From IMG/VR virus record IMGVR_UViG_3300024999_000029, positions 186,001 through 250,000 of that record: a stretch of DNA of 64,000 bases. The stretch is one strand, 5' to 3'. The stretch's first letter is position 1, and each line of letters begins with the position of its first letter. Positions 1 to 64,000 of the stretch are shown here, piece after piece. The notes under the pieces are model-generated. The model ran no database searches and was not told the origin of the DNA. It worked only from the letters and a program-made list of their open reading frames with translations. Both the position numbers and the translations under genes were made by a program.

Positions 1-277
1 CTAAACAATCTTGGTTATATATCTTGTTTAACTCAATCATTTATACCTCGTTATTTTATATTTTATTTAATTAAGACAGAACGAGAATTTGATATTAATT
101 TAAACTATAATGCATAAAACTCATTGCTGAAATTAAAAACGCAACTCCCATTTCAACTTTGTTAGGACAATATCCAAAGAACAACGATACAAATAAAATT
201 AAATAGTATAAACAAAATAGTATATTTAAAACCTTACCCATAGTTTTCTCCTTTCCATAAAAATCCGATTTTATTAA

Positions 278-649
278 TTATATTATTGATGGAAAATAAA
301 GCTCATTTGCTAATACGCTTTCTAATACTTTAAGATAAACTCCTAATTCACTATCTGAATGAAAATAGTATTCTTTAATCCACCTATCTAATTCTTTGTC
401 ATAGTTTTTAATTATTCCTTGGTACTTTTTATTTTTTGACGGACAAATATCTTTAAGGCTGCCTTTGCATGATTGATAACAATTATATCCTTCTTTACTT
501 TCACATTTATTTATTTCTAATCTTCTTGTATCTGACCTAAGTAATGTATAAACCATTGTCTTAATATCTTCTTCTACTTGCTTTTTAACCGCTTTTTGCT
601 TATAAACTCTTGCTTGATAATAATAATCCTTATTGTCTGTTCCTATCAT
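278..649 (-). CDS. hypothetical phage protein
   Basis: 123-aa ORF with AGGAGG RBS upstream. Confidence 0.7.
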   Translation of the reverse strand: MIGTDNKDYYYQARVYKQKAVKKQVEEDIKTMVYTLLRSDTRRLEINKCESKEGYNCYQSCKGSLKDICPSKNKKYQGIIKNYDKELDRWIKEYYFHSDSELGVYLKVLESVLANELYFPSII

Positions 650-689
650 GATATCCTCCTTATTTTATATTTTAATTAAAAGTCTTATT

Positions 690-836
690 TTATTTATATT
701 CCCAATTTGCAATATATGGCTGTCTCATTGCCTGTTTTAACCATTCCTGAAAATCTGATTCAATTATGTTTTCTGGAGTTTGTTCAACATAATCCATTTC
801 TTTTTCGACACAACAACATTTAAAAATAATTTTCAT
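690..836 (-). CDS. small hypothetical protein (48 aa, MKIIFKCCC...)
   Basis: Read manually; AGGAG RBS at about 843-848; stop codon lies inside the 677-692 palindrome. Confidence 0.6.
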   Translation of the reverse strand: MKIIFKCCCVEKEMDYVEQTPENIIESDFQEWLKQAMRQPYIANWEYK

Positions 837-873
837 AATAAACTCCTTTTATATTTTGAATCAAAATCATATT

Positions 874-1284
874 TTAAAGCATAGACTCAATTTCATTAAG
901 CTCAAGTTCAACCTTTTTACCATCGGATAATAGCTTTAAAAGTTTATCTTCCATCAATTTAAGATTATTTTCTTCTGCTTTTCGTGAAAGAATTGCAATT
1001 CTAGATTTAATATCGGTGATCCAATCTTCTACCTTATATCCACTAATCACATATTCGTCCAATACACCTAAATCTTTTGCGGAAAGCACATAGGAGTTTA
1101 GTTTAATCATAATTGAAATCAAATCTGGTCTTGCCAAAACCTGAATATTATATCTTACAGCATCTACCTCTAGAGAACAATTTGTAACTGGCGAAAACCT
1201 TGTTGATTTACTCAATTGGGCTTTTTTACTTTCTATTTGCTTCTTTAAAAGCATAATCCTTTGGTCATTTGTTTCATTATTCAT
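874..1284 (-). CDS. hypothetical coiled-coil phage protein
   Basis: 136-aa ORF, translationally coupled to 1287..2387. Confidence 0.7.
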   Translation of the reverse strand: MNNETNDQRIMLLKKQIESKKAQLSKSTRFSPVTNCSLEVDAVRYNIQVLARPDLISIMIKLNSYVLSAKDLGVLDEYVISGYKVEDWITDIKSRIAILSRKAEENNLKLMEDKLLKLLSDGKKVELELNEIESML

Positions 1285-1286
1285 AA

Positions 1287-2387
1287 TTAACTTTTATCCT
1301 TTCTATATAATTTATTGTTTTTTAAATATTGACACTTCAATGATGGTTTAAAATTATTATAAATTTCTTCTATAGTCCCACTAAATAAAGGCTCTACGAA
1401 AATAGACTTTCTATTACTTCTCCAATAATCACCTTCATAAGTATAATCATTTTGATTTTTAGGACGAACATAAAATCCATTTTTATTTTTGAGTTCTGTG
1501 TCATTTAGTCTGCTATATTTTTTAACTTCAAACTTTTCATATTGCCCATTTATATTTCCATAAAAAATACGATACTGCCAATAAGAATTTTCATCCTTAT
1601 ATTGCAATTCAAAATCTTCTAATGACCTTAATTCAAAAGTATCTTTACTTACATCATAAGGAGAATAATAAGAATTGCATTCTAACTTATCAAATATTTC
1701 TGAATAATTACTTACACATCTATCATCAATACAAGAAATTAATTTCCCGCCAATGCTTTTATGTTCTATAAAACTAATATCCTTATCTTGTTTACAAAAC
1801 CAAAAACGTAATCCTTCATTTTCTCCATAATAGCCATAACTATCAAATCTACCCATATAAATAATTTCTTCATTTTTATTTGTCAGGTATGTTGCTCCAA
1901 TAATTAAATCTTTTGTCTTAATGTAATTTTTAGAATAAATTAATTTATTAAATTCAATAAGTTCTTTATAATCTGGAGAATCTGTTGGAATTAAAATTAA
2001 GTCCTTTCCATCCCAACCATATACGAAATCACCTTCTAACCCCTTACCTTTTGTCGAGGTAGTGTTTTCTAGAATATACAACAAGTTAGGAATAGTAATT
2101 TCAAACTCAAACCCTCTAGGGTCATAAACTCTACAATATGTCTGCCGATGATTCCAGCCAGTATCATACCCACCAGCTTTCTTATTAAGAACAAATCCAG
2201 ATGTCGGCACATTCTTAGCTATAACATTCTCTATTTTGTCATCTCTCCAGCTATTCCATGATGTTTCTTTTCTTAATACTCCTTTCTGGTCATAATAAAT
2301 TATGTAAGCTAACTTTTTTGTATATGTGTCACTTCTGTTTTGAAAGCCTACATTGATTTTTTCTGGAATAAAAATATTACTTTTCAT
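1287..2387 (-). CDS. conserved hypothetical phage protein
   Basis: 366-aa ORF with strong RBS. Confidence 0.75.
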   Translation of the reverse strand: MKSNIFIPEKINVGFQNRSDTYTKKLAYIIYYDQKGVLRKETSWNSWRDDKIENVIAKNVPTSGFVLNKKAGGYDTGWNHRQTYCRVYDPRGFEFEITIPNLLYILENTTSTKGKGLEGDFVYGWDGKDLILIPTDSPDYKELIEFNKLIYSKNYIKTKDLIIGATYLTNKNEEIIYMGRFDSYGYYGENEGLRFWFCKQDKDISFIEHKSIGGKLISCIDDRCVSNYSEIFDKLECNSYYSPYDVSKDTFELRSLEDFELQYKDENSYWQYRIFYGNINGQYEKFEVKKYSRLNDTELKNKNGFYVRPKNQNDYTYEGDYWRSNRKSIFVEPLFSGTIEEIYNNFKPSLKCQYLKNNKLYRKDKS

Positions 2388-2426
2388 ATATTCTCCTCTC
2401 TTTTATATTTCAATCAAAAGCACACT

Positions 2427-3107
2427 TTATATAGATTTTGCCTTTTTACAATCATACCTTATCCATAAATAAATCTTATAATATCTTTCATAATTATATT
2501 TTCTATTATCAATATTGTACCAATTGTTTAAACTTGTCGTGTGCTTTTCGCTATTGCATACCCTACAACTCGGAATACAATTTTTAATATCATTTCTACC
2601 ATCATCTATAACATGCTCTTTATGTAATTGTTGTTTGAATTTATTTTTATGTTCTTCTTCTGTAAACCCACAGTACGCGCAAGCATTATTAAAATATTCT
2701 TTACAAGCTTCCCATTGTTCTACAGATAATTTATGATTTTTACTTCTTCTTTTACGACCATATATTTTATATTTTTGTTTTCCATTTTCCGACTGTCTAT
2801 ATTTTTTACGTAAATCTGACACATATTCTATATTTTTATAATAATACTCTTTATTTGTTTCTAATGTAGCTTTTTTATTATTCTTATAATGATTTCTACG
2901 ATATTCTAATGCTTCATTACCACGCTTCTCTTGCCTTTGTTTTGCTTGTTCTATCATTATGTCTTTATGATTTTCATAATATATCTCGTTTATTTCTTTT
3001 TGACATTTCTTACAGATATTATTTAACCCATCTTTAATGTTTGCTCGCTTTCCAAAGTATTCTAAGGTAGCTGGATAATTTTCCTTACATGTTTTGCATG
3101 TTTTCAT
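2427..3107 (-). CDS. HNH endonuclease (Zn-binding)
   Basis: CxxC N-terminus; CAYCG...HKEHV...CRVCNSEK HNH motif. Confidence 0.8.
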   Translation of the reverse strand: MKTCKTCKENYPATLEYFGKRANIKDGLNNICKKCQKEINEIYYENHKDIMIEQAKQRQEKRGNEALEYRRNHYKNNKKATLETNKEYYYKNIEYVSDLRKKYRQSENGKQKYKIYGRKRRSKNHKLSVEQWEACKEYFNNACAYCGFTEEEHKNKFKQQLHKEHVIDDGRNDIKNCIPSCRVCNSEKHTTSLNNWYNIDNRKYNYERYYKIYLWIRYDCKKAKSI

Positions 3108-4202
3108 TAATCATTTTACATCTCCAATCTCTACGAAAGAGTTATTTGGTTGAAATTTTATATAATTCATTTAAATTCCAAACCATAGTTTTCTGCAAAT
3201 GTATCTAAATGGGCAGCTAAAAAATCAAGCAATTCTCTGAAAAATGTATCATCATCATGCATTAATTCCACCGCATTATCAATTCCTTCTTGAGTCCATT
3301 CATACTTCTTACCATTTTCTTCTGGCAACCATTCAAATAAAAGTTTTAAAGTTATTTTCATTGCATCTCTTGTACTCATACCTAATCTCCTCTCAATATA
3401 AATTCTCTAATTTATTTACTTTTGTTCAATATACTTCAATTTTTCAAATGTGTCTAAATCAGGATTTATAGTCATCAATACTTCCCATAATACAGTTTGA
3501 TAATCTGAATTATCATCAAAGTATATAACATTATTTGCAATTCTATAAATTTCGTCTAGCTTTTCTTTTACATCTAACATAACTCCTCCATATCCATGTC
3601 ATAACTAACATAAGCATTAAAAATATCATTATCAAAAAACTTTTCTTCAATTAATCCACCTATAAAACAATTAAACTCATAATCTTCTACATCTGGTTTA
3701 ACATTATGAGAAATATCATAGCAATTTTCTCTTTCAAAGTACTCCCATTGAATTTTAATATCGGAATATTGTGATTTTACTTTTTCAATAAATTCCGCTA
3801 TTACTCTTTCAGTTAACTTATGTTTCTCTTCACACTTAATAGCTTGTTCTTCAGAGTAATACTTTTCTGAACATATATCACATTCATGATAAGTAACTTT
3901 TTTCATATGCCCTCCAATCTCAATCAAATGCAAGGTTTATTTAGTTTTTATAAAGAATATCTTTTTATAATCTAATGGTTTCATTTTCGATGACAAGTCA
4001 ATTAAAAGTAATGTTAAAGGGATTGCAATGTTCATACAGGGTATAAATATTACAAATATTGAAAGTCCCACTGGGGAATACTGAACATTTATCCCATAAA
4101 TAAAATATAATCTAAAAATTAAATAAGAAATTATTATTGATATCAAATAAATAATCGTAAACATTTATTTCTCCCCCTCTGTGTTTGATTAAAACACAAT
4201 TT

Positions 4203-4484
4203 TTATTTAGATTTTCTATGTAGATTTTCAATAATTATATTTAAAAAGTTACTATTTCTAATACCAGCGATTGTTTTGCAAATCCATTCTTTAATAAGTT
4301 CACCTCTTGGGTCAGTTAAAGAACTCCATTTCATTGATAACTCTTCTAAAATTTGTGATAAAGGCTTATATTCATTTTCGTTTACTCTTACAGTTATACC
4401 TAAATTAGATAATACAATTTCGCAATTTTTTATATTCTCATTATAATTATTTTCTATATTTTCAAATATTTCATCGTTGTTCAT
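4203..4484 (-). CDS. small protein resembling a fragment of a phage tape-measure protein core
   Basis: LGITVR...YKPLSQILEELSMKWSSL...IAGIRNSNFL resembles the TP901-type TMP core segment (recognition by eye). Confidence 0.5.
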   Translation of the reverse strand: MNNDEIFENIENNYNENIKNCEIVLSNLGITVRVNENEYKPLSQILEELSMKWSSLTDPRGELIKEWICKTIAGIRNSNFLNIIIENLHRKSK

Positions 4485-5988
4485 TATTCACACCTCACTT
4501 TTCTCAATAAATCATAAAATTTATTTAAAATCCTTCTTCAATTCTTCCGCCAAAAACCATATCTACTGCAACAATGCTTCTTTCAAAACCATCAATAACT
4601 CCTTTTAGATATTCTGTATCAGATATTTGTTCTCTTGCTAATTCCATAAATTGATATATAAAATTCTTGAAACTTTTAATATCTGCTTCATAAAACTCTA
4701 AAGCATCACTAACCGTAAATAGTTCACAATCAAACTCTTCCTCTAGTGGTATAAGTTTCTCACACAATTCTTTATCCATCATAAATTAATTTCTCCTTTT
4801 CTATATAAAACCAATTTTTTATCTAATTACTTCATTTTCAAACTTTTTTAATTCTTCTAGCATTTTATTGTCTTCGTAATAAAAAGGATCTTTTTCTAAA
4901 TAGTTCAACCAATTGAGCATAAATTGTCCAAATCTCCAGTTAGGGACTTTGTTCCAAACTCTTTCAATCTCACTTAAAAATGGCTTTATTTTTTCTGGAT
5001 TTCTCAAAACATCACTCCTTAACTTTTATATTTTAGATTGAGAACTATATAAACTCATTACAAGTCATTTTTAAAAGGAAGGGGTAAAATAATACCCCGT
5101 ATAATTACGTTTTATGAATGCCCTAATTGCTCCCAATAATCAGTGTCTATTTTTTCTTTCTGTTGAATACTAAAGCCTTTGATGTCATTGAAATTGAATA
5201 CTATAACTATATAGCCATTAGCATCATTAAAATCTGTTTTATTTGATGATAATAGAACACGTAAGGCTTCTACTGCATCCACAATTTGCTGACTATTAAC
5301 TAATAAAGAACAATTCGCTTTAAACATTTTTTTAACCTCCTTTTTAATTAAACGTCATTTCAATATGGCAGTGGTTATCACTGAGCGAAGACACTAAAAT
5401 AGTTGAATTTCCAAACTTTATTCGCCTACAATCTCCGTTGACAACCTCCACTTTCTTTAATTCATTAATCGCTCCCACAATTTTGATTAATTGTCTGGCT
5501 AATTTTCTTTCCACTACATCTTTATCTGTCATACTTTTCACCTCCTTGAAGTAATAACTTCAATTATTTTAAACGACCCACTTAAAGTGTAATTTATATC
5601 AAAGGTTGTTGTCTGTTAATTTTATTGCGACCATTCTGATCCTCTTATTTTTTTCATTGTAGAAATATAATTCTCTATGTATTTTTTATAATCATATGTT
5701 TCTTTTAATATTATTTTTCTTACTGTAAACGGACTTTCTTCCCACATTTTTTCAAAATATGTACTCATTTTTTACCTCTTTATTTTATATTTTAGTTCAC
5801 TGAATTATTGCTAAAATTTTATCTACAGCTTTATCTACATCTATATTTCGTAACTGTTTTTGTTTTTGATATTTTAAAATTCCATAAACTTTATCAGCTC
5901 TCGTCGCAAAATTGCTTTTACGTGTTACTTGTTTACCAATCCTAGTAGGATTACGACTTATATTCCTCATATTCCCTCCAAAATTACA

Positions 5989-6237
5989 TTAAATACTCAA
6001 ATATTCTACTGAATAATCACTCCAGCCAATTATTTCAATTGCAGAATTTGCTTTTAATTTTAAGTCATCGTCATAAGCATTCATATAATAATCAAGCTTA
6101 AATTGAAAATTATCATATGGATTCACAATAACTTATGGCTTGTTTAGATTTGGTAGTTTAACTCCAATAAAAATGTACTCATTTTCTTTTTTAATGCTCG
6201 CCTCAATGAAACTCTTTAGTCTTTCTTTTTGTGTCAT
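5989..6237 (-). pseudogene. phage hypothetical gene with in-frame TAA (MTQKERL...NKP*VIVNPYDNF...)
   Basis: RBS and ATG at 6237; frame continues cleanly past TAA at 6133-6135 to a stop at 5989. Confidence 0.6.
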
Positions 6238-6287
6238 TGTTTATATTCTCCTTTATATTTTTATTAAAACTGCTATTTTAATCTAAC

Positions 6288-6498
6288 TTCATATTCTTTG
6301 TTCTATACTTTAAGTTACTTAGTGATAAAGAATCAAATTTATCACAATCCATTCTGGATTTTCATGTTGATTCACTAAAAACTCGCAGGAGGGTGTAGTC
6401 TTAACTAAATCCTATCTGCATTTCAGATTTAGTTACTTTACTAGCTTTTTCATCTGCCCCAATGGATTACACTTAAAGTACAGGATAAAGAATATGAA
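6288..6498 (-). ncRNA. putative structured RNA with ~28-bp closing stem and internal hairpins
   Basis: 6288-6315 is nearly complementary to 6471-6498; internal stems AATCCATT/AATGGATT, TAACTAAATC/GATTTAGTTA, GTGATAAA/TTTATCAC. Strand is assumed from the surrounding genes. Confidence 0.45.
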
Positions 6499-6823
6499 AT
6501 TTTCAATAAGTTATTGTTTTGATTTAAACTTTCTTAGCCTTTGAAATATCAATATAGTATTCTTCTCCAACTTCAAATTCTTCGGCTTCTTCAAATTCTT
6601 CTTTTTTATCATATAAATAAATATCTCTTTTACAAGCATTACAAACGCCATATGTATTTATTTTATCATTTTCTTTATGAAAGCAATTTGAACCGCAACC
6701 ACAGGCGTTCCTTTTACCTCTGATAAAAAATGATTCAATTTCACCATCTAATAATTTGATTTTTCTATTCATAATTACCTCTTATTAAATTTAAAATAAT
6801 ATAAGCATTTGAACAAAATTATT

Positions 6824-7026
6824 GTGGCTGGAGGGATTGGCTACCCTCAAAGATGTTACTATGGCTCTAATAATCTACACTAACGCTATAATACGTTACG
6901 CCTGTCACCTAGGACTCTAGCCACCATGTAGGAACATACGGGATGTTCTCACGCCTCGATTATTAGCTTAACCATTACTTCGCATCGGATTATTGTCTTA
7001 ACCGCCTTTAATTTGGCTACAGCCAC
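6824..7026 (-). ncRNA. tRNA-like structured RNA (~203 nt) with a large structured insert in place of the anticodon loop
   Basis: Acceptor-like GTGGCTG/CAGCCAC, D-like GCC/GGC, T-like GAGGG/CCCTC; internal CTAATAATC/GATTATTAG, GAACAT/ATGTTC, TAACG/CGTTA. Confidence 0.6.
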
Positions 7027-7037
7027 ATGAATAATTT

Positions 7038-7155
7038 GTAACTAGCAGGGCGGTGTATCCTGCATCTCTTTATCATAGCTCCCTATCTCATTTTATTGAG
7101 CGATTAACGTTTGTTAACGGAAGGGTTGATAGCAACCATTTCTATCCTTAGTTAC
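7038..7155 (-). ncRNA. second tRNA-like cloverleaf RNA (~118 nt)
   Basis: GTAACTA/TAGTTAC closing stem, GATAG/CTATC arm, GCAGG/CCTGC 3' arm, two small central hairpins. Confidence 0.5.
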
Positions 7156-7273
7156 AAATTTAAGTCCCGACATCTAAACACATTAGCCATTTCCACTATT
7201 CTAATGCCAAACTCAGTCAGGTGTTTCGCTTTTCACAGTGGTTTGTGTCAGCTAGTTTAATAAAATTGTCCTT

Positions 7274-7801
7274 TTATCTTGATATTAAAAACTTATCAAC
7301 AGCTTCTTGCACCTTATCTAATCCTTCTTCTACTGGTATGTAGGCATCAAAGTTATAATAATCCAAATCAATTTCACTTAGATGATTCTGCTGTTCTTTT
7401 GAGAGTGGACTTATTAATCCTTTTCTCACTACTCTTACAGACATTTCTTCAAAATCTGGAGAGTTCATGATATTAATTTCATTCTTAAATCTAGTATCTG
7501 GAATTATGATTACGTCATATTCCCTACCAAAAGTTTTAATAAACTCTCTCACAACATTAACCCATACGTCAGGATTCACATTTCTACCCTCATCAGTGCC
7601 AATGCGCTGCAAGATTGTGCGTCCAATATCATCTTTTTCGCCATTCCAGCCGAAATACTCTTTACATATAAATTTGAGATAATCCGCATAATGAATGATT
7701 AGTACATTTTTATCTTCTTGAAAAAGTTGTTTCTTTATCATTTTAGCTATAGTGTCTTTTCCTGAATTCGCCTTGCCACTAATAAATAATATTAAAGACA
7801 T
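7274..7801 (-). CDS. deoxynucleoside monophosphate kinase-like P-loop protein
   Basis: GKANSGKDT Walker A; LQRIGTD, PDVWV and DTRFKNE motifs of phage dNMP kinases. Confidence 0.75.
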   Translation of the reverse strand: MSLILFISGKANSGKDTIAKMIKKQLFQEDKNVLIIHYADYLKFICKEYFGWNGEKDDIGRTILQRIGTDEGRNVNPDVWVNVVREFIKTFGREYDVIIIPDTRFKNEINIMNSPDFEEMSVRVVRKGLISPLSKEQQNHLSEIDLDYYNFDAYIPVEEGLDKVQEAVDKFLISR

Positions 7802-7802
7802 T

Positions 7803-8474
7803 TTATTTCCTCCTATTTTCTTCTCTTATCACATAAGGTTTAGATAATAACTCTTCATTTTTCCATCCTATTTTTAATCTATATAAAATAGTTTTTGAGT
7901 TTAAGCCATATTCTCTTCCCCACTCTGATGCTGTTTTAGTTACTCCATTTATAGTTATAATGTGATTTGTTCTTCTATTGTTTCCTTGTGTTAAATGGTC
8001 TGCCCATCTGCAATTGCTTGGCTCATAATTTCCATTAACGTTTATTCTGTCAATTTCCAAATCATCTCTATAACCATTTTGTATTGCCCAATTATAAAAA
8101 TTTACAAAGTTAGTCAACCATTCATCACATATTTTTATTCCTCTGTCACCATAGTTTTTATAATTAACGTTATAGTTTTTATAACACCTTTGTCTCATAA
8201 GCCTCCAAATATTATAAATTCTACTATTCGTCATTTTGTGAGTGCCTTGTGTGTTGTTGTGATCATCTAATATCTCTTTTGCTAAACAGCCGCAACTTTT
8301 AGTGTTTTTTGATACCACTTCGTTTGCTCCTATTTTTTTCTCGTTCCCACATTCACATAACCACAGCCATTGAACCCTACCATATTTATTGTTTTCAACT
8401 CTTTTAATAGCCGTTAATCTTGCAAATTTCTGACCTGTCAAATCATTAAATTTAGGTATACCTATGACCTCCAA
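7803..8474 (-). CDS. HNH-type homing-endonuclease-like protein
   Basis: DLTGQKFARL, CECG, SCGC, YGDRGIKIC, IDRINVNGNYEPSNCRWA signature. Confidence 0.75.
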   Translation of the reverse strand: MEVIGIPKFNDLTGQKFARLTAIKRVENNKYGRVQWLWLCECGNEKKIGANEVVSKNTKSCGCLAKEILDDHNNTQGTHKMTNSRIYNIWRLMRQRCYKNYNVNYKNYGDRGIKICDEWLTNFVNFYNWAIQNGYRDDLEIDRINVNGNYEPSNCRWADHLTQGNNRRTNHIITINGVTKTASEWGREYGLNSKTILYRLKIGWKNEELLSKPYVIREENRRK

Positions 8475-8477
8475 ATT

Positions 8478-9116
8478 TTATATTTTATCTTTTAAAATAT
8501 ATACCTCTAATTTCCTTACTCCAAAATCCATTGCATCTGAGTTATTTTTCATATATACATCAATACAATTATTTTTTATTGCTCCGCCTCTATCTTCTGT
8601 AATAAATATACCTTCATTTGGATAATCCTTAAAATATGGTATATATATTTTTGTCCCAAATGGTATTCTTCTTCCAGCTGCTATTGTACGCCATTCCCTA
8701 ACCTTTTCCCCCGATGCAGTAATTCCATATGATGGGCTACTAGGATATTTTTGACAAGATTCATAAGATAAATCATAAGCAGTGACTTTCATTTTACATT
8801 TTTCAATCACTTCGTATCTATCAAATCCACCTCTCGATGCTAATTTTGTTTCTTTTTGTTTTATATTTTGCTTTATTGGAATAGGTTTAATTTCTTCAAC
8901 TTTAGGTGTGTTTACAACTTTTTTAGTTTCAATATTTGACTTAGATTTTGGAATTGCATTTATTTTTTCTATACCACTTTTAATACTTTGGAAAATTAGT
9001 AATAATACTGCTGTTAAAATGAGAATTACTATAAACGAAAATCTTTTCAATTTACGTATGTTGACTTTATATTTTCTGTTTGTTTTGAGAGATTTAAATA
9101 TCAGTTTTTTTAACAT
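8478..9116 (-). CDS. membrane-anchored 3D-domain (cell wall) protein
   Basis: N-terminal TM helix; VTAY...TASG...DRGGAIK...IDVYM 3D domain. Confidence 0.8.
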   Translation of the reverse strand: MLKKLIFKSLKTNRKYKVNIRKLKRFSFIVILILTAVLLLIFQSIKSGIEKINAIPKSKSNIETKKVVNTPKVEEIKPIPIKQNIKQKETKLASRGGFDRYEVIEKCKMKVTAYDLSYESCQKYPSSPSYGITASGEKVREWRTIAAGRRIPFGTKIYIPYFKDYPNEGIFITEDRGGAIKNNCIDVYMKNNSDAMDFGVRKLEVYILKDKI

Positions 9117-9142
9117 TGATTTTACTCCTTCCTTCGTGTTAA

Positions 9143-9171
9143 ATTATACATGAAACATTTACTAGTGTCAA
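9143..9171 (-). promoter_or_regulatory. sigmaA-type promoter TTGACA-17-TATAAT
   Basis: Consensus hexamers upstream of 8478..9116; AACTAAAATATAAAA motif just upstream. Confidence 0.75.
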
Positions 9172-9201
9172 TAACTATTTTATATTTTAGTTTATTGACT
9201 T

Positions 9202-9870
9202 TTAGATTATTATTCTTTCAAAATCTAATGTTTCAGTATCTATTATCCAACCTCTTAATTCATTTCTTTCATGCCTACAAGCACAGTTAAATACCATTGT
9301 ATTACCTATTTTATCAACTCCTGCTGCTTCATGTATATGCCCACATAACCATATTTTAGGTTGTTTTTCTTCTATTAGTTTTCTTATACTCTTGCTGCCA
9401 ACTTCCCGACCATCCGAACACTTATCTAAACATTTATATGGAGGATCGTGAGCAACTACAATTGATTGATTATCTATCTGCAATTTGCTTAATTCATAAG
9501 CTATTTTATTTTCATTAGCTTCTCTATTAGTTGTAAATGGCGTAATATGTACTAACTCAAACGGTACTAAAAATTGTTTTGTATAATGGCAATTTGGTAA
9601 ATATCTTAAATCATAACTATCTGCTTCCATCCAGTCGTCGTTTGATAGGATGAACTGTGTACGATATTTATCTGACTGTAATATATTTAGTATATCGTCT
9701 AAATCTTGTTTTTGTTTTTTACCAAACTCAATCAATGTTCCTCCCCAATTTTTTCCACCAATATCTCCACATATTATTAATTCATCTACGTCTGAGTTTT
9801 CAAGAAATTCTTTAAGATTACGTGCTATTATTTTATTTCCATGTATATCACTTGTCGCAAAAATTTTCAC
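9202..9870 (-). CDS. metallophosphoesterase (calcineurin-like)
   Basis: DIHG, GD, HDPP and GHIHE motifs. Confidence 0.85.
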   Translation of the reverse strand: MKIFATSDIHGNKIIARNLKEFLENSDVDELIICGDIGGKNWGGTLIEFGKKQKQDLDDILNILQSDKYRTQFILSNDDWMEADSYDLRYLPNCHYTKQFLVPFELVHITPFTTNREANENKIAYELSKLQIDNQSIVVAHDPPYKCLDKCSDGREVGSKSIRKLIEEKQPKIWLCGHIHEAAGVDKIGNTMVFNCACRHERNELRGWIIDTETLDFERIII

Positions 9871-10494
9871 TTTATCGCCCCTTCATAGTATTTAAATCGA
9901 AATTATTATAATATGATTCTTTAATTTCTTCAAACTTTTCATTAAATTCTTTTACAAAATCAACATAAGAAAATCTCATTATAGTAAATTCAACATCATT
10001 TAACCAATACTCCCAAACAATAAACAATTTATTCATTACTCTCCATGCAGTAAGATGTAATTCTATACCTTCTCCCTCAAGATAAATTCTGTTTACTTGG
10101 TTATCATTGTATTCTTGCTCAAATGTCAGTAAATTCTTCATATCTTTTATAAAATCAGAAAGATAACTTACTGTAAATGTCTTGTCCTTTATTGTAAAAT
10201 CTAGCCATCCATGTTCTATATTCTCTATTTTTATATTATACATGCAACCTCCTTAAAACAGGTATTTAATTACAAACTTCTAGCTTTATTTTAACTATCT
10301 CTCCGTCAGATTTTTTATAATCCGCCCACCCCAAATGCATTCTAGCCATATTCTCTTCGTTTTCATTATAGAAATAAGCATCTTTTATATTATTTGTAAA
10401 GTATATTTGATTGCCATTCCAATATAAATATTCTCCTTCTGGATTTTTTATTACTAATAAATTAAGCATAAAATTACTCCTTCTCTTAATAAAT

Positions 10495-11124
10495 TCAGTC
10501 TTTTATATGTTCGTTTATACACTCCTTACAAGTTGACCTGCTACATTCACCACAAAAAATTCCTTGAGGATTCCAACCTACTCCACCACCGTGACATCCA
10601 CCCACTTCATCAACAATATCTAATTTATCCGAGTCTTCACCTGCATTTTTACATTCTTTGCATACACTTGAACTTTTTATTGCTTCAGATTCAAAACAAC
10701 ATTGACATATATTCTTCTTATAATAATCATTATACCCATATTTATCTTTACAAGTTTCACATAGTGTTTTTAACCATCTACCCTTAGTTCTTAACTTTCC
10801 ATGTTCACCACAAATTTCACAAACATCATAACTTTTTTCTTCATATTTATGAACTATTTTATTAGCATCACCATAATAAGAACCAATATAAAAACACAAA
10901 GTCCCATACTTTTCTTTAATTTGTAAAACTCTTAGTGTGTTTATATCTTCATAAATACTTTTATAATATTCGTCTAATTCTTTACATAAATCATATATAA
11001 GTTGAAACCAACCATCATTGCACTCACAGGGATAACCAAATCCTAATTTTTCGTCATCCCATGCGTTACGTGCTTCAAACCAAGAAAAGCCTTGCATAAT
11101 TTTATTTTCTAATTTTTGATCCAT
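10495..11124 (-). CDS. conserved Cys-rich phage protein
   Basis: QIKEKYGTLCFY and CEICG motifs; several CxxC. Confidence 0.65.
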   Translation of the reverse strand: MDQKLENKIMQGFSWFEARNAWDDEKLGFGYPCECNDGWFQLIYDLCKELDEYYKSIYEDINTLRVLQIKEKYGTLCFYIGSYYGDANKIVHKYEEKSYDVCEICGEHGKLRTKGRWLKTLCETCKDKYGYNDYYKKNICQCCFESEAIKSSSVCKECKNAGEDSDKLDIVDEVGGCHGGGVGWNPQGIFCGECSRSTCKECINEHIKD

Positions 11125-11715
11125 TATTGACCTCCAAATAATGCATTCTACAAGCCATTTTAAGCCACTTTTATTTGATAGCCTGTATGATTTAACCTGC
11201 CGAAAATAGTTACAATTAATGATTTATTTCCTTTCTAATTTTTTCAATTAAATCTTTAATAATAACTGCTTTTTTATAGGTTTCATTAAAAATACATAGA
11301 CTATCTCCTTTTAATCAAAGTAATGTTTTAATTAATTTTCATCTTCTATAAGAACATACCTATAAGATTCAATTATAATTATACCTTCTGAACTTTCTCT
11401 TTCAACTTCTTTTATTATTTTATATTTTGCTTCTTCAATAAGAAGTGTATCTCCTACATTTACAACATGCATTTCATCCATTTTTCTATTCACCTAACTT
11501 TCAATCAAAGAAATATTTCTTTCATATTAATTTTCTACCACACATAGGACAGTAATTAATAATAATATCTCTAATTACATAATCCCTATCGCTAATTATA
11601 AGTTCCTCATTTTCTATTCCTATTTTATTATCCCATAAAAACTTAAAATCTTTATTTTTATCATCGCAATATTTACACATAATCCCTCCATATAAAAGCA
11701 ATATTCTATTAGGGT

Positions 11716-11988
11716 TTAAAGTATTTGAAGTCCAAGTCTTTTGTAAAAAGCAATAAGATTTTCAATATTAATACTATCTTCTCTTGGTTGTGCTTCAATT
11801 TGTATTTCTTTATCATATCCAGTTTCTTTGATTTCTTTTATAACCATCTGAATAAGCTTTTTTGCATGTCCTTTTTGTCGGTATTCTGGCTCAACATATA
11901 AATTGAAAATTATAGCAGTATCGTTGGCTTCGATAAAGTAGAAACAATATCCGTATTTATTATGAATAAAGTTTTCGTTTTCTTCCAT
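11716..11988 (-). CDS. GNAT family acetyltransferase
   Basis: LYVEPEYRQKGHA acetyl-CoA motif; FYKRLG. Confidence 0.8.
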   Translation of the reverse strand: MEENENFIHNKYGYCFYFIEANDTAIIFNLYVEPEYRQKGHAKKLIQMVIKEIKETGYDKEIQIEAQPREDSINIENLIAFYKRLGLQIL

Positions 11989-12606
11989 ACGTCATGTCAT
12001 CCATACTTTAAACGAACCTTTTGACGGTCTATTAGCAGTCATATATACGCCTTCACCAGCACCAAATTCTAACTTACTATCATCTGTACCTTTTGGATAG
12101 TATCGCATATTACATTCACTTACTACTTTTACTTCTCTTCCATATTCTTCTCTCACTGCACAAACAAAATCTTCTGTGGTTTTATACTCTGATTGTTTAC
12201 CAACAATCTCATTAGTTGGTTGTAATTGCATTAACCCTTTCATACTTTACCCCTTCCATGCTTCATATTATTTTAAGTTTCTGATAAAAACTATCTTTAT
12301 GCATTAGTAATTAGCTGAACTTTTATGCTAACATAAACGTCAATTGTATCGGCATTCATTTTAACTAAATTATGTATAACGTCATAAACAAAATAAGTTT
12401 CAGAGTCTAGCTTTATTGAATCCTTTATTCTTGGAATACTATTGGCATAATATTCTGCAACTGTTTTTCCTTTATTTGTTTCAATACTTATTTCGGTTAA
12501 ATTATCATAATTTTTCATATTAACCTCCCTTTTCATAAAATAGTAATTTTATCGTAAAATACGTTTCTGAACACCTACTCCCGCAAGGGTTTCAAAAATG
12601 AATATT

Positions 12607-13926
12607 TCAAATTAACCCTAATAACTTCTCTTTTATGTTTAATTCTGGGTTTTCAATAACTAACTCCAATAATTTAGTTAAAATTGTGCCTATGTCTTTT
12701 CCTTGCTTGTATCCTAACGCCATTAAATCATGCCCATTGATAGCCAAGTCTTTAACTGTTAGCGGTTGTTTTTCATCAATGATTCTTTTGCATTCTTCTT
12801 TAAGTTTTATTATTTCACTAAAGTCATATGGTGGCTTACTGCCTTTTATATCAGCTATTTGTAATTCGAATAATAAATCTAAGTTCTCAATGCCAACTCT
12901 ATTTATAAATCTTTTTATATTGCCAGTTCTTAAATGCTCAAACCTACTCATATGTTCTTTTACCAGTGTGCTTACTCTACCTATTGTTTCATTGTCAAAT
13001 TTTAGTCTTTTTAGAACTTCTTCTGCTATATCCATACTTCTCATATGATGTTGGTAGAAGTGACCATTTCCATTTTCGTCTATTGAGAATGTTTGTGGCT
13101 TTCCTATATCATGAAACAATGCTACAAGTCTAATTATTAAATTATTAGGAATATTATTAATAACGGCTAAAATGTGGTCAAATACGTTTTTATCATGATG
13201 CTCATTATGCTGATCAAAGTCCACGCAATCATATAGTTCGGGCAAAATTATTTCCAATAGTCCAGATATTTGCAACGTAACTAATCCAAATTTAGGGTGG
13301 TCACTTAATAAAATCTTGCATAATTCATCTCTAATTCTTTCCTGACTAATATTCTTAATTAAATTTTTGTTTGTCTTAATAGCCTCAAATGTCGAATATT
13401 CAATATTAAATCCTAATTGAGACGCAAATCTTATAGCCCTAATCATTCTGAGTGCATCCTCCCCAAATCTTTTATTAGGGCTTCCTACACATTTTATTTC
13501 TTTATTTTTTAAGTCTATTTGTCCTCCAAAATTGTCAACTAGCCCTATTCTTGGATTGTAAGCAATAGCATTAAAAGTAAAATCTCTCCTTGCTAAATCT
13601 TCTACTAAACTCGTTACAAACTTTACAACTTCTGGATGTCTATTGTCAAAATATCCTTCTTCGGTTCTATAAGTGGTTATTTCAAAGGATTCGCCACTAA
13701 TTAATACTGTTACTGTTCCATGTTTTAAACCAGTTGGGATAGTGTTGTCAAAAAGTTCCATTACAACTTCAGGAATAGCATTTGTGGCTATATCCCAGTC
13801 CTTTGGCTCTCTACCTAATAAACTATCTCTTACACAGCCGCCAACTACATAAGCTTCGAACCCACCATTATTCAAAGTTTTAATTATTTCTTCTACTTCT
13901 GCTGGAAGATTTATAATATATTTCAT
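12607..13926 (-). CDS. cca: CCA tRNA nucleotidyltransferase with HD domain
   Basis: VGGCVRD, DWD, RRDFTFNA, EDALRMIRAIRF, HDIGKP. Confidence 0.92.
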   Translation of the reverse strand: MKYIINLPAEVEEIIKTLNNGGFEAYVVGGCVRDSLLGREPKDWDIATNAIPEVVMELFDNTIPTGLKHGTVTVLISGESFEITTYRTEEGYFDNRHPEVVKFVTSLVEDLARRDFTFNAIAYNPRIGLVDNFGGQIDLKNKEIKCVGSPNKRFGEDALRMIRAIRFASQLGFNIEYSTFEAIKTNKNLIKNISQERIRDELCKILLSDHPKFGLVTLQISGLLEIILPELYDCVDFDQHNEHHDKNVFDHILAVINNIPNNLIIRLVALFHDIGKPQTFSIDENGNGHFYQHHMRSMDIAEEVLKRLKFDNETIGRVSTLVKEHMSRFEHLRTGNIKRFINRVGIENLDLLFELQIADIKGSKPPYDFSEIIKLKEECKRIIDEKQPLTVKDLAINGHDLMALGYKQGKDIGTILTKLLELVIENPELNIKEKLLGLI

Positions 13927-13928
13927 AT

Positions 13929-14753
13929 TTAAACTTCTCCTTTATATCTAAATTCTTTAAAATACATTACTTCTGCTTCTTTTCTTATTTTAACAGCTTC
14001 TTCAAAACTATTAAAATATCCTAAATGTATTCGTTCACCATCAATACATATTCCTGAGTGCCAATCTCCTCTTTCTTTTACAAAACGAACACCAGTTACA
14101 CCACTTGTATTATGTTTTCTTAATCCTTTATTTTGTTCATTTTGACTTCTGGTTGAAGACCTCAAGTTTTTATACAAGTTGTTTAATTTATTTCCATCTT
14201 TATGATCTACCTCTAATTCTTTTTCATCAATATTTAATATTAATGAATGTAAATGTATAAAATTACCCTTATAGTTATTTGTTGCAACATATCCATTATC
14301 TTTTAAATACCATTTAATATCTTTTATTAAATTAATATATTTTAAGTCTATTTTTGTTCTTGCTATTTCTTGGCTTTGGTAATCATATAAAACAATTTCT
14401 GCATAATTCTCATATGTAATTATTTCATTATTATCATGAATAGTCCTATCGAAGATAAAACCAAATTGGTTCATTTGAGATATATGTTTTTTACATAAAT
14501 ATATAGAATTTTTATATAAATATAAGCTTTTATCTCCACAAATTTCACAAAATTTCCAACTATCATTAAAATTCAGTCTTGCACTTTTTCCTTTTATTTC
14601 AATTGCTTTCTTATCATATTCTTTTGCGGCTTCTAATTCATCCTCAAAATAACCTACATAATATCTTTTATTTTTATAAAAAACATGTACAACCCATTTG
14701 TTATAAGGATAGTACCATGTCACTCCTCTATATTGAGATTTTTTATCACTCAC
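13929..14753 (-). CDS. AP2-HNH-AP2 homing endonuclease
   Basis: N- and C-terminal AP2 motifs (YRGV...GYF...AA); VDHKDGNKLNN HNH. Confidence 0.8.
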   Translation of the reverse strand: MSDKKSQYRGVTWYYPYNKWVVHVFYKNKRYYVGYFEDELEAAKEYDKKAIEIKGKSARLNFNDSWKFCEICGDKSLYLYKNSIYLCKKHISQMNQFGFIFDRTIHDNNEIITYENYAEIVLYDYQSQEIARTKIDLKYINLIKDIKWYLKDNGYVATNNYKGNFIHLHSLILNIDEKELEVDHKDGNKLNNLYKNLRSSTRSQNEQNKGLRKHNTSGVTGVRFVKERGDWHSGICIDGERIHLGYFNSFEEAVKIRKEAEVMYFKEFRYKGEV

Positions 14754-15754
14754 TAAAAATACCTTCCTTCATAAATACTAATAATCAAATCATTTATTGC
14801 TTGAAAATCTGGATTATCTGGTAATACTGTATGTTGGCAAGCATATTTAAATTTATTTTCATATTCATCAATTATTTGAAATATTTGATCATAATTATAT
14901 TTTCCATTTCTAATTTCCAATAAAAAATCTTTATCATTTTCCCTGTATGTATTAACACCTTCTCCTTCTAGTATTTCTGAACCCATTATTAATAACCTAA
15001 TTAAATGCATAGAATGTTTCAATAATCCCTCGGTTGATTTCTTCCTATTTCTATGATTTAATTTGGAATAATCCTTAATTACATTACTCATCTCTGAATA
15101 AACGCACTTCAAATCTCTCAAAGGATAATGTTTAAGATCAATATCTATAAAAATCTCAGTTTCAAAGTCTTCTTTTTTTGAATCAGCAATGTATAGATTA
15201 ATTTGCTCTCCTGTAAATTCGGCATAATTTCTTTGTAAATGCTCCATTTGAGTCTTAATGCTGTTCAAAATGTGCTTTTCTTTTTCTGGTTGAGGGTATT
15301 CATCTCTAGCCAACGCATTCTGAAGTCTTCTAAGTTGTGCCATTGCGTATCCACCAAAGCTATGTATTGCTCTTTTAGATAAAAACAAATCGAGATTATC
15401 TCTTAGTAACTTTCCCTCTTCGGTTATCATAAATAAATGTTCTGGTTTAGTACCTAATATTTCAATTGTATTTGGATTACAATTCAATAGTAAGCCAATT
15501 ATTTTTCTCAAAGCATAAATAGTAGTATCAGTAGCTTGGTTTTCAAATACTTCAAAATTAGACAATCCTAAAACATCTTGTTTTCTTTCCAATGTGATGC
15601 CCCTTATGTCTAAATCAGACGTTTCAACGTCAGTTCCATAAGCATGAGAACCACCAACTGTTAGAAGTAATATATTATCTTTTAAATGCTCGTTTGTTCT
15701 CAAAAAATCATATTGTTCAGATATTAATAGTTCCTTTATTTGTTCTGTGTTCAT
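14753..15754 (-). CDS. predicted nucleotidyltransferase (YcgL/RlaP-like)
   Basis: GGSHAYGT...SDLDIRG, NPNTIE, KHSMHLIRL. Confidence 0.8.
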   Translation of the reverse strand: MNTEQIKELLISEQYDFLRTNEHLKDNILLLTVGGSHAYGTDVETSDLDIRGITLERKQDVLGLSNFEVFENQATDTTIYALRKIIGLLLNCNPNTIEILGTKPEHLFMITEEGKLLRDNLDLFLSKRAIHSFGGYAMAQLRRLQNALARDEYPQPEKEKHILNSIKTQMEHLQRNYAEFTGEQINLYIADSKKEDFETEIFIDIDLKHYPLRDLKCVYSEMSNVIKDYSKLNHRNRKKSTEGLLKHSMHLIRLLIMGSEILEGEGVNTYRENDKDFLLEIRNGKYNYDQIFQIIDEYENKFKYACQHTVLPDNPDFQAINDLIISIYEGRYF

Positions 15755-16568
15755 AATTCACCTCCAAATTTTAAATCAATTAATGTTTTTGCTTAAATTT
15801 CTTTTAATATATAAGATTCTATATCATCTAATATTTCAAATTGCCATTCAGAAAAATCATTATGTTTTCCATACCTTCTACATAAATCCACTTTTGCAAG
15901 AACAACATCTCTTTGGAAATCATCAAATTTATATTTTGTTTGCCAATCATTACAAGAAATAATAACTTCATTTATTTTACGTCTATTTCTGTCCCACCAA
16001 TCTATACCTGTAGGAACATCTAATTCTTCAAATAACTTAAATTTTTTTATCATACTATCCTCCTAACTTATTAAAATGATGCTTTTATTTAATCTAATCT
16101 TCAAATATTCTTTCAAGAACCACATCGCTACACTCCACGCATTCGTAAACAATACATTCCGCTCCATGACTATCTTGAATTGTTCCTCGCAATTCTATCA
16201 TTGGTATTGGACATCCACATTCTTGACAAATCATTTTTTTATCTCCTTAATTTACAATAATATCTACCTTTTATCGTTTTACTATATCTGTATAAATAAT
16301 TTCATCAGTATAACACTCATTATAATCATACCTTTTTGTTAAATAATAATCAAAATCACTTTCATTGAAAGCATCAAATAATGATACCGCTTCAAGATAT
16401 TTGAACGGATATTTTTCTTCTAATCGATACATAAATTCCCTTAAATTTTCTCTACCATCCTTCATTTCGGATAATAAATCTATTAAATCTAAAAACTTCA
16501 TAACTTTAATTCCAATTTCTCTACATTCTCTATATGTCATTTTATCTCCTTATAAACCATTCATTTTA

Positions 16569-17045
16569 TTAAAAACCATATACTCCACGCCTGATTTCTT
16601 TATACATAATATCTTTATTGTTATTATTTTTTGTATAAAATTCTTTAGTCTTTTTAAATTCAGCCAAAGAATAAAAATCATCCGTTTTACAAAACCAAAT
16701 ATCAAAATAAGTATCGCATTTATACACTATGGAAATATCCGTTGATATAAAAAATGTCTGAATCTCTTCATCAGGAAATTTTATCAATATCCCCTCATCT
16801 ACTTCTAAAATCAATAACTTACTCAGTAATTCCTCAAATTCTTCATTGGTTTTATATGGCTCATCATCAATATCAAAGCCCGAAAATCCATACATTACAT
16901 CATTAGTATCTTTCTTTATATTTCTTAAAGCATTTCTCCATACCTCGGCTAATTCTTCTGTTTCACATATAATTACCGTATTTTTAGTTAACTGTGGAGC
17001 TTCGATTTCTAAATTTCCAATATTAAAATCTATTTGTTCTAACAT
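16569..17045 (-). CDS. degenerate ABC/AAA_21 (RloA-like) ATPase C-terminal fragment
   Basis: FISTD...DIWFCK...YSLAEFK...IRRGVYG parallels FTTH...QIWFVEK...YSLSDFK...YLLGRYG; no Walker A. Confidence 0.45.
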   Translation of the reverse strand: MLEQIDFNIGNLEIEAPQLTKNTVIICETEELAEVWRNALRNIKKDTNDVMYGFSGFDIDDEPYKTNEEFEELLSKLLILEVDEGILIKFPDEEIQTFFISTDISIVYKCDTYFDIWFCKTDDFYSLAEFKKTKEFYTKNNNNKDIMYKEIRRGVYGF

Positions 17046-17063
17046 AATTTCACCTCTTTTAAT

Positions 17064-17546
17064 TTAATTACTTGCAACTTGATTTATTAGATAAGTCATT
17101 CTATCTAGATGATTATCTGATTTTATTTTAGTCTCAGTTTTATTAACTTTATTAAGATGAAATACATTACGCCCTTTATTTAATACTTTCGGAGTATATT
17201 TTCTGTGTATTTGTCTATCGTTTAATTTTCTGACGCTATATTTCAACTCAGATATTTTTGGTTTTATCACTGTGAGATGATTTATGAAATTCAAAGCTTC
17301 AATTTCATTTTTAACTTTTCTTCTCTCTATCATTATCTCTTGAATTTGTTTTGAATATTTATATCCGCTGCAAGCATCCATCCCAATATGGTTTTCAATA
17401 AAATGTTCAACATCAGATCTCTTTCTATCACAAATACTTAGCTGCTCCCGTAAATCTAATATATTCATATTAATATTTTCTGAAAGTTCTTCGATTCTTA
17501 AAGACAATCTATCTAATACTCCAATAGCAATACACATTTTCTCCAC
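17064..17546 (-). CDS. hypothetical coiled-coil phage protein
   Basis: 160-aa ORF. Confidence 0.65.
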   Translation of the reverse strand: MEKMCIAIGVLDRLSLRIEELSENINMNILDLREQLSICDRKRSDVEHFIENHIGMDACSGYKYSKQIQEIMIERRKVKNEIEALNFINHLTVIKPKISELKYSVRKLNDRQIHRKYTPKVLNKGRNVFHLNKVNKTETKIKSDNHLDRMTYLINQVASN

Positions 17547-17589
17547 CCCTTTTATATTTTATTTTATCATTTGTTTTAAAACCTTAATT

Positions 17590-18096
17590 TTATAGTGTTA
17601 ATTTATTCAACTGTTCCGCTAAACATTTACATTCGTCAATACAATAATCTAACGTTCTGATTATTCCACGTGTAGGATACATCATTTCAATTTTTTTCAC
17701 TTCTTCATTTTCTATCGCACTTAAATCTTTAGCATCATCACAATGAGCGCAATCATATCCAAACCACCATAAGTCAGACTCTATTGGATATGTAGATTTT
17801 TCTCCTCCACCAGAATATGTGATTCCTCCATGCACATCAACGTAACAATCAATACGAACAGAAGAATCATCATTTAAATCTTCAAAAGCTAATGATATAA
17901 TATTTATTGGGTTCATTTTTTCAGTTGATTTATTTTTTATATCTGAGAACTTACCAATCCTATCTGAATAATCTTTTCCGTATAAAACATATTCCTTTGA
18001 TAGTCCCACATATCCGCAACGATGTCCCATAGTTGTCATAACTACAACACATTTTAAGCCTTCGTGTTCAAATTCACTCTCTACTTTGTATCCCAT
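17590..18096 (-). CDS. conserved phage protein (RCGYV / VHGGITY / GYDCAH motifs)
   Basis: Recurring phage motif set, function unknown. Confidence 0.7.
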   Translation of the reverse strand: MGYKVESEFEHEGLKCVVVMTTMGHRCGYVGLSKEYVLYGKDYSDRIGKFSDIKNKSTEKMNPINIISLAFEDLNDDSSVRIDCYVDVHGGITYSGGGEKSTYPIESDLWWFGYDCAHCDDAKDLSAIENEEVKKIEMMYPTRGIIRTLDYCIDECKCLAEQLNKLTL

Positions 18097-19005
18097 TATA
18101 AATCTCCTTTGTTTTATATTTTTAATAAAAATTCTATTTTATAATATTAAACGTTACAAATATCAAAATAGTTATTGTTGGTATGGTAAACCAACTTTGT
18201 TTTATATTAAGTCTTTCTGGAGATAGTATTAATATGCCAATATGTACAAGAATACTTATTATCGAACACTCTAGCCAGTTCATATTACCTCCTTTTAAAA
18301 TCTATTAATTGCCTCTTTTAAATCCTTCATATCTTCCTCTGTTAATATAATTTCTTGAAATCTATGTGTTCCATGTCTTAATATATACCATATAGTTTTA
18401 AATCGGTTCTTTAATTTTGATAAGAATCCTTCTTGTTCAGTATAGTGAGCATCGATACTTATATCCATATAATATTCTAATGGTTCTTCTCCATCGAAAA
18501 GCTTTCCAATTCCTATTGATTCTGTTCCGCAATCACATCTTATTGCTATTCTTGTATTATTTTTGTCTGTTAATATCATTTTATTTCTCCATTCTTAGAT
18601 TCTTAATCTCCAATAATTTTTATTGCAACTTCAGCAACACCCTTGGCTGGCTCACAAGCACTTATTTTACAATAATCCAATGCTTGTTTTGCTTGTAAAA
18701 GCAGATATTTATATACTGACACTTCATACAGTAGGTAATTTTCTAATGCAATTCCTGCTTCTCTTGTTTTATTAGATTCTTTTTTATTAAATCTACACCA
18801 ATCAGGAGATTTTCTTATATCTTTTCTACATAAACCACGACCCGCTGCTTTAGCAAAATCATTAAAATCAGGATTTTCAGAATCCATACAAAAACCTCTT
18901 ACGCCAAACATTTTATATCTCAAAGATGTACCTTCAAAATTATTTTTCTGAAAAAACATACATTTTTTACAATTCATTTATTTCCCCCCTCTTTTCAAAT
19001 AAATC

Positions 19006-19440
19006 TTAGATTTTAATTAATTCTGGATTATCGTATATATTGCCAATTACTTCAATCCCACAACCAACGCTACTATAAAAATGATTTATATCTAATGGAT
19101 ATAACATATCAGCCTTTTTATTTGTCGTACAAAATCCACCTTCTATAAATTGTATTCTAAATATTTGAGGATCCCAATCCTTTGCTTTTACTATGTCATC
19201 CTCAAATATCTTCGCATCATTTTTGTCTTTTAGCCCTATGTATTGCGCTACAGTTTCAGGAATTACTTCATAAACACAGTGATTCATTGAGATACAATGT
19301 CTTTGTTTTCCTGTTAAGAAAAACCATCCGTCTTCTGGGTTTGAACCAGTAGCTTCGTCTGTGAGTGGAGTAATAAAATAATATCCATATACCCACTGAC
19401 CATTATCAACTCTTTTACCTCTAAAAATTTTGTCCCGCAT
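19006..19440 (-). CDS. yopX: YopX family protein
   Basis: IFRGKRVDNGQWVYG...QYIGLKDKN...IFEDDIV...EVIGNIYDNPEL; start moved to the ATG at 19440, which has a GGAGG RBS. Confidence 0.85.
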   Translation of the reverse strand: MRDKIFRGKRVDNGQWVYGYYFITPLTDEATGSNPEDGWFFLTGKQRHCISMNHCVYEVIPETVAQYIGLKDKNDAKIFEDDIVKAKDWDPQIFRIQFIEGGFCTTNKKADMLYPLDINHFYSSVGCGIEVIGNIYDNPELIKI

Positions 19441-19760
19441 ATACCCTCCAATCTCAATAATACTCGTATTTGACTTAAATATTTTCAAGTGATTTTTTAT
19501 ATTTTTCTATTTGTTCAGTTGTCATTTTATCAAAATCAGGTGTAGGTATTTCTAACTTTCGTGCCATCATCATTGATAACCCTGTTTGTATACTCCTGTG
19601 CAAATCGTCTACTGACATATTCATGTTTTTTAGCTCTAAACTTCTTTTCATTTTGTGCCCCGCTTTTATATTTTGTATTCTTTACAGTTATTATATTACC
19701 AAACTTTGGGTTTGGTGTCAACATTTATTTTATATTTTACTTGATTGGAATTTGAGATGA

Positions 19761-22700
19761 TTACTTAATCATCTCAATAAACTCTTCTTCAGTTATTATT
19801 GGCACATTTAATGCTTTGGCTGCTTTATTCTTAGATGAACTAGATGTATTATCATTATTGATTAAGTATGATGTTCTTGCGCTCACCGAGCTAGAGCATT
19901 TGCCACCAAGTTCTTCAATTTTACTTTGTAATTCTTTTCTATTGGTAAAGTGGTTTACATCTCCAGTTATAACAAATATTTTACCTTCTAATTTGTTTGA
20001 AGTATTGGTTTGTATAGGATTATTGATTGAGATATAGTCTAATAATATGTTAACTTGATTCAAATTTTCAGCATTACTGAAGTAATTATTAACAGCTTGA
20101 GCTGTGATATCTCCAAAATCCTCTATTTGAGTTAAGTCATAATGATTATCAATTGCTCCAAAGAACTTATTAATATCATTATTAAAGTGTTTTGATAATC
20201 TTTTTGCTCCACCTAGTCCTATCTGATTAACTCCTAGAGCATAGATTAATCTGTAAAGTTCTATTGTTTTTGATTTTTCAATGGCAGCAATTAGATTATT
20301 ATAAGATTTAACTCCGAACCCATCCATAATGACTATTTCTTTCTTATATTGCTCTAATTTATAGATATCGTGGAAGTCTTTTATGAATCCTTTATCGATA
20401 AACTTTTCAATTGTTGCTTCACTCAATCCTTCAACATCCATCGCATCTTTGGAACAAAAATGTACGAATTTGTTTACTATTTTTGAAGGACAGTTTTCAT
20501 TTTCACAAAATAAAAATTTTGCTTCTTTTGGAGTTTTGATTACAATTTCACTTCCACATGAAGGACATTTCATATCAATTTTATATGTTCCTGAACGTGT
20601 TAGATTTTCTTCAATCTGAGGTATTACTGCATTAGCACGATAAACAGTAACAGTATCACCTATACCTAACTCTAGATATTTAAATATATCATAATTATGC
20701 AAACTTGCCTTTGATACATTTACGCCATCTATATCAACTTCGTCGAAAAATCCTGTTATAGATACCATTCCAGTCCTTGTAGTATTTAATTTAACACCTC
20801 TAAATATTGTTTCACTACTATCATCATTCCATTTTAAGGCGTATAAGGCTTTACTGTGGTGTCCTGTAACCCCTTGTGATTTACCATATTCAATATTATT
20901 AAATTCAATAATTAAACCATCAGTAAGATATGATAACTTTTTAATATTTTTATTAAACAAATTAACCGATTCAACAATAATACTCCTATCTACAATTTGA
21001 TAAAAAACAACATCAATCCCCAACGATTCTAAAAAATGGAATTGGTCATTCTTAAATTCAAAATCCTTATCACATTTAACAATCCCAAAAGCAATAAATA
21101 TTAAATTTCTTTTCTTTGTAATTCTAGCATCTAACTGTCTTACGCTTCCTGCTGCTAGATTTCTAGGGTTCGAATAAGTTTTTTCGCCATTTATAATTAA
21201 ATCATTATTAACTTTTTCAAAATTTTCAAAGGTAACTAACCCTTCTCCTCGAATTTCCAAATATCCGCTATAATCAATTTTAAGCGGAACATTAGCAAAC
21301 GTCTTAACTGTATGCGTTACATCCTCTCCTTCTTCTCCTCCGCCTCTGGTTAAACATTTTTCTAATTTCCCATTATTATATCTTAATACTATTGTGCAAT
21401 TATGAACCGCAAAACCCTCAATAATATATGTATGATCCTTTTCGATTTCAATATCATAAGCTGTAAGATGTTTAGCTAAACCGCTTTCACCTTTTAGTAT
21501 TACAAGTTGTTTATTTTCTTTTACTTCATTTTCAGTTAATCCCATTTTTCCAATGTCTTCCCACCATTTTATTTCTTCGGCATTTTGCCATTTATCTTTT
21601 AATCCTAATTTATAAGGTCTTATTTCTTTTGGGATATATGGAGCAATTAAATCGAAAAATATTTCTGTGCCATCGGTTAAAATGTCTATTACTGCTCCAC
21701 TACCTTCTGTTTTTAATTCTCTTTCAATTCTAATAGTATTATTTATATTGTACTTATTAATTAAAAAATCACTTAATCTTTTTACATCTTCAATCTTGTG
21801 TCTATATGTAGAAAATCCTGCTCTAACTTTAATATTTTTTGTTCTGTCATAGCCATCATCTTGACATGCTGCTTTTGAACCATCATCTTGACATGCTGCT
21901 TTTGAACCATCATCCATATAATATATAGCCAATGCTAAAGGTGTTATTAAACTTAAAATTTCTTCAGTAAAAGTATATCCAGTTCTTAAAATATTATCTT
22001 TATTATCCATTTCTTTAGGAATATTTTTAAGTGTATTTATAAAGATAGTATCTATTTCACTATTATATCCAGAAATACTTTTTCTCGGTTTCCCTAATTT
22101 ATCAACAAACAAACTATTATATTTTTGTAATAATATATTATAAGGATGTTTATTGACTTTACTGTATCTAAACTCTACGCCATTAACGTCCTTATACCTT
22201 TTGATAGCACATCCGTCACCTAGGCAAGTTCCTATCAATACAGATTGTTGACTTGGAGATAATATATAATCATATGTATAAATTTTATCACCTTCTACAA
22301 CATTCTTTACTTCTTTCCATCCATCTATTGTAAGGAATTTATGATTATTAGTTACGTGGACTGAATCACGATTATTTGTTTTGCAGTTATAAATTCCCAG
22401 TCTCCTCCATTGTTCAATAGGTTTTCTACCATTATTATAAATATTTAATACTTTATTATGATCAATTTCTTTTGTATTTTCATTAAATGATAATACTTTA
22501 TCTCCTATTTTAATATCTTTAATTTTTTTCTTTGTGCCATTAGCCATATATACCTTCATATTTCCACTGAAACAACCGTCTAATTTCCATGATAAAATAC
22601 ACTCTTGGTTTCCCATAAATTTAATTACATCATTAATATCTTTTGATTTTTCAGCAGACAACATTGACTCAGAATGTTTTACTTTTTGTAGAAAATCAAC

Positions 22701-22892
22701 TATTTTACCTTGTACTTTTTGAGTCGGTGAATTTGATTGTATGTAACTAGTCTTAGACTCTAACTTTGATAACTCTTCATAAAGCTGGTCGTACTGTTTA
22801 TCAGTCATAATTGGGTTATCATTCACATAATAAGCATTACACGCTTCAATTAAGATGGTAATCAATTCTTTTATTCTTTCAATTTCTTTCAT
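19761..22892 (-). CDS. ligA: NAD-dependent DNA ligase containing an intein
   Basis: KLDG adenylation motif, EIRGE, NPRNLAAGS, Zn finger CPSC..C..C, C-terminal BRCT. Confidence 0.93.
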   Translation of the reverse strand: MKEIERIKELITILIEACNAYYVNDNPIMTDKQYDQLYEELSKLESKTSYIQSNSPTQKVQGKIVDFLQKVKHSESMLSAEKSKDINDVIKFMGNQECILSWKLDGCFSGNMKVYMANGTKKKIKDIKIGDKVLSFNENTKEIDHNKVLNIYNNGRKPIEQWRRLGIYNCKTNNRDSVHVTNNHKFLTIDGWKEVKNVVEGDKIYTYDYILSPSQQSVLIGTCLGDGCAIKRYKDVNGVEFRYSKVNKHPYNILLQKYNSLFVDKLGKPRKSISGYNSEIDTIFINTLKNIPKEMDNKDNILRTGYTFTEEILSLITPLALAIYYMDDGSKAACQDDGSKAACQDDGYDRTKNIKVRAGFSTYRHKIEDVKRLSDFLINKYNINNTIRIERELKTEGSGAVIDILTDGTEIFFDLIAPYIPKEIRPYKLGLKDKWQNAEEIKWWEDIGKMGLTENEVKENKQLVILKGESGLAKHLTAYDIEIEKDHTYIIEGFAVHNCTIVLRYNNGKLEKCLTRGGGEEGEDVTHTVKTFANVPLKIDYSGYLEIRGEGLVTFENFEKVNNDLIINGEKTYSNPRNLAAGSVRQLDARITKKRNLIFIAFGIVKCDKDFEFKNDQFHFLESLGIDVVFYQIVDRSIIVESVNLFNKNIKKLSYLTDGLIIEFNNIEYGKSQGVTGHHSKALYALKWNDDSSETIFRGVKLNTTRTGMVSITGFFDEVDIDGVNVSKASLHNYDIFKYLELGIGDTVTVYRANAVIPQIEENLTRSGTYKIDMKCPSCGSEIVIKTPKEAKFLFCENENCPSKIVNKFVHFCSKDAMDVEGLSEATIEKFIDKGFIKDFHDIYKLEQYKKEIVIMDGFGVKSYNNLIAAIEKSKTIELYRLIYALGVNQIGLGGAKRLSKHFNNDINKFFGAIDNHYDLTQIEDFGDITAQAVNNYFSNAENLNQVNILLDYISINNPIQTNTSNKLEGKIFVITGDVNHFTNRKELQSKIEELGGKCSSSVSARTSYLINNDNTSSSSKNKAAKALNVPIITEEEFIEMIK
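21399..22574 (-). mobile_element. intein (392 aa) with LAGLIDADG homing endonuclease
   Basis: Begins CFSG directly after KLDG; block B VTNNHKF; LIGTCLGDG and YMDDG motifs; ends VHN followed by C. Confidence 0.9.
21853..21914. repeat. 27-bp tandem duplication inside the intein endonuclease (DDGSKAACQ x2)
   Basis: CCATCATCTTGACATGCTGCTTTTGAA at 21853 and 21880, followed by a partial third copy. Confidence 0.95.
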
Positions 22893-25800
22893 TTTAGTCT
22901 CCTTTTATATTTATTTTTAAATAATATTCAGATTTTAAAGTAATTCCATTATAAACTCATCTAACTTCTTTTGCATACTTTCTATTTTATTTTTTGTGAA
23001 ATTAGCTGAATAATCTCTATGTACGACTTCTAAGTTTAACATATCTAATGTAATGTCATCTGAATTCTTAAACATACTCTTAGTATAGTTAAGCAATTTT
23101 TCTTCTGAATAATCCTGAATAGCTTCTTCCAATGTTTTTAAAGAGAATTCATTTAGATCTGTATGTATCAACACTTTGTTATTCTTGCAAAAAGATATAC
23201 CTGTCTCTATTCCTTTTGAAAATTCTTTTGCATATTTAAAATCTGATTCAATTTCATACCATTCATAATTATATCCACCAACACAAACTTTCATTTTATA
23301 CTTTCCTTTCTTGATTAAAATAGATCTGTAAACTTCATCACTTTGCATTCTTGAAATTCTGCACTCTCTTGTGTCTTAGTTGCTTGCAATTGTTCTTTTT
23401 GTTCAATGAAGAAATAAGGATATTCCAAATACGTTTTATTATCTAGTTCATCAACATTAAAACCCAGTGTATCTGCATAATTAACTACTTGTTGACACTG
23501 ATTTTCATCTGTAACATGTATTGCTATTTCTCCGTTTTTAAAATTTTCTTCTAAAAATCTATTATTCATGCAATTCCCTCCAAAATCACTTTAAAATTTA
23601 GTTTTTATTGACTTTTTCATATATTTCCCGAAGTTCTTTAGCGCATTTTTTACAATAACATGGTACTGGATAACCATTCTGCCAAACAATATCTGGAGAT
23701 TCTTCTAGTTTACATCTAGGGCATTTCATATTACCTCTCCTTTCCAATTAAAACTTAATGTTTATTGCATTATGATCCCATATTAGCTGTTAAAATAATT
23801 TGTTCAATATCTACATCTATTTCAGCAACTCTTAATTTGGCTTTCTTAAAGTCCTCATTATTCACTCTTGAAAATCTTTCTGCGTGTAATTCATCTTTGG
23901 CTATCACTACCATTGTGAAATCTTCACAGTAACTAAATCTATCTGTTCTTTCAATTTTAAAACATTTCAAATTATCATCTCCTTTTTTATAAAATTAACC
24001 TTCTATTTCACTTCCGCATTTATTACAAACAACTCTAATTTCACCATCATATCCACATGGAGTAAATAACACACCCTCTTTTTCATTCTTTTGTGAAAAC
24101 TCAGTTTCTCCATTAAATAATGGATATTTATCTCCAATTGTAACAATAGATTTATTTCCACAGCTTAAACAAACTAATTTAAACATATGCTTCTCCTTTT
24201 ACTATAGAATTCAAATTCTATTGTTTATTTATTTGCTAATTTAAATATACCATTCCAATTTTTATATTTAATTAAATCCTCTTGAGAAACTAACAATTCA
24301 TATTCTTGCTCAATTTCTTCTTTAGTTCCGTATCCATTAAAACTTGGGCTACTACCTATTTCAAATTCATTATGTTTTTCTATTCTATTAAAAATAATAA
24401 ACATATCTTTCATAGAATTCATCCTTGTTGCAAAACTTTCAATTTGAATTATTTCATTAGTTTCTTTATTTATATATATATCATTTAATTTCATTATTAT
24501 TTGTCCTCCTTTTTATAAAATTCAAGATTTATTGACTTTTAACAATCTCCACATCCATTACATATTTTACCACGATGTATTTGACATTCTATAGGCTTAT
24601 TATAATGAGGATTATTCCAATAATTTTTCTCTTTTGGTATATTAAAATCTTTTAAAATACTTTCTAACCAAATATGAAAATTAGTATAAATACTGCTTTC
24701 TCTGTCTAATGTATTCTTGAATTTATTACTTGAAAATCTTGCTTTTGTGGCTTGATTATATAATTGCTCTATTTCATATTGTTTATTTTGAAGTTCTTCA
24801 ACCAATTTTTGATATTCGGTCATTGATATTATGTAATATTTTTCGCCACATGCAGGACATTTTCCATCATATTCAGTTTCATTAAATTTATTATCACATA
24901 ATTTACATTTCATTACTTTCTCCAATCTTTAATCAAATCTCTCTTTTATTTTAATCATCAATAACCATATCTTTTAGAAATAGCATTATTAATTCATTAA
25001 TAAAGCTCTTGTCTTCTTGTGAATCCATATACTCACTACTTCCATGCCACTTCCCCACCTTATCTTTCCATAAATCATATTGTCCAAACCCACTAGAACT
25101 AGACCATGATATTCTTATACAGCCATCATGAATAAATATATTCTCTTCTTTCTGTGTATAAGGTGGAAACACTTCTATATTATCTATATACAAGCCATCA
25201 ATCATTTATCATTCCTCACTTTCAATAAAGGTTTCAATTTAAATTAACTTACCAAACTATCAATCTTTTCTTGCAGCGTGGACAATTCTTCTTTTAAGTT
25301 CTTTAATTTTAATATTTTTTGGTTAATTTCATTATCCAACATATTTTTAACCTCTTCGTTAAACCCATCTTTACTAATTAATTCTTTCAAAAATCCTTTT
25401 ATAATTTCTGTCTGAGGATATCCTCTAGTAATATCTTTAAACTCCCAAGACTTAAAATAATTATTAACAAACATGTTTTCTATTAGCTGATAAACTGCAT
25501 CACATGCTATTGCATTATTAATTTCCTCTTTATTGTCTAAGTAGATCTTTTTTCTAAAAGATTGCTGCTCATAGCCTAATCCAGCTAACCACTTTTCCAA
25601 AGGTTCAACTTTAGTAATACATCTATAATCTTCATCTAATAAATAAGACACAATACCATCAAAATATCTACGTCTTACATTTTCAAATCTTTCAAACATC
25701 CAAGTCTCAACATCGTCGCATATGCTACTAAAAACCTCTTCATTGAACTTTTTCTGTAATGATTCAATAGTTTTTATAGTTTTATCAAGCACTAAATCTT

Positions 25801-26245
25801 TTGTTTCTTCCATATTATCCTCAATTTCAAATTGACTCCTGTACATAATTCTATCCTCCTAGTTTAATCAAATAATACTTTTATTTTAATCATTACCAAA
25901 ATTTTAAATCTTCATAATAAAACTCTTTAGATATTCTTTTCCCACACATAGGACAAAAATTAATTGAAAATCTGCAACTGACGGGAGCAATAACTACATC
26001 TCCTATTTTATGATAATAGCTAATATCTAAATTATCATTAAATGATGCAATTTTAAAATATTGATTTTCATCTCTACAACCTTCACAATTAGAACAATCT
26101 GCATTCCCAAATTTATCTGCATGAACTTTATCACATATATTATCATCTGACATGCTTGTTCTAATTGGAACAATAATATTTTTATACTCAAGACTATCAC
26201 AGTATTTACACATAATTTTCTCCTGTTATTGTTAAAATTTTTCTT

Positions 26246-26914
26246 TTATACGAATTTCATTAACCATTTAAATATTTTATTATATCTTCTTTTGGTATAT
26301 CTGGGATTGGCTTCATTATACCAATCATCCCAATCTTTGTCACGCTTAGAACAATTACATCCCATACATGCGAGAATACAATTTTCTATTCCATTACCAC
26401 AATCATTATAAGCATGGTCTTTGTGCAACCTTTGATTATATATTTTTATTGCATCTTCCTCAGTCATCCCACAATACATACACCTATATTTTGCATAATC
26501 ATATAATTCCAATAATTCATCTTCAGTCATGTCATGTTTTTTATGCATCATACGAGATTCACGATATTCTTTAACTTTGTCGGCATTATTATCATACCAT
26601 CTCTTTAAATTTTCTCTTAAATAATCTCTTTGTTCTATATTTCTTCTTTGAAAATATTCATTGCGCTTTTTATATTGTTTCTTATCATAATTCCTTGTTC
26701 TTTCGGGATTATCTTGTTTGTTTTTCGTTGCCTTTGTAATTGAACATTTTTTACACCAAGTATTGTAGCCATCCATACTATTGCTTTTGTTCTTATAAAA
26801 ATATTCGTTATTCATCGGTAAAAATTCATTACAAATAGTGCATAATTTGTATTCAATATTATTTACTATTTTATGTATACTTTTATATTTTTGTTGTTTT
26901 AACTCTGAATTCAA
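26246..26914 (-). CDS. HNH endonuclease (paralog of 2427..3107)
   Basis: CMYCG...HKDHA...CMGCNCSK. Confidence 0.8.
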   Translation of the reverse strand: MNSELKQQKYKSIHKIVNNIEYKLCTICNEFLPMNNEYFYKNKSNSMDGYNTWCKKCSITKATKNKQDNPERTRNYDKKQYKKRNEYFQRRNIEQRDYLRENLKRWYDNNADKVKEYRESRMMHKKHDMTEDELLELYDYAKYRCMYCGMTEEDAIKIYNQRLHKDHAYNDCGNGIENCILACMGCNCSKRDKDWDDWYNEANPRYTKRRYNKIFKWLMKFV

Positions 26915-28122
26915 TATTTCTCGCTCCTTCCGATTAAAATATCCTTTTTATTTACTTTTCGTTAATTTTGCAATTATCCTATCTTGCTCCTCAAGAGCTG
27001 ACCACAACTTTTTAGACGCTAAATTATTTTGCGGGAAACAATCAATATAATACTCGACACCCTCATATTCCACCATTGCTCCATATACAAATCCGCCAAC
27101 TTCTTTAACATATGGAGATTTTGTAATAGATACAATTTTAATAGCATGTTTAGATTTTATAGTAAAGTCTTTATATTGTTCATTCTCTGTGTTGTAATTT
27201 AATATGCCTCTTACTCTCTTACTATTGTTAATGTGGACAATATCGCCAATTTGAAATTCTGATTTACTCATTAAACAAACATCTCCTTTCGAGAAAACTA
27301 TAATTTCATGTTAAATACTTTATACAATACCAAATCCCTAAAGCTCCAATAATTCCAGTGAATAACTTCATCTATATCTCCTTATTCAGTTTTTCTATCT
27401 TTATTATACCATCACATCCGCTACATAGCTTATAGAAAATTACCATACCTTTTTCAGAATTATATTTAATTGTCTTTGATGGTTCTATATTGCAATCTGG
27501 ACAAACAAATTTTCCATCTTTTAATATAGCTAACTTAGTTGTTCTTGCTTTTGCTGATTTAGTCGTTTTTGACTTTATCTTTTTAACCATTAATTATCTC
27601 CTATCTATTATATTTTTATTTATCGCATTTAGTAAAAATTTACCTTATAGCTTATTATACTTTTATATTTTAATTTTGTCAAGCAAAAATCCCCTCTTTT
27701 TCCCCTATTATATGTAAGAAGATTCTTGCAATTCTTACTTTTTATATTAATTACAATACAACTTAACATTTGTACCTCTCCCTAAATTTATCTTAACTTC
27801 CTCATCTTCTAAGTCCTCATTAGATTTTACCCATGCCGAAGATATTTTATCTCTTTTAATATGTATATCCTTAGTCTCATCATTATATGCTGACAATCTT
27901 AACACATGCTCATTACCACAAGAATAAAACTCATTTAATTCAACTAATGTAGATACATCTCCATCAATTTCTACAAACATACTTTTGTCTTCATACTGCT
28001 TTAATACTTCACCCAACTGTTCATAGCTAACTTTTTTCATACTAAAGCCCTCCTTTTTAATTTTAAATGATTTTTTGTTGACATATACTAAAAACAATGC
28101 TAGAATGATAAAGATTTTTAAA

Positions 28123-28161
28123 TTCTACATAAATAATTAAAAATTAATTATTTATGTAGAA
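28123..28161. promoter_or_regulatory. perfect 18-bp-arm inverted repeat between divergent genes (operator or terminator)
   Basis: TTCTACATAAATAATTAA-aaa-TTAATTATTTATGTAGAA. Confidence 0.55.
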
Positions 28162-28270
28162 AATCAAACTCGTTTTCTAAGTCCACTATTATAATAACAA
28201 AAGTTTTAATATTATGCAATATATTTTAAAAATTTTATTAAAATATTAATAAAAACGAAAGGGTGATTTT

Positions 28271-28903
28271 GTGATTTTCTCTCAACGGTTAAAAGAATTG
28301 CGAAAATCTAAAAACATGACTCAACAAGACCTTGCAAACATGTTGAACATATCTCAAGGAACCATCACAAACTATGAAAGAGAGCCTGATACTATTGGTA
28401 TAGAATCTCTGGAAAAATTAGCAGAAATATTTGACACATCTGTAGATTATCTTTTAGGATTAACTAATATTCCACAAAAACCTGAAAATTTTATAGAATT
28501 TAAGAATACAATTAATATTCCAATTCTCGGCATAATAAAAGCAGGAAGCCCCATTTTTGCTCAAGAAAATATTGAAACCTATTTTCCCCTTCCAAAAGAA
28601 TATGTTCCCGAAAATTGTTTTGGACTTAAAGTAAGAGGAGAAAGTATGATTGAAGCTGGCATACATCCCGAAGATATTATTTTGGTTAAAAAACAAGAAT
28701 GGTTTGATAATGATGGAGATATAATAGTGGTTATTGTAAATTCTGACAATGAGGCAACTGTTAAAAGAATATACAAAGATAAAGATGGAATTATCCTTCA
28801 GCCAGCAAATAGAAATTATAAGCCCATCAATATTCCTAAAAATGAATGTAATCATGTTAAAATATTAGGTAAGGTAATAAAAATTATCACAGATGCAAAG
28901 TAG
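28271..28903 (+). CDS. CI/LexA-like repressor (XRE HTH + S24 autopeptidase)
   Basis: HTH N-terminus; Ala-Gly cleavage site (IKAGSP), catalytic Ser (GESM) and Lys (TVKR). Confidence 0.9.
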   Translation: MIFSQRLKELRKSKNMTQQDLANMLNISQGTITNYEREPDTIGIESLEKLAEIFDTSVDYLLGLTNIPQKPENFIEFKNTINIPILGIIKAGSPIFAQENIETYFPLPKEYVPENCFGLKVRGESMIEAGIHPEDIILVKKQEWFDNDGDIIVVIVNSDNEATVKRIYKDKDGIILQPANRNYKPINIPKNECNHVKILGKVIKIITDAK

Positions 28904-28930
28904 TGCAGAATTAATAACCTGCACTACTTT
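28897..28930. terminator. bidirectional terminator between convergent repressor genes
   Basis: AAAGTAGTGCAG-loop-CTGCACTACTTT. Confidence 0.75.
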
Positions 28931-29883
28931 CATATATAATCAATCAATTCCTTTTTTGTAACACTCCAGTATTTTTTATCCCTTCCGTATTGATCATTAA
29001 TTTTTTCGTAATCTTCTCTAGTTAATTCTTTACCATTTAAGGATTTAATTTCTTTTGCCATATTTAACATACCCGACAACCAAATATTTCTTGGATTTAA
29101 ATAAGGATTCCCATACCAATTAACAACTCTTTTAACCCTACTATTAATTACTATAGGCTTAAGTTTTCCTTCATTTTCTGCGTGTTTTGTAGGTCTTAAA
29201 ATATACCCAGTATTTAATAATATATTTGTTTTTTTCTTGCCAGTTGTACTTTTGCCATTGTTCGGGAGATATTCTGTTTCAATTAAAGAATCTTTTATAA
29301 TAGATACAAGCTTGTCCGATATTTTTAACTGTCTTTCATTGCCATCATCTCTAATTAAATTTAAGATATTATTATCAAAATCAACATCTTCTTCTTTTAA
29401 ATTAACTAACTCATCAAATTTTATGCCATATACTCCTTCAAACAATAACAAGGATAACAACTTATCTTGTTTATTGACACAGTCGTCTGTCATTTTTATA
29501 ATTTCATCTTTAGATATAAACTTTTTCTCTTTTGCTATTTGATTCACATATTTTTTACGTCCTTCAACTCCATGCATTCTAAATAAATTAATCATTGTAG
29601 GCACAAAACCTTGTTGTATACAAAAGTCCACATATTTAATCAAACTACTTCTTTGTGTATCAATAGACTTATCAGTTCCTGTCTCTAATACTATAAAAAT
29701 GTTATTTACTTCATCAATATTAAAAGCATATATATCTTTATTTAATTCTTTTTCCATTCTGTAAGTTTTACCAAAAACATATCTAATAGTATTCTTAGTA
29801 CTCTCAGCATATCCTCCAGTATTCATAAATCTTTCTTTTAAATCTTGATTGTAAATTTTTCTTTCTTTGGTTTTGATACTCAT
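28930..29883 (-). CDS. MrpR/YopR-like lytic-cycle repressor (catalytically degenerate tyrosine-recombinase fold)
   Basis: MYN..KERF start, EKELNKDIYAF, LLFEGV...ELVNLK, IWLSG; lacks R/HxxR; sits downstream of a YopQ-like gene as in SPbeta. Confidence 0.7.
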   Translation of the reverse strand: MSIKTKERKIYNQDLKERFMNTGGYAESTKNTIRYVFGKTYRMEKELNKDIYAFNIDEVNNIFIVLETGTDKSIDTQRSSLIKYVDFCIQQGFVPTMINLFRMHGVEGRKKYVNQIAKEKKFISKDEIIKMTDDCVNKQDKLLSLLLFEGVYGIKFDELVNLKEEDVDFDNNILNLIRDDGNERQLKISDKLVSIIKDSLIETEYLPNNGKSTTGKKKTNILLNTGYILRPTKHAENEGKLKPIVINSRVKRVVNWYGNPYLNPRNIWLSGMLNMAKEIKSLNGKELTREDYEKINDQYGRDKKYWSVTKKELIDYI

Positions 29884-29906
29884 TCAATTCACCCTTTCAT
29901 TAATTT

Positions 29907-31220
29907 TTATATTAAATCTTTAAAATAATTTGATATATTTTCAATTATTTTAGGTTTTAATTTTTTGTTATTTAGAATCTGATTTTTTATTTCATTATCT
30001 ATTTCATCAATTAAACTAATAACATCCTTTAGTTTTGAGCTCCATTGTAAATCTCCTTGCAATTTTGAAAATATTGCCATATAGCCTATGAATGTATTTG
30101 GATGATTTATGATACTTTCTTTTCGTATTTTTACAATATTGTCTTTAAATGCAATTGGATTCAAATATACTAATTCATTAAAACATTCAATTAACCAATC
30201 TGCGACATCCATAACTTCTCTTTTCATTTTATACTTATTTTTGAAGTTTTCTTTGATAGCCAAAGACAATATATCCCAGTCTATTAATGCCTTCCCTGAT
30301 TTTATAAGTAAATCATTAGTTGTAATCATTCCTCGTACATCTGAGCTGGATTCATTAATTCTTTTTATAATGTCGTTTTCTAATTTATCGGGATTAATCC
30401 TGTCTAAATAATCTCCATTAATTTTATTCTTTTTGTCTGATTGAATGATAACTCTTTTGGCTTTATCTGTATCAAAATTTGTAATATTTACTCCAAATTT
30501 ATAATCCAAATTTGGATTTTCAATTAAGGCTCTTATCATTCCTAAACATCTATGATAACCATCTACGATATTAAATTTTCCTTTTGTTATTTTTAACATT
30601 CCAGATCTTTCGTCAAATTTATATTCATCATCTCTATCATATAATAAATTAAATGTTATATCATCAGTTGGTATAAATTGATTTTTTAATAATGCATTTT
30701 TTATATCTTCTACCGATTCTTCATTTACATCTGGTTTTTCAAATATTAATCCATCTATTTCTTTTTTTATAGACTCCCTTTGAGTTTCATAATTATATAC
30801 CACAACTAAACGATTATATAATTCTACAATTTGCTGAATTGTTAAAATAACTTTAAAATGGTCATTACTTATTTCAGTTACTTTATCAAAAATCAAAGGG
30901 AATTTTTCTATTTTTTTATTTTTTTCTTCATATTTTTCTGCCCTTTCTATTTCTAATTCAGTAAAATATTTTTCTGGATTTATTATATTTTCTTTTGTTG
31001 TATTAAATAAAGATTTACTCAAAAGATATAGTTTTTCTCCAGATAAATTATTAATTTGCATAACTTTATTTAATATTGCTATTGTATCTCCTGCTAATAT
31101 TCCTTTTCCCGACATTTCTTTTGTAACTTGTTCTTTAGCTTTTTTATCCTTATTATATTTTTCAATTATGAAATATAATCCATTTTCTAATTCACTTCTT
31201 TCTGTTAGCATCCGTCTCAC
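29907..31220 (-). CDS. YopQ-like DndB/DGQHR-family protein
   Basis: YNYETQR and IVDGYHR motifs; SPbeta-like synteny. Confidence 0.7.
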   Translation of the reverse strand: MRRMLTERSELENGLYFIIEKYNKDKKAKEQVTKEMSGKGILAGDTIAILNKVMQINNLSGEKLYLLSKSLFNTTKENIINPEKYFTELEIERAEKYEEKNKKIEKFPLIFDKVTEISNDHFKVILTIQQIVELYNRLVVVYNYETQRESIKKEIDGLIFEKPDVNEESVEDIKNALLKNQFIPTDDITFNLLYDRDDEYKFDERSGMLKITKGKFNIVDGYHRCLGMIRALIENPNLDYKFGVNITNFDTDKAKRVIIQSDKKNKINGDYLDRINPDKLENDIIKRINESSSDVRGMITTNDLLIKSGKALIDWDILSLAIKENFKNKYKMKREVMDVADWLIECFNELVYLNPIAFKDNIVKIRKESIINHPNTFIGYMAIFSKLQGDLQWSSKLKDVISLIDEIDNEIKNQILNNKKLKPKIIENISNYFKDLI

Positions 31221-31348
31221 TCCTTAAAATTATATTTATTATTATTATTATTATTATTATTTTATCCTATTCTATCCAGATTGTCAATACTTTATGTATA
31301 ATTTTATATTTTTTATTTATAAACTAATTTTCTACTATTTTTACAAAA

Positions 31349-31400
31349 TTTTAGTCAAAAAAAACAACTACTTGTTAGATAGTTGTTTTTTTGACTAAAA
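31349..31400. terminator. long inverted repeat, probable terminator insulating the lysogeny operon
   Basis: TTTTAGTC-A8-CAACTA ... TAGTTG-T7-GACTAAAA. Confidence 0.65.
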
Positions 31401-32189
31401 ACCTCGATCAACTTCAGCCATGAGTGTTCACGACAAATTGCATAAGTTTTCAAAATAATTAATAAAATTCTGTTTAGATAATAAAGAATCTTCAGGATTA
31501 ATTACTTCACAAATTTTATTCCAAGATGTATTACTATTATTGTTATTATGTAGAACACAATCAATTAGATTTTGCTTACCTTGTTGTGGATTATAAGGAT
31601 TTAATCTTTTTGTTATAGACCACCAAGAGAAATAACTTGTTTGCGGATTATTAAATGTGTTCTGAAGTTCGTTAATTTTTGTAGTTAGCTCTTGATTACT
31701 TTTAAAATTTCGCATATTAATTCTCCTTTAATAAATTTATACACTAATTATATGATATTATAAATATTTATGGTTATATTTTTGCAAAATGCACGAAAAA
31801 GACTGTAAAATACAATTAGAATGTTGTTCGCATTAAAAAACGTGCAACATGCAATAGTTGTAATATATTAAATGATGTCTAATATTGTCGATTGTATAAT
31901 TATTATATACTTTTATATTTTATTTTTTAAGTCAATCCGTGTAATCTTGCGTCTGCTATTTGCTTCTCCAACACTTCCACATAACTAACACCTTTATTGA
32001 TCCGTCTGTGTAATGCATTTTCCACGTAAGGTTGAGTTAATAATAGTTCCCCGTTATATTTTATGAAAGCCGTCAATTGATTCAAAATTGCTACCTCTTG
32101 ATGCCATCTGCTATTTACAAATTCTAATTTAGTCATTTATTTGCACCTCATTCTGTATTATATTTTAGTCTATAAACCCATTAAAATTG

Positions 32190-32387
32190 TTATTTGATTG
32201 AATTATTCCACTTTTTTATTGCCTCTTCTTTTGTTTCATAGCTCTCCTTCCATCCACAATTACATATGGAGCAATTAGGATTATACCAAACCTCTCCATC
32301 ATAAAATTCTACATGAGTTAAATAAGCCAATTCTCCGCAAAAAGGGCAATGTTTTAATTCTTCATTATATTCCGATGTTATTCCCAT
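32190..32387 (-). CDS. Lar-family restriction alleviation protein
   Basis: ELKHCPFCG...CSIC...EAIKKWN. Confidence 0.75.
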   Translation of the reverse strand: MGITSEYNEELKHCPFCGELAYLTHVEFYDGEVWYNPNCSICNCGWKESYETKEEAIKKWNNSIK

Positions 32388-33885
32388 ATATAAATCCTTT
32401 CAATAAAATCTATTTTTCATATTGTTTTCTTGCTTCTTTTATTTTTTTAGATATATACTCTAACATAGTTTCCATAACACCGCTATTCCACATATAATAA
32501 TTTATATCACTATGAGTTTTGGCATTTGTAAGCCTTGTTAATATACTATATTGTAGCTCGTTCAATCTAACATGGTCATAATAATCACTTAATATCAATT
32601 GCTTAGCCTTTGTTTGTAGCTTTATTAATTCGTTATTTAATTCTTTTGTTTCTTCCTCTGTGTATTTGGTTGCCACATTATTACCTCCTTTTGGACAAAA
32701 TACTGGTTTTACTTTAATTTTTCTAACATAAGTGTTTCATTTTTTAATCTTTTTACAGTTAATTCATAACTCCCAATTAAAAATTTAAGCGTACTCAATC
32801 TGTCTATAATAGCCTCATTTTTGGTTTTATGATAACCTGGAATATCTTTCTCTGTGTCCATTTCTTTTTCCCGTATTTCACCATCATCAGTTATCTGAAA
32901 ATATAACATTTTTCTCCCCTTTTAAATATTGGATTTAACGTTTAATAATATTTATCTTTAATTTTCTGCATAAGTGGCAAATAACTTTCTTTTATATTCT
33001 TAGTAAATTGTAATAAATCGTTAATAGTCATTTCTGGTTTTAAATAACCAAGTTTTAAATTATGTTTTATAAACTCCTCCAATTGTTCAATGTTTTTTAC
33101 TGGTTTTTCAATACTCATAATCTTCTCCTTTATGAAATGTTACTTTTGTATTAATTAAGTACAATAACTTCTTTTATATAATCCCAATCTATATTTACTT
33201 CATTATCTATTTCAATCTCATATTCATTTATAAAAGTTAATACTCCTGAATAATCTTCTTCGTACTCAGATTTATCAGTTATAACTTTTACTTTTGTCTC
33301 ATTTTCAATTAAAGTCATTTGTTCCCCATCATTATTTCTAATAATGAGAGCGTTTAAAGAATTTATGCTATCAGTTTTCATACTTTACTCTCTCCTTTCG
33401 ACCAAACGTTAGTTTCATCTAAAATCCATTCAAATTCTTTTTTAATGTTGTTTTACTGTATATACGGCATATCTTCATCATAAGATATTTCTTTAGATTT
33501 AATTGTTATAATGTTTCCTTTTTGAAACTTATTTTTGTTAAGAAATGCTTCAGAAATAATTATTTTACAACCTACGCTTAAAACAATTTCACAATGTCCT
33601 GTAGATTTATCTTGTTCAATTTTCATTATCTTTCCCTTAATAACTATACCTTCATCATCATTTAAAACAGTATTGTCTATTATTTCAAAATCATTTTTAA
33701 TAAAACCCATAACAAATCTCCTTTCAATGAAAATCCCATTTTAATTACATTCTAAATCATTACGTTCATTGCCATTTTCGTCTATATACCATAAAGGAAT
33801 TATCTCACACCACCATGCCCACATAGTTATTCTCCTTCCTATTAATTTTACCATACACTTATTTACAATCAAATAGATTTTTGAT

Positions 33886-34539
33886 TTAAATATTTTTATA
33901 ATCTTCTTGTAGCCATTTCATAATTCTGTTATATCTTTTTTTAGAATAGATTTCTTTATTTTTTATGTACCAAAAAACTAATTCATATTTTCTTTTTGAG
34001 CTATTACACGATTTACAAGCAGGTACACAATTACTTAAATCATTTTCTCCGTCATGTACAACATGTTCTTTATGTAAAACGTTTTTATATTTTTGTGTAG
34101 CTTCTATTTCATTAATACCACAATAAGCACAGGAATAATTAAAATATTTTAAACATGCCGACCATTCTTCTTTTGTGATATTGTGATTTTTATTTTGTCT
34201 TATTTCATTATATTCTTTTAATTTATCTGGATTGGTTTGTTGCCATCTCTTCAATAATTCTTTTGGTCTTTCTGGATTATTATTTCTCCATTTTATATCT
34301 TTATTTCTAAAATATTCTGGATCATTTTCAAAAAGTTTATGATTATATTTACTACGTTCTTCTGCATGTTCTTTTTGATATTTCTTTTGTCTTTCAATAT
34401 TACATTTTTTACATTGAGGATGAAAACCATCTTTACTATAATTCCACTTATAAAAATACTCATCTGTTATAGGCAACCATTCAATACATTTAGTGCATTG
34501 TTTATATTCAATATCGTATTCTATTTTATATTGTGCCAT
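33886..34539 (-). CDS. HNH endonuclease (third paralog)
   Basis: CAYCG...HKEHV...CKSCNSSK. Confidence 0.8.
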   Translation of the reverse strand: MAQYKIEYDIEYKQCTKCIEWLPITDEYFYKWNYSKDGFHPQCKKCNIERQKKYQKEHAEERSKYNHKLFENDPEYFRNKDIKWRNNNPERPKELLKRWQQTNPDKLKEYNEIRQNKNHNITKEEWSACLKYFNYSCAYCGINEIEATQKYKNVLHKEHVVHDGENDLSNCVPACKSCNSSKRKYELVFWYIKNKEIYSKKRYNRIMKWLQEDYKNI

Positions 34540-34834
34540 ATTTAAACCTCACTATTATTTTATATTTTATTTCTCTCTTTAAAGTTTTTCCATTCTTACA
34601 GTTCCACATTTAGGACAGGAGTACAAACCGACTTCTGTTATGCAACTGTTATAACCATTATCTCTATCTACAACGAAACTACCTTTAATTCTTTCAAAAT
34701 TTTCACCATTTTTATCACTCTCGGCATCATATTCATCATCCCAATAGTAATTCTTTTTGTATCCACATACACACTTCATAACCCTCAACCCCTTTCTGTT
34801 ATCTGTTATAATTAAATATCGTTTTTCATTAATT

Positions 34835-35128
34835 TTAATCCCATCTCAAATCCTCTATATATTGAAACGGACGCGCTATTAATTTATAAGCATCTTCCAA
34901 AATTTCCAAATTAGACATCGTATCTATATTAATTATATCTAAAGATTTTATCTCTGCTAAACGAAGTAAAAATGGACTAAACGTGAAAATATTAATATCT
35001 TTATTGTAATTATCTTTTAATAACTCTACTTGTTTGGTAGGGTGAAACCTATCCCAGTTTTCCATATTATTATCTGGTGCATAGTATACGTTTAAAGAAG
35101 TGTATATTTTCATAATTAATTCCTCCAT
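34835..35128 (-). CDS. degenerate AAA_15/AAA_21 ATPase C-terminal fragment
   Basis: FHPTKQ (cf. LHPxxQ), FTFSPFLL (cf. TTHSPxxL), YKLIARPFQYIE. Confidence 0.45.
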   Translation of the reverse strand: MEELIMKIYTSLNVYYAPDNNMENWDRFHPTKQVELLKDNYNKDINIFTFSPFLLRLAEIKSLDIINIDTMSNLEILEDAYKLIARPFQYIEDLRWD

Positions 35129-35908
35129 ATTTTATTTATTGGTCATCTTCTGTTATAATATGAAACACATCTTTCATTAGTTTAAATCAAAAACAATTTC
35201 TCTTGCCAAACTAATCCCATCTGCAATACTTGTACTTGTTTCATACTCTTTTATCTTAACTTCTTTTTGTTTTTGAAGTTCAATAAACTTAACGTGTGAA
35301 ACACTTTTATTTTCTAACTGTTTATTTATTTCCAAAATGCTTTTTTCTATTGCCCCACATTCTTTTATTTTATTCCGATACTCTTCAGATATTTTTTCTA
35401 TTACTAAATTATATTTCACGTTAAACTCCTTAGTGTCATATTATAAAACAGTTCATTTATCTAAATAAGTCTGCGTATTCTTTTAGTCCTAGGGCTTCAC
35501 ATAATGCCTTTTCTGCTAATTCAATTTTAGCTTCATCTATTATTGCAGGATTGTTCAACCAGTGTAATGCTTCTATTACTTTATCTTTGTTCACATACAT
35601 TTACCTCCTGTTTTATTATATTTTTGATTAAAAATAACCTTTTATCTTGATTTACATTTAATACATTTAATAGGTAAACCTGTTTTGAATTTTAAATTAA
35701 CGCATTTTGTTTTATCTAATGGACAATAATTCACATGTGAATTAATCAAATCTTTTATATAAAGTATATTTTCGGACTCTTTACAATTCGGACAAATTAG
35801 TTCTCCTTCAAATTCTGTGTCACAAGTTTTACATAATATCTTATCACTCAATTAAATCACCTCCACTATATTTAAAATTCTGCTATAACTTAATATCAAA
35901 TAAACTAT

Positions 35909-36493
35909 TTATCTACTAACAACTACTGGAACAACCTTCAATTCCATAATTCGAGCTACAATATATCTGATATATCCGTCTATTAGTAATCCACTATTAT
36001 TAATTACTACTGGCGCATCAAGTTTATTATTGTTTTTATAATATTCAATACAAGCATCAACTTTTTCTTTTCTTGGCGTTGTTTCTAAGAAACATTTGGG
36101 TATTACTATTTTATCAAATTCTACTGAATCGCTGTTGTTATCAATTTCAATAGCACTTTTAAAACCAACATTTCTGATGAACTCTTTTCTTGATTCTGTT
36201 ATAATAACCACTGGTATTTGCATATGATTTAAAGATTTTGCTATAGAATAACCCCTATATCCGCTAACCAAAGAGTATTTGTCATTTTTCTCTTGTTTAA
36301 CTATTATTGGATTGTTCAGCACTGTTATATTTTTATTTTCAATTCTTTCAACTTCCTTCTTAAAAGTAACTCTGGCATTTTTATGTGTTTGTTCTGTGAG
36401 TATAACATCAACTACATTGATTATTTTTACCTCTTGTGACTTTACAAACTCTTCTCTTTTTAGTTGATTTTCTTTAATTATTTGCTTATTCAT
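35909..36493 (-). CDS. protein with two ParB/Srx-like N-terminal domains
   Basis: NPIIV...YSLVSGYRGY and APVVI...LIDGYIRY. Confidence 0.65.
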   Translation of the reverse strand: MNKQIIKENQLKREEFVKSQEVKIINVVDVILTEQTHKNARVTFKKEVERIENKNITVLNNPIIVKQEKNDKYSLVSGYRGYSIAKSLNHMQIPVVIITESRKEFIRNVGFKSAIEIDNNSDSVEFDKIVIPKCFLETTPRKEKVDACIEYYKNNNKLDAPVVINNSGLLIDGYIRYIVARIMELKVVPVVVSR

Positions 36494-37273
36494 AACCTTA
36501 TCCCCCTTTACTATTATTTTATATTCTTAATTTTATCCCAAACTTTCTGACAAGCTCTATAAAACTTATCATCATCGTTGACAGACCATTCTAGCAACTT
36601 ACTCAATATTTTTTCTTGCTTATGTGATACTTTGGTTTTGTTATACAAATATTTTTCTATCTCATTACTATAATCAATTACCATTTACTTCTCACCTACC
36701 TTTTCAAAAATAATAGTTGTTATAATTTCTGTATCACTTGTAAGTAAATTACTATTCATAAGTGCTGAGTGAGGCTTAGAGATTGCTGTTATAATCATAT
36801 CTCTGTAAATTATATTTGAATTTAATAAAAACTTATTGACATCTTTGTCTTTTGTTGATATATCCTTATTCCTAAATGTTTTTGTTTGGATCATATCAAC
36901 CAATCAACCCTTCTTTTATATTTTAATTATGCTAATCTATACGCATCTGTTATTGATCTGTCATATCCATCCATTTCAGCATTTATTAACGCTTGTTCTT
37001 TGGTTGGAGCAAAATAAATACCTATTACTAATTCTCCTGAAACATCATACCATTCATTGTCATCACAAACCGCATCTGCTTTTTTAACCATTTGTGAATC
37101 TCTTACAAAAGAAGCATTTACCACTATTAAATATTTATTCATTTTCAATTTCCTCCTTTATATATTTTTATATTAATGCCTATTTAAATATTTGTTCCAG
37201 AAGCATAATTCCATCAAGTAATAACTGGCTGCTGTTATAAGTCCATGGATAAACATTTAAATCACTTCCTCGC

Positions 37274-37630
37274 TTATATTAGATATATTAATAAATCCTT
37301 ATCAACCTTTTCTTTTGCCTGTTCAATGTTATTTTTAATAATGTATTGCAGTAAACTTCTAATATGAGCTGTCTTGTTGTTTCTTGTTTTCCCTACTGCT
37401 TCGCTTACATACTGTTCAATGTCTGATATAGATACCGTTGCTATATCTCTATTTATACGCTCCATAAATGCTCCAATATCAACTTTATATTGTACCCATG
37501 ATGTAATTTTATCTCCAAACTTTGATTTAAAAGCCTCATAATATGTTTGATTAACTGTAAGTAGATTATATTGCTTAATATGCTCTGCTTTTACCTTTAA
37601 AACCTTTTCACTCATTGTATACTTACCCAT
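37274..37630 (-). CDS. stand-alone integrase core-binding (SAM-like) domain
   Basis: Y..DI..F...DI..V...DIEQY...KTRNNKTAHIRSLLQY pattern of tyrosine recombinase CB domains. Confidence 0.5.
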   Translation of the reverse strand: MGKYTMSEKVLKVKAEHIKQYNLLTVNQTYYEAFKSKFGDKITSWVQYKVDIGAFMERINRDIATVSISDIEQYVSEAVGKTRNNKTAHIRSLLQYIIKNNIEQAKEKVDKDLLIYLI

Positions 37631-40106
37631 TGTTATGACCTCCTTTATAATTTAATTATACTAGTAATAATCTTTTTACGGTATCTTCGCCAAACTTATA
37701 TGCCTTACCGTCACTACATACTGCCTTAACTGGCATTTTATGTGCTTTAAGGTTTAACCCTTTAATTGTAAATGTTTTCCCGTTCATATTAAACTGCTTA
37801 TTATAATCTGTTGGTTTAAATCCAAACAACATACAGTATTTCTCAAATTCCGCTTGTTCAAAAGACTTTCCTGATACTTCTTTCTTATTTACTTGTAAAT
37901 CAAGATTAAAGCTGTTATCCGAATATTTAACTTTCCCTGCTTTGATATTTGCATTATATTTATCAGCTATTTGCTTCAATGCTTCCTCAACTTCCGATCT
38001 GAAATTTATAAATTCTTGCCTTGTTAACATTTTTTTATTCCTCCTTTATATTTTCGATAAACTAAGTTTTTTATTTAAATATAATATGTTTACTATTCTC
38101 TTTTACAAAATTTTCTGCTCCAGATATTTTTACAAACTTTTTAAAACAATCATCATGTATAAACTTTCTGTGTTTACTGCATTTATAAATGTAGTGCGAA
38201 TCTATATCTGTTAATAAAAATTGACTACATACAGGACAGACCTTACAGGATGCACTTTCATATGTTGTATTTGCATTTTTTATACCTCTAGAAACACAAT
38301 ATATATGTTTATTATTTCTTGTGTTTTTTTGGCTGTTCCTTTGCATTTCATTTATAGTCATTCTTTCTCTGCCACTTATAATCATCTTTTCTTTTCCAAA
38401 GTCCCAATCTGGGAATTTTGTTTTAATTATTATTGCTTTTATCGCCAACATGGTTATTATAGTATCTCTGTTATTATTATCCATTTGCTTCAATGTACTA
38501 TTAATATTTTCAGATACGAATCCATATGCTTCTGGAGTATTAATTGCTAGTATTATGTTATTGCTAAATTCATATATACTTATTTTTTGAGACATATCAT
38601 ATGTTATGGTCACAATTTTTTTTACTCCTTTTATTTTATATTTTTCATTAAATCTAATATTTTCTTCAAACTGTTATACTACCTTTATAAATTGAACGTA
38701 TCTTTCTGGCTTCCTGCATCTTGGTTTAACTACATTAAATACAACCTCTAGTGCATCTATTTCTCCTTGCAATTCTCTTCTAATTACATCTTCAACCTCT
38801 GTATTCATATCAATTGTTTCTCGTTTCCATAAATCAAAAATTTGGCTTGTCATACAGTTTGAAATTTGACACTTATCAACACTTTTTAATGATGCATCTT
38901 TAAATGTTTTACTATCAACTAATTCCTTACACTTGTTATCAATCCATTCTTGAAGCTTCATAATTACATCTCCTTTATTTTATATTTTACTTTAAAATGG
39001 GTAATTTATCAACCTTTTAAACCTTGCTGTTATACTAACCATTGATATTATCTAAGTCAACTCCATAAATATCTTTAGTCCAGTTTTTCAATATGTAATG
39101 ATAATTGATTAATCCTTCCCATTCTAGGCACTCTTCAAATACTTCATCTGGTGACATTTTGTTGAGCTGATCATCATGACTTTTATCACTCTCTATTAAT
39201 CCCTGTCTTTGTCTTAATTTCTTCAAAATATATTCTGGATATTGTTTCACGCTGTCCACCGCTCCTCTCTCCATTATACTAATTGTAAAGATAAAATTAT
39301 ACTTGCAAAACCCTGTATTGTCTTTACTCTCTGGATATCTGCAATTTCTTTATGTATTTTATTATTATGTTTATAAGATATTGCCCACTTATCCATATAA
39401 AATCACCTCCTGTTATACAATTTAATATTTATTAACCACACACCATAAAAATCTTTTTTGAGATTCTTTTAACTTTATATATTCTGAGCTGGGTTTATCT
39501 TGCTTAATTGCTTTTATTGCATTTATACATTCGGCAATTGTAATTGTTTTACTATTTTTAACTACTGGACTAAATTGCATATTGACACCTCCCTGTTATA
39601 TTAGATTGTGTTCTTTTAGCTTGTTATAAATCATTTTATATTCTTGATTTGTTAAATTTAATATTTCCTTAATTCTTTTTGCCTCTGCTTCTCTTATGTC
39701 TTGCTCCATCATTTTTTGAATTCGTGGTGTTATATTATTTATTTGTATTGCTTTTATAATTTCTTCATTTCTAGTCACTTTTAATCCCTCCTATTATAGC
39801 CTAACTTACACCTTGAAATGTTTTATGAGATTTTCTTTTGAATCTTAAAGTTCTTTTTCAAACATTAACATTGTACTTGCTCTAATAATTTCCGAATTAT
39901 TTTCACCTATTAATTCAATAAGTTCATTTAATAGTAAATCACAATCAGTAAAGCATTCTTTTTCAAGTTTATAATAAAATTCATCAAATTTATTATTTAT
40001 ATTTTGCGCCTTTTCAATATCTAAACCATATTGTAACATTAATAAATACATACTATAAGCCATTGAATTTAATTCTTTCTCGTTCATTATTATACACCTC
40101 CTGTTA

Positions 40107-40239
40107 TACCTCCTAATACCTTTATGTACCTCCTAATACCTTTATGTACCTCCTAATACCTTTATGTACCTCCTAATACCTTTATGTACCTAATTATACC
40201 TTTATGTACCTCCTAATACCTTTATGTACCTAATTATAC
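40107..40239. repeat. 20-bp tandem repeat TACCTCCTAATACCTTTATG, ~6.6 copies
   Basis: Directly visible; two copies carry the variant TACCTAATTATAC. Confidence 0.95.
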
Positions 40240-40673
40240 TTTGAAATGCTTCTTTTATCGGATTATTTTCAAGCATCCATTTTGAATTTTTACTATATTA
40301 CTTTTCCCAAACTTTATTGTATGTCCAATGCCTATTGAACTAATAATTATTCCTTTTACATATGAAAAGCTTTCTACTCTATCACCTTTTTTAATGGGTT
40401 TATATTCTGTTCTTGCTATATTCATTCTCTATACCTTCTTCCATATGAAAACTTTTCTTATTCTGTTTTTCAGTCAAGTGTTCAACTTCAATAATATCTT
40501 CCACATCAATATCTATGTCGTTCCATTGACCTTCTTCAATTATCTTTAATGCTTCCTTTTTAGAGTTTGCAATAACAGTTCCTTTTGCTGAACCAGCTAC
40601 TCTCATTATAAAATTAAAAGTTTTCATTCTCAACCCTCCTGTTATAAGTTAAAATACTTTTTTCATGTAATTT

Positions 40674-40937
40674 TTAATTTAATGTAGTTGTTTTTGCCAA
40701 TGGTTCTTCGCTGTTTTTCATATCTTTTATTTTTATAGTTGGTATATATTCAATTAAATCTCCAGCCGAACAAAGTAAAGCTTTACAAATTAGATCAATA
40801 TGTTTTAATGTTATTCTTTCAATTGTTTCATTATAAATTTCACTAATTGTATTCGGTCTAATTTTAGTTAATCTAACTAAATCCGCTTGATTCATTCTTT
40901 TTTCATATAATAAATCAGCTAAATGTAACTTAACCAT
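40674..40937 (-). CDS. XRE-family HTH regulator
   Basis: LADLL.EKRMNQADL...TISEIY...ICKAL.C..GDLIEY. Confidence 0.85.
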   Translation of the reverse strand: MVKLHLADLLYEKRMNQADLVRLTKIRPNTISEIYNETIERITLKHIDLICKALLCSAGDLIEYIPTIKIKDMKNSEEPLAKTTTLN

Positions 40938-43644
40938 TTTTAATCACTCCATCAAATTCTAATTCTATTGTTTAACCTCTGTTATTATTCCAATAACCGT
41001 TTCCCCATTTTTTAAATGTGCATAAGCTATGCCGTCACTATCCTGCGTTATCCTTACAACGTCTTCAAATATTCTATTGCCTGTAAAAATTACAGTCATG
41101 TTTTTACACCTCTGTTATATAATTTACTCAAATCTTTGCTTAATATTATTCATAATACAGCCTAATTCACTAACTGTTATATCTTCCTTCTCCTGCTCCA
41201 TATTCCTGCTAATATCTATAAAATTTAATACCTTTTCAAACTCTACCGCCTCAAGTTCTTTAACTGCTATTTTCGCCAGTTCTGTATTTGATATTATCAT
41301 AACTTTCGCCTCCTGTTATATTGAAATACGGATTTTATTTGTTTATCTTTCAAATAATATCTCGAAAATTGGTATGCCTTCATTTCTCATTCCGCTTAAT
41401 GTACCTCTTAACTTTTCTAATTGTTTTTTAACCGCTTGACGTTTTTTATCTTCTCCGATAACTCTATCATCTAAATATATTACTGAGAAATTGCCTTTTA
41501 AAATATCATCCTCCATGAATTTATAAATCATTTCATCTATTCCAGCATTTACAATTGCATTTCTAATTGTAGTTAATACATTTATTTCTGTTCCGTAAAA
41601 TGTACAATCAAGCAAGCATTTAAAAGCCGTTTCATTTTCATTATACATTTTCTCTAATCTTATTGTTTTTTCATACATGATTAATTCCTCCTTAAATTTT
41701 GTTCAAATGCTGAATTTATTTTATTTTAAATTGTTTTCAATTCTTTTTGCCCATTCTATATAATAACCTTGTTTGCTTACTGGAATATCTTTAAACATAC
41801 TCCAAAACATTTCTGTCAAATAAGTATCTCCTATTCTTTCGGCAATTTCTTCAATTTCTTTTAAATTCTTTTCTTTATTAGTCATTGAATAAAACCTTCT
41901 TTCTATTTGTTTTAGTTGAACTATTTTTCTATTTCTGTTATACTTAAATTGTTATATAGCTTTCTAAGCGTTCGAATCGGGATGTGCGGTAAACGTAAAA
42001 GCTATATAGTTTTAACCAATACACAATGTGTATTTAAATTGTAGTAAAATTTGATTTTTAACCAATACACATTGTGTAGGGAATAGGACTGATATAAAAG
42101 CCAGCCCTATTTTTGTTCCTGTTATATTACTTTGATTAAATCATATTTTCCTAAAAAGTTTTTAACAATTAACGCTTCACAAGGTTCAAACTCATAATAA
42201 CGGTCATCCTCTTCATCCGCTGGAATAGCTCCTTTCGTTAACCAAATTATATCACTATCAAGCACTATCTTACGCAACTCTTTTAATTCGTTAATGGCTT
42301 CTTGAGATGGACTATATTTAATATCCCATTTTGCCCTATCATCATAGTCAAGGATAAAGCCATCAAATTCCTTTTCTGCTCTTTCTAATACATAATTTTT
42401 GTGCGCATATTGCCCTAACTCCAAACAATCTTTTAAATATTGACTTCCATTTTCTAATATCCATTTTTTCTTTTCTTCTTCTCTTGCCAACTTTTCTTCT
42501 TGCTCTTTTCTTTTCTTTTCTGTAATTTCTTGTTCCTTTGCTTTTCTTTCCTGTTCCTTCTTATCTATTCCTTCTTGTTCTTTATCTGCATATTTAGCCA
42601 AAAATGACTTTGATAATTCTGAATTATTGGGAAATATAATTTGATCAAAGCTATGGCTTCCATAATTATTAATTTTTAATTCAAAACTAGTCCAACTATA
42701 CCAAGCACCATATGTTGATATAAAAGGTTTAATGTTGATATCTATTATTTCATATTCTAATTCTTCAGCCTTTTTCAACCATTCTTGATTATTATCTTTT
42801 TGTAATTGTTTGGCAATTTCTTCTTTTCCATTTTCAACAAACCAAGCAGCTTGAGCATATCCTCTCTGTTCTTCTTCTGTTATTTTATCACAAAATTTTA
42901 AAACCTCTACATAAATATGATTTACCAGTTCATTTTGATTTTTCATAATACTTCTCCTTCTGTCTGCTCATTACAGACATTTCAAAATTCATTAATTTTG
43001 TTATAGTTTCTCATTTCTAGCTACTATAAAACCGTTATGTTATGCTCTTTTATGGCTCATACACAAGCCATATATTTTATAGCAGAATTGCTATTTTTTC
43101 AATAAATCCACTCATCGAATTAGTTTTAGCTGTATCAATTTTAGCTTTTCCGCTGGCGGTTATTTGGTAAGCTGTTATATCAGTATTACAAACCTCAACC
43201 AAAATACTACCGATTGGTAATTTATGTTCAAAATTTATATTTAAGAAATCTCCAATAAAAGCATAACCATTTGTTTTCGTAATATCTACACTTTTAATGA
43301 CCTTTACCCAGTGTTTGTATTTTGTTTTATGATGATTTGCTGAATTTTTGCAGTCGTGAGTATAAACTATTAATTTTTCTTCAGGTGGCTTTCTGGATTT
43401 TAATTCAGAATTGATTAATTCATTCAAATTTTTTAATTCTTCAATTGACATATTTTTTAGAGTTTCATTATTAAACATTTTATTTTCCTCCTTGGCTCAT
43501 TAGCCTTGAATTTTGTAACAGCTCATTAACTGTTATATGTAATTATATGTTAGTGTTTATCAACTGTCAATATTAGTATAATACTATCATATACGATTGT
43601 CAAGAATTCTATGCTATTATTTTATATTTTATTTCATTAATTTA

Positions 43645-43908
43645 CTATTGCTCTATTAATTGTGTTATATCAATATTTAATAAGTTCGCAAGTTTTAAAG
43701 CTATTTCAAAGGCTATAGTATGACGTTTTTTGGGCTGTCTATATGCGTATATTGTTTCTATCTTTAAATTCAATTTATCGGCTATATATTGGGTTTCACA
43801 GCTTGACTCATTGATATATTTTACAATATTTTTCTTAATAATTACAGGATCAACACTGTTATAATAATTAATGAGTGCTTCCAATTCTCTTTGTTCTTGT
43901 GTAATCAT
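43645..43908 (-). CDS. HTH protein
   Basis: IADKLNLKIETIY...FEIALKLANLLNIDI. Confidence 0.65.
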   Translation of the reverse strand: MITQEQRELEALINYYNSVDPVIIKKNIVKYINESSCETQYIADKLNLKIETIYAYRQPKKRHTIAFEIALKLANLLNIDITQLIEQ

Positions 43909-45091
43909 GGTTTCGCCTCCTGTTATTGTAGAAAATCATGGTTTTATCTTAAAATATTATCACATACTCTATAGCCCATTAATGCAATTTCCCTTGATGA
44001 TACAATTTTTGAATTTGAATCTTTAAAGCACTCAGTTTCAAAACTAGCTTTTTTTAGTTTTATATAGCTCTCCTCTTGTTTCGTTTCCCAATTATAAAAA
44101 ACTATTGTTTGCCCTTCTTTTACGGCTTTTAATATTTGTATGACTTCTAAATCTAACATTGTAGAGCCTCCTCAATTATATTTTACTTTTTGTTATACGT
44201 TAAAATTGGATTTTTATTCATTTATTAATTTTTCTATTGCCCAATCTGTAAAACTATCTCTTTCAATAATAAATAATTGATCATCGATTTTTATTTCAGT
44301 ACCATTTTTTAATGGACAGTCTGGCTCGCCTGTGAAAGTATTCCAATGATTTACATAAATTCCTTTTGAATATCTGTCTTTTATATGTCTACTATAAAAC
44401 CTTTTTGTGTTTTTATCTTGATAAATTACTCTACATTGTCCCGTTTGTTCTTCAATTTTAATTAAGTCTAACATTTTTTATTCCTCCATGTAATATATTT
44501 TGGTTCGTGTTATATAATATTTTGGCTTATTAATATAATGTATTCCATTTTTCGGTCAAATAGTATTCTGGTATTTTATATTTACTTTTTAACTTGTTGT
44601 ATGTAGTAACTGTTATATCAATACACTCATCTATTGTTGGTATGCCTATTTTAAAGCCTTTTGGATATTTTTTTAATCTCTTTTCAATCTCTCTTTTACT
44701 CTTAATATAAACCAATCCTCTAAAATTTTCATCCTCATCTAATTTAACATAGATTTTATTACCAAAAGCATCTTTAATTTTTTCGTCAATTAATTCCATT
44801 TTTAAAACCTCCATGTATTATATTTTAGTTTGTGTTATATGATATTGTGAGTTTATCTAATTATCTAAATATAATGATATTCTTTGTTTTAGATAATATT
44901 GATTTAAGTCTAATATTGCAGATAGTTTCATTATGCCTTTATTATTAAATGTAAAATTATAGCCATTAAGTCTAATATATTCATTCCAAAGTTGTTTACC
45001 TTCATACCATAAATTTCTTTGTTCAGTAGTCATTTTTAAAACTCCTTTCAGATATATTTTGACTTCTGTTATATAAAATAACCATTTTATA

Positions 45092-47803
45092 TTATACTGC
45101 AATTTCATTTGTTTCTTCTTCCTTATTCAATATTATAATTCTTGTTTTAACATTTGTCATTTCAAAAGTTCCACATTCCAGACTTATTGTATCATAGGTT
45201 TTTTCTTCTAGCCATTCTCTAAAATTTTGACTTTCTTTATCATTCGCAAAAGTCCAATGTTCTGAAGTAATTGAGATTAATTTTCCGCCAGTTTTAAGCA
45301 ATTTGTAAGCGTGTTGTAAATGTTTTATATCTTGATTATTGGTGAATGGTGGATTCATTATTATAGCATCATAATAATTATATTTTTGATATTCTAGTAA
45401 GTCATTACCTATTACATTATGATTTTTTAATCTCAATAATTCTGCAAAGCTGCTATTCCACTCTATAATGTCAACATATTCTGTTATAGCTTTTATTTGA
45501 TCTGCAATATTGCCTATTCCTGCTGACGGTTCTAGCACCCTACTGTTATTGTCTATGTTTGCAAATTCAATCATTTGTGAGGCTGTTTCTTTTGGCGTGA
45601 AATTTATATCTCCTTTTTGTCTTAGTTTATATTCATTTTCTAACTTTTTAATTTTTTGTTGTATCGGATTTTTGTATCTGTCTATGCTATTATAAATTAT
45701 ATTATATTCCTCAACGGCTTTCGTTAATTTTTGAATATTTGTTATTCCGTATTTTTTTAATTTGTTTTGTTTCGTTGGTACTTCTTTGTTATACCATCCA
45801 TCCAAGGGTAAGGAATAATCTACTTGCGGAAATTTTAAACCTTGCGTATTCCTTCCATACTTCATTATATAATACTGGTGAATATTTTCCCTAAATGCGC
45901 CAACTATCAAAGCTTTTTCAAGTTCTGTTATTACTGTATTATCAATTAATTTTTGTTGCACATATTCCAATAATTTTATATTAATTTCTAATGATTCTTT
46001 TTTACTATCTCGGCTTTCTTGCTCTCTCATTCTTTTATATGTGTTTGTTTGATAATCTCCTGATAATGCTGCTATCTTGCTCTGCAATGATTCTATATTT
46101 TTATTTATCTTTTCAAGCAAATTATTCTTTTCGGCTTGTTGTCGCTCATGCTGTTCTTTTTGTTCCGCTTCTGCTTTAATTGCTTGTAATACGTTCTTTA
46201 ATCCTTCAAATTCGATATAGTTTAATAACTGTTCTGTTATATTAATATTATGCTTTTGCACGTATTCAGCAATATTATTTTTATATTCTTCATTTGTGAA
46301 ATAGTTTTCACTATTTAAGCCCAATTTGCAAATATTTTCCGTTGATTCATCAATAATATTATCTGCTGTTTCTTGCTCTTTGTTTGTTGTTACTTCTTCA
46401 GATTGTGGAATATTAACACCTTTTAAAGCTTCTGACGGTTCATATCTAAATATAAAACCATGTTTAAATTTAGAATAATAACCTTTTATTTTTTTCATTT
46501 GTTCCGATACTTTTATATATTCATCACTTGTTAGTTTATTAACTATTTTTACTACCCATAAAGCGGAATTGTCGCGCGTGTCTGTATCGGCTGTTATAGT
46601 GTATTCATTATTAATAATATTTGAATTTTCGGTTTGTTTCGTCTGTTCTGTTATAACTTCTTTTGATTTTTTAGATGTTTTTTTTACCTTTTCAATCTTT
46701 ACCCATTTTTCAACCTCTGTTATTTCCTCAACTTCTTTTAGTTCAAATATTTTTATATTTCCTTTTTTTAAGTCTTTTAACATTCTATCTTCATAATCAT
46801 AATATCTTTTAGGGTTTGTTAATTGCATAAATTTTCTTTTTTCGCTTCCTACTATTTCGTAACTAAAAGAATTTTTTTCTTTCCTTATTCCTTGCCATGT
46901 TCCGCTTCTGATTTGTTCGCCTGTTATCTTCCAATATCCGCCATGAGTTGTAAATGTTAAATAGTCGCCAATTTTAAAAGAATTCCTTTCAACTTGAACC
47001 ATTTTTAAAACTTTTTTTACTTCTGTTATTGTCTTTTTTTCATATCCTGCCTTTACTTGTTGGTCTTCTGCTTCTTTTATATTTTCTTTTGTTCCGTCAT
47101 ACATACCACTAAAACCATTTACAATGCTTTCTATTTTAAGAATAAATGTTTTAAAATCATTTACGGTTTTTAACTCTTTTTCTGTTAGTTCTTTCTTTTG
47201 TGGCTGCTCTCCGTTCCATCCTCGCCAGTGTGTATAACCTTCTTTATATTCCATTTTTATAATGTCGAATTCATATTCTTTCGGTAAGTCCGAATATTTT
47301 GTTATTCCTGTTCCTTTATCGTATATTCTACTATCTTTTTCTATGTGCCATTTAGACGTTGAAGGGTTCGCCATAAATAAAGGATATTTATATTTTAATG
47401 TTTTTGTATTTTCTTTTGTTTGTTGTTTCTGTTCTGCTGATTCTTTTATTTTTTTTATTAGTTTTTTAGCGTTTGTTTCTTCTCCTTCTGTTGCTCCGTT
47501 CGCTTGCGTCATTGCTTCAAGTTTTTTGATTTTTTCATAGTCTATATTTGAATTTATAGTGCTGTTATACGAATATACTTCTTTTCCTGAATAGTTTTTT
47601 ACTTGCCATTCCTCAACGTCAACACACAGTAAAAAACCATTTTTTTCTGCTATTCCATCCCAAGAAGCAGGGTCGTAATAATCACTCATAGAGTCGCTTT
47701 TATCTTCTTTATATCCGTATAGCTTCCAGCCTCTATTTCGTAGTTCGTGTGCTATTCTTACTTTTGCATCCCTCATATCATAATAATTACTCATGTTTTG
47801 CAT
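45092..47803 (-). CDS. large protein with C-terminal N6-adenine DNA methyltransferase domain
   Basis: FTP, VLEPSAGIG (SAM binding) and MNPPF catalytic motif in the last ~180 aa; long uncharacterised N-terminus. Confidence 0.8.
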   Translation of the reverse strand: MQNMSNYYDMRDAKVRIAHELRNRGWKLYGYKEDKSDSMSDYYDPASWDGIAEKNGFLLCVDVEEWQVKNYSGKEVYSYNSTINSNIDYEKIKKLEAMTQANGATEGEETNAKKLIKKIKESAEQKQQTKENTKTLKYKYPLFMANPSTSKWHIEKDSRIYDKGTGITKYSDLPKEYEFDIIKMEYKEGYTHWRGWNGEQPQKKELTEKELKTVNDFKTFILKIESIVNGFSGMYDGTKENIKEAEDQQVKAGYEKKTITEVKKVLKMVQVERNSFKIGDYLTFTTHGGYWKITGEQIRSGTWQGIRKEKNSFSYEIVGSEKRKFMQLTNPKRYYDYEDRMLKDLKKGNIKIFELKEVEEITEVEKWVKIEKVKKTSKKSKEVITEQTKQTENSNIINNEYTITADTDTRDNSALWVVKIVNKLTSDEYIKVSEQMKKIKGYYSKFKHGFIFRYEPSEALKGVNIPQSEEVTTNKEQETADNIIDESTENICKLGLNSENYFTNEEYKNNIAEYVQKHNINITEQLLNYIEFEGLKNVLQAIKAEAEQKEQHERQQAEKNNLLEKINKNIESLQSKIAALSGDYQTNTYKRMREQESRDSKKESLEINIKLLEYVQQKLIDNTVITELEKALIVGAFRENIHQYYIMKYGRNTQGLKFPQVDYSLPLDGWYNKEVPTKQNKLKKYGITNIQKLTKAVEEYNIIYNSIDRYKNPIQQKIKKLENEYKLRQKGDINFTPKETASQMIEFANIDNNSRVLEPSAGIGNIADQIKAITEYVDIIEWNSSFAELLRLKNHNVIGNDLLEYQKYNYYDAIIMNPPFTNNQDIKHLQHAYKLLKTGGKLISITSEHWTFANDKESQNFREWLEEKTYDTISLECGTFEMTNVKTRIIILNKEEETNEIAV

Positions 47804-50800
47804 CTCCTTTGATTATATTTTGTTTAATTGGTATGGAGTTTTTGCAGATACTCCAATAAGCTGTTATAAGCTGTTAAACGGCATTATCAAATATTTCTTT
47901 AAAATCTTTTTTATAATGATTCCAATGTATTAAACTATATAATTCAGAAAATTTCATATTTAATATATTTTCGCTCGGTTTATTTAAAATATTTTCTATT
48001 ACTTCAACTTTCCAAGGCTTAAAATATTCACCAAGTTTTATATTACATTTTACAATAACTTGCATGGTTGTATGATTTGTTATATCAATATTATTTAAAA
48101 TATGCCTATCTTCTGGATGTTCTTTTTCTGCTATATGATAAGATTCAATATAATTTTCAATAATAAATGTAAACTGTGAATTTATTATCCCATTGCAATA
48201 TATATTTATTTCTGTTTCAATATCTTTTAAAAATTCAATTGCATTATTTGTTGACGTATAATTTTTATATAATAAGGTTTTTGAATGTGTTTCATAAAAT
48301 ATTTTACCATTCCACTTTTTTGCAATTTCCCATAATCCGACAATCTTCAAATATCCATGTTTATAATCATATTCTACATGATAATTTTTTGGTAATCCCT
48401 GCAATATCATTAATCCTGCTGAACCTTGTCTTTTAAAATGTGTTTTAATCATTTTTTCATTACCTCCATTTAATTTATATTTTTGTTATACTACTAAATG
48501 AATTTATTCCATATTTCTTTCAAGTTCAAAAGCAGCTATATCAACTGTTATATCAATTTTATATTGTAGAATTTAACAATAAACAAATATGTTAAATTTT
48601 CAATTTTTCCATAAATGCCATCAAATTGACCGCATCGCTAAGATGTTCATTTTCATATTTAAAAAATAACTTGTAGTTTTTCAATTCATTTATTTTATTT
48701 GTTTCAATTTGACATAATTCAGGGTTTTCTGTATAGACCATTACGCTGCCATCTTTTTTTACTTCAATACTGCATAACCCCTTTTTTTCTAAAAAATAGC
48801 ATATTTCTTTACGTACTAGTATTATTTCAATTCTATCAATCATGTTTAAGCCCTCCTAAAATTCATTTAAAAGTTATATTTGATTAAAAAGTTCTTCATC
48901 TTGTAAATCTGCAATTAATATATATATTTCAACTTCAGTCATTTTTTTACTAATTTTCACCATATTGCTTTTTTTAAACATATCAGTTCTAAAATAAAAT
49001 TTAATTTCTTTACTGTCATAGTTTTCTAAATATGGAGTATTACAATTATTCCAATTAATTTCATCATATAATTTTTTATCATCGACAAATTGAACCCCCT
49101 TGACTATATAGTCACAAATATTTTTGCCAAATTTAAATATATTCTTACGTTCGTAAGGATTTTTCCCTCTTATATCTTGATGAATTGCGCGTGATAAATA
49201 TCTTAATTGTTTTTCATTTAACTTAATCATCTTTTAAAATCTCCTTTTATTTTTAGCTGCTGTTATACAATTATATTTTAATTCTCACAGCTGCCAAAAG
49301 TTTTTATTTATTAAGTATAAGCATATTAAATTAATTATGATTGATTCTATGAAAATGTATGCTATAATGTTTTTAAGCGAATTTTTTAATTTAGTAGGGT
49401 TAAATTTTAGCTTGTGGGCTTTACATCTCGACAATGTAAAGCTTTTTTCTATTAGTGCGTAGGTAGTCATATTATTTTTATATCTCCTCTCTTTTTGTTA
49501 TCTGGTAGCGAATTTTTAAAGAATCCGCCAAAACTTTTATTTTACATTATATGTATATTTGTAGATATTTCCTAACAATTCAATTTCTACAGTTCCAACT
49601 TTCTTTGATTCGCTAACATTATGAATTTTTATATTTTTGATGATTGAATCTAATGTGTATGTTTTAATTCCTGCAAAAACGTTACTGGACATTGTTAAGA
49701 TTAAAACCGTTGTTATTATTACTTTTTTCATATTCTTATATCCTTTCTTTTTTATTGAGTTTTTACCCTTTATCACTTGCATAATTTTATGTTTTAATTA
49801 TGCAGCATTAGCTTACACAAGTAAAAATTATAAAATATGTGCATTGCCTTTGTTATCTATACCATTCAATTCTCTAACTCCAAATCCTGTTTTAATTTCC
49901 ATCTTTTTAAAATCAATGTTGCTAATCGTTGCTGTTACATACGTTTGATAATTTAACTGACATACTTCAGTTTGTAAAACCGTTACTGTGTCCCCTTCTT
50001 TCAAACTCTTAAATTCTTTTTTAGTCATTATTTCAAAAACCTCCTTTTTATTTATTTTACTGCTACCTTGACGGCTGTTATACCGTCAAACGCTTTGAGC
50101 TTAAAGTCTATTTATACACGCTCAAACGTGTTAATACAAAAATATAATTTTATTGGCTTTTAGGTGGTGCAATATAACCCATTTTTTGACCTTCAGAACA
50201 TATTTCACATAATTTACTAATTAGATTATATTTCCAGTTTTTTCTGGTAATCAATTTTTTTAAGATTTTATGTGCTTGTATATAATGATATTTGTTATAT
50301 GGCATTCTCAAAACCTCCATAAAATTATTTATTCATTGCAACTTCTAATTCACTAATTTTATTATTAAACCATTCAATTTCCTTTTTTAAGTCTGTTATA
50401 TCTTCTTCAGATAATTTTATATTGCTAATGTATAAATATTCTTCATTAGTTTCGAAATTTTCCCTAAAACGGCATTCACAGCCAGACTCCAATTCTTTTT
50501 TTGCAATAACAAGTGCTTTATTTTTTAACCTATTATATTCTTCTAAAAACAAATCTTTAAATTCGGCTGAATATTTATATTTTGATGTCTTGCCAACGCA
50601 CGCATAATATCTTTTGTCTTTACTGTAATACTCATAACCGCCACATCTTGCACTACTATGAGTAAAATTGCAGTTACTTATAAAAGCACTCTCTTGAGCA
50701 TCAGATAAATCTATTCTTGCAATTTCTCGACCTTTTAAAGTTGTTATAATTACATTATCAAACCAAGTTTTTTTCATGTTTTAACCTCCTTTATTCTCCT

Positions 50801-51474
50801 TTAAATTTAATATTTTTCCATTAAAATGTCAATTTTACTTTATCTTTAACACTTCCCAAATTCCATCAATTCCACTAAATTCATAACAATTTTTTAGTTT
50901 TAAATCCCAAGTAGCTTTTAGTTCTTTTACTTCTTTTGTATCAACATTTTTTAATATAAAAACTTTCATTTTAAAAACCTCCTTTTTATTTAATTACTTA
51001 TCTAATAACATAAGCTGTTATAACAAACTAACATTTTACATTAATTTTATTTCAAATTTAAAAATCACAGTCAAGCAACTTAAAAATTATATATGTATTG
51101 TTTAATATCTTATGTTATTAGTAATTAATCAAAGTTTTTTGGAATTTATTATAATTTCTGCTACGTTTTATAATTGCTACACTATGTGTTATTTACTCTT
51201 ATACGCTCCCGCTAACATTGTGTTGTTAATATGCGTACTATGTATAAGATACAATTATAAACCTTTTAAGGATGGTTATTTCCTGCAATTTTAGGGATAT
51301 GTAATCCTAAAATTTAACTGCTATTTGTTGCAGTCTGCAAATTCAATATTCAATTTTATAATTGATAGATAACGTCAATATTAGCTAAGTCAAGCCAATT
51401 TTATTGGTATGGTTGAACGTCCACAAGTATAGATATAGCTACCGCAAGGTGACTATCAACTTAACTTATAATTA

Positions 51475-51503
51475 ATTATAACATAAGTAAATTGATATTG
51501 CAA
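51475..51503 (-). promoter_or_regulatory. leftward early promoter TTGCAA-17-TATAAT with extended -10 TG
   Basis: Sequence match at the head of the leftward arm; TAAAATATAAAA motif immediately upstream. Confidence 0.6.
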
Positions 51504-52106
51504 TACTAATTTTATATTTTACTTTTATAATATTAATATGCAATTACTTATTATATTATACATATTAATTTTACATGTTACGATGGTATTGTGAGGTCGT
51601 GAGAGGCTCATGGTTGAATGTTTATATGGTTTATAGTCAAGTATGTATAAATAGGGTAAAAGCAGCTTAATGGTATTGTATTTTTTAATGTGAGCTATTT
51701 AATATTTATATAGGACTATAGTCCTATCTTTTAAGACTATTTTGTGCTTAGTATCTAGTCATAAAAGTGGTGAGTGTATACTCTATTTAGTATGTTTTTA
51801 TAGTCAAAGTGGTGATTGTTTGAAAACAGTTAATCAATGAGTCAAAATAGGCTATATAATAGACTTTATAGGTTTGTTTATACTATTACCTTTTTATTGT
51901 GTCTATGCAATTTTAGTGCTATTTTAAAGGTAGTTATTTTTATGAATTGTTTATTATTTACATACAATTTAATATAGTAATTTGATATTATGTAAGCATT
52001 AATATATTTAATGTTTTAATTATTATTTATTGATATTGTTAATGTTAGTATTAATTATATTAAGGTGTCAAGTAGTTTGACTTTACAGTTGTTGTATTTA
52101 GATTGT

Positions 52107-52195
52107 ATAGGTCTATAGCACTAATGATATATAGGTATAAAGTCCTAGTGTAATGTAGGTCTATAGTCCTAGTAGTGTATAGGACTGTGGTATTA
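52107..52195. repeat. 24-bp-period array of ATAGGNCTATAGTCCTA-like palindromes (perfect copy at 51710-51727)
   Basis: Copies start at 52107, 52131, 52155 and 52179. Confidence 0.8.
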
Positions 52196-53272
52196 TGTAT
52201 TCACCAAGTCGCACCTTGTTATAACGAAAAAAATGAGTGATCACTCATTATCCAATTAATACCATATTTATTTTTAGCTTTTTATCCTTCTTCTCCAAAC
52301 AGAAATAAAAATAACAATTACCATTTATTCCCATATACAAAATTCAGACTAAATTGAGTATGATAATAAATCAATTATCTATCTGATTTATTCAAATTCA
52401 CATTCAATTTTCGCAAAGTTCCAGATAAGAATATTTATGTAGAACTACTAGAACACTGCTAACCGTAAGCGTAGGGGATAGTTTACAAATTTTAATCAAT
52501 TATTTTTCAAGAAATGCCCCGTAGCACTTCTATTCACACACTAACTCAATTTTCCAATATTTCACTCTAAAATTAACTTTAAAATTACAAAAAATAATCA
52601 TAAATAATTTTACTAATTAATTCCATTCATATTTAAATCTATCAATAAATATTATCAAATATATTATTAAAACTATTAAAAATCACAAAATTTCGTTCGT
52701 AACCTCTGTCGATAAAACTCACTTATATCAACAAAAACTCTGATTTTATAATTCTAAAAATTAACCAATATCTTTACATAATCAACATCAAACCTTACTC
52801 CTACACTACTTAAACGATATAACCACATTCTGGACTAAATATTCTATTATTGGCATCCCTAATTAATCAGAAAATCATCTTCAATTACTACTCTATCTAA
52901 GCTTATATAAGTATTTTAATAATTTTTGACGAAGTAGCTAAATTTTAACAATGATAAAAATGATAAATTTGAACTTTTTTACGTTTTGATTTGTGTAGCG
53001 TAGCGGAACAAAACAAATAAGCAAAACATTCTGATTAGTAATAAATAATTAGTAATTATATAAACACATAAATTTTAAAATTTTGAAAAAGAATACTCAC
53101 ACTATAATCTATTTCTAAGTTATAATATGAGCTTGGATTTGGTGGGAGGAGAGGTTGTATTATTTTGTGGATTATTAGATTAGCTAAAGTCCCAAATCGG
53201 TAATTTATTATTATATGTTTTTCCACCGTTTTGTGACTAAGTTTTATATTTTAGTTTTCTTATCAACTGTTT

Positions 53273-54751
53273 TTATGTCATGTCAAATAATTTCCAATAC
53301 CTTTTACCTTTATTCTCTCCATATGTTTCTTGTATAGATTCCACTCTATATTTTATTTTATTATCTGCAAAATATCCATTAATAGTATTAACGCCTAAAG
53401 ATTTGTGATTCTTATCAACTGTTTTTATAGCATTAGCTTTTATAAATTTTTTAAATACATTTTTTTCATCCTTAAACATTTTAATATCAATAAACTTTAT
53501 TAACTGTTCATTAAAAGTCTCAGTAGTAATAATATCATCCAAACATTTAAATTCTGATATTGGAATCCTGTATCTATCACACAATATCTGGAGATGCCCT
53601 AACTTATTAGTCAACTGTTTATTAGTATCAGTAATCTGTTTTGCTAATTCAATATCTGATTGTAACTTATAATACAGTGCATCATTCAATTTTAGAGCAA
53701 CTGTTTTATCTTCCTGAATATTATATATCAATCCGTTAGTATTCTTCCTGCTATGTACATTTATATAATCCTCTGGAGTACTGTTTAAAAAATACTGCCC
53801 ATACTCAAATATTTTATTCCACTGATTCAAATATGACTGTATGCTATTTTGTTTAAATTTCCTAATATAAATATTTGGTTTATCATTCTCATTCTGGATT
53901 CTTTTTCTACCTATACATTGCTGAATTGTATCAAAATCATATATATCCACAATTATATGTTTTAGCTGTTCATCTTTAATATTAATTCCATTGTCTAGTA
54001 CTTTTGTGGTAAATAAAGTTCTGGAATCAAATTTAGAATCTTCCACAATCTGATATCTGACATTCTTATCTGAAAATTTAAACTTACTATTATTCTCGCT
54101 GCACAAGAATGAAGAATCACTTTTCATTTGTTTATGCATAATTAACGCTTTAGTTGCATCATTACAAAACATAATAATCTTTTCTTCTGGCGGTTGATTA
54201 TTTATCATTTCTATAATTGTTTCATCACTATTGTAATAGTATAAATTCTCATAGACTAATTCATTATTAAGTATGTAAAGTTTTATATTTTTATTTATTA
54301 CTTTCATGTATTCTTTAAATGTCTCGCACGTAGCTGATAAGAATATAGCAATATTATTTTTCAGGTTAATTAAATAGTGTAATGCAATATCTGTTTCAGC
54401 ATTAAAGTTACTATCTGAAAAGAAAAAGTGGCATTCATCTGCAACTACATACTTGAATCTATCTATATTAAATTTACCTCTTTTTAGTATCTCTATTAAC
54501 TGGTGATAACTAAGTGCTGTGATATTTGGCTTTAGTTTAATATCTTCTTCAATTTGCTTCTTTAATAGTTTTCTATTGGTTAAAAATAATATCTTATTGT
54601 GAGTAATTTCAGCATAGTCATTTAATCTAGTAATGACAAAATAACTCTTACCTGCGCCAGTGGGGGCGTTAATTAACACCTTATCTTCCATAACCCATGA
54701 GAGCATATCGGATTCAGGAATAATATCTGATATAGTTACTCTATTTACCAT
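53273..54751 (-). CDS. SF2 (DExH) helicase-like protein
   Basis: APTGAGKS, VADECH, SAT, LDNGINI, QCIGRKR. Confidence 0.85.
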   Translation of the reverse strand: MVNRVTISDIIPESDMLSWVMEDKVLINAPTGAGKSYFVITRLNDYAEITHNKILFLTNRKLLKKQIEEDIKLKPNITALSYHQLIEILKRGKFNIDRFKYVVADECHFFFSDSNFNAETDIALHYLINLKNNIAIFLSATCETFKEYMKVINKNIKLYILNNELVYENLYYYNSDETIIEMINNQPPEEKIIMFCNDATKALIMHKQMKSDSSFLCSENNSKFKFSDKNVRYQIVEDSKFDSRTLFTTKVLDNGINIKDEQLKHIIVDIYDFDTIQQCIGRKRIQNENDKPNIYIRKFKQNSIQSYLNQWNKIFEYGQYFLNSTPEDYINVHSRKNTNGLIYNIQEDKTVALKLNDALYYKLQSDIELAKQITDTNKQLTNKLGHLQILCDRYRIPISEFKCLDDIITTETFNEQLIKFIDIKMFKDEKNVFKKFIKANAIKTVDKNHKSLGVNTINGYFADNKIKYRVESIQETYGENKGKRYWKLFDMT

Positions 54752-55853
54752 TTATTAATAATCCTCTCTCATTGATGATGCCATGTGCTTTTAGAATTTT
54801 ATAATACTCTTCAACCACATCTAATCCGCTAAATTTCATCTTTTCTGAAATCCAAGTAGGTTCAATAAACTCAGAATTAATTCTTAGGAATTCTTTAGTT
54901 TTCATATACTTCCACATACTCTTTGGGTATGTATCAAATTTAGTATTCTTTATTGTGTTTATAATAAATGCTTGCCAAATACGCCTATCTACTAAAAATA
55001 TAAAATCACCAAATATAGGATATCCAACATACCAAGGTATTTTTGATGTATTGTGTTTTCTCCAAAAATTATTAGCATACTTCTCATCTATAAGAGCTTC
55101 TGGATAGAATATGTAGTTCTCTGGTAGGAACATATTACAATGTTGTTGGATTAACTCTTGCTGTTTGGTTATGTCTGATTTATTATTTTGTATTATATTA
55201 TCAATATCATTTTTATATTTAGGATCATAAATCCATTTCTTCAATTCCACATCATCAATTAATATATCTGACAGTCTTCTTTTGGTCATAGTATCTATTC
55301 TATCTTTGTATTCAGATAAATTAATCTCAATTGTAGCTATTTTATTTTCTCTAATCTTATTATATTTTACTTCATTGATAAAATTAGTTACTGCAATTTC
55401 AATAAACATTTTGTTCTCACCATACTCGCAAACTAAGTCTGGAACAATATCTTTTCTTGGTTGCTCTAAATAAACATTATCAAATTTTAAAACTTGTTCT
55501 TCTCCATTTAAGTAATCGTATATTAAATTATCCTTATTGATTCTCTCGTCTAGTTCTTTGAATTCTTTCTTTGGTAAAAAAGCAGACTTACTATGTATAG
55601 TATACTTTGGTAGCTTAACAATTTTATATTCAGCTAATATTTCTTTAGCCATTAAGTGTATTGCCGTTTGTTGCGCTATTAAAATATTACATTCAGCAGC
55701 AACGTGAGCAAAATGATGTTCATTAATTTCTCCTTGTCTTGCAATAAGCTTTTCACCACAGTTCGGACATACACATTCACACTTTAATCCCTGCTCAACT
55801 TCATCTACGTGTTTTATATTTCCGTTCTTTACTCCATAAGTTAGTGTTGCCAT
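54741..55853 (-). CDS. CoiA-like Zn-finger / PD-(D/E)xK nuclease domain protein
   Basis: CVCPNCG...HHFAH; PDL...FIEI. Confidence 0.7.
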   Translation of the reverse strand: MATLTYGVKNGNIKHVDEVEQGLKCECVCPNCGEKLIARQGEINEHHFAHVAAECNILIAQQTAIHLMAKEILAEYKIVKLPKYTIHSKSAFLPKKEFKELDERINKDNLIYDYLNGEEQVLKFDNVYLEQPRKDIVPDLVCEYGENKMFIEIAVTNFINEVKYNKIRENKIATIEINLSEYKDRIDTMTKRRLSDILIDDVELKKWIYDPKYKNDIDNIIQNNKSDITKQQELIQQHCNMFLPENYIFYPEALIDEKYANNFWRKHNTSKIPWYVGYPIFGDFIFLVDRRIWQAFIINTIKNTKFDTYPKSMWKYMKTKEFLRINSEFIEPTWISEKMKFSGLDVVEEYYKILKAHGIINERGLLINGK

Positions 55854-56000
55854 TTATTTTTCTCCTTATATTCTAATATAGTTCGAGTTAAATTCTACAC
55901 CATTCATTCTATTTGTCAATATGTTTTATATTTTAGTTCATTAAAACGCTACGTTTCTGTAATATTTTTATAGAAATTACGCTAAACTTAATAATTATCA

Positions 56001-57095
56001 TTATTTTTTAATCTTATTAGATATATTTATAAAAACACCAATATCACATTTTTTAATAGCATCTAATAACTCTTCTTTACTATAATTATCTAATAAACTT
56101 AAATCAATTTCTTCATCCATCCTATAACTTAATTGAGATGTATAATTCCTCTCACCTTTAGCATACTTTTTCATTGTTGTATTAGGATCTCCGTGATGTC
56201 CTTGTTTTTGTGTTTTCAAAACATCTTTTGTCATTTTCCAAGCGGAGTCACATGAGCTTGTTTTAAGAGAATGTATACCTATATTTCTTTCTTCTCTATC
56301 AATATTATATTGCTCACAGAATTTACCAATAATTTTGTATAAAGTTTTATCACTTATATTAAATATCCTCTTTTTATTATCATCATCTTTTTTTAGTTGT
56401 AATAATTTTTCATAAAATTTATCACTTATAGCCGTAGGATCTTCTTTTCCACCTTTATCTATAACTTTTATAACCCAAACCATTGCTCCAGTTTCAACAT
56501 CTTCTTCTCTCTTGATATCTTTCCATGTCATATTTAATACTGCTGATTTTCTAATACCAGTGACGTAACAGGTTTGGAAATATAAAGATGCAATTAATCC
56601 TTTATCTCTATATGTTTGAGATTCTGCGAAACTATATAAATCTTTTCTCTCTTGATTTGAAAATGGGGAGTAGCTGTTTGGATTGTCATCAAGTGAGTCC
56701 ATGTAAAAAATAACTGAATCAATATCATTATTTTTTGTGTGCAAATAATCAAATAGTGATTTTAGTCCCGCTATTTTAGAATTAACTGTACCATTGGAAT
56801 TTTTTATTTTCCCAGTTTTTTTATTTTCCTTTTTTAGTAGATATGTGACAAATAGTTCTACATCGTCACTATTTATTTTTTTTAAATCATCCCATGTTAA
56901 TATACTTAAATCTTTTCCTGTGGCATATTCAAAAAATTCTTTAATATGACCCCTATAACTTGATTTTGTATGTGAACTTTTTCTTTTTTCAAGAAACATA
57001 TTAATGTAACTAAACACTGAGTTATTTTTAAATCCCACCACCATTGATCTTGAATTTTTCATTTCTTGCAATTCTGTCATAATTATTTCCTCCAA
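56001..57095 (-). CDS. tyrosine recombinase/integrase
   Basis: CB domain; TGIRKS (R), KGGK (K), HSLK, GHH, KKY (catalytic Y). Confidence 0.85.
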   Translation of the reverse strand: MEEIIMTELQEMKNSRSMVVGFKNNSVFSYINMFLEKRKSSHTKSSYRGHIKEFFEYATGKDLSILTWDDLKKINSDDVELFVTYLLKKENKKTGKIKNSNGTVNSKIAGLKSLFDYLHTKNNDIDSVIFYMDSLDDNPNSYSPFSNQERKDLYSFAESQTYRDKGLIASLYFQTCYVTGIRKSAVLNMTWKDIKREEDVETGAMVWVIKVIDKGGKEDPTAISDKFYEKLLQLKKDDDNKKRIFNISDKTLYKIIGKFCEQYNIDREERNIGIHSLKTSSCDSAWKMTKDVLKTQKQGHHGDPNTTMKKYAKGERNYTSQLSYRMDEEIDLSLLDNYSKEELLDAIKKCDIGVFINISNKIKK

Positions 57096-57244
57096 TATAT
57101 TTATTGTTAACTTTATATTTAAGTTTCTTCATAAATTTATTATAACCCATATTATAATAATTAGTCAATAGATAAATTTGAAATATTTATAACCTTCTTT
57201 ATTAATATGACTGATAATTTAATGAATTAAAATATAAAATAGTA

Positions 57245-57273
57245 TTGACATTTAAAGACATAATGTATATAAT
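57245..57273 (+). promoter_or_regulatory. consensus sigmaA promoter TTGACA-17-TATAAT for the rightward arm; divergent promoter at 57139-57168
   Basis: Perfect hexamers; AAAATATAAAA directly upstream. Confidence 0.8.
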
Positions 57274-57661
57274 TAACACTGAAAAGAGGTATGCATATGA
57301 CTGATTCAGAAAAAACAGTTAGAAATATTAGTTCAGCTAATGTGTGGAATACATTAATGGATAAATTGGATTTAGATTTAAAGAGTATTCAGAATAATGG
57401 CAAGTGCATAACATTAGGCAAAAAAGAAGCAGAAAAAATTCTAAAAAAGTATAAAAACTAAAATATAAACTAGGAGAAAGTTATGGATTGTAGAAATTGC
57501 GAAAATTACAGTGGCTATTGTGTCATTGAAATTGATATTGACCCATTAGAGATAATGGACGGATATTGTTTTAAGTTTAGATATAAATGTAAATCAAGTT
57601 TTCAGTATGATGAAGATGATATCTACACAAAAGATAATTATAAAGAGAGTGAGGAGTAAAA

Positions 57662-58711
57662 ATGGGATCAGTAAAGATTGATATTTATAAAGATGATAGA
57701 AAATATTTTGAAACATCGTATTCCAGTGAAGAGGATATATACGACATATTATGGTTGTTGGATATTATATTGCAAGATGCTCAAAAGGGTAATAAGGAAG
57801 CATTAATCACTTTAATGGATTTGAAAAATTTGATGACAGTTAATAATCCAGTATTTAATGAATATACCAATATTCAAATGGGATTCAAACCTATGAAACT
57901 TGAAGACCAAGGGAAAGAAATAATAGAAGTTGTGGCAAGTAGATTAAACATGCCGAAAAAAGAATGTGAAAAACAAGTGTTGAACGCTGTGCTACATATC
58001 AAGAAAACAAATTTAAATAATTGGTATGATTGTATTAATAAAAATTATAAAAGTCATATAGTTGCTGCGAGAAAAAAGAATTTTGTTGATGCTTTAGTAT
58101 TTTTACCTAGAAGAACTTTGGCTAGTCATGAGGGGAGCAAGATTACTTCTGAGAGCTTGTGGCAGGTCGATTACTGCAAGAAATATGTGGTGGCTAAACA
58201 TATTTATAAGGGAGATACCTATCCTGAAGATTTGCAGGAGTTGATTGAGTTATTAAACAGCAATAAAATTAAGTTAGATAAATTAAAGGCTATAAAATTA
58301 AGAACTGGTAGTGAAAAATCTGAAATGAATAAAAGGATTAAATTGGATATTTCAATTAGAGATGATATCAATATTTTAAAAGATCATTATAAAATACCTA
58401 GAAATCACAACTACACGGAAGGACAAGACGTTAGTAACAATGAGTTAATGTATTATAAAAGAAAACCAATAGAGTTTGAAGAACTTGTAGAGAAAGAATA
58501 TGACAACTCTGAAGCTTTAAATGAATGGCAAGTTGAAAAAATAAAAAATATTGCCAGTAAGATATTAACCAAGAGGCAATTGGTTGTATTTAGTCTTTAT
58601 TATGAGTCTAGATTAACTCAACAGGAGATTGCTAGTATAATAAATGACGACCAAAGGAATGTCGCCGATGCTATAAAAAGAATTATTAAAAAAATAAAAG
58701 AGAAAATTTAG
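57662..58711 (+). CDS. protein with C-terminal sigma-70 region-4-like HTH
   Basis: LTKRQLVVFSLYY...LTQQEIASII...V...IKRIIKKI. Confidence 0.7.
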   Translation: MGSVKIDIYKDDRKYFETSYSSEEDIYDILWLLDIILQDAQKGNKEALITLMDLKNLMTVNNPVFNEYTNIQMGFKPMKLEDQGKEIIEVVASRLNMPKKECEKQVLNAVLHIKKTNLNNWYDCINKNYKSHIVAARKKNFVDALVFLPRRTLASHEGSKITSESLWQVDYCKKYVVAKHIYKGDTYPEDLQELIELLNSNKIKLDKLKAIKLRTGSEKSEMNKRIKLDISIRDDINILKDHYKIPRNHNYTEGQDVSNNELMYYKRKPIEFEELVEKEYDNSEALNEWQVEKIKNIASKILTKRQLVVFSLYYESRLTQQEIASIINDDQRNVADAIKRIIKKIKEKI

Positions 58712-58777
58712 AAAAAGTAATGTATTTTTGCACAACCCTGCCACCTGTGTGTAGGGATAATTAATAATTGGAGGTTA

Positions 58778-59584
58778 TTGATGTATTTAAGATTATACGA
58801 TAATACAAGCATGAAATTAGAATTATTCCCAACATTTAATAAAAGAGTTGAATATATAAATGAAAACTTATTCAACAATGTATTACATGAAACTTATTAT
58901 AATATTTGTTCTAGAAACTTTAAAAATAAAAATCAGATTGAAAATATAGAAAATAGATGGTTGGGTATAAAAGTTGTAAACAAACCTAACAAAGATGAAA
59001 AGCTAAAAGCTACACTAAATTACATAGCTGGATATTTATTGGGAGAAAAAGAATATCCCATAAATATTAAAATTAGAAGATATCTTGAATTGTCAAGATT
59101 GTCTGATCCAACTCAAAATGAGTTGGTGGAATTAAATAGTTTAAAAAACAATGTTTTGTATTGTAAGAGCCAAAAATTTCGAGACAACAGAAAAGATTTT
59201 ATTATTATGATTAACTCTCATATGGAAAATCTTCTAATGCACAACTTAAATAAGCTTGAACAGATAGAAAACAGAGAATATACAGAACAATTTATGTATG
59301 ACTACACTATTGATAGATTAAATGTTTGTAATGATATAAAATATAAAATATCAAGTACTGTAGACACCTTGCATACTAACATAATTAAAAAAGAAAATTT
59401 ATTTAGAGAAATACAGAGTGAATATAAAAATATTCAGAATTCTGATGATACAATAAAATATATTTCTAATATAGTGAAAGATATAAAAAAAATAGATTCA
59501 GATAATATTTACTTAGAAAAGCAGATTGAATATCTAAATGATGAATATTTGATGGCAACAGAACTCATTTATAACAATAATTAA
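58778..59584 (+). CDS. hypothetical phage protein
   Basis: 268-aa ORF with GGAGG RBS. Confidence 0.7.
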   Translation: MMYLRLYDNTSMKLELFPTFNKRVEYINENLFNNVLHETYYNICSRNFKNKNQIENIENRWLGIKVVNKPNKDEKLKATLNYIAGYLLGEKEYPINIKIRRYLELSRLSDPTQNELVELNSLKNNVLYCKSQKFRDNRKDFIIMINSHMENLLMHNLNKLEQIENREYTEQFMYDYTIDRLNVCNDIKYKISSTVDTLHTNIIKKENLFREIQSEYKNIQNSDDTIKYISNIVKDIKKIDSDNIYLEKQIEYLNDEYLMATELIYNNN

Positions 59585-60112
59585 AAACATAAAATATAAT
59601 CCATTCTCACAGCCTATTTAAGCGAAATAATTGCTTAAACGTAAAAGTGTTCATGAAAAAAATTTTCGTCTAATCACGGGGTTGTCAGAATTATTTTTGA
59701 TTTTTACGTTTTTGAAACCAGCATGGCTGTAGGGTTTCAAAATAGCAAAAAGTAACTAAATTTAACGACGAGGTGCCGATATTATGGCAAAAGAAACTGA
59801 TCAATTTTTTACACCTGAACGTTGTTTAAATTGTTTAGGAAAATGTAAAAAGGAAATGAATGCAATTTTCAAAGAAGGATTTGAGAATGGTAGAAATGAA
59901 ATACTGTGTGGCAAGCATATAAAAAGCAAAAAGGGGAATAAACTTGAAAAAAATCAGTAAGGATCTATTTCTAAAAGCAATTAAAATTGGCAGAAGAGAT
60001 TTAGTAGCTAGAACAAAGAATAATCATTATGGAATTGACAAAATAGAACATGAATTAAGAAAGTCAATAAACTAAAATATAAAATAATAAATATAAAGGG
60101 GAATTGTAGAAT

Positions 60113-60745
60113 ATGGATATGAGTATTACTAGAGGTTTATCTGAATTGAAATTGCTCAAAGACAGAATAGAAAGAAAAATACAATCATCAAAGTATATAG
60201 TAGGCAATAAGAAAAGCAATAAGAAAATTGATGGCATTTATAGTAAAGAAGATTTAATTACTACAATAAAAGCTGACTATCAAAGTGTACTAGATTTGAT
60301 TAATAGAAGGAAGATAATTAAGTCTGAAATAGTTAAATCAAATGCAAACACAGTAGTTAAAATTTCCGAAAAAGAAATGACTGTTGCAGAAGCTATAGAA
60401 AGAAAAGAATCAATTCAATTTGAAAAAACTCTACTTAACACTATGGAGCAACATTATAGACTTGCAATTGCAAAAGTTGCGAATGAAAATGAAAAAGTAC
60501 AAGCAAATTTAGATAATCTTCTTAATACCACTTTTGGTAAAGAGAATAAAAATAAAACAGCGGAGAATGAGATTAAAATAATTTCAGATCCATATCTTGA
60601 GCAAAATGAGTGGGAAGTAATTAATCCACTAAAATTGCAAGAGGAAATAGAAAAGTTGAAGACTAGTATAGAAGATTTCCTGAACGAAGTGGACTTCAGC
60701 CTTTCGGAATCAAATACAATTACTAAGATTCAAATACCTGATTGA
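60113..60745 (+). CDS. conserved coiled-coil protein (MSITRGLSELKLL... family)
   Basis: MTVAEAIE and EVDFSLSESNTIT motifs; followed by a structured non-coding region. Confidence 0.7.
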   Translation: MDMSITRGLSELKLLKDRIERKIQSSKYIVGNKKSNKKIDGIYSKEDLITTIKADYQSVLDLINRRKIIKSEIVKSNANTVVKISEKEMTVAEAIERKESIQFEKTLLNTMEQHYRLAIAKVANENEKVQANLDNLLNTTFGKENKNKTAENEIKIISDPYLEQNEWEVINPLKLQEEIEKLKTSIEDFLNEVDFSLSESNTITKIQIPD

Positions 60746-60802
60746 GTGGATTAGCGCTCTGGAAACTTATGAAGCCCAGAGCCTTGTAAATAGTTTAATA
60801 TT

Positions 60803-61109
60803 TTGTAGTTATCCGAAAACTATAGACTTAAATCACCCAATTCTTCAGGGTATATTGAGGAAACAAGAAGGATTAAGTTTATATTCAAATAATGAATATT
60901 GATTTTATTATCTAAAATCTTACGTACATATAGGCGTATAATGCGTAAAAGTTCAAAGGTTAAATTTCAATACTCAAAGTTTAGAATTTAAAGCTCTTTT
61001 TGATTAAAGTTATAAAACATAAGTCTAAAAGCTCGATAAAATCCAAGATAAAAGGTTCAAGTGTTGATTTAATTGGCTTATAGTATTCCTCTTGGCTGGA
61101 TAGTTACAA
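60803..61109 (+). ncRNA. putative ~307-nt RNA with closing stem and heptamer repeats
   Basis: TTGTAGTTATCC pairs with GGATAGTTACAA; seven AAGTTCA-like heptamers at 60949-60997; no long ORF. Confidence 0.5.
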
Positions 61110-61162
61110 GTAAGTTTCATAGATGAGTAAAATATAATTAAAATAAAAGGAGATTATAGAAT

Positions 61163-61348
61163 ATGGCGAAGGCAAAAATTAATGAAAGTCACACATTATC
61201 AGCAGAAGGATTTTTGAACATCACTGGTGATAAAATAATGATAGAAGCGGAAGATGTTGGAGAAAAGAATTTGGCAGATTTATTAATAAAATTTAATGGA
61301 GAATTAGTTAAATTTAGCATAAAGAAAAATGATGATATCGTAAAATAA
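61163..61348 (+). CDS. YonK-like protein
   Basis: Size and pattern (GFL...L..LL.KFNG..V.FSIK) and position match SPbeta YonK. Confidence 0.6.
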   Translation: MAKAKINESHTLSAEGFLNITGDKIMIEAEDVGEKNLADLLIKFNGELVKFSIKKNDDIVK

Positions 61349-61560
61349 ATAGTGAAAATATTCGGGCATCAGCTCTCTAATTCTCTGCGACGGAGACGTT
61401 AAATATGAGCCGAAACTTTAAAGCTGGTTTTTATGTTAGTCTTCCGTGAATGACGGGGACATTAAAACGCAGAATATTATTCACGTGTATGTATGTCGGG
61501 ATGGAGACGGAAAACCCATTCTCATTGGTCGGGATGAAAACTTAAAATTCATTTACTATT

Positions 61561-61592
61561 ACAAGGAGCTAGGTTATATCTCCTTGTTTTTT
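61561..61592 (+). terminator. rho-independent terminator
   Basis: ACAAGGAG-loop-CTCCTTGT followed by a T tract. Confidence 0.65.
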
Positions 61593-61629
61593 GTTGTAAA
61601 AATTTATTGAATTAAAGGGGTGTATTCGC

Positions 61630-62673
61630 ATAGAATCACTAATAGATAAACAAGTTCAAAGAAACTATATAATTGATTTATGGAAGAGTGGAAGTAACTA
61701 TAGACAAGCAAGTATTGTTACAAACCAAAAGTTTAATACTGATTATTGGGATAGCGAAAGAGTTAGAAGTATTACTAGAAAATACAGAAGTAAGATTGAA
61801 AAATTAAGCGTAGGAAATCTAGTCAAAAAATTAGAGCATCCCATAAACACAAATTATAAAATGCTTAAAAATAAAAGAAATAAAATACTTGTATTAAGTG
61901 ATTTACATATTCCTTTTCATAGGAAAGATGTTTTCGATATTGTTACTAGACATAAAGATGAAATAAAAGCTATTGTCTGTGCTGGAGATGTTCTGGACAT
62001 GTTCGAAGTTTCTAAATATCCAACACTTAATCAATATCCAGTTGAGCAAGAATTAATAGACGCTATAGATGTTTTTAAAAAGATGAAAGATATAGTGGGT
62101 AATGAAGTTGAAATAATATTATTCTACGGGAATCATGATGCAAGATGGCGTAAATATATTGCAAATATGCACCAAAAAAAATTATATAAATTCATTAATC
62201 CAAATGTCCTTGAAATGTTAAAATCAGGATTTACACTTTATGACAATGGTGAAGAAAAACGTTATGAAGGTGTTGCAGATTTAAAAATAATAAACTCATG
62301 GTATGTGAATATAAATTCAGAATTAATTATTTGTCATCCAAATAATTTTTCAAGAGGCGAATTAAAGAATGCCAAAACCGCAATAGACCACTTTATTAGT
62401 AGTGGAGAGCATTTTAATGCATTGGCGGTAGCTCATAATCACCATCAATCTGAGTGTCCTAGATATTTAGGTAAATATGCGATTGAAACAGGTTGCATGT
62501 GTCAAGAATTTGATTATTCAAATGGTAATACAGGTACTAGACCACAAGATTATGGGTATGCTCTATTTTCTTTTGATGGTAATAATAAAATAAATAAAAA
62601 TGAAAGTAAAATATACACATTAGACGGAAATTCTGTTGCTGATGAAAAATCTCAAGTAAAAATAATATTTTAA
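61630..62673 (+). CDS. metallophosphoesterase, probably starting at a non-canonical ATA
   Basis: SDLH, GD, GNHD and HNH motifs; frame open from 61600 with AAGGGG RBS before ATA 61630. Confidence 0.75.
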   Translation: MESLIDKQVQRNYIIDLWKSGSNYRQASIVTNQKFNTDYWDSERVRSITRKYRSKIEKLSVGNLVKKLEHPINTNYKMLKNKRNKILVLSDLHIPFHRKDVFDIVTRHKDEIKAIVCAGDVLDMFEVSKYPTLNQYPVEQELIDAIDVFKKMKDIVGNEVEIILFYGNHDARWRKYIANMHQKKLYKFINPNVLEMLKSGFTLYDNGEEKRYEGVADLKIINSWYVNINSELIICHPNNFSRGELKNAKTAIDHFISSGEHFNALAVAHNHHQSECPRYLGKYAIETGCMCQEFDYSNGNTGTRPQDYGYALFSFDGNNKINKNESKIYTLDGNSVADEKSQVKIIF

Positions 62674-62700
62674 ATATAAAAGGTATAAAAGGAGATTATT

Positions 62701-63057
62701 GTGGAATTAATTGAAAAAACAAATGTTTATGATGATAAAGTAGTAAAAACTTATTATATTAATGGAGTTTTAATACCAGTAGAAGATTATGATGATGTTT
62801 TGGAAGCTTGTGAAAATGAAGTAGATGAAGATTGTAACAGTTGTGATTGTTGTCAAGAATATCCTGAATACATCGAAGAGATGTTGGATGATTGTATTGA
62901 AGCAATATCAGACTCCGAAGGCATTTGCGAAGATTGCTTTAAATCAATTTTACATAGTCTGTATATGGAAGGCTATAAAGAAGGCTCAATAGACACTAGA
63001 TTAGAATTAATTGGTCAACTTAGTGATGAAATAGAAGAAATTGAAGATGACGAATAA
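62701..63057 (+). CDS. acidic Cys-rich hypothetical protein
   Basis: 118-aa ORF with AAGGAG RBS. Confidence 0.65.
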   Translation: MELIEKTNVYDDKVVKTYYINGVLIPVEDYDDVLEACENEVDEDCNSCDCCQEYPEYIEEMLDDCIEAISDSEGICEDCFKSILHSLYMEGYKEGSIDTRLELIGQLSDEIEEIEDDE

Positions 63058-63072
63058 TTTTTAAATATATCG

Positions 63073-63102
63073 TGCTCACCTGAATTTACAGGTGAGCATT
63101 TT
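63073..63102 (+). terminator. rho-independent terminator
   Basis: TGCTCACCTG-aattta-CAGGTGAGCA-TTTT. Confidence 0.8.
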
Positions 63103-63157
63103 TATGTTTAAAAATTATTATCAAATGTAAAAATTTATAGAAAAGGGTGAATATCAG

Positions 63158-64000
63158 ATGCCTAAAGTTGGTAAAAAAACTAGACAGCCTAAGCAGGTGT
63201 CTGGTAATGGTTATTGTAGAAAATGTCAAAGCACACTATCATTGGAAAAATTTTATGAAGCAACTAATCCAATGCTTGATACAAATGGTCGTATTTCAAT
63301 ATGTCGTGAGTGTTGTAATTTATTATATAAAGAATATTTTTCAATTTATAATAATTTAGAAAGAGCATTAGATTTAACTTGTCGAGATTTAGATGTAAGA
63401 TTTGATAGTCGAATATTAATACAGGTACAATCACATATAGAAAAATTATTATCTAGTGGCAAAAAAGCGGAAGCTGTTTTTGGATATTATAAAAGTAAAT
63501 TGGGATCAACTGGTAAAAATAATGAAAAATTTGATTCTTTTAGATATAAAGATAGTAATAATTTAAATTATAATTTAGAAAAAAGATTAATTGGAGAAGA
63601 AAATAAAGAGGTTGATGAAGATTTAGTATTATTTTGGGGAAAAGGATTTAATATTGAAGATTATATTTTTTTAGAAATTGAATTATCAAATTGGCAAAAA
63701 ACTCACAAATGTGACAATCATGCGGAATTAATATTGTTGAAAGAAATATGTATGAAGCAATTAATAATTAGAAACAATCGAGCTGAAAATAAAGATGTGT
63801 CTAAAGATGTAAAGGAATTACAAGAATTGTTTAAAACTTGTTCAGTAGATCCAGCGAAAGCTAATGCTATTGGTAGCGGCCAGTCAGTTGATAGATTTGG
63901 TGTATGGGTAAAAGATATTGAAGCACTTAAACCTGCTGAATGGTGGAATAAACAAGAAAAATATAAAGATATGGATGGTTTTATGCCATATATTAACAAC
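63158..64000 (+). CDS. YonG-like protein (possible terminase small subunit), runs off the window
   Basis: MPKVGKK...YCRKC...KFY...ICREC...; open to the end of the window; position typical of the gene before terminase in SPbeta-like phages. Confidence 0.6.
   Translation, partial: MPKVGKKTRQPKQVSGNGYCRKCQSTLSLEKFYEATNPMLDTNGRISICRECCNLLYKEYFSIYNNLERALDLTCRDLDVRFDSRILIQVQSHIEKLLSSGKKAEAVFGYYKSKLGSTGKNNEKFDSFRYKDSNNLNYNLEKRLIGEENKEVDEDLVLFWGKGFNIEDYIFLEIELSNWQKTHKCDNHAELILLKEICMKQLIIRNNRAENKDVSKDVKELQELFKTCSVDPAKANAIGSGQSVDRFGVWVKDIEALKPAEWWNKQEKYKDMDGFMPYINN

Follow-up and report, generated by a model that had tools for sequence, protein, structure and literature searches.

Close parallels to the sites reported here are the stoperators of cluster A mycobacteriophages (the L5 gp71 sites), asymmetric 13-mers that are oriented along transcription, bound by the immunity repressor and specific to each immunity group. 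They are proposed to silence by halting elongating RNA polymerase, not by occluding one promoter. Here, in the window (the whole 64,000-nucleotide stretch of viral DNA analysed), which is an SPbeta-like phage arm with YopQ/SroE-like, YopR/MrpR/SroF-like and YopP/SroD-like genes, we found a 16-bp mirror-symmetric word, TAAAA-N6-TTTTA, at about 45 gene junctions. Like stoperators, these palindromes number in the dozens and lie in the short spacers or stop/start overlaps of temperate phage early/late operons; unlike stoperators, they are dyad-symmetric, have a free 6-bp core and are the same across distant phages. The main repressor probably has its site elsewhere than at the palindrome, and an oriented A-tract box of the same window, the A-box, is the closer stoperator analogue.

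The operators of KorB, ParB and Noc (OB, parS and NBS) are also palindromes, of 13-16 bp and in roughly a dozen copies or more, and KorB of plasmid RK2 represses globally, in cooperation with a second repressor that binds close by (the KorA-KorB pair). The likeness extends to the YopQ-like protein, whose model has ParB, Noc and KorB as its best, weak, fold matches, while those operators are specified through the centre and the palindrome, for which binding is predicted, has a free core. The SPBRE/SroF (MrpR) box comes from the same phage family and regulatory neighbourhood, is likewise AT-rich, occurs in multiple copies and often lies 3 nt from the palindrome; however, its asymmetric double A-tract of 15-26 bp is recognised by a monomer and varies between phages, and the palindrome is a separate element. 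In Salmonella, DndB binds TACG-N10-CGTA (PMC4507180), which likewise has short inverted arms and a long unspecified spacer, and the YopQ-like protein is assigned to Pfam DndB. The Salmonella operator differs in its arms and spacing and occurs as two copies at one promoter of a cellular defence operon.

Integron attC sites, too, occur singly between small genes that are arrayed in one direction, and they overlap stop codons. They are imperfect palindromes of 57-141 nt that, folded as single strands, recombine at one set position in a conserved core, whereas the arms here are 5 bp long, with no folding signal and no breakpoint within the site. The PeSL (promoter-early stem-loop) cassettes of T4-type phages, which combine a stem-loop with an early promoter, are longer and are conserved whole. 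They too are repeated intergenic elements of plastic small-early-gene regions and module boundaries, but the palindromes have neither stem-loop nor promoter. In the literature searched, we found neither a separate description of the palindrome nor binding data for it.

Palindromes of fixed spacing at gene junctions

The consensus, T-N-AAA-N6-TTT-N-A, is in strong excess at exactly one spacing and is nearly confined to spacers between same-strand genes, where it lies on or just past the stop codon and 12-30 nt ahead of the next start. Over the whole window, exact TAAA-N8-TTTA occurs 41 times, as compared to 19.0 ± 4.0 (largest 31) in dinucleotide-preserving shuffles. Across spacings of 0 to 18, TAAAA-N6-TTTTA was found 19 times and any other spacing 0-6 times, and non-palindromic arm combinations gave no peak. 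In intergenic DNA, there are 27 copies of TAAA-N8-TTTA against 2-7 for other spacings, and 16 of the N6 palindrome against 1-4 for non-palindromic N6 controls; within coding DNA, the TAAA-N8-TTTA spacing counts are flat. A sequence-only reading of this DNA had proposed a shuffle that respects stop codons, and the excess persisted when each spacer was shuffled with its stop codon kept in place (27-28 intergenic copies vs 2.9 ± 1.7, largest 9-10).

That reading had listed 45 junction sites of fixed length and free core, many with the stop codon inside. All 45 listed starts were confirmed at gene junctions, 17 of them matching TAAAA-N6-TTTTA exactly, 19 with one mismatch and nine with two, and in 20 the upstream gene ends on the site's own TAA or TGA; the list was incomplete, as it missed the copies at 45074, 50137 and 62657. 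On the minus-strand arm, about 42 of 119 junctions carry a palindrome. The six core positions hold about 0 bits of information, the 47 cores examined are all distinct, and near-identical core pairs are below chance (3 vs about 10). Positions 1 (T) and 16 (A) are as conserved as the A and T tracts, which lie ~11 bp apart, centre to centre, and positions 2 and 15 vary independently. There is no base pairing past the 5-bp arms, core pairs being at or below chance, and the palindrome is therefore not a hairpin; nor did we find pairing extension, compensatory change or G-U preference.

The first copy, 258..273 (TAAAATCGGATTTTTA on the coding, minus strand), is exact and lies 4 nt past a stop and 16 nt ahead of an ATG. 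At 677..692 and, with a TTTGA arm, at 861..876, the TAA is the stop codon and an A-box follows at +5. The site at 2414..2429, after a YoqL-like HNH gene, has two mismatches, a stop overlap and an A-box at +4; two mismatches are also present at 3399..3414 (TAAAT/AATTTA) and 4508..4523, and the copies at 4190..4205 and 4806..4821 are exact, with stop overlap. Some palindromes adjoin only an RBS and others only a stop. For example, 6265..6280 lies 243 nt past the previous stop, with a downstream RBS only and an A-box at +5, while 7261..7276 has an upstream stop only, followed by 488 non-coding nt with a skipping-rope RNA, and 11315..11330 (TTTGA arm) also adjoins only a stop. Further along are 11693..11708 (one mismatch, TAGAA), 16072..16087 (exact), 16258..16273 (one mismatch, stop overlap), 16553..16568 (one mismatch, the SD beginning 1 nt downstream), 17577..17592 (exact, stop overlap, A-box at +18) and 18126..18141 (exact, A-box at +5). 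DNA-metabolism genes are bordered as well, by 12536..12551, exact and 55 nt past the stop of a CCA-adding-enzyme gene, and by 22922..22937, with one mismatch and 29 nt upstream of an NAD-ligase gene with an intein. These are followed by 23592..23607 (exact), 23749..23764 and 24516..24531 (one mismatch each), 24933..24948 and 25868..25883 (TTTGA arms), 25226..25241 (two mismatches), 26233..26248 (exact, stop overlap, C-box at +4) and 26935..26950 (exact, stop overlap), the final site ahead of the lysogeny module.

Past that module, the first site is 32696..32711 (one mismatch). Changed arms are seen at 33728..33743 (TTTCA), at 33869..33884, symmetrically in both arms (TCAAA ... TTTGA), at 34813..34828 (two mismatches, TGAAA, C-box at +4) and at 35161..35176 (TGAAA ... 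TTTCA, C-box at +5). The next copies are 35444..35459 (one mismatch, stop overlap), 35629..35644 (exact, A-box at +6), 35896..35911 (two mismatches), 38058..38073 (one mismatch, A-box at +5) and 38993..39008 (one mismatch, A-box at +6). At 40242..40257 the palindrome stands at a stop and is followed by six 20-bp tandem repeats, and at 42045..42060 an exact copy lies in a 302-nt non-coding gap with a ~20-nt direct repeat either side; between them are 40650..40665 (TGAAA arm, C-box at +5), 41322..41337 (TTTCA arm, C-box at +3) and 41703..41718 (two mismatches). The arm continues with 43931..43946 (one mismatch, C-box at +5) and 44201..44216 (exact, stop overlap), and its last site is 50822..50837 (exact, stop overlap). 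Of the copies missed earlier, 45074..45089 is exact and follows the stop of a gene for a 903-aa methyltransferase-domain protein, 50137..50152, a near-match with a TTTTG arm, stands at a stop and immediately precedes a Pistol ribozyme, and 62657..62672, at the stop of 61861-62673, is the sole junction copy of the rightward (plus-strand) arm.

Neighbouring boxes and related phages

The A-box, AAAATATAAAA, is an asymmetric A-tract with 35 copies in the window, all oriented along transcription, and is presumed to be the analogue of the MrpR box. The copy at 663..673 (minus strand) lies 3 nt past a palindrome, and a gap of 3 nt between palindrome and MrpR-type box is found at eight of ten junctions in the window; the two lie 3 nt apart in phi3T as well. 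Another copy, 9178..9188 (minus strand), is directly upstream of a consensus TTGACA-17-TATAAT promoter, a layout repeated at 19728, 31302, 43620 and 55924. A strand-specific 8-mer, the C-box TATAACAG, has 36 of its 37 copies in a minus-strand block at 33926..51022, often 2-5 nt past a palindrome and directly ahead of the SD. We rejected the palindrome as the MrpR box itself, given the separate A-box.

The palindrome is a family trait of SPbeta-like phages. The same motif, again placed past the stop and ahead of the RBS, occurs in phi3T and its relatives, in Geobacillus virus E3 and in two metagenomic relatives (L011 and L012), and phi3T, E3, L011 and L012 each have an adjacent YopQ-YopR pair. 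Exact palindromes number 23 in the phi3T early arm and 11 in Geobacillus virus E3, with 0-2 for any other spacing in both. On the other hand, SPO1, an unrelated phage that also infects B. subtilis, has none, and L022 has no copy of the canonical motif and a faint AAA-N6-TTT excess, despite an adjacent YopQ-like/MrpR-like pair. Of the six lineages examined, five share the same palindrome, in hosts of different classes, while the MrpR-type box differs between phages.

A candidate operator and its possible readers

Two inverted half-sites (T-N-A-A-A) 6 bp apart would form a double-stranded DNA site, most likely read by a dimeric, phage-encoded DNA-binding protein. We tentatively favour, at somewhat less than an even chance, a stoperator-like dyad operator that serves those parts of the lysogeny repression module (sro/yopM-R) other than MrpR, with a YopQ/SroE-like protein as the prime candidate; here we infer the protein binding, the identity of the binder and the silencing effect alike. 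A binder that occupies about 45 cistron junctions, often with an MrpR-type A-box 3 nt away, would help to silence the long early operons of the lysogen, possibly by obstructing or trapping RNA polymerase in the intergenic spacers, as with stoperators or KorB and KorA. The dyad arms, the fixed spacing, the free core, the lack of pairing past the arms and the MrpR-type box 3 nt away all speak for an operator, and the occurrence in relatives with the YopQ-YopR pair, set beside its absence from SPO1, would agree with this. In addition, the stretches that are likely expressed in lysogens, 27.3-32.6 kb and 51-57.1 kb, contain nine long junctions, all of them site-free, although this is a post hoc observation. 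The sequence-only reading had seen no site in the lysogeny module or the rightward arm, which holds for these two intervals and fails for the rightward arm with its copy at 62657. No palindrome lies in the switch region of the CI/LexA-like repressor (28271..28903, plus strand, HTH_3 and Peptidase_S24) in the YopS position.

The YopQ/SroE-like protein (29907..31220, minus strand) has invariant DGxHR and QR motifs, and its model (pLDDT 84) matches the folds of ParB, Noc and KorB weakly (E-values 0.02-0.3). By analogy with the short-arm operator of Salmonella DndB, its DndB family membership and predicted ParB/Noc/KorB-like fold may point to it as the binder. Against this, ParB-type proteins usually also read the centre of a palindrome, L022 has the YopQ-like/MrpR-like pair without the canonical motif, and YopQ homologues with just 26-36% identity would have to read one constant motif, whereas immunity-setting repressor/operator pairs usually co-diverge, as MrpR and its box do. 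SroE, which is YopQ (PMC10769878), has been described as a second repressor required for lysogeny that may stabilise the SroF-DNA complex (bioRxiv 10.1101/2025.11.27.690993), in line with an operator. The second candidate reader would be the YopP/SroD-like protein (56001..57095, minus strand), which has a tyrosine-recombinase fold (Pfam Phage_integrase), a tblastx match to phi3T_95 and, in the alignment, a Lys replacing the second catalytic Arg.

The recombinase-fold repressor MrpR/YopR/SroF-like (28930..29883, minus strand; Pfam MrpR_N_CB and MrpR_C_cat, no HxxR motif) is expected to bind the A-box rather than the palindrome. The sequence-only reading had offered stoperator-like sites for this protein as its alternative; protein-binding sites do fit better, with probably the wrong protein named. 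MrpR/SroF does bind many dispersed sites in SPbeta-like genomes, and in phi3T the outer part of the left arm (AAATAAAAT) is similar to an end of the SroF box, but SroF of phi3T acts as a monomer on a 26-bp asymmetric A-tract box and is reported to read A-tract shape (bioRxiv 10.1101/2025.11.27.690993). Moreover, the ten ChAP-seq peaks of MrpR are all at SPBRE, as compared to two to three times as many exact palindromes in the related phi3T; box and protein (27% identity) differ between phi3T and the window while the palindrome does not, and the window has its own oriented A-box. We thus regard stoperators of this repressor as very improbable, and we rate equally low a reading in which a conserved host factor, or just the shape of the DNA, is what counts, an A-tract and a T-tract separated by one helical turn forming a bent or narrow-groove element. 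The occurrence of one motif across hosts of different classes, the arm spacing and the A-tract reading of SroF would suit such an element, but SPO1 and L022 lack it and conservation at positions 1 and 16 equals that of the tracts. We know of no Firmicute regulator whose site matches the palindrome; the ComK AT-box is AAAA-N5-TTTT, and an N5 spacing is not enriched. Barely more probable is a signal in polycistronic mRNA, UAAAA-N6-UUUUA serving as a processing site, a ribosome-release/loading element or a weak hairpin. In favour, every copy lies within a transcribed spacer, with the stop on one side and the SD on the other, the latter at times 1-3 nt away; the stop codon is often included, and self-cleaving and structured RNAs share some of the spacers. 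However, reverse-complement arms are meaningless in single-stranded RNA unless paired, a 6-nt loop closed by five A-U pairs is unstable, the RNA-structure signals are missing, and some copies stand beside only a stop or only an RBS.

Mosaic breakpoints and gene exchange

The earlier interpretation is partly supported overall, but its main inference, that the recombinase at 56001-57095 shuffles cassettes at the palindromes as in an integron, is not supported. Its proposed test was whether breakpoints between relatives fall inside the 16-mer. Among four Spbetavirus genomes with the same motif, none of 21 breakpoints does so; they abut its outer edges. Core-type sites at which a YopP/SroD-type tyrosine recombinase inserts, excises or swaps cassettes of 1-3 genes are unlikely, although the inverted arms and 6-bp overlap are a fitting architecture, the YopP-type proteins of phi3T and L012 have the full R-K-H-R-H-Y set, and SPbeta itself integrates via a serine recombinase. 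Homology ends do lie near exact sites (24 of 116 within 28 bp, as compared to 4.6% of random positions), but junctions with a site are no likelier to be broken than site-free ones of similar length (19 of 32 vs 20 of 39). Classical tyrosine recombinases require identical overlap regions; all cores are distinct, and therefore no two sites in the window share one, as would be expected of sites that bind a protein while not inviting recombination. The arms limit specificity to about 5 bp each and cannot fold in the manner of attC, the window's YopP-like protein has the Lys substitution, and palindromes also stand beside the ligase and CCA-adding-enzyme genes.

A passive module linker without a biochemical partner, whose shared junctions permit homologous or microhomology exchange between related phages with genes unbroken, has precedents in the linker idea of Susskind and Botstein and in PeSL elements. 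It would account for breakpoints at site edges and for the same 16-23 bp segment in different contexts, but conservation of the whole element would be expected, whereas only two 5-bp arms at strict spacing are kept, and these are the same in Bacillus and Geobacillus phages and in the window phage at 27% G+C. Palindromes are also no more breakable than other long spacers, and we consider such a linker improbable. In the Spbetavirus comparison, one identical 16-mer occurs in two left and three right contexts, which a recombination site would also produce, and the palindrome moves intact with one neighbour or the other.

Enrichment, placement and family distribution of the palindrome

The gene junctions of the early arm carry a 16-bp palindrome, TAAAA-N6-TTTTA, whose looser form TAAA-N8-TTTA occurs in 41 exact copies as compared to 19 ± 4 in shuffled sequence, a check that the sequence-only reading had proposed. 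The fixed spacing claimed in that reading was confirmed, as TAAAA-N6-TTTTA occurs 19 times, against 0-6 at any other spacing. The excess is confined to intergenic DNA (27 copies versus 2-7 at other spacings), and a per-spacer shuffle with the stop codon held fixed gave an expectation of 2.9 ± 1.7 for the 27-28 observed, while non-palindromic arm pairs occur in spacers in only 1-4 copies. All 45 sites that had been listed indeed lie at gene junctions, and 20 of the approximately 45 junction copies share the stop codon, also as described. The palindrome starts anywhere from 3 nt inside the stop codon to 9 nt past it and usually ends 12-30 nt ahead of the next ATG; in long gaps, some copies adjoin only a stop or only an RBS. 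It is present at a third to half of the early-gene junctions, and, as that reading had it for the lysogeny module, none of the nine long junctions at 27.3-32.6 kb and at 51-57.1 kb has a copy. The core was rightly called free: it holds zero information, all 47 cores are distinct, and core pairs alike at five or more of the six positions number 3, against about 10 expected.

Several local features were seen at these junctions. The exact palindrome at 42045-42060 stands alone in a 302-nt gap, between the two copies of a direct repeat of about 20 nt (ACAC-A/T-(A/T)TGTGTATTGGTTAAAA) that may be a duplication scar. Six tandem 20-bp units with 94% matches occupy 40107-40231, bordered by the palindrome at 40242 and by a gene that starts at 40087; on the coding strand, each unit bears an AGGAGG-like SD. 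A Pistol self-cleaving ribozyme (50061-50131, minus strand; Rfam RF02679, 68.7 bits) is located between a near-match palindrome at 50137 and the next RBS, and a skipping-rope RNA (7037-7156, minus strand; RF02924, 52.5 bits) lies in the 500-nt non-coding gap after the palindrome at 7261.

The window has a G+C content of 27%, and its genes are encoded by the minus strand as far as about 57.1 kb, after which they switch to the plus strand. The source contig, IMGVR_UViG_3300024999_000029, is 349 kb long, and the same phage is also found on a 132-kb ENA scaffold. Judged from the encoded proteins, the gene content is SPbeta-like. An MrpR/YopR/SroF-type recombinase-fold repressor (28930-29883) has directly upstream of it a DndB-family (Pfam DndB) YopQ/SroE-like gene (29907-31220); a CI/LexA-like gene with HTH_3 and Peptidase_S24 domains (28271-28903) takes the YopS position on the strand opposite to the MrpR-like gene. 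A YopP/SroD-like protein with a tyrosine-recombinase fold (56001-57095) and a YopX gene are also present. Three diverged paralogues of a YoqL-type free-standing HNH endonuclease are encoded on the minus strand (2427-3107, 26246-26914 and 33886-34539), and few segments match phi3T as well as their C-terminal parts do (39-53% identity). An intein that carries a LAGLIDADG endonuclease domain (Pfam Intein_splicing, Hint and LAGLIDADG_2) splits the gene for the NAD-dependent DNA ligase (19761-22892, minus strand). In the rightward arm, the first large gene (57662-58711, plus strand) ends in a sigma-70 region-4-like HTH with weak Pfam matches, and its product may be a phage transcription factor.

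No closer relative was found by megablast of 12 kb against a phage collection, and a scan of viral contigs with MrpR recovered the source contig alone. A scan of genome contigs with YopQ gave no match, the YopQ alignment being too divergent for scanning. Nine contigs (L002-L010) were of no use for indel mapping, as they are all 100% identical to the window phage, and what looked like a difference in L005 is a scaffold gap. More distant genomes were compared, where only YopQ-YopR is common to the locus and the window. The motif is in the same place in the metagenomic locus L011 (16 copies versus about 7 at other spacings), in L012, a locus with AimR (9 versus 3.4), in Bacillus phage phi3T (23 exact copies in the early arm and 5 in the late arm versus 0-2) and in Geobacillus virus E3 (11 versus 0-2). 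SPO1, an unrelated B. subtilis phage with many small genes, has 0 copies. The motif is unchanged in five lineages although their YopQ proteins diverged. Our results reveal that the palindrome is a trait of the SPbeta-like phage family, a 16-bp dyad common to Bacillus phages, Geobacillus phages and the low-G+C metagenomic phage of the window, and a simple signature for spotting SPbeta-like early arms in metagenomes. An SPbeta-like arm in a 124.6-kb JGI contig (L022; 3300068079, 1-18349) contains no TAAAA-N6-TTTTA despite adjacent DndB-like and MrpR-like genes, and CAAA-N6-TTTG was rejected as its variant, with 3 copies, no more than at other spacings. This arm offers a natural contrast for tracing which protein accompanies the motif.

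Oriented boxes beside the palindrome

The sequence-only reading had offered, as its alternative, that the palindromes are stoperator-like sites of the repressor encoded at 28930-29883; such sites fit better than cassette shuffling does, but this repressor is probably the wrong protein, the MrpR-type box being separate from the palindrome. In SPbeta, the ten peaks of an MrpR ChAP-seq experiment are located at SPBRE, which is asymmetric (PMC10516654), and SroF, the MrpR homologue of phi3T, binds a 26-bp box, CAGTAATTTTATTTTTATTCTTAATG, as a monomer (bioRxiv 10.1101/2025.11.27.690993). This SroF box is the AGAATAAAAATAAAAT element that we saw beside phi3T promoters. SPBRE and SroF boxes are asymmetric double A-tracts, 15-26 bp long, that are recognised by a monomer; the palindrome consists of two 5-bp arms in dyad symmetry, and its sequence is not that of the phi3T box.

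The corresponding element in the window, which we term the A-box (AAAATATAAAA), occurs in 35 copies against 2.5 expected, and its orientation follows transcription in both arms, for example at 663-673, 9178-9188, 19728-19738, 31302-31312 and 55924-55934 on the minus strand and at 57229, 59338 and 60074 on the plus strand. Several A-boxes are just upstream of consensus sigma-A promoters (TTGACA-17-TATAAT), such as those near 9.15, 19.7, 31.3, 43.6 and 55.9 kb. Eight of the ten junctions carrying both elements have the A-box 3 nt downstream of the palindrome, a spacing also found in phi3T. From phage to phage the box changes in sequence, and so does MrpR (27% identity), while the palindrome is constant. 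The A-box is likely the counterpart of SPBRE (the SroF or MrpR box); for the MrpR-like repressor, it is a better stoperator candidate than the palindrome.

Another oriented element, the 8-mer C-box (TATAACAG), is present in 37 copies against 4 expected, all on the coding strand: 36 are in a 17-kb block (33926-51022, minus strand) and one is at 20753. C-boxes occur within genes and directly ahead of SD sequences, and phi3T has ACAGAA in the pre-SD position that the C-box occupies. The C-box may serve a further regulator as an oriented site, or it may mark a separately derived module.

Recombination, RNA and promoter readings

The right-hand 20 kb of four Spbetavirus relatives (phi3T, SPBc2, Goe12 and SPbetaL1) were compared with each other. 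In each genome, 7-9 of about 40 homology ends fall within 10 bp of a site, as compared to about 1 and at most 6 for random positions, and an exact site lies within 28 bp of 24 of the 116 pairwise homology ends, against 4.6% of random positions. None of 21 breakpoints falls inside the 16-mer, the outcome of the alignment of relatives that the sequence-only reading had put forward. Homology ends instead at site position 1 or 0-6 nt past position 16, and TAAAATTCTAATTTTA, a single 16-mer, recurs with two different contexts on its left and three on its right. Breakage is no more frequent at junctions with a site (19 of 32) than at long junctions without one (20 of 39). Since the ends abut the edges of the 16-mer and site junctions are not preferentially broken, the palindrome does not behave as a crossover point in these relatives; it is a module-end marker that travels intact with either neighbour and shows where modules join in mosaic SPbeta-like genomes. 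HNH paralogue boundaries within the window were of no use for such mapping, the paralogues being too diverged.

The palindrome does have the architecture of a tyrosine-recombinase site that had been pointed out, inverted arms around a 6-8-bp overlap, in the form T-N-AAA-N6-TTT-N-A at strict spacing. However, partner sites of these enzymes share the overlap sequence, while the cores here all differ. The YopP-like protein of the window has the residues R, K, H-x-x-K, H and Y, in which Lys replaces the second catalytic Arg, whereas the YopP-type homologues of phi3T and L012 keep the catalytic residues R-K-H-R-H/W-Y intact; searching PDB by sequence with the window's protein returned only noise. 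The unlike cores and this Lys disfavour a classical tyrosine-recombinase or integron mechanism, and, with no breakpoint inside the site, the proposed integron-like shuffling of cassettes by the recombinase at 56001-57095 lacks support. The palindrome also differs from attC, a long imperfect palindrome with single-strand folding and paired R''/L'' and L'/R' boxes, in being 16 bp long with five A-T pairs. Integron cassette boundaries lie at a fixed point inside attC, whereas the 21 homology ends at sites of the four relatives are all at the outer edges. Integron arrays are headed by an IntI-type integrase with attI and a Pc promoter; the arm of the window is headed by a recombinase-fold gene, that of the YopP/SroD homologue with the Lys. 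The integrases of Tn916 and CTnDOT tolerate unlike overlap regions, and the palindrome might be the working site of an orphan YopP/SroD-type recombinase with such tolerance. The edge-hugging breakpoints and the single 16-mer reused in five contexts would then be its footprints, and SPbeta-like phages would own a built-in cassette-exchange system writing their mosaic early arms; we consider this quite improbable.

The palindrome is not a hairpin, because pairing outside the five A-T pairs is at chance, or lower than that in the core, and changes at positions 2 and 15 are independent of each other, with no covariation. Intrinsic terminators with a G+C-rich stem and a U-run were rejected as well, as no terminator-like site was found on the coding strand at 22-42 kb, and no Rfam family was found at the palindrome sites. 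A Sigma-A promoter does not fit, the -35/-10 geometry being inconsistent and the room ahead of the SD too little; a consensus promoter scan is uninformative at 27% G+C.

A candidate operator role

The combination of dyad symmetry and a free core suggests that a dimeric protein would read the palindrome on double-stranded DNA. Brady et al. (2023) reportedly found SroE and SroF to bind multiple sites in the phage genome. The genes yopMNOPQR form the sro repression operon of SPbeta and phi3T, with SroD=YopP, SroE=YopQ and SroF=YopR (PMC10769878). SroE has been called a second repressor needed for lysogeny that may stabilise SroF on DNA, and its place in the circuit has been described as unclear (bioRxiv 10.1101/2025.11.27.690993). 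YopQ carries a ParB_N/Srx-type domain (PMC8612738), and Salmonella DndB binds TACG-N10-CGTA (PMC4507180). The DGxHR and QR motifs of the YopQ-like protein are invariant across lineages; its structural model (pLDDT 84) has ParB, Noc and KorB as best matches, all weak.

Based on the dyad, the SroE literature, the DndB/ParB-type features of the YopQ-like protein, the 3-nt spacing from the MrpR-type box and the nine site-free long junctions, we favour an operator reading. In this reading, which we hold tentatively, the palindrome would be the operator through which the repression module acts apart from MrpR, with YopQ/SroE as the first and YopP/SroD as the second candidate binder, working stoperator-like at cistron junctions. 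Against it stand the YopQ-like/MrpR-like pair of L022 without the motif and the constancy of the motif while YopQ diverged.

Among known systems, L5-type stoperators, KorB/ParB operators, the SPBRE/SroF box and the DndB operator come nearest to the palindrome, and attC and PeSL are similar to it in position only. Like stoperators, which occur in many copies in transcribed lytic spacers over stop or start codons, the palindrome has about 45 copies, 20 of them sharing a stop. However, stoperators are asymmetric with one orientation to transcription, and the palindrome is symmetric, whereas the A-box is oriented. At stoperators, a repressor expressed from the prophage blocks elongation. ParB/KorB operators are 13-16-bp palindromes to which a ParB-fold protein encoded nearby binds. 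The palindrome is a 16-bp dyad and the YopQ-like protein resembles the ParB/Noc/KorB fold at weak scores, but the free core is atypical and L022 is without the motif. We file the palindrome among dispersed phage operators. A literature search, which did not reach all work on SroE, found no description of it, and it may already be known as the SroE box. SPbeta-like phages serve as the model of arbitrium signalling and also of a repression module that is unusual in having two or three proteins, and the palindrome presents a concrete, testable candidate for the DNA target of the second repressor, SroE/YopQ.

The CI/LexA-like repressor (28271-28903) or a YopS-type HTH was rejected as the binder. 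There is no palindrome in its switch region, and the HTH helices are not conserved among phages with the motif. This region, from which the CI/LexA-like gene and the leftward genes diverge, has a 71-bp inverted repeat of its own (28107-28177, 79%), free of TAAAA-N6-TTTTA, that probably serves the repressor as operator region. At 50970-53055, 2.1 kb without ORFs hold the iteron-like 16-bp palindromes TAGGACTATAGTCCTA at 51711 and TAGGTCTATAGTCCTA at 52156, as well as three 24-bp tandem units at 52108-52183; this stretch may be an origin or control region.

Follow-up and report, generated by a model that had tools for sequence, protein, structure and literature searches.

A dense, strictly oriented octamer in the early genes of a large SPbeta-like phage, possibly an RNA-level tag

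The window, by which we mean the whole 64-kb stretch of DNA that was analysed, carries a 17-kb zone of about 45 ORFs that is a block of early genes of a large SPbeta-like phage, all on the minus strand. The source material is groundwater metagenomes. The flanks are syntenic with SPbeta, with the late module (YonG, terminase, portal, YonD) to the right. The features that define the zone are as follows.

33926..51022, minus strand: octamer array, 36 exact TATAACAG read on the sense strand, mean spacing 488 bp
51023..53272, no strand assigned: non-coding hub, 2.25 kb, right boundary of the array
33845..33872, minus strand: promoter-like site (TTGATT, 16 nt, TGgTAAAAT) read from sequence; left boundary, just past the last copy
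20753..20760, minus strand: lone copy outside the zone, within an intein-containing NAD-ligase gene

The exact octamer CTGTTATA occurs 37 times in the whole window, on the plus strand in 37 of 37 cases and never inverted, and 36 of the 37 copies fall within 33926-51022. Since the genes of the zone lie on the minus strand throughout, the functional word is the sense-strand TATAACAG. An earlier, sequence-only reading had listed 35 plus-strand copies in the zone, all of them real, with the copy at 36322 missed; its observation of a single copy elsewhere, at 20753, and of none inverted is reproduced by our count. About 28 one-mismatch relatives (NATAACAG, TATAACAR/C) accompany the exact copies in the array. 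The core of the word, ATAACAG, is found on the sense strand 49 times in the zone versus twice outside, and inside the zone 49 times sense and once antisense; relaxing the word to NATAACAG gives 49 sense-strand occurrences in the zone and 2 outside, and to TATAACA gives 51 and 6. By comparison, dinucleotide shuffles of the window yield 3.9 +/- 1.8 copies with both strands summed (maximum 8), and for the zone 0.6-0.8 copies are expected under Markov models built from sense strands of the phage itself outside it. The copy at 20753 is at chance level, 1.6-2.3 being expected in the window outside the zone.

The confinement extends beyond the window: a further 35 kb of the same phage carries ATAACAG on neither strand, and the 116 kb examined outside 33.9-51.0 kb holds no array and just 2 occurrences of ATAACAG, bearing out the description of the signal as polar and zone-confined. 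In the 81 kb outside the zone, TATAACAG is present once, and ATAACAG occurs on the sense strands 2 times against 6.6 expected from a maximal-order model, a weak, roughly threefold deficit. A strong genome-wide avoidance of the core on both strands, as given by a low-order estimate, proved to be mostly a stop-codon (TAA) effect and was discarded.

Promoter-like sites mark both ends of the array. On the right, the hub contains no exact copy anywhere in 51023..53272; among its features are promoter-like sites pointing leftward (such as 51503-51475) and iterons/palindromes of TAGGTCTATAGTCCTA, 24 bp long. On the left, the eight small genes downstream of the boundary site (31428-33710) contain no exact copy and two TATAACAA variants. 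A signal of pure DNA density would not be expected to leave the hub empty while the intergenic DNA of the zone is dense in copies. The pac site of SPbeta is located between yonR and yonP (bioRxiv 10.1101/2021.11.22.469490), and by synteny the hub could hold the pac site of the present phage.

Within the zone, the copies are placed in and around several kinds of element.

39410..39417, 39593, 40101, 40639, 41112 and 41313, minus strand: copies whose final AG opens the Shine-Dalgarno sequence of the next gene
43920, minus strand: variant AATAACAG opening a Shine-Dalgarno sequence
38671..38678, 39593-39600 and 42119-42126, minus strand: copies that supply, with their internal TAA, the upstream gene's stop codon (from ORF coordinates)
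50061..50131, minus strand: pistol self-cleaving ribozyme
43542..43570, minus strand: perfect sigma-A-type promoter match, TTGACA-17-TATAAT (sequence match)
49270..49297, minus strand: sigma-A-type promoter match, 11/12 (sequence match)

Sixteen exact copies lie inside ORFs, where they occupy just the two frames without an in-frame TAA, in keeping with the earlier remark that they are often read as Ile-Thr-Glu/Ala. The intergenic DNA of the zone holds 7.7 copies per kb, with copies squeezed even into short gaps; in this phage TATAACAG is intergenic in 53% versus 17%, and stands beside Shine-Dalgarno sequences in 19% versus 7%. Six exact copies run TATAACAG directly into GGAGG/AGGTG 12-14 nt before the start codon, so that the fusion to ribosome-binding sites noted previously is genuine, and overall the copies lie 12 to 93 nt from start codons, in no fixed register. 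The spacing along the array is more even than random (CV 0.63, p = 0.002 to 0.0002). The copy at 50075-50082 forms the terminal loop of the pistol ribozyme's variable hairpin, and the copies at 43530 and 49260 begin 4 nt and 2 nt, respectively, past the -10 hexamers of the promoter matches at 43542..43570 and 49270..49297.

Selection is exerted on the letters of the word. Ile-Thr-(Gnn) codons are written ATAACA-G in 20 of 22 cases in the zone (6.8 expected) and in 1 of 14 outside; in the homologous large gene, [IV]T-Gnn is spelled RTAACAG in 41 of 63 cases among motif-positive phages (14.5 expected) and in 55 of 236 among the other phages (46.7 expected). These counts rule out codon or dipeptide usage as the cause. 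Together with the intergenic copies and the copy in the ribozyme loop, this choice among synonymous codons places selection at the nucleotide level. The sequence-only reading had gone on to say that the signal appears to act on DNA: nucleotide-level action stands, while the step from occurrence in ORFs and ribosome-binding sites to DNA does not follow, because all zone genes lie on one strand and a signal read in the transcript would look identical; sense polarity alone does not separate the two. The conserved word is a sharp 8-mer limited to 8 positions, flanking columns carrying at most 0.28 bits, which eliminates a longer repeat, a mobile element or a promoter cassette. The copies show no structure preference (unpaired probability 0.59 versus 0.57 in composition-matched controls), excluding presentation in RNA loops as a general rule. 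Loop presentation does occur in the pistol loop and in four hairpins in the relatives L036 and L048. Literature searches for the word itself returned primer matches only.

Several distant relatives carry the core in their early regions too, likewise oriented; tandem copy pairs 12-30 nt apart are seen there, and the zones carry twister, pistol and hammerhead ribozymes. Few genes inside these zones are reversed. Weaker arrays of 9-11 sense copies are present in prophage regions of Bacillus glycinifermentans and Paenibacillus chitinolyticus, which belong to different genera. SPbeta shows no excess of ATAACAG (17 forward versus 17 reverse). Megablast against cultured phages matched nothing, tblastn for cultured relatives matched the methyltransferase domain alone, and an MrpR-anchored search gave no motif-positive relatives.

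We consider it quite possible, and hold it tentatively, that the octamer tags one class of early transcripts at the RNA level, for recognition by an endoribonuclease or RNA-binding factor with sequence specificity. A single-stranded RNA site would be expected to look as this one does: a sharp 7-8-nt word having neither flanks nor structure preference. The copies are fitted economically into mRNA features (a stop codon, a Shine-Dalgarno start, a ribozyme loop), and RNA processing is a theme of these operons, by ribozymes here and in relatives. We also count in its favour the 49:1 sense orientation, the selection on letters in place of amino acids, the promoter-like bounds with the empty hub, the even spacing and the sense-strand deficit outside the zone. 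We envision that the octamer would be a cis-element of the early transcripts of the hub-proximal leftward operons, its sense strand being read as single-stranded RNA with the site UAUAACAG. The candidate reader would most likely be an mRNA-interferase-type endoribonuclease (MazF/PemK-like, ACA core), or else an RNA-binding protein. With a site about once per 300-750 nt, whether in an untranslated leader, at a Shine-Dalgarno sequence or in an ORF, the whole early class would be cut or bound together once the reader became active, and the outcome may be a timed shut-off of early functions or an input into the lysis-lysogeny decision.

We infer the reading on RNA, the nuclease nature of the reader and its outcome, and observe directly a placement that the octamer has in common with the known MazF hexamer in sister phages. 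SPbeta/phi3T transcripts carry an excess of host MazF sites, and MazF, against which the phage makes inhibitors, drives lysogeny (bioRxiv 10.1101/2023.04.27.537455; PMC10769878); the host MazF site is a strict 6-mer, UACAUA (bioRxiv 10.64898/2026.08.06.743204). We reproduced the published excess in the SPbeta early region (sense 90 versus 25 expected; antisense 33 versus 23 expected); in SPbeta this excess is genome-wide and without intergenic bias. In L075, L033 and L077, UACAUA is enriched both in intergenic DNA (50-62% versus 17-24%) and beside Shine-Dalgarno sequences (17-30% versus 5-6%). No MazF/PemK, antitoxin-like or RNA-binding gene was found among the ~45 zone ORFs or their neighbours, and a C. 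tetani phage-plasmid relative, L139, has a PemK/MazF gene and no array. Against an RNase stands the exact 8-nt specificity, which would be unusually long for a toxin RNase; against reading on RNA in general, the even spacing and the relatives' tandem pairs fit a DNA-binding array equally well, and a small protein with a predicted DNA-binding fold co-occurs with the motif. The genes that bear on other explanations are these.

37274..37630, minus strand: 118-aa protein 'fam54', candidate DNA reader, fold predicted to be like a tyrosine-recombinase core-binding domain
45092..47803, minus strand: 903-aa polyvalent-protein-like gene with a C-terminal NPPF class I methyltransferase domain
28930-29883: MrpR-family gene
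57662-58711: phage sigma-like protein

The even spacing and tandem pairs would suit an array of ~60 co-oriented DNA sites bound by a phage protein as a monomer, with fam54 as the leading candidate; binding would coat, silence or mark the early region, its polarity arising through head-to-tail contacts or interplay with RNA polymerase. We regard this as unlikely. The fam54 gene lies inside the zone and is present in the motif-positive loci L001, L002, L020, L021 and L059, and across clades no other gene family was as well associated with the motif, yet motif-positive L034, L036 and the L047-50 clade lack it within +/-10 kb, and motif-negative L033 and L103 have it. These last two loci form one lineage in which the putative recognition helix differs. 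Its structural model (pLDDT 77) is closest to the phi3T repressor SroF and to the lambda Int core-binding domain, although neither the fold match (E 3-6) nor the Pfam match (E 0.035) passes threshold. Within a monomer on an asymmetric site, the core-binding domain of SroF reads ~6 bp (bioRxiv 10.1101/2025.11.27.690993), and the octamer is too short and flankless for a full SroF/MrpR box of 15-26 bp. A binder of double-stranded DNA also offers no simple reason for the 49:1 orientation inside ORFs, or for a freely available non-coding hub without sites. The ParB-like gene put forward by the sequence-only reading, and HTH genes, belong to families not associated with the motif in relatives. That reading had also named a methyltransferase target, and the gene at 45092..47803 is indeed a motif hotspot: it contains 10 RTAACAG sites, several of which occupy alignment columns common to homologues 47-58% identical. 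An asymmetric word ending in ...ACAG could be the site of its NPPF N6-adenine methyltransferase domain, and methylation of one strand throughout the dense array would then mark or time the early region epigenetically. Recognition sites with a terminal A-G and a single methylated strand are characteristic of Eco57I, Type III and BREX-type enzymes. The 903-aa protein has MTS and Eco57I-like matches besides the NPPF motif, phage proteins homologous to its C-terminal domain carry the annotation N6-adenine DNA methylase, and the methyltransferase-like gene is the densest motif hotspot in several relatives, a gene-array link that is partly a product of how the loci were collected. Sequence does not assign such a domain to a DNA or an RNA substrate, zone-wise enrichment of a methylase's own target has no known rationale, and close homologues reside in array-less phages (L080 against L021, L015 against L059). 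In the homologue tree, all motif-positive loci fall patchily within one of two major clades, with the sister pairs L021+/L080- and L059+/L015-. We think a methyltransferase target improbable.

Much the same low probability attaches to a polar DNA signal of the Chi/KOPS kind, also suggested from the window and now disfavoured, which would restrain or direct a nuclease or motor translocating along the first-entering DNA. Single orientation, high and even density and independence of coding would all be accommodated, and if pac lay in the divergent region equivalent to that of SPbeta, the zone could lie near a virion end. The hub, however, would be closer still to the putative pac and is free of coding constraint, yet holds no copies; the 81 kb outside the zone has one TATAACAG; and the array starts and stops at promoter-like sites. 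Weaker arrays span host genera, the Bacillus Chi sequence is AGCGG, and tandem pairs would be useless for a Chi site. Least probable of all, and very much so, is a promoter element, that is, an 8-bp -10-type box like the T4 late TATAAATA, used by the phage sigma-like protein or another phage polymerase. TATAAC matches 5/6 of the -10 consensus, T4 late promoters are likewise sharp 8-mers without a -35 partner, the octamer is enriched in intergenic DNA, and the copy at 51015 sits as a -10 box with an upstream TG would. Six copies, on the other hand, abut a Shine-Dalgarno sequence that a transcript starting 6-8 nt downstream would lose, and neither this overlap nor the start-codon distances of 12-93 nt agree with a -10-only promoter of the T4 late type, which would keep a fixed register upstream of transcription and gene starts. 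The 16 exact copies in ORFs, some at conserved positions, and the two just downstream of strong sigma-A promoters also speak against it. An AR9-type AACA-N6-TW promoter was rejected, as the T/W signal is absent at the required offset.

Whether as the RNA-level tag that we prefer or as a DNA array, a whole early gene class appears to be addressed through one short word, and the selection that keeps the word prevails over codon choice and takes it into stop codons, ribosome-binding sites and a ribozyme loop. That a dedicated reader specific for 7-8 nt, phage- or host-encoded, defines an 'early regulon' by this dense polar word is a doubtful but serious proposition; jointly it covers a new endoribonuclease of long specificity, to which the phage would make its own early transcripts sensitive as a lysis-lysogeny or timing switch, and a polar DNA array with a stand-alone recombinase core-binding domain as its reader. 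Either version, if true, would introduce a regulatory principle new to large temperate phages, and its reader would naturally supply a recognition module of very high specificity for RNA or DNA. Were the reader an RNase, the MazF-arbitrium logic of SPbeta/phi3T would extend to uncultured relatives whose site differs and is far more specific, and the question in the field of whether the nuclease prefers cutting lytic transcripts would become directly testable; were it to bind DNA, a recombinase core-binding domain would have been put to a new use. Either way, the word is a simple handle for reporters and pull-downs, and for spotting such early regions in metagenomes.

Among known systems, Chi (RecBCD/AddAB) and KOPS/SRS (FtsK/SpoIIIE) are also polar, octamer-scale words with a density-type distribution that ignores coding, but they are genome-wide, host-defined and unbounded by transcription units, whereas the octamer array is confined to its zone and absent from the neighbouring non-coding DNA. 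Chi sites would ignore transcription units and extend into the non-coding DNA near the end, where we find promoter-like bounds and an empty hub; KOPS/SRS would show a genome-wide skew orienting a translocase to dif or the terminus, which the zone-confined array does not. The SPBRE/SroF (MrpR, YopR) operator boxes of SPbeta-like phages (PMC10516654; bioRxiv 10.1101/2025.11.27.690993) are similarly asymmetric, co-oriented with early genes and read by a monomer, the last being putative for the octamer. An SPBRE, however, is a 15-26-bp box with ~10 copies per genome, at promoters, and the octamer is 8 bp with at least 36 copies, 16 exact ones in ORFs; an SPBRE/MrpR operator is ruled out by size (8 conserved positions) and copy number, and SPbeta is without the array.

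Closer on the RNA side, the T4 RegB endoribonuclease acts on GGAG in early mRNAs, a class-wide tag on early transcripts, often at intergenic Shine-Dalgarno sequences, with a timed inactivation that is putative here. The RegB word is a 4-mer and itself the Shine-Dalgarno sequence, whereas the octamer adjoins Shine-Dalgarno sequences and also occupies ORFs; no RegB-like gene was found. Among mRNA interferases of long specificity, MazF-hw recognises UUACUCA, and S. aureus sraP is rich in UACAU, giving precedent for 5-7-nt sites that are unusually abundant in particular mRNAs. An exact 8-nt word would exceed the known specificities of such enzymes, none of which was found here. The closest parallel is with the MazF (EndoA) sites of SPbeta/phi3T (Guler et al.), which likewise belong to the SPbeta-like family and are short, exact, sense-only words with an ACA core. 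Compared with the UACAU(A) sites of MazF, the octamer is a different and longer word (7-8 nt), UACAUA itself being unenriched in the octamer zone (13 versus 12); its enrichment is 15-50-fold against 2-4-fold, and its array is limited to the 17-kb early zone, whereas MazF sites are spread genome-wide.

The octamer, CTGTTATA as written on the plus strand, occurs 37 times in the window, on that strand in every case, against 3.9 +/- 1.8 expected on both strands from shuffled windows. Thirty-six copies fall within the 17-kb block of minus-strand early genes at 33926-51022 (the zone). The dense, single-orientation tract claimed by the sequence-only reading is thus borne out; the positions it had listed all hold, and a copy at 36322 had been overlooked. 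Every gene from 1 to ~57 kb is on the minus strand, as shown by the ORF map together with the GC and AT skews, so that the word reads TATAACAG in the direction of the genes. A position matrix of the 36 copies gives eight invariant positions and flanks without information on both sides. The core was set by counting single-mismatch forms: ATAACAG is found in sense 49 times in the zone and twice outside, and once in antisense, and TATAACA 51 times in the zone versus 6 outside. We conclude that the array is real and under selection, and that the word itself is new. One exact copy lies beyond the zone:

20753 (+): octamer copy within the NAD-dependent DNA ligase gene 19761-22892 (-)

The ligase gene is split by an intein bearing a LAGLIDADG endonuclease.

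The window belongs to a 349-kb contig (IMG/VR UViG_3300024999_000029 = JGI Ga0209728_1000004), variants of which are contained in groundwater metagenomes at 99.87% identity. The phage is SPbeta-like; YopQ-like and MrpR/YopR-like genes are located at 28.9-31.2 kb of the window, replication genes are situated to the left, and a late module (YonG, terminase, portal, YonD, YonB, YomU/V/W) lies to the right of the window. Word density was examined over 116 kb of the contig. ATAACAG is absent from both strands of 35 kb examined beyond the window, and the sense strand of the 81 kb outside the zone carries 2 copies versus 6.6 expected under a maximal-order model; the stronger "avoidance" obtained with low-order models was rejected as a stop-codon effect. 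Also of note, an IS66-family element (TnpB and DDE transposase; L132 16339-18358, ~68.2-70.2 kb in window coordinates) sits in the late structural module between portal-like and YonD-like genes, and an Rfam "skipping-rope" RNA (7037-7156, minus strand, 52.5 bits) is found near RNA-repair-type genes (RlaP-like, 14753-15754; CCA-adding enzyme, 12607-13926).

The array ends abruptly on both sides. Its rightmost copy (51015) is at the border of a non-coding 2.25-kb hub (51023-53272), which contains no octamer and carries iterons and leftward promoter-like sites. Iterons with a 24-bp period (52106-52183) and a perfect palindrome (51711-51726) share the form TAGGACTATAGTCCTA and may represent an origin or operator; the palindrome core, ACTATAG, likewise ranks first among the k-mers of a Clostridium rectalis prophage (L006). 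The leftmost copy lies 40 nt ahead of the stop codon that closes an HNH endonuclease gene, beyond which come a new promoter-like site and then eight small genes without an exact copy, two of them with the variant TATAACAA. A Lar-like restriction-alleviation protein is encoded directly outside this edge (32190-32387, minus strand).

Within the zone, 85% of which is coding (~47 mostly small ORFs without known family), 20 of the 36 exact copies lie between genes or across the end of one (p = 3e-8). The closing AG merges into the next gene's Shine-Dalgarno sequence in six copies, the internal TAA serves as the upstream gene's stop codon at 38671, 39593 and 42119, and one copy closes the variable hairpin of a self-cleaving ribozyme as its terminal loop:

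50061-50131 (-): pistol ribozyme within the early operon, 68.7 bits

Copies within genes occur in just two frames, those in which the word does not give a stop codon. The gaps are evener than random (CV 0.63, p = 0.002 for uniform placement; p = 0.0002 with the intergenic preference allowed for), and the copies do not favour an unpaired RNA context.

Selection on the octamer works at the nucleotide level. Ile-Thr before a codon starting with G is 3.5-fold commoner in the zone than outside. Of its 22 occurrences in the zone, 20 are written ATAACA-G, where codon usage in the zone itself predicts 6.8; outside, the figure is 1 of 14. Among homologues of the gene for a 903-aa protein (45092-47803, minus strand), those of motif-positive phages write [Ile/Val]-Thr-Gnn as RTAACAG at 41 of 63 occurrences, against 14.5 expected, and those of other phages at 55 of 236, against 46.7 expected. 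Several motif sites share alignment columns although the proteins are merely 47-58% identical. The leader of this gene, in the window (47820-47870) and in a related locus (L020, 9900-9960), conserves a motif copy and, after it, a hairpin, GGAG(U/C)AUCUG...CAAAAACUCC; the two proteins are 51% identical.

With the 903-aa protein as anchor, ~95 loci were collected. The anchor resembles polyvalent proteins, shows hints of LPD domains and carries a methyltransferase domain of the NPPF type at its C-terminus. The core is enriched in several relatives, in the same sense orientation as in the window, and more weakly in prophage regions of Bacillus glycinifermentans and Paenibacillus chitinolyticus.

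RTAACAG counts in related loci (sense / antisense)
L002: 30 / 1
L003: 25 / 3
L020: 31 / 0
L021: 17 / 2
L034: 15 / 0
L036: 16 / 2
L047-50: 15-17 / 0
L059: 25 / 0

On the anchor-protein tree every positive locus falls inside one major clade, with a patchy distribution; SPbeta itself has no ATAACAG array. Tandem motif pairs 12-30 nt apart are frequent in the relatives, some in large hairpin loops. Hairpins with two ATAACAG per loop and 13-17 enclosing bp occur in L036 (12318-12340, 16242-16265) and L048 (17937-17958, 18441-18467) and may be structured RNAs presenting the motif; those at L036 12318 and L048 17937 are homologous, the stem being kept despite differing length. Twister, pistol and hammerhead ribozymes also occur in the relatives' zones, and those in the early zones of motif-positive relatives are in sense orientation; several lie directly upstream of a motif copy that is followed by a Shine-Dalgarno sequence.

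Ribozymes of relatives (Twister-P5, two copies; pistol, two copies; hammerhead)
L036: 8131-8192, 11627-11691, 15643-15716
L059: 9896-9964
L020: 5012-5066

Other oriented words were also noted. Across its whole locus, a relative without the array (L004) has six copies of the Spo0A-box heptamer TGTCGAA, every one in sense (0.4 expected). Further strongly oriented 7-mers occupy the same genomic niche in Lachnospiraceae-type phages (L045, L052-L067, L070, L076, L081) and in L085-L097; among them, AAGCGAA occurs 9-23 times in sense versus 0-1 in antisense and TGCCGGA 9-16 versus 1-3, and CACAACT lies within a repeated cassette of promoter and 5' leader. These 7-mers may partly reflect coding bias.

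The mechanism with the most support, offered tentatively, would be a tag that marks early transcripts as a class at the RNA level and is recognised by an endoribonuclease or an RNA-binding factor with sequence specificity. We favour it because the polarity is that of the sense strand, the array limits coincide with transcription units, the hub is empty of the octamer, the word is sharp and context-free, the copies are built into mRNA features, and the phage family offers a precedent in the MazF sites of SPbeta/phi3T. The main rival, which we regard as rather unlikely, is a polar DNA array whose putative reader would be a core-binding-domain-like protein of 118 aa, fam54 (gene 37274-37630, minus strand). 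This is the best motif-associated family across clades (L001, L002, L020, L021, L059), and it is also present in a single motif-negative lineage (L033, L103). The closest structures to its model (pLDDT 77) are the phi3T repressor SroF and the lambda Int core-binding domain, both below significance. An SroF/MrpR monomer reads 24/26 bp (bioRxiv 10.1101/2025.11.27.690993), so the 8-bp octamer is too short for a complete repressor box; 6-8 bp could be within reach of a core-binding domain on its own.

The family of the ParB-like gene (35909-36493), which the sequence-only reading had tied to a candidate protein-coating zone, shows no association with the motif in relatives; none was found there for the HTH family (40674-40937) either. 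That the octamer is a methyltransferase target we consider improbable, and equally so a Chi-like protection signal on first-entering DNA, which the sequence-only reading had proposed. Distances from octamer to start codon span 12-93 nt with no fixed register found, and a promoter role appears very improbable.

For the RNA-level tag, the excess of host MazF sites in SPbeta/phi3T is the best-fitting precedent. In these phages lysogeny is promoted by host MazF, the phage makes MazF inhibitors, and MazF sites are over-represented in the transcripts (bioRxiv 10.1101/2023.04.27.537455; PMC10769878); the enzyme recognises strictly six nucleotides, U^ACAUA, a specificity conserved across Bacillota (bioRxiv 10.64898/2026.08.06.743204). 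Our own counts in SPbeta early genes agree with the published enrichment (UACAUA sense 90 versus 25 expected; antisense 33 versus 23). The window's zone shows no UACAUA enrichment (13 versus 12). A 20-bp tandem repeat (40107-40231; 6.2 copies, 94% matches), in the leader of gene 39845-40087 and immediately upstream of motif copy 40101, carries AGGAGG and the MazF hexamer TACATA in each unit on the gene strand. The oriented ATACATA of three relatives (L075, L033, L077) is the MazF hexamer, enriched there in intergenic positions (50-62% versus 17-24%) and next to Shine-Dalgarno sequences (17-30% versus 5-6%); TATAACAG is placed alike in the window (intergenic 53% versus 17%, Shine-Dalgarno-adjacent 19% versus 7%). 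Across the 81 kb lying outside the zone (from the window and from L130, L133, L132 and L136), UACAUA is mildly enriched in sense (71 versus 44-49 expected) and not in antisense (46 versus 48-52), the same sense-only pattern in this uncultured relative as that published for SPbeta.

Follow-up and report, generated by a model that had tools for sequence, protein, structure and literature searches.

A gene-free strand-skew inversion in an uncultured phage of the SPbeta/Perkons group as a candidate packaging or terminal-repeat locus

A 2.3-kb gene-free region, here called the hub, most probably serves as a packaging or terminal-repeat locus flanked by early promoters in an SPbeta-like temperate siphophage of about 175 kb, a reading that we hold with moderate confidence. 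We favor it because the same strand-skew signature is found at the mapped ends of phage Perkons and at the packaging start of SPbeta. The hub lies in a 64,000-nucleotide stretch (the window) spanning positions 186,001 to 250,000 of IMG/VR record IMGVR_UViG_3300024999_000029, and all coordinates below are window positions unless marked "genome", which refers to the whole 349-kb record. The source is a large, uncultured groundwater phage. The record appears to consist of two related phage genomes of about 175 kb each, joined together and carrying one copy of the hub apiece, and we treat it as an example of a chimeric assembly. Exact-pattern scans of IMG/VR returned the same three variants of the phage (A, B and C, the window being B) and no others. 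Matches from the metagenome scans proved unrelated and were discarded; they consisted of 24-nt matches, due to chance, in a coding gene of a gut bacterium and of matches in G+C-rich contigs.

The first-pass annotation had marked 51030-53270 as a 2.2-kb non-coding stretch, and this description holds for slightly wider limits. Between 50970 and 53272 there is no credible open reading frame (ORF) of at least 50 aa under translation table 11, table 4 or a code reading TAG as glutamine. A code reading TAA as glutamine does open frames in the hub; it was rejected, as nothing in the genome supports such a code. Rfam searches of the hub gave no match at the gathering score, only noise at E values of at least 1, ARAGORN found no tRNA in it, and comparison of its DNA with phage and plasmid records yielded no match. 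One 6147-nt contig (run X4) covers 50000-54697 with no differences and no break at the hub; contigs of this kind cannot show the ends of molecules. In run X2, contig depth was 9.9 at the hub center and 6.7 and 6.67 in the flanks; contig depth is an unreliable measure and was not used as evidence. The features of the hub and its surroundings are as follows.

50970-53272, no strand: gene-free hub, 2.3 kb (no credible ORF, no Rfam family, no tRNA)
51015-51022, minus strand: last, hub-proximal copy of the co-oriented octamer TATAACAG (octamer count)
51475-51545, no strand: block nearly invariant in the three variants (three-way alignment)
51560-52200, plus strand: G/T-rich left arm (skew; change-point at 52200)
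51596-51612, plus strand: small hairpin (RNAalifold pairs, columns 59-75)
51710-51727, no strand: perfect 18-bp palindrome ATAGGACTATAGTCCTAT, containing the first copy of the hub-specific 16-mer TAGGACTATAGTCCTA (palindrome list)
51930-52070, no strand: part of the hub with the highest A+T content, G+C being about 18% (composition profile)
52106-52183, no strand: tandem array with a period of 24 bp, 3.3 copies, TATAGGTCTATAGTCCTAGTGTA (TRF score 80; repeat family D1)
52200-52530, no strand: weakly skewed middle of about 330 bp, a candidate terminal repeat or packaging-start block (three-segment fit)
52232-52249, no strand: perfect 18-bp palindrome AATGAGTGATCACTCATT at the skew switch (sequence)
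52471-52527, no strand: inverted G4/C4 pair GTAGGGGAT ... ATGCCCCGTAG, within a conserved block at 52336-52544
52530-52932, plus strand: strongly C/A-rich right arm, of which 52697-52932 is 78% identical to variant A (skew, alignment)
52933-53085, no strand: 153-bp insertion found in this variant only (alignment)
53086-53173, no strand: best conserved block, sharing 84% identity with variants A and C and carrying two plus-strand TATAAT boxes (alignment)
53273-54751, minus strand: SF2 DEAD/ResIII helicase (Pfam and PHROG matches)
56001-57095, minus strand: tyrosine-recombinase-like protein, homologue of SPbeta YopP (30% identity, E 5e-34)

The defining property of the hub is an abrupt inversion of strand composition. 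Base counts on the plus strand are G121 C55 A208 T288 in the left arm (51560-52231) and G43 C124 A273 T246 in the right arm (52250-52935), and in 200-bp windows the GC skew runs from +0.27 to +0.52 over 51500-52199 and from -0.17 to -0.74 over 52200-52899. These values bear out the earlier description of a plus strand that is G/T-rich at about 51560-52200 and then C/A-rich at about 52250-52920. The switch had likewise been placed at the palindrome 52232-52249, and a change-point fit agrees, putting it near 52200, 30-50 bp to the left of that palindrome. With 600-bp arms, the drop from positive to negative skew scores 0.91 at 52200 and 0.98 at the counterpart hub (genome 74750). The two hubs are thus the two top inversions of this polarity in the whole 349-kb record, the next scoring 0.56 (standard deviation 0.145), and the inversion score rises from 0.81 to 0.99 once a gap of 250 bp is allowed. 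A three-segment fit with a weakly skewed middle places that middle at 52200-52530 in variant B and gives it 290 bp in A and 280 bp in C, being only marginally better than the two-segment fit. The inversion is common to all three variants, even in non-homologous sequence; of the left arm, 51472-51849 shares 70% identity with variant A, and 51850-52200 is variant-specific.

The phage itself is a member of the SPbeta/Perkons group, SPbeta being a Bacillus phage, as judged from a terminase resembling YonF and an "integrase" that is a YopP homologue. The variant B terminase shares 36.5% identity with SPbeta YonF over 97% of its length, and that of variant A is 52.6% identical to the Perkons terminase; among A, B and C, the terminases are very divergent, with pairwise identities of 21-26%. 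Additionally, a sigma-like gene occupies the place held by yonO in SPbeta, and the best named phage match of the NAD-ligase is Clostridium phage c-st. As in the relatives, the hub lies 12 kb upstream of the terminase gene; it borders early genes but stands apart from the true divergent point, as described below. A YonG-like gene is found upstream of the terminase gene, at 63158 onward.

One comparison is with Perkons, a Psychrobacillus phage (MT325768); its short terminal repeats, which are direct and 264 bp long, have been mapped with PhageTerm (PMC13245101). When the Perkons genome is circularised, the gene-free junction measures about 2.15 kb. Its skew runs from +0.4 to +0.67 before the repeat, is about 0 inside it and falls to between -0.44 and -0.7 after it, which is the order found here. 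The top inversion of the Perkons genome falls inside the mapped repeat, just as the two top inversions of our record are the hubs, and the change-point and three-segment fits place the end of the Perkons G-rich arm 13 bp from the true start of the repeat. In both phages the G-rich arm is filled with short repeats, and the motif GTAGGGGAT, which occurs once in the 349-kb record, is also present in the Perkons G-rich arm. A homologous SF2 helicase adjoins the region in both (27.6% identity to ORF1 of Perkons, the gene that comes first after its left terminal repeat). However, the Perkons helicase reads away from the region, whereas ours reads toward the hub. In Perkons the region forms the divergent spacer that parts the late block from the early one, whereas the hub is located within the early block, 4 kb in; here the true divergent spacer is at 57096-57290, only about 195 bp long, and three genes (recombinase, nuclease and helicase) stand between the hub and the divergent point near 57200, where the genome-scale switch of gene strand is located. 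The two regions show no detectable sequence similarity beyond short motifs, and mapped ends belong to Perkons only.

SPbeta provides a second case. Its genome opening point has been mapped between yonP and yonR (bioRxiv 10.1101/2021.11.22.469490), and in that spacer the skew runs from +0.3 to +0.69 and then from -0.2 to -0.4, again the top inversion of the genome. The SPbeta G-rich arm is full of TAGGGGA- and ATCGTAA-type repeats, and beyond the opening point comes a block of about 250 bp, similar in length to the weakly skewed middle here. Unlike the hub, the SPbeta spacer is a divergent one of 952 bp, with the YonO late operon on one side and yonR on the other, and SPbeta is described as packaging by headful from a pac site.

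The signature is not universal, being weak in c-st, absent from Lactococcus AM1 and one-sided in both Thomasclavelia TR-TP1 and T7. AM1 and TR-TP1 were considered as further examples and set aside for these reasons. Phage c-st is likewise a large Firmicutes phage of low G+C content, with 404-bp terminal direct repeats and gene-free flanks that carry repeats (CGATACAC) and a mild positive, then negative skew; yet its signature ranks only third in that genome, and its FtsK-like gene has no homologue here. In T7, the concatemer junction holds a 160-bp terminal repeat flanked by short-repeat arrays, and the repeat is followed by a C/A-rich array (CCTAAAG; skew -0.64). In contrast to the hub, there is no G-rich arm before the right repeat, and the terminase and the phage are unrelated to ours. 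An arrangement of mirror-image arrays in T7 was rejected, as the repeats on the right and those on the left run in the same direction.

If the hub is a packaging locus, the terminase would recognise and cut the replicating concatemer there, and the hub would lie at, or carry, a short terminal repeat of the packaged genome. The 24-bp array at 52106-52183, a candidate protein-binding array (for example, of small-terminase sites), would act together with the four 16-bp palindromic motifs of the left arm as sites for a packaging recognition protein. The weakly skewed middle of about 300 bp (roughly 52200-52530), starting at the palindrome, would be the counterpart of the 264-bp Perkons repeat and of the SPbeta block of about 250 bp, and the C/A-rich right arm would come after it. 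We infer from the relatives that cutting takes place at the hub, where any repeat would lie and how long it would be, and what the short repeats would do. Variants A, B and C each have their own repeats in the same segment of the hub, and such phage-specific repeats, together with the very different terminases, would fit a recognition site that changes with its enzyme. Against this stands a stretch of 75 nt at the switch that A and B have in common despite their differing terminases. Also counted against the packaging reading were the imperfect synteny, the orientation of the helicase, the non-universal signature, the marginal three-segment fit and the unbroken contig across the hub. The first-pass annotation had offered two readings, the end of the virion genome (pac or a terminal-repeat junction) or a replication origin; the comparison with Perkons and SPbeta strengthens the former and weakens the latter.

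An origin would account for several of the same features. The 24-bp repeats would be iterons, the stretch of 18% G+C at 51930-52070 an unwinding element, and the helicase would load there. Indeed, the iteron-like array sits beside the most A+T-rich stretch, the repeats are variant-specific, as iterons are, the helicase gene adjoins the hub, and a DnaA-box-like TTATCCAAT is kept directly after the palindrome in variants A and B. However, we consider an origin quite unlikely. The helicase gene does border the right edge of the hub, as first noted, but its product is of the SF2 DEAD/ResIII type, which is not replicative, and no such gene adjoins the hub in variants A and C, where genes of unrelated kinds are found; the helicase is part of a variable cassette rather than a conserved partner of the hub. 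The hub contains no TTATNCACA boxes and no DnaA-box cluster, only the single TTATCCAAT, and the replication-gene homologues lie 40-60 kb away. The skew runs from positive to negative, the reverse of origin polarity (negative to positive), and in Perkons and SPbeta the same signature marks mapped ends, not origins. The earlier proposal of an origin served by the helicase at 53273 is thus not supported, in view of the helicase type, its absence in A and C, the lack of a DnaA-box cluster and the polarity. Should the origin reading be true instead, the hub would represent a replication module for a poorly known phage group.

The palindrome 52232-52249 had been regarded as the center of the hub, a weight that it does not sustain, being variant-specific and of a kind not rare in the record. 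It is not statistically unusual: the record holds 10 perfect palindromes of at least 18 bp, against 4.9 in shuffled sequences. The homologous 75 nt at the switch of variant A are about 75% identical and not palindromic. Its layout of inverted arms around a central spacer (6+6+6 bp), together with the tyrosine-recombinase homologue 3.8 kb away, could suggest the core of an attP-like or dif-like recombination site for the YopP-like enzyme, a possibility that we regard as very remote. The recombinase-like protein is 79-81% identical among the three variants, yet the palindrome is lost in A; the core of such a site would be expected to exceed 6+6+6 bp, the site and the gene are set apart by a variable cassette of genes, and scans of genome collections by DNA pattern and recombinase alignment found no prophage or host copy.

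The same palindrome enters another reading, in which two convergent, G/U-rich non-coding transcripts would both end at it as a terminator, one RNA running rightward from the conserved block at about 51540 and the other leftward from about 52930-53200. In both arms the G/T-rich strand is the would-be RNA strand, and on the minus strand the palindrome forms a hairpin followed by U7. This hairpin is weak (about -6 kcal/mol, with 2 G-C pairs); the terminator scan did not call it, and variant A has lost it. On the plus strand only, four one-sided, wobble-compatible changes keep the pairing of the small hairpin 51596-51612, which is weak evidence that this strand may be transcribed there. Whole-arm folding gave a z-score of -2.9 for the plus strand of the left arm but only -1.2 and -0.7 for the right arm, and was set aside as unconvincing. 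Consensus folds of the conserved blocks are weak, with negligible covariation (terms of -2.9 and +2.7 kcal/mol, from three sequences). Given also the lack of an Rfam family, we think such transcripts distinctly unlikely; none of the five runs that hold the sequence, all of them in contig form, consists of RNA or raw reads.

At the outer left of the hub, a predicted leftward sigma-70-like promoter runs from 51503 down to 51475 (TTGCAA, a 17-nt spacer and TG-n-TATAAT; promoter scan) and faces small early genes; a search for the invariant block 51475-51545 elsewhere in the genome found it unique to the hubs. At the outer right, contigs of co-occurring variants join 52932 directly to 53086, skipping the insertion. 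The two outer blocks, 51475-51545 and 53086-53173, probably function as promoters or as regulatory sites of the neighboring early genes. With at most 3 mismatches allowed, the 16-mer TAGGACTATAGTCCTA occurs four times in this variant's half of the record, each time within the hub (51711, 52108, 52132 and 52156), and the one further match in the record is in variant A's half. Searches for TACCCCC with mismatches did no better than the control, and a k-mer survey for a motif common to the G-rich strands of both arms gave nothing convincing.

These elements could also make up a lysogeny or early-gene control region, the 16-mers being repressor operators like the MrpR-bound SPBRE and the conserved blocks early promoters. 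MrpR of SPbeta has a binding site at the promoter of yonP, within the very spacer that holds the packaging start (PMC10516654); here, a hub-specific palindromic motif occurs in four copies, and a conserved promoter-like block faces the early genes. On the other hand, SPBRE sites are scattered among many promoters (PMC10516654), while on this variant's side of the record the 16-mer is confined to the hub, and the arm-wide skew is left unexplained. No MrpR homologue was identified: the gene at 56001-57095 was considered as an MrpR-like repressor next to the hub and rejected, being YopP-like, a mark of SPbeta-group membership, with no similarity to YopR/MrpR. Such a control region seems unlikely to us. 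It is compatible with the packaging reading.

If the hub is a packaging or terminal-repeat locus, the ends and the packaging site of an uncultured 175-kb groundwater phage could be placed from sequence alone. The skew-inversion scan found both the Perkons terminus and the SPbeta opening region, and it could cheaply predict the ends of SPbeta-like metagenomic phages. With such a predictor, genomes could be oriented more easily, chimeric assemblies recognised and fragments selected for tests of packaging or transduction.

A bolder proposal, which we regard as doubtful, is that mirror-symmetric subterminal strand asymmetry is a conserved, as yet undescribed hallmark of the ends of SPbeta-group genomes. 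The strand ending 3' at each terminus would then be G/T-rich for 0.4-0.7 kb on either side of a short repeat. The asymmetry might be a mutational footprint, left by cytosine deamination on 3' tails exposed by end resection in each infection, in which case the bias would cancel inside the repeat, as seen in Perkons; alternatively, it might represent a functional subterminal element. Together with a one-sided, 13-18-kb zone of co-oriented TATAACAG abutting the hub, it would form a polar "entry end" architecture. An FtsK-like translocase as reader of the octamer was dropped, since no homologue of the c-st FtsK-like gene is present. The zone itself had been described as stopping at the left edge of the hub, and its last copy indeed lies at 51015. 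The plus-strand octamer CTGTTATA, which is TATAACAG when read along the gene strand, occurs 36 times within the 18.1 kb left of the hub, where about 1 copy is expected, and not at all in the opposite orientation; to the left of hub A, TATAACAG has 19 copies.

Our analysis confirmed in every detail what the first-pass annotation had observed in this region. The stretch 50970-53272 (the hub) lacks a credible ORF whether read with table 11, table 4 or TAG=Q, and neither a tRNA nor, at either threshold, an Rfam family was found in it. On its left lies a 44-aa ORF closing a run of small minus-strand genes, and on its right the stop codon of a 492-aa minus-strand gene, which encodes the SF2 DEAD/ResIII helicase that had been placed at this edge. 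The reported perfect palindrome, AATGAGTGATCACTCATT, sits exactly at 52232-52249. Measured in 200-bp windows, the + strand GC skew runs from +0.27 to +0.52 over 51500-52199 and then from -0.17 to -0.74 over 52200-52899, reproducing the abrupt inversion described; change-point fitting located the switch near 52200.

Base composition of the two arms of the hub
51560-52231, + strand, left arm: G 121, C 55, A 208, T 288
52250-52935, + strand, right arm: G 43, C 124, A 273, T 246

The window is bases 186001-250000 of an IMG/VR virus record that is 349,050 bp long, has about 28% G+C and comes from groundwater metagenomes. Self-comparison of the record's predicted proteins showed that two related genomes, collinear and each about 175 kb, follow one another head to tail, with amino-acid identities between the halves ranging from 25% to 97%. 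We refer to about 1-173 kb of the record as variant A and to the remainder, which includes the window, as variant B. Variant A was also found alone in another sample, as a 154-kb contig rated 90% complete with a 100% identical terminase. Because the record consists of two related genomes and one of them exists by itself, the record is probably a joined assembly or chimera, although it is rated 99% complete. The window's hub (hub B) has a counterpart in variant A at genome 73990-75632 (hub A), and a third variant, C, is carried by a 139-kb contig; no further variants were found in IMG/VR, metagenome, phage, plasmid or genome collections.

Conservation within hub B (window coordinates)
51472-51849: block conserved between B and A, 70% identity
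52336-52544: block conserved between B and A, 67% identity
52697-52932: block conserved between B and A, 78% identity
53086-53173: block conserved between B and A, 84% identity
50970-51470, 51850-52200 and 52933-53085: variant-specific stretches of hub B

The 24 nt at 52695-52718 are identical to a piece of coding sequence that a common gut bacterium carries and that appears in many gut metagenome contigs; the flanks are unrelated, and we rejected this as a chance match.

The strand asymmetry is kept in all three variants, with a G:C ratio of about 2.2:1 on the left and a C:G ratio of 2.6-3.5:1 on the right. In a scan of the whole record for the fall in GC skew from one 600-bp arm to the next, the scores were 0.98 at hub A and 0.91 at hub B, compared with 0.56 for the next place and a standard deviation of 0.145. 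The inversion is far beyond chance, and it is larger than at convergent gene-block junctions. On the genome scale, genes change strand not at the hub but near window 57200, where a minus-strand recombinase-like gene meets a plus-strand sigma-like gene. Leaving a 250-bp gap between the arms raised the score from 0.81 to 0.99 in B and from 0.85 to 1.17 in A, and a three-segment fit returned a weakly skewed middle segment of 330 bp in B (about 52200 to 52530, beginning at the palindrome), 290 bp in A and 280 bp in C.

The first-pass annotation had also considered a replication origin served by the neighbouring helicase. An iteron-like array adjoining an A+T-rich stretch would suit an origin, but the helicase is neither of a replicative type nor a conserved neighbour of the hub, the hub has no DnaA-box cluster, replication-gene homologues lie far away, and the skew polarity is opposite to that of an origin, all of which argues against this idea.

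The palindrome at 52232-52249 is not the key to the hub. Its hairpin is weak (about -6 kcal/mol), the homologous 75 nt of variant A are about 75% identical and not palindromic, and perfect palindromes of at least 18 bp number 10 in the record compared with 4.9 in shuffles. Palindrome density in hub B is nonetheless unusual: of the record's perfect palindromes that are at least 16 bp long, 26 in all, 3 lie there. Since a U7 tract follows the hairpin on the minus strand, the two could form a weak terminator. Such a terminator would end the leftward transcript if the G/T-rich strands were those of two convergent non-coding RNAs; one small + strand hairpin is supported and no other, and folds and covariation are weak, which speaks against such RNAs. 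The 16-mer TAGGACTATAGTCCTA, allowing 3 or fewer mismatches, has four copies in hub B and no others in variant B's half, its lone further match in the record falling within an ORF in variant A's half. Three of the four copies lie in tandem, with a 24-bp period, at 52106-52183, a segment that holds different repeats in variants A and C.

The variant B large terminase, just right of the window, is 36.5% identical to YonF of the Bacillus phage SPbeta over 97% of its length, and the variant A terminase is 52.6% identical to that of the Psychrobacillus phage Perkons. SPbeta YopP, and not the repressor YopR/MrpR, is the homologue of the "integrase" at 56001-57095 (30% identity, E 5e-34), and the hub-edge helicase is 27.6% identical to Perkons ORF1. 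Because of these matches, together with about 20 Perkons matches from each half of the record, the phage is, judged from its proteins, a member of the group of large temperate Firmicutes siphophages around SPbeta. The NAD-ligase has its closest match in Clostridium phage c-st. The 1043-aa NAD-dependent DNA ligase (window 19761-22892, -) matches other phage ligases in two pieces covering only about 62%, which suggests a large insertion, possibly an intein. A 349-aa sigma-70 region 4 protein (window 57662-58711, +) is the first of the late plus-strand block and occupies the place of the YonO-type RNA polymerase in SPbeta, Perkons and TR-TP1; no YonO homologue was found in the 349,050-bp record.

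In the two closest relatives with mapped ends or packaging start, the skew signature is strong. Perkons has 264-bp direct terminal repeats identified with PhageTerm (PMC13245101). Once circularised, it has about 2.15 kb without genes at the junction, next to the helicase homologue, and its skew is +0.4 to +0.67 over about 500 bp ahead of the repeat, about 0 within it and -0.44 to -0.7 past it. Its genome-wide top inversion falls within the terminal repeat (0.74; next 0.49), and the fitted end of the G-rich arm is 13 bp from the true repeat start (change-point fit). In SPbeta, the opening point and packaging start was mapped between yonP and yonR, and coverage is raised over a block comprising the next 250 bp or so (bioRxiv 10.1101/2021.11.22.469490). 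The 952-bp yonP-yonR spacer runs from a skew of +0.3 to +0.69 into one of -0.2 to -0.4 and contains the top inversion of its genome (0.73; next 0.53). The middle segments of the three hub variants are similar in length to the Perkons repeat and the SPbeta block. The signature is not universal: c-st (404-bp repeats) has a weak form ranking third in its own genome, TR-TP1 and T7 have the C/A-rich arm only, and Lactococcus AM1 lacks it. Our literature search found no earlier description, for SPbeta-group phages, of a skew that is mirror-symmetric about short terminal repeats, and such skew may help to predict phage genome ends.

Short motifs common to the hub and these relatives serve as leads and not as tests. 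The record's one copy of GTAGGGGAT is in the hub, and Perkons has this motif in its G-rich arm. (T/A)TACCCCC lies just inside the terminal repeats of Perkons (136594, 47 nt in) and c-st (22-30) and in the SPbeta packaging spacer (64579, start of the skew plateau); the hub carries ATGCCCCGTAG at 52514-52524. The similarity may be coincidental, or the phages may share a motif for cutting or recognition.

By analogy with Perkons and SPbeta, the hub would be a packaging or terminal region, a known kind of element, at which terminase recognises and cuts concatemeric DNA. The variant-specific repeats of the G-rich arm are candidate binding sites of the recognition subunit, and the recognition site may change along with the enzyme across variants. 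This would fit the three large terminases being only 21-26% identical to one another and the YonG-like genes upstream of terminase being divergent between A and B. Those terminases are Perkons-like (genome 93288-95057), SPbeta YonF-like (genome 250098-251909) and Basilisk/Stills-like (L054:1435-3273), while the early regions of the same three backbones are 70-95% identical; such closely related backbones with very different terminases indicate an apparent swapping of the packaging module. Several points stand against the packaging reading. The relatives' site is a divergent spacer, whereas the hub lies 4 kb within the early block; the helicase is transcribed toward the hub; 75 nt at the switch are common to A and B despite their differing terminases; and the three-segment fit barely beats a two-segment fit.

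A role in transcription is probable for the outer conserved blocks, of which 51475-51545 is nearly invariant, with a good predicted leftward promoter toward the early genes. That the hub is an operator hub is plausible and not exclusive of other readings, although its motif is restricted to the hub; a recombination site is unlikely. Since the SPbeta spacer with the packaging start also carries a master-repressor operator (PMC10516654), regulation and packaging can, by analogy, coexist at the hub.

In groundwater run X4, a single contig spans 50000-54697 with 0 differences, which shows contiguity in assembled form and is uninformative on virion ends. Unitig breaks at 51492-51520 and 52903-52932 match blocks common to co-occurring variants, not ends. 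Hub-centre Logan unitigs (51492-52932) have a greater word depth than their flanks (run X2, 9.9 vs 6.7 and 6.67; run X1, 45.9 vs 25.7 and 38.3), as a twice-read terminal repeat would produce, although contig depth is unreliable.

The octamer CTGTTATA on the + strand, which reads TATAACAG on the gene (minus) strand, had been described as a zone stopping at the hub. To the left of hub B, 18.1 kb contain 36 copies against about 1 expected, with 0 in the opposite orientation there and the final copy at 51015; the octamer is a polar signal terminating at the hub. The zone covers window 33926-51022 (genome 219926-237022), and its equivalent left of hub A (genome 60969-73521) has 19 copies in 12.5 kb; almost none lie outside the two zones, and just 4 have the opposite orientation. 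ORFs contain about half of the copies (codon phases 5/0/15), and several stand directly ahead of a Shine-Dalgarno sequence or a few bases past a -10-like box. One, at 50075, lies within a Pistol ribozyme (window 50061-50131, -; 68.7 bits, E 2e-10) that separates two small early genes, roughly 900 bp to the left of the hub. A skipping-rope RNA motif was detected at window 7037-7156 (-; 52.5 bits, E 1.2e-9).
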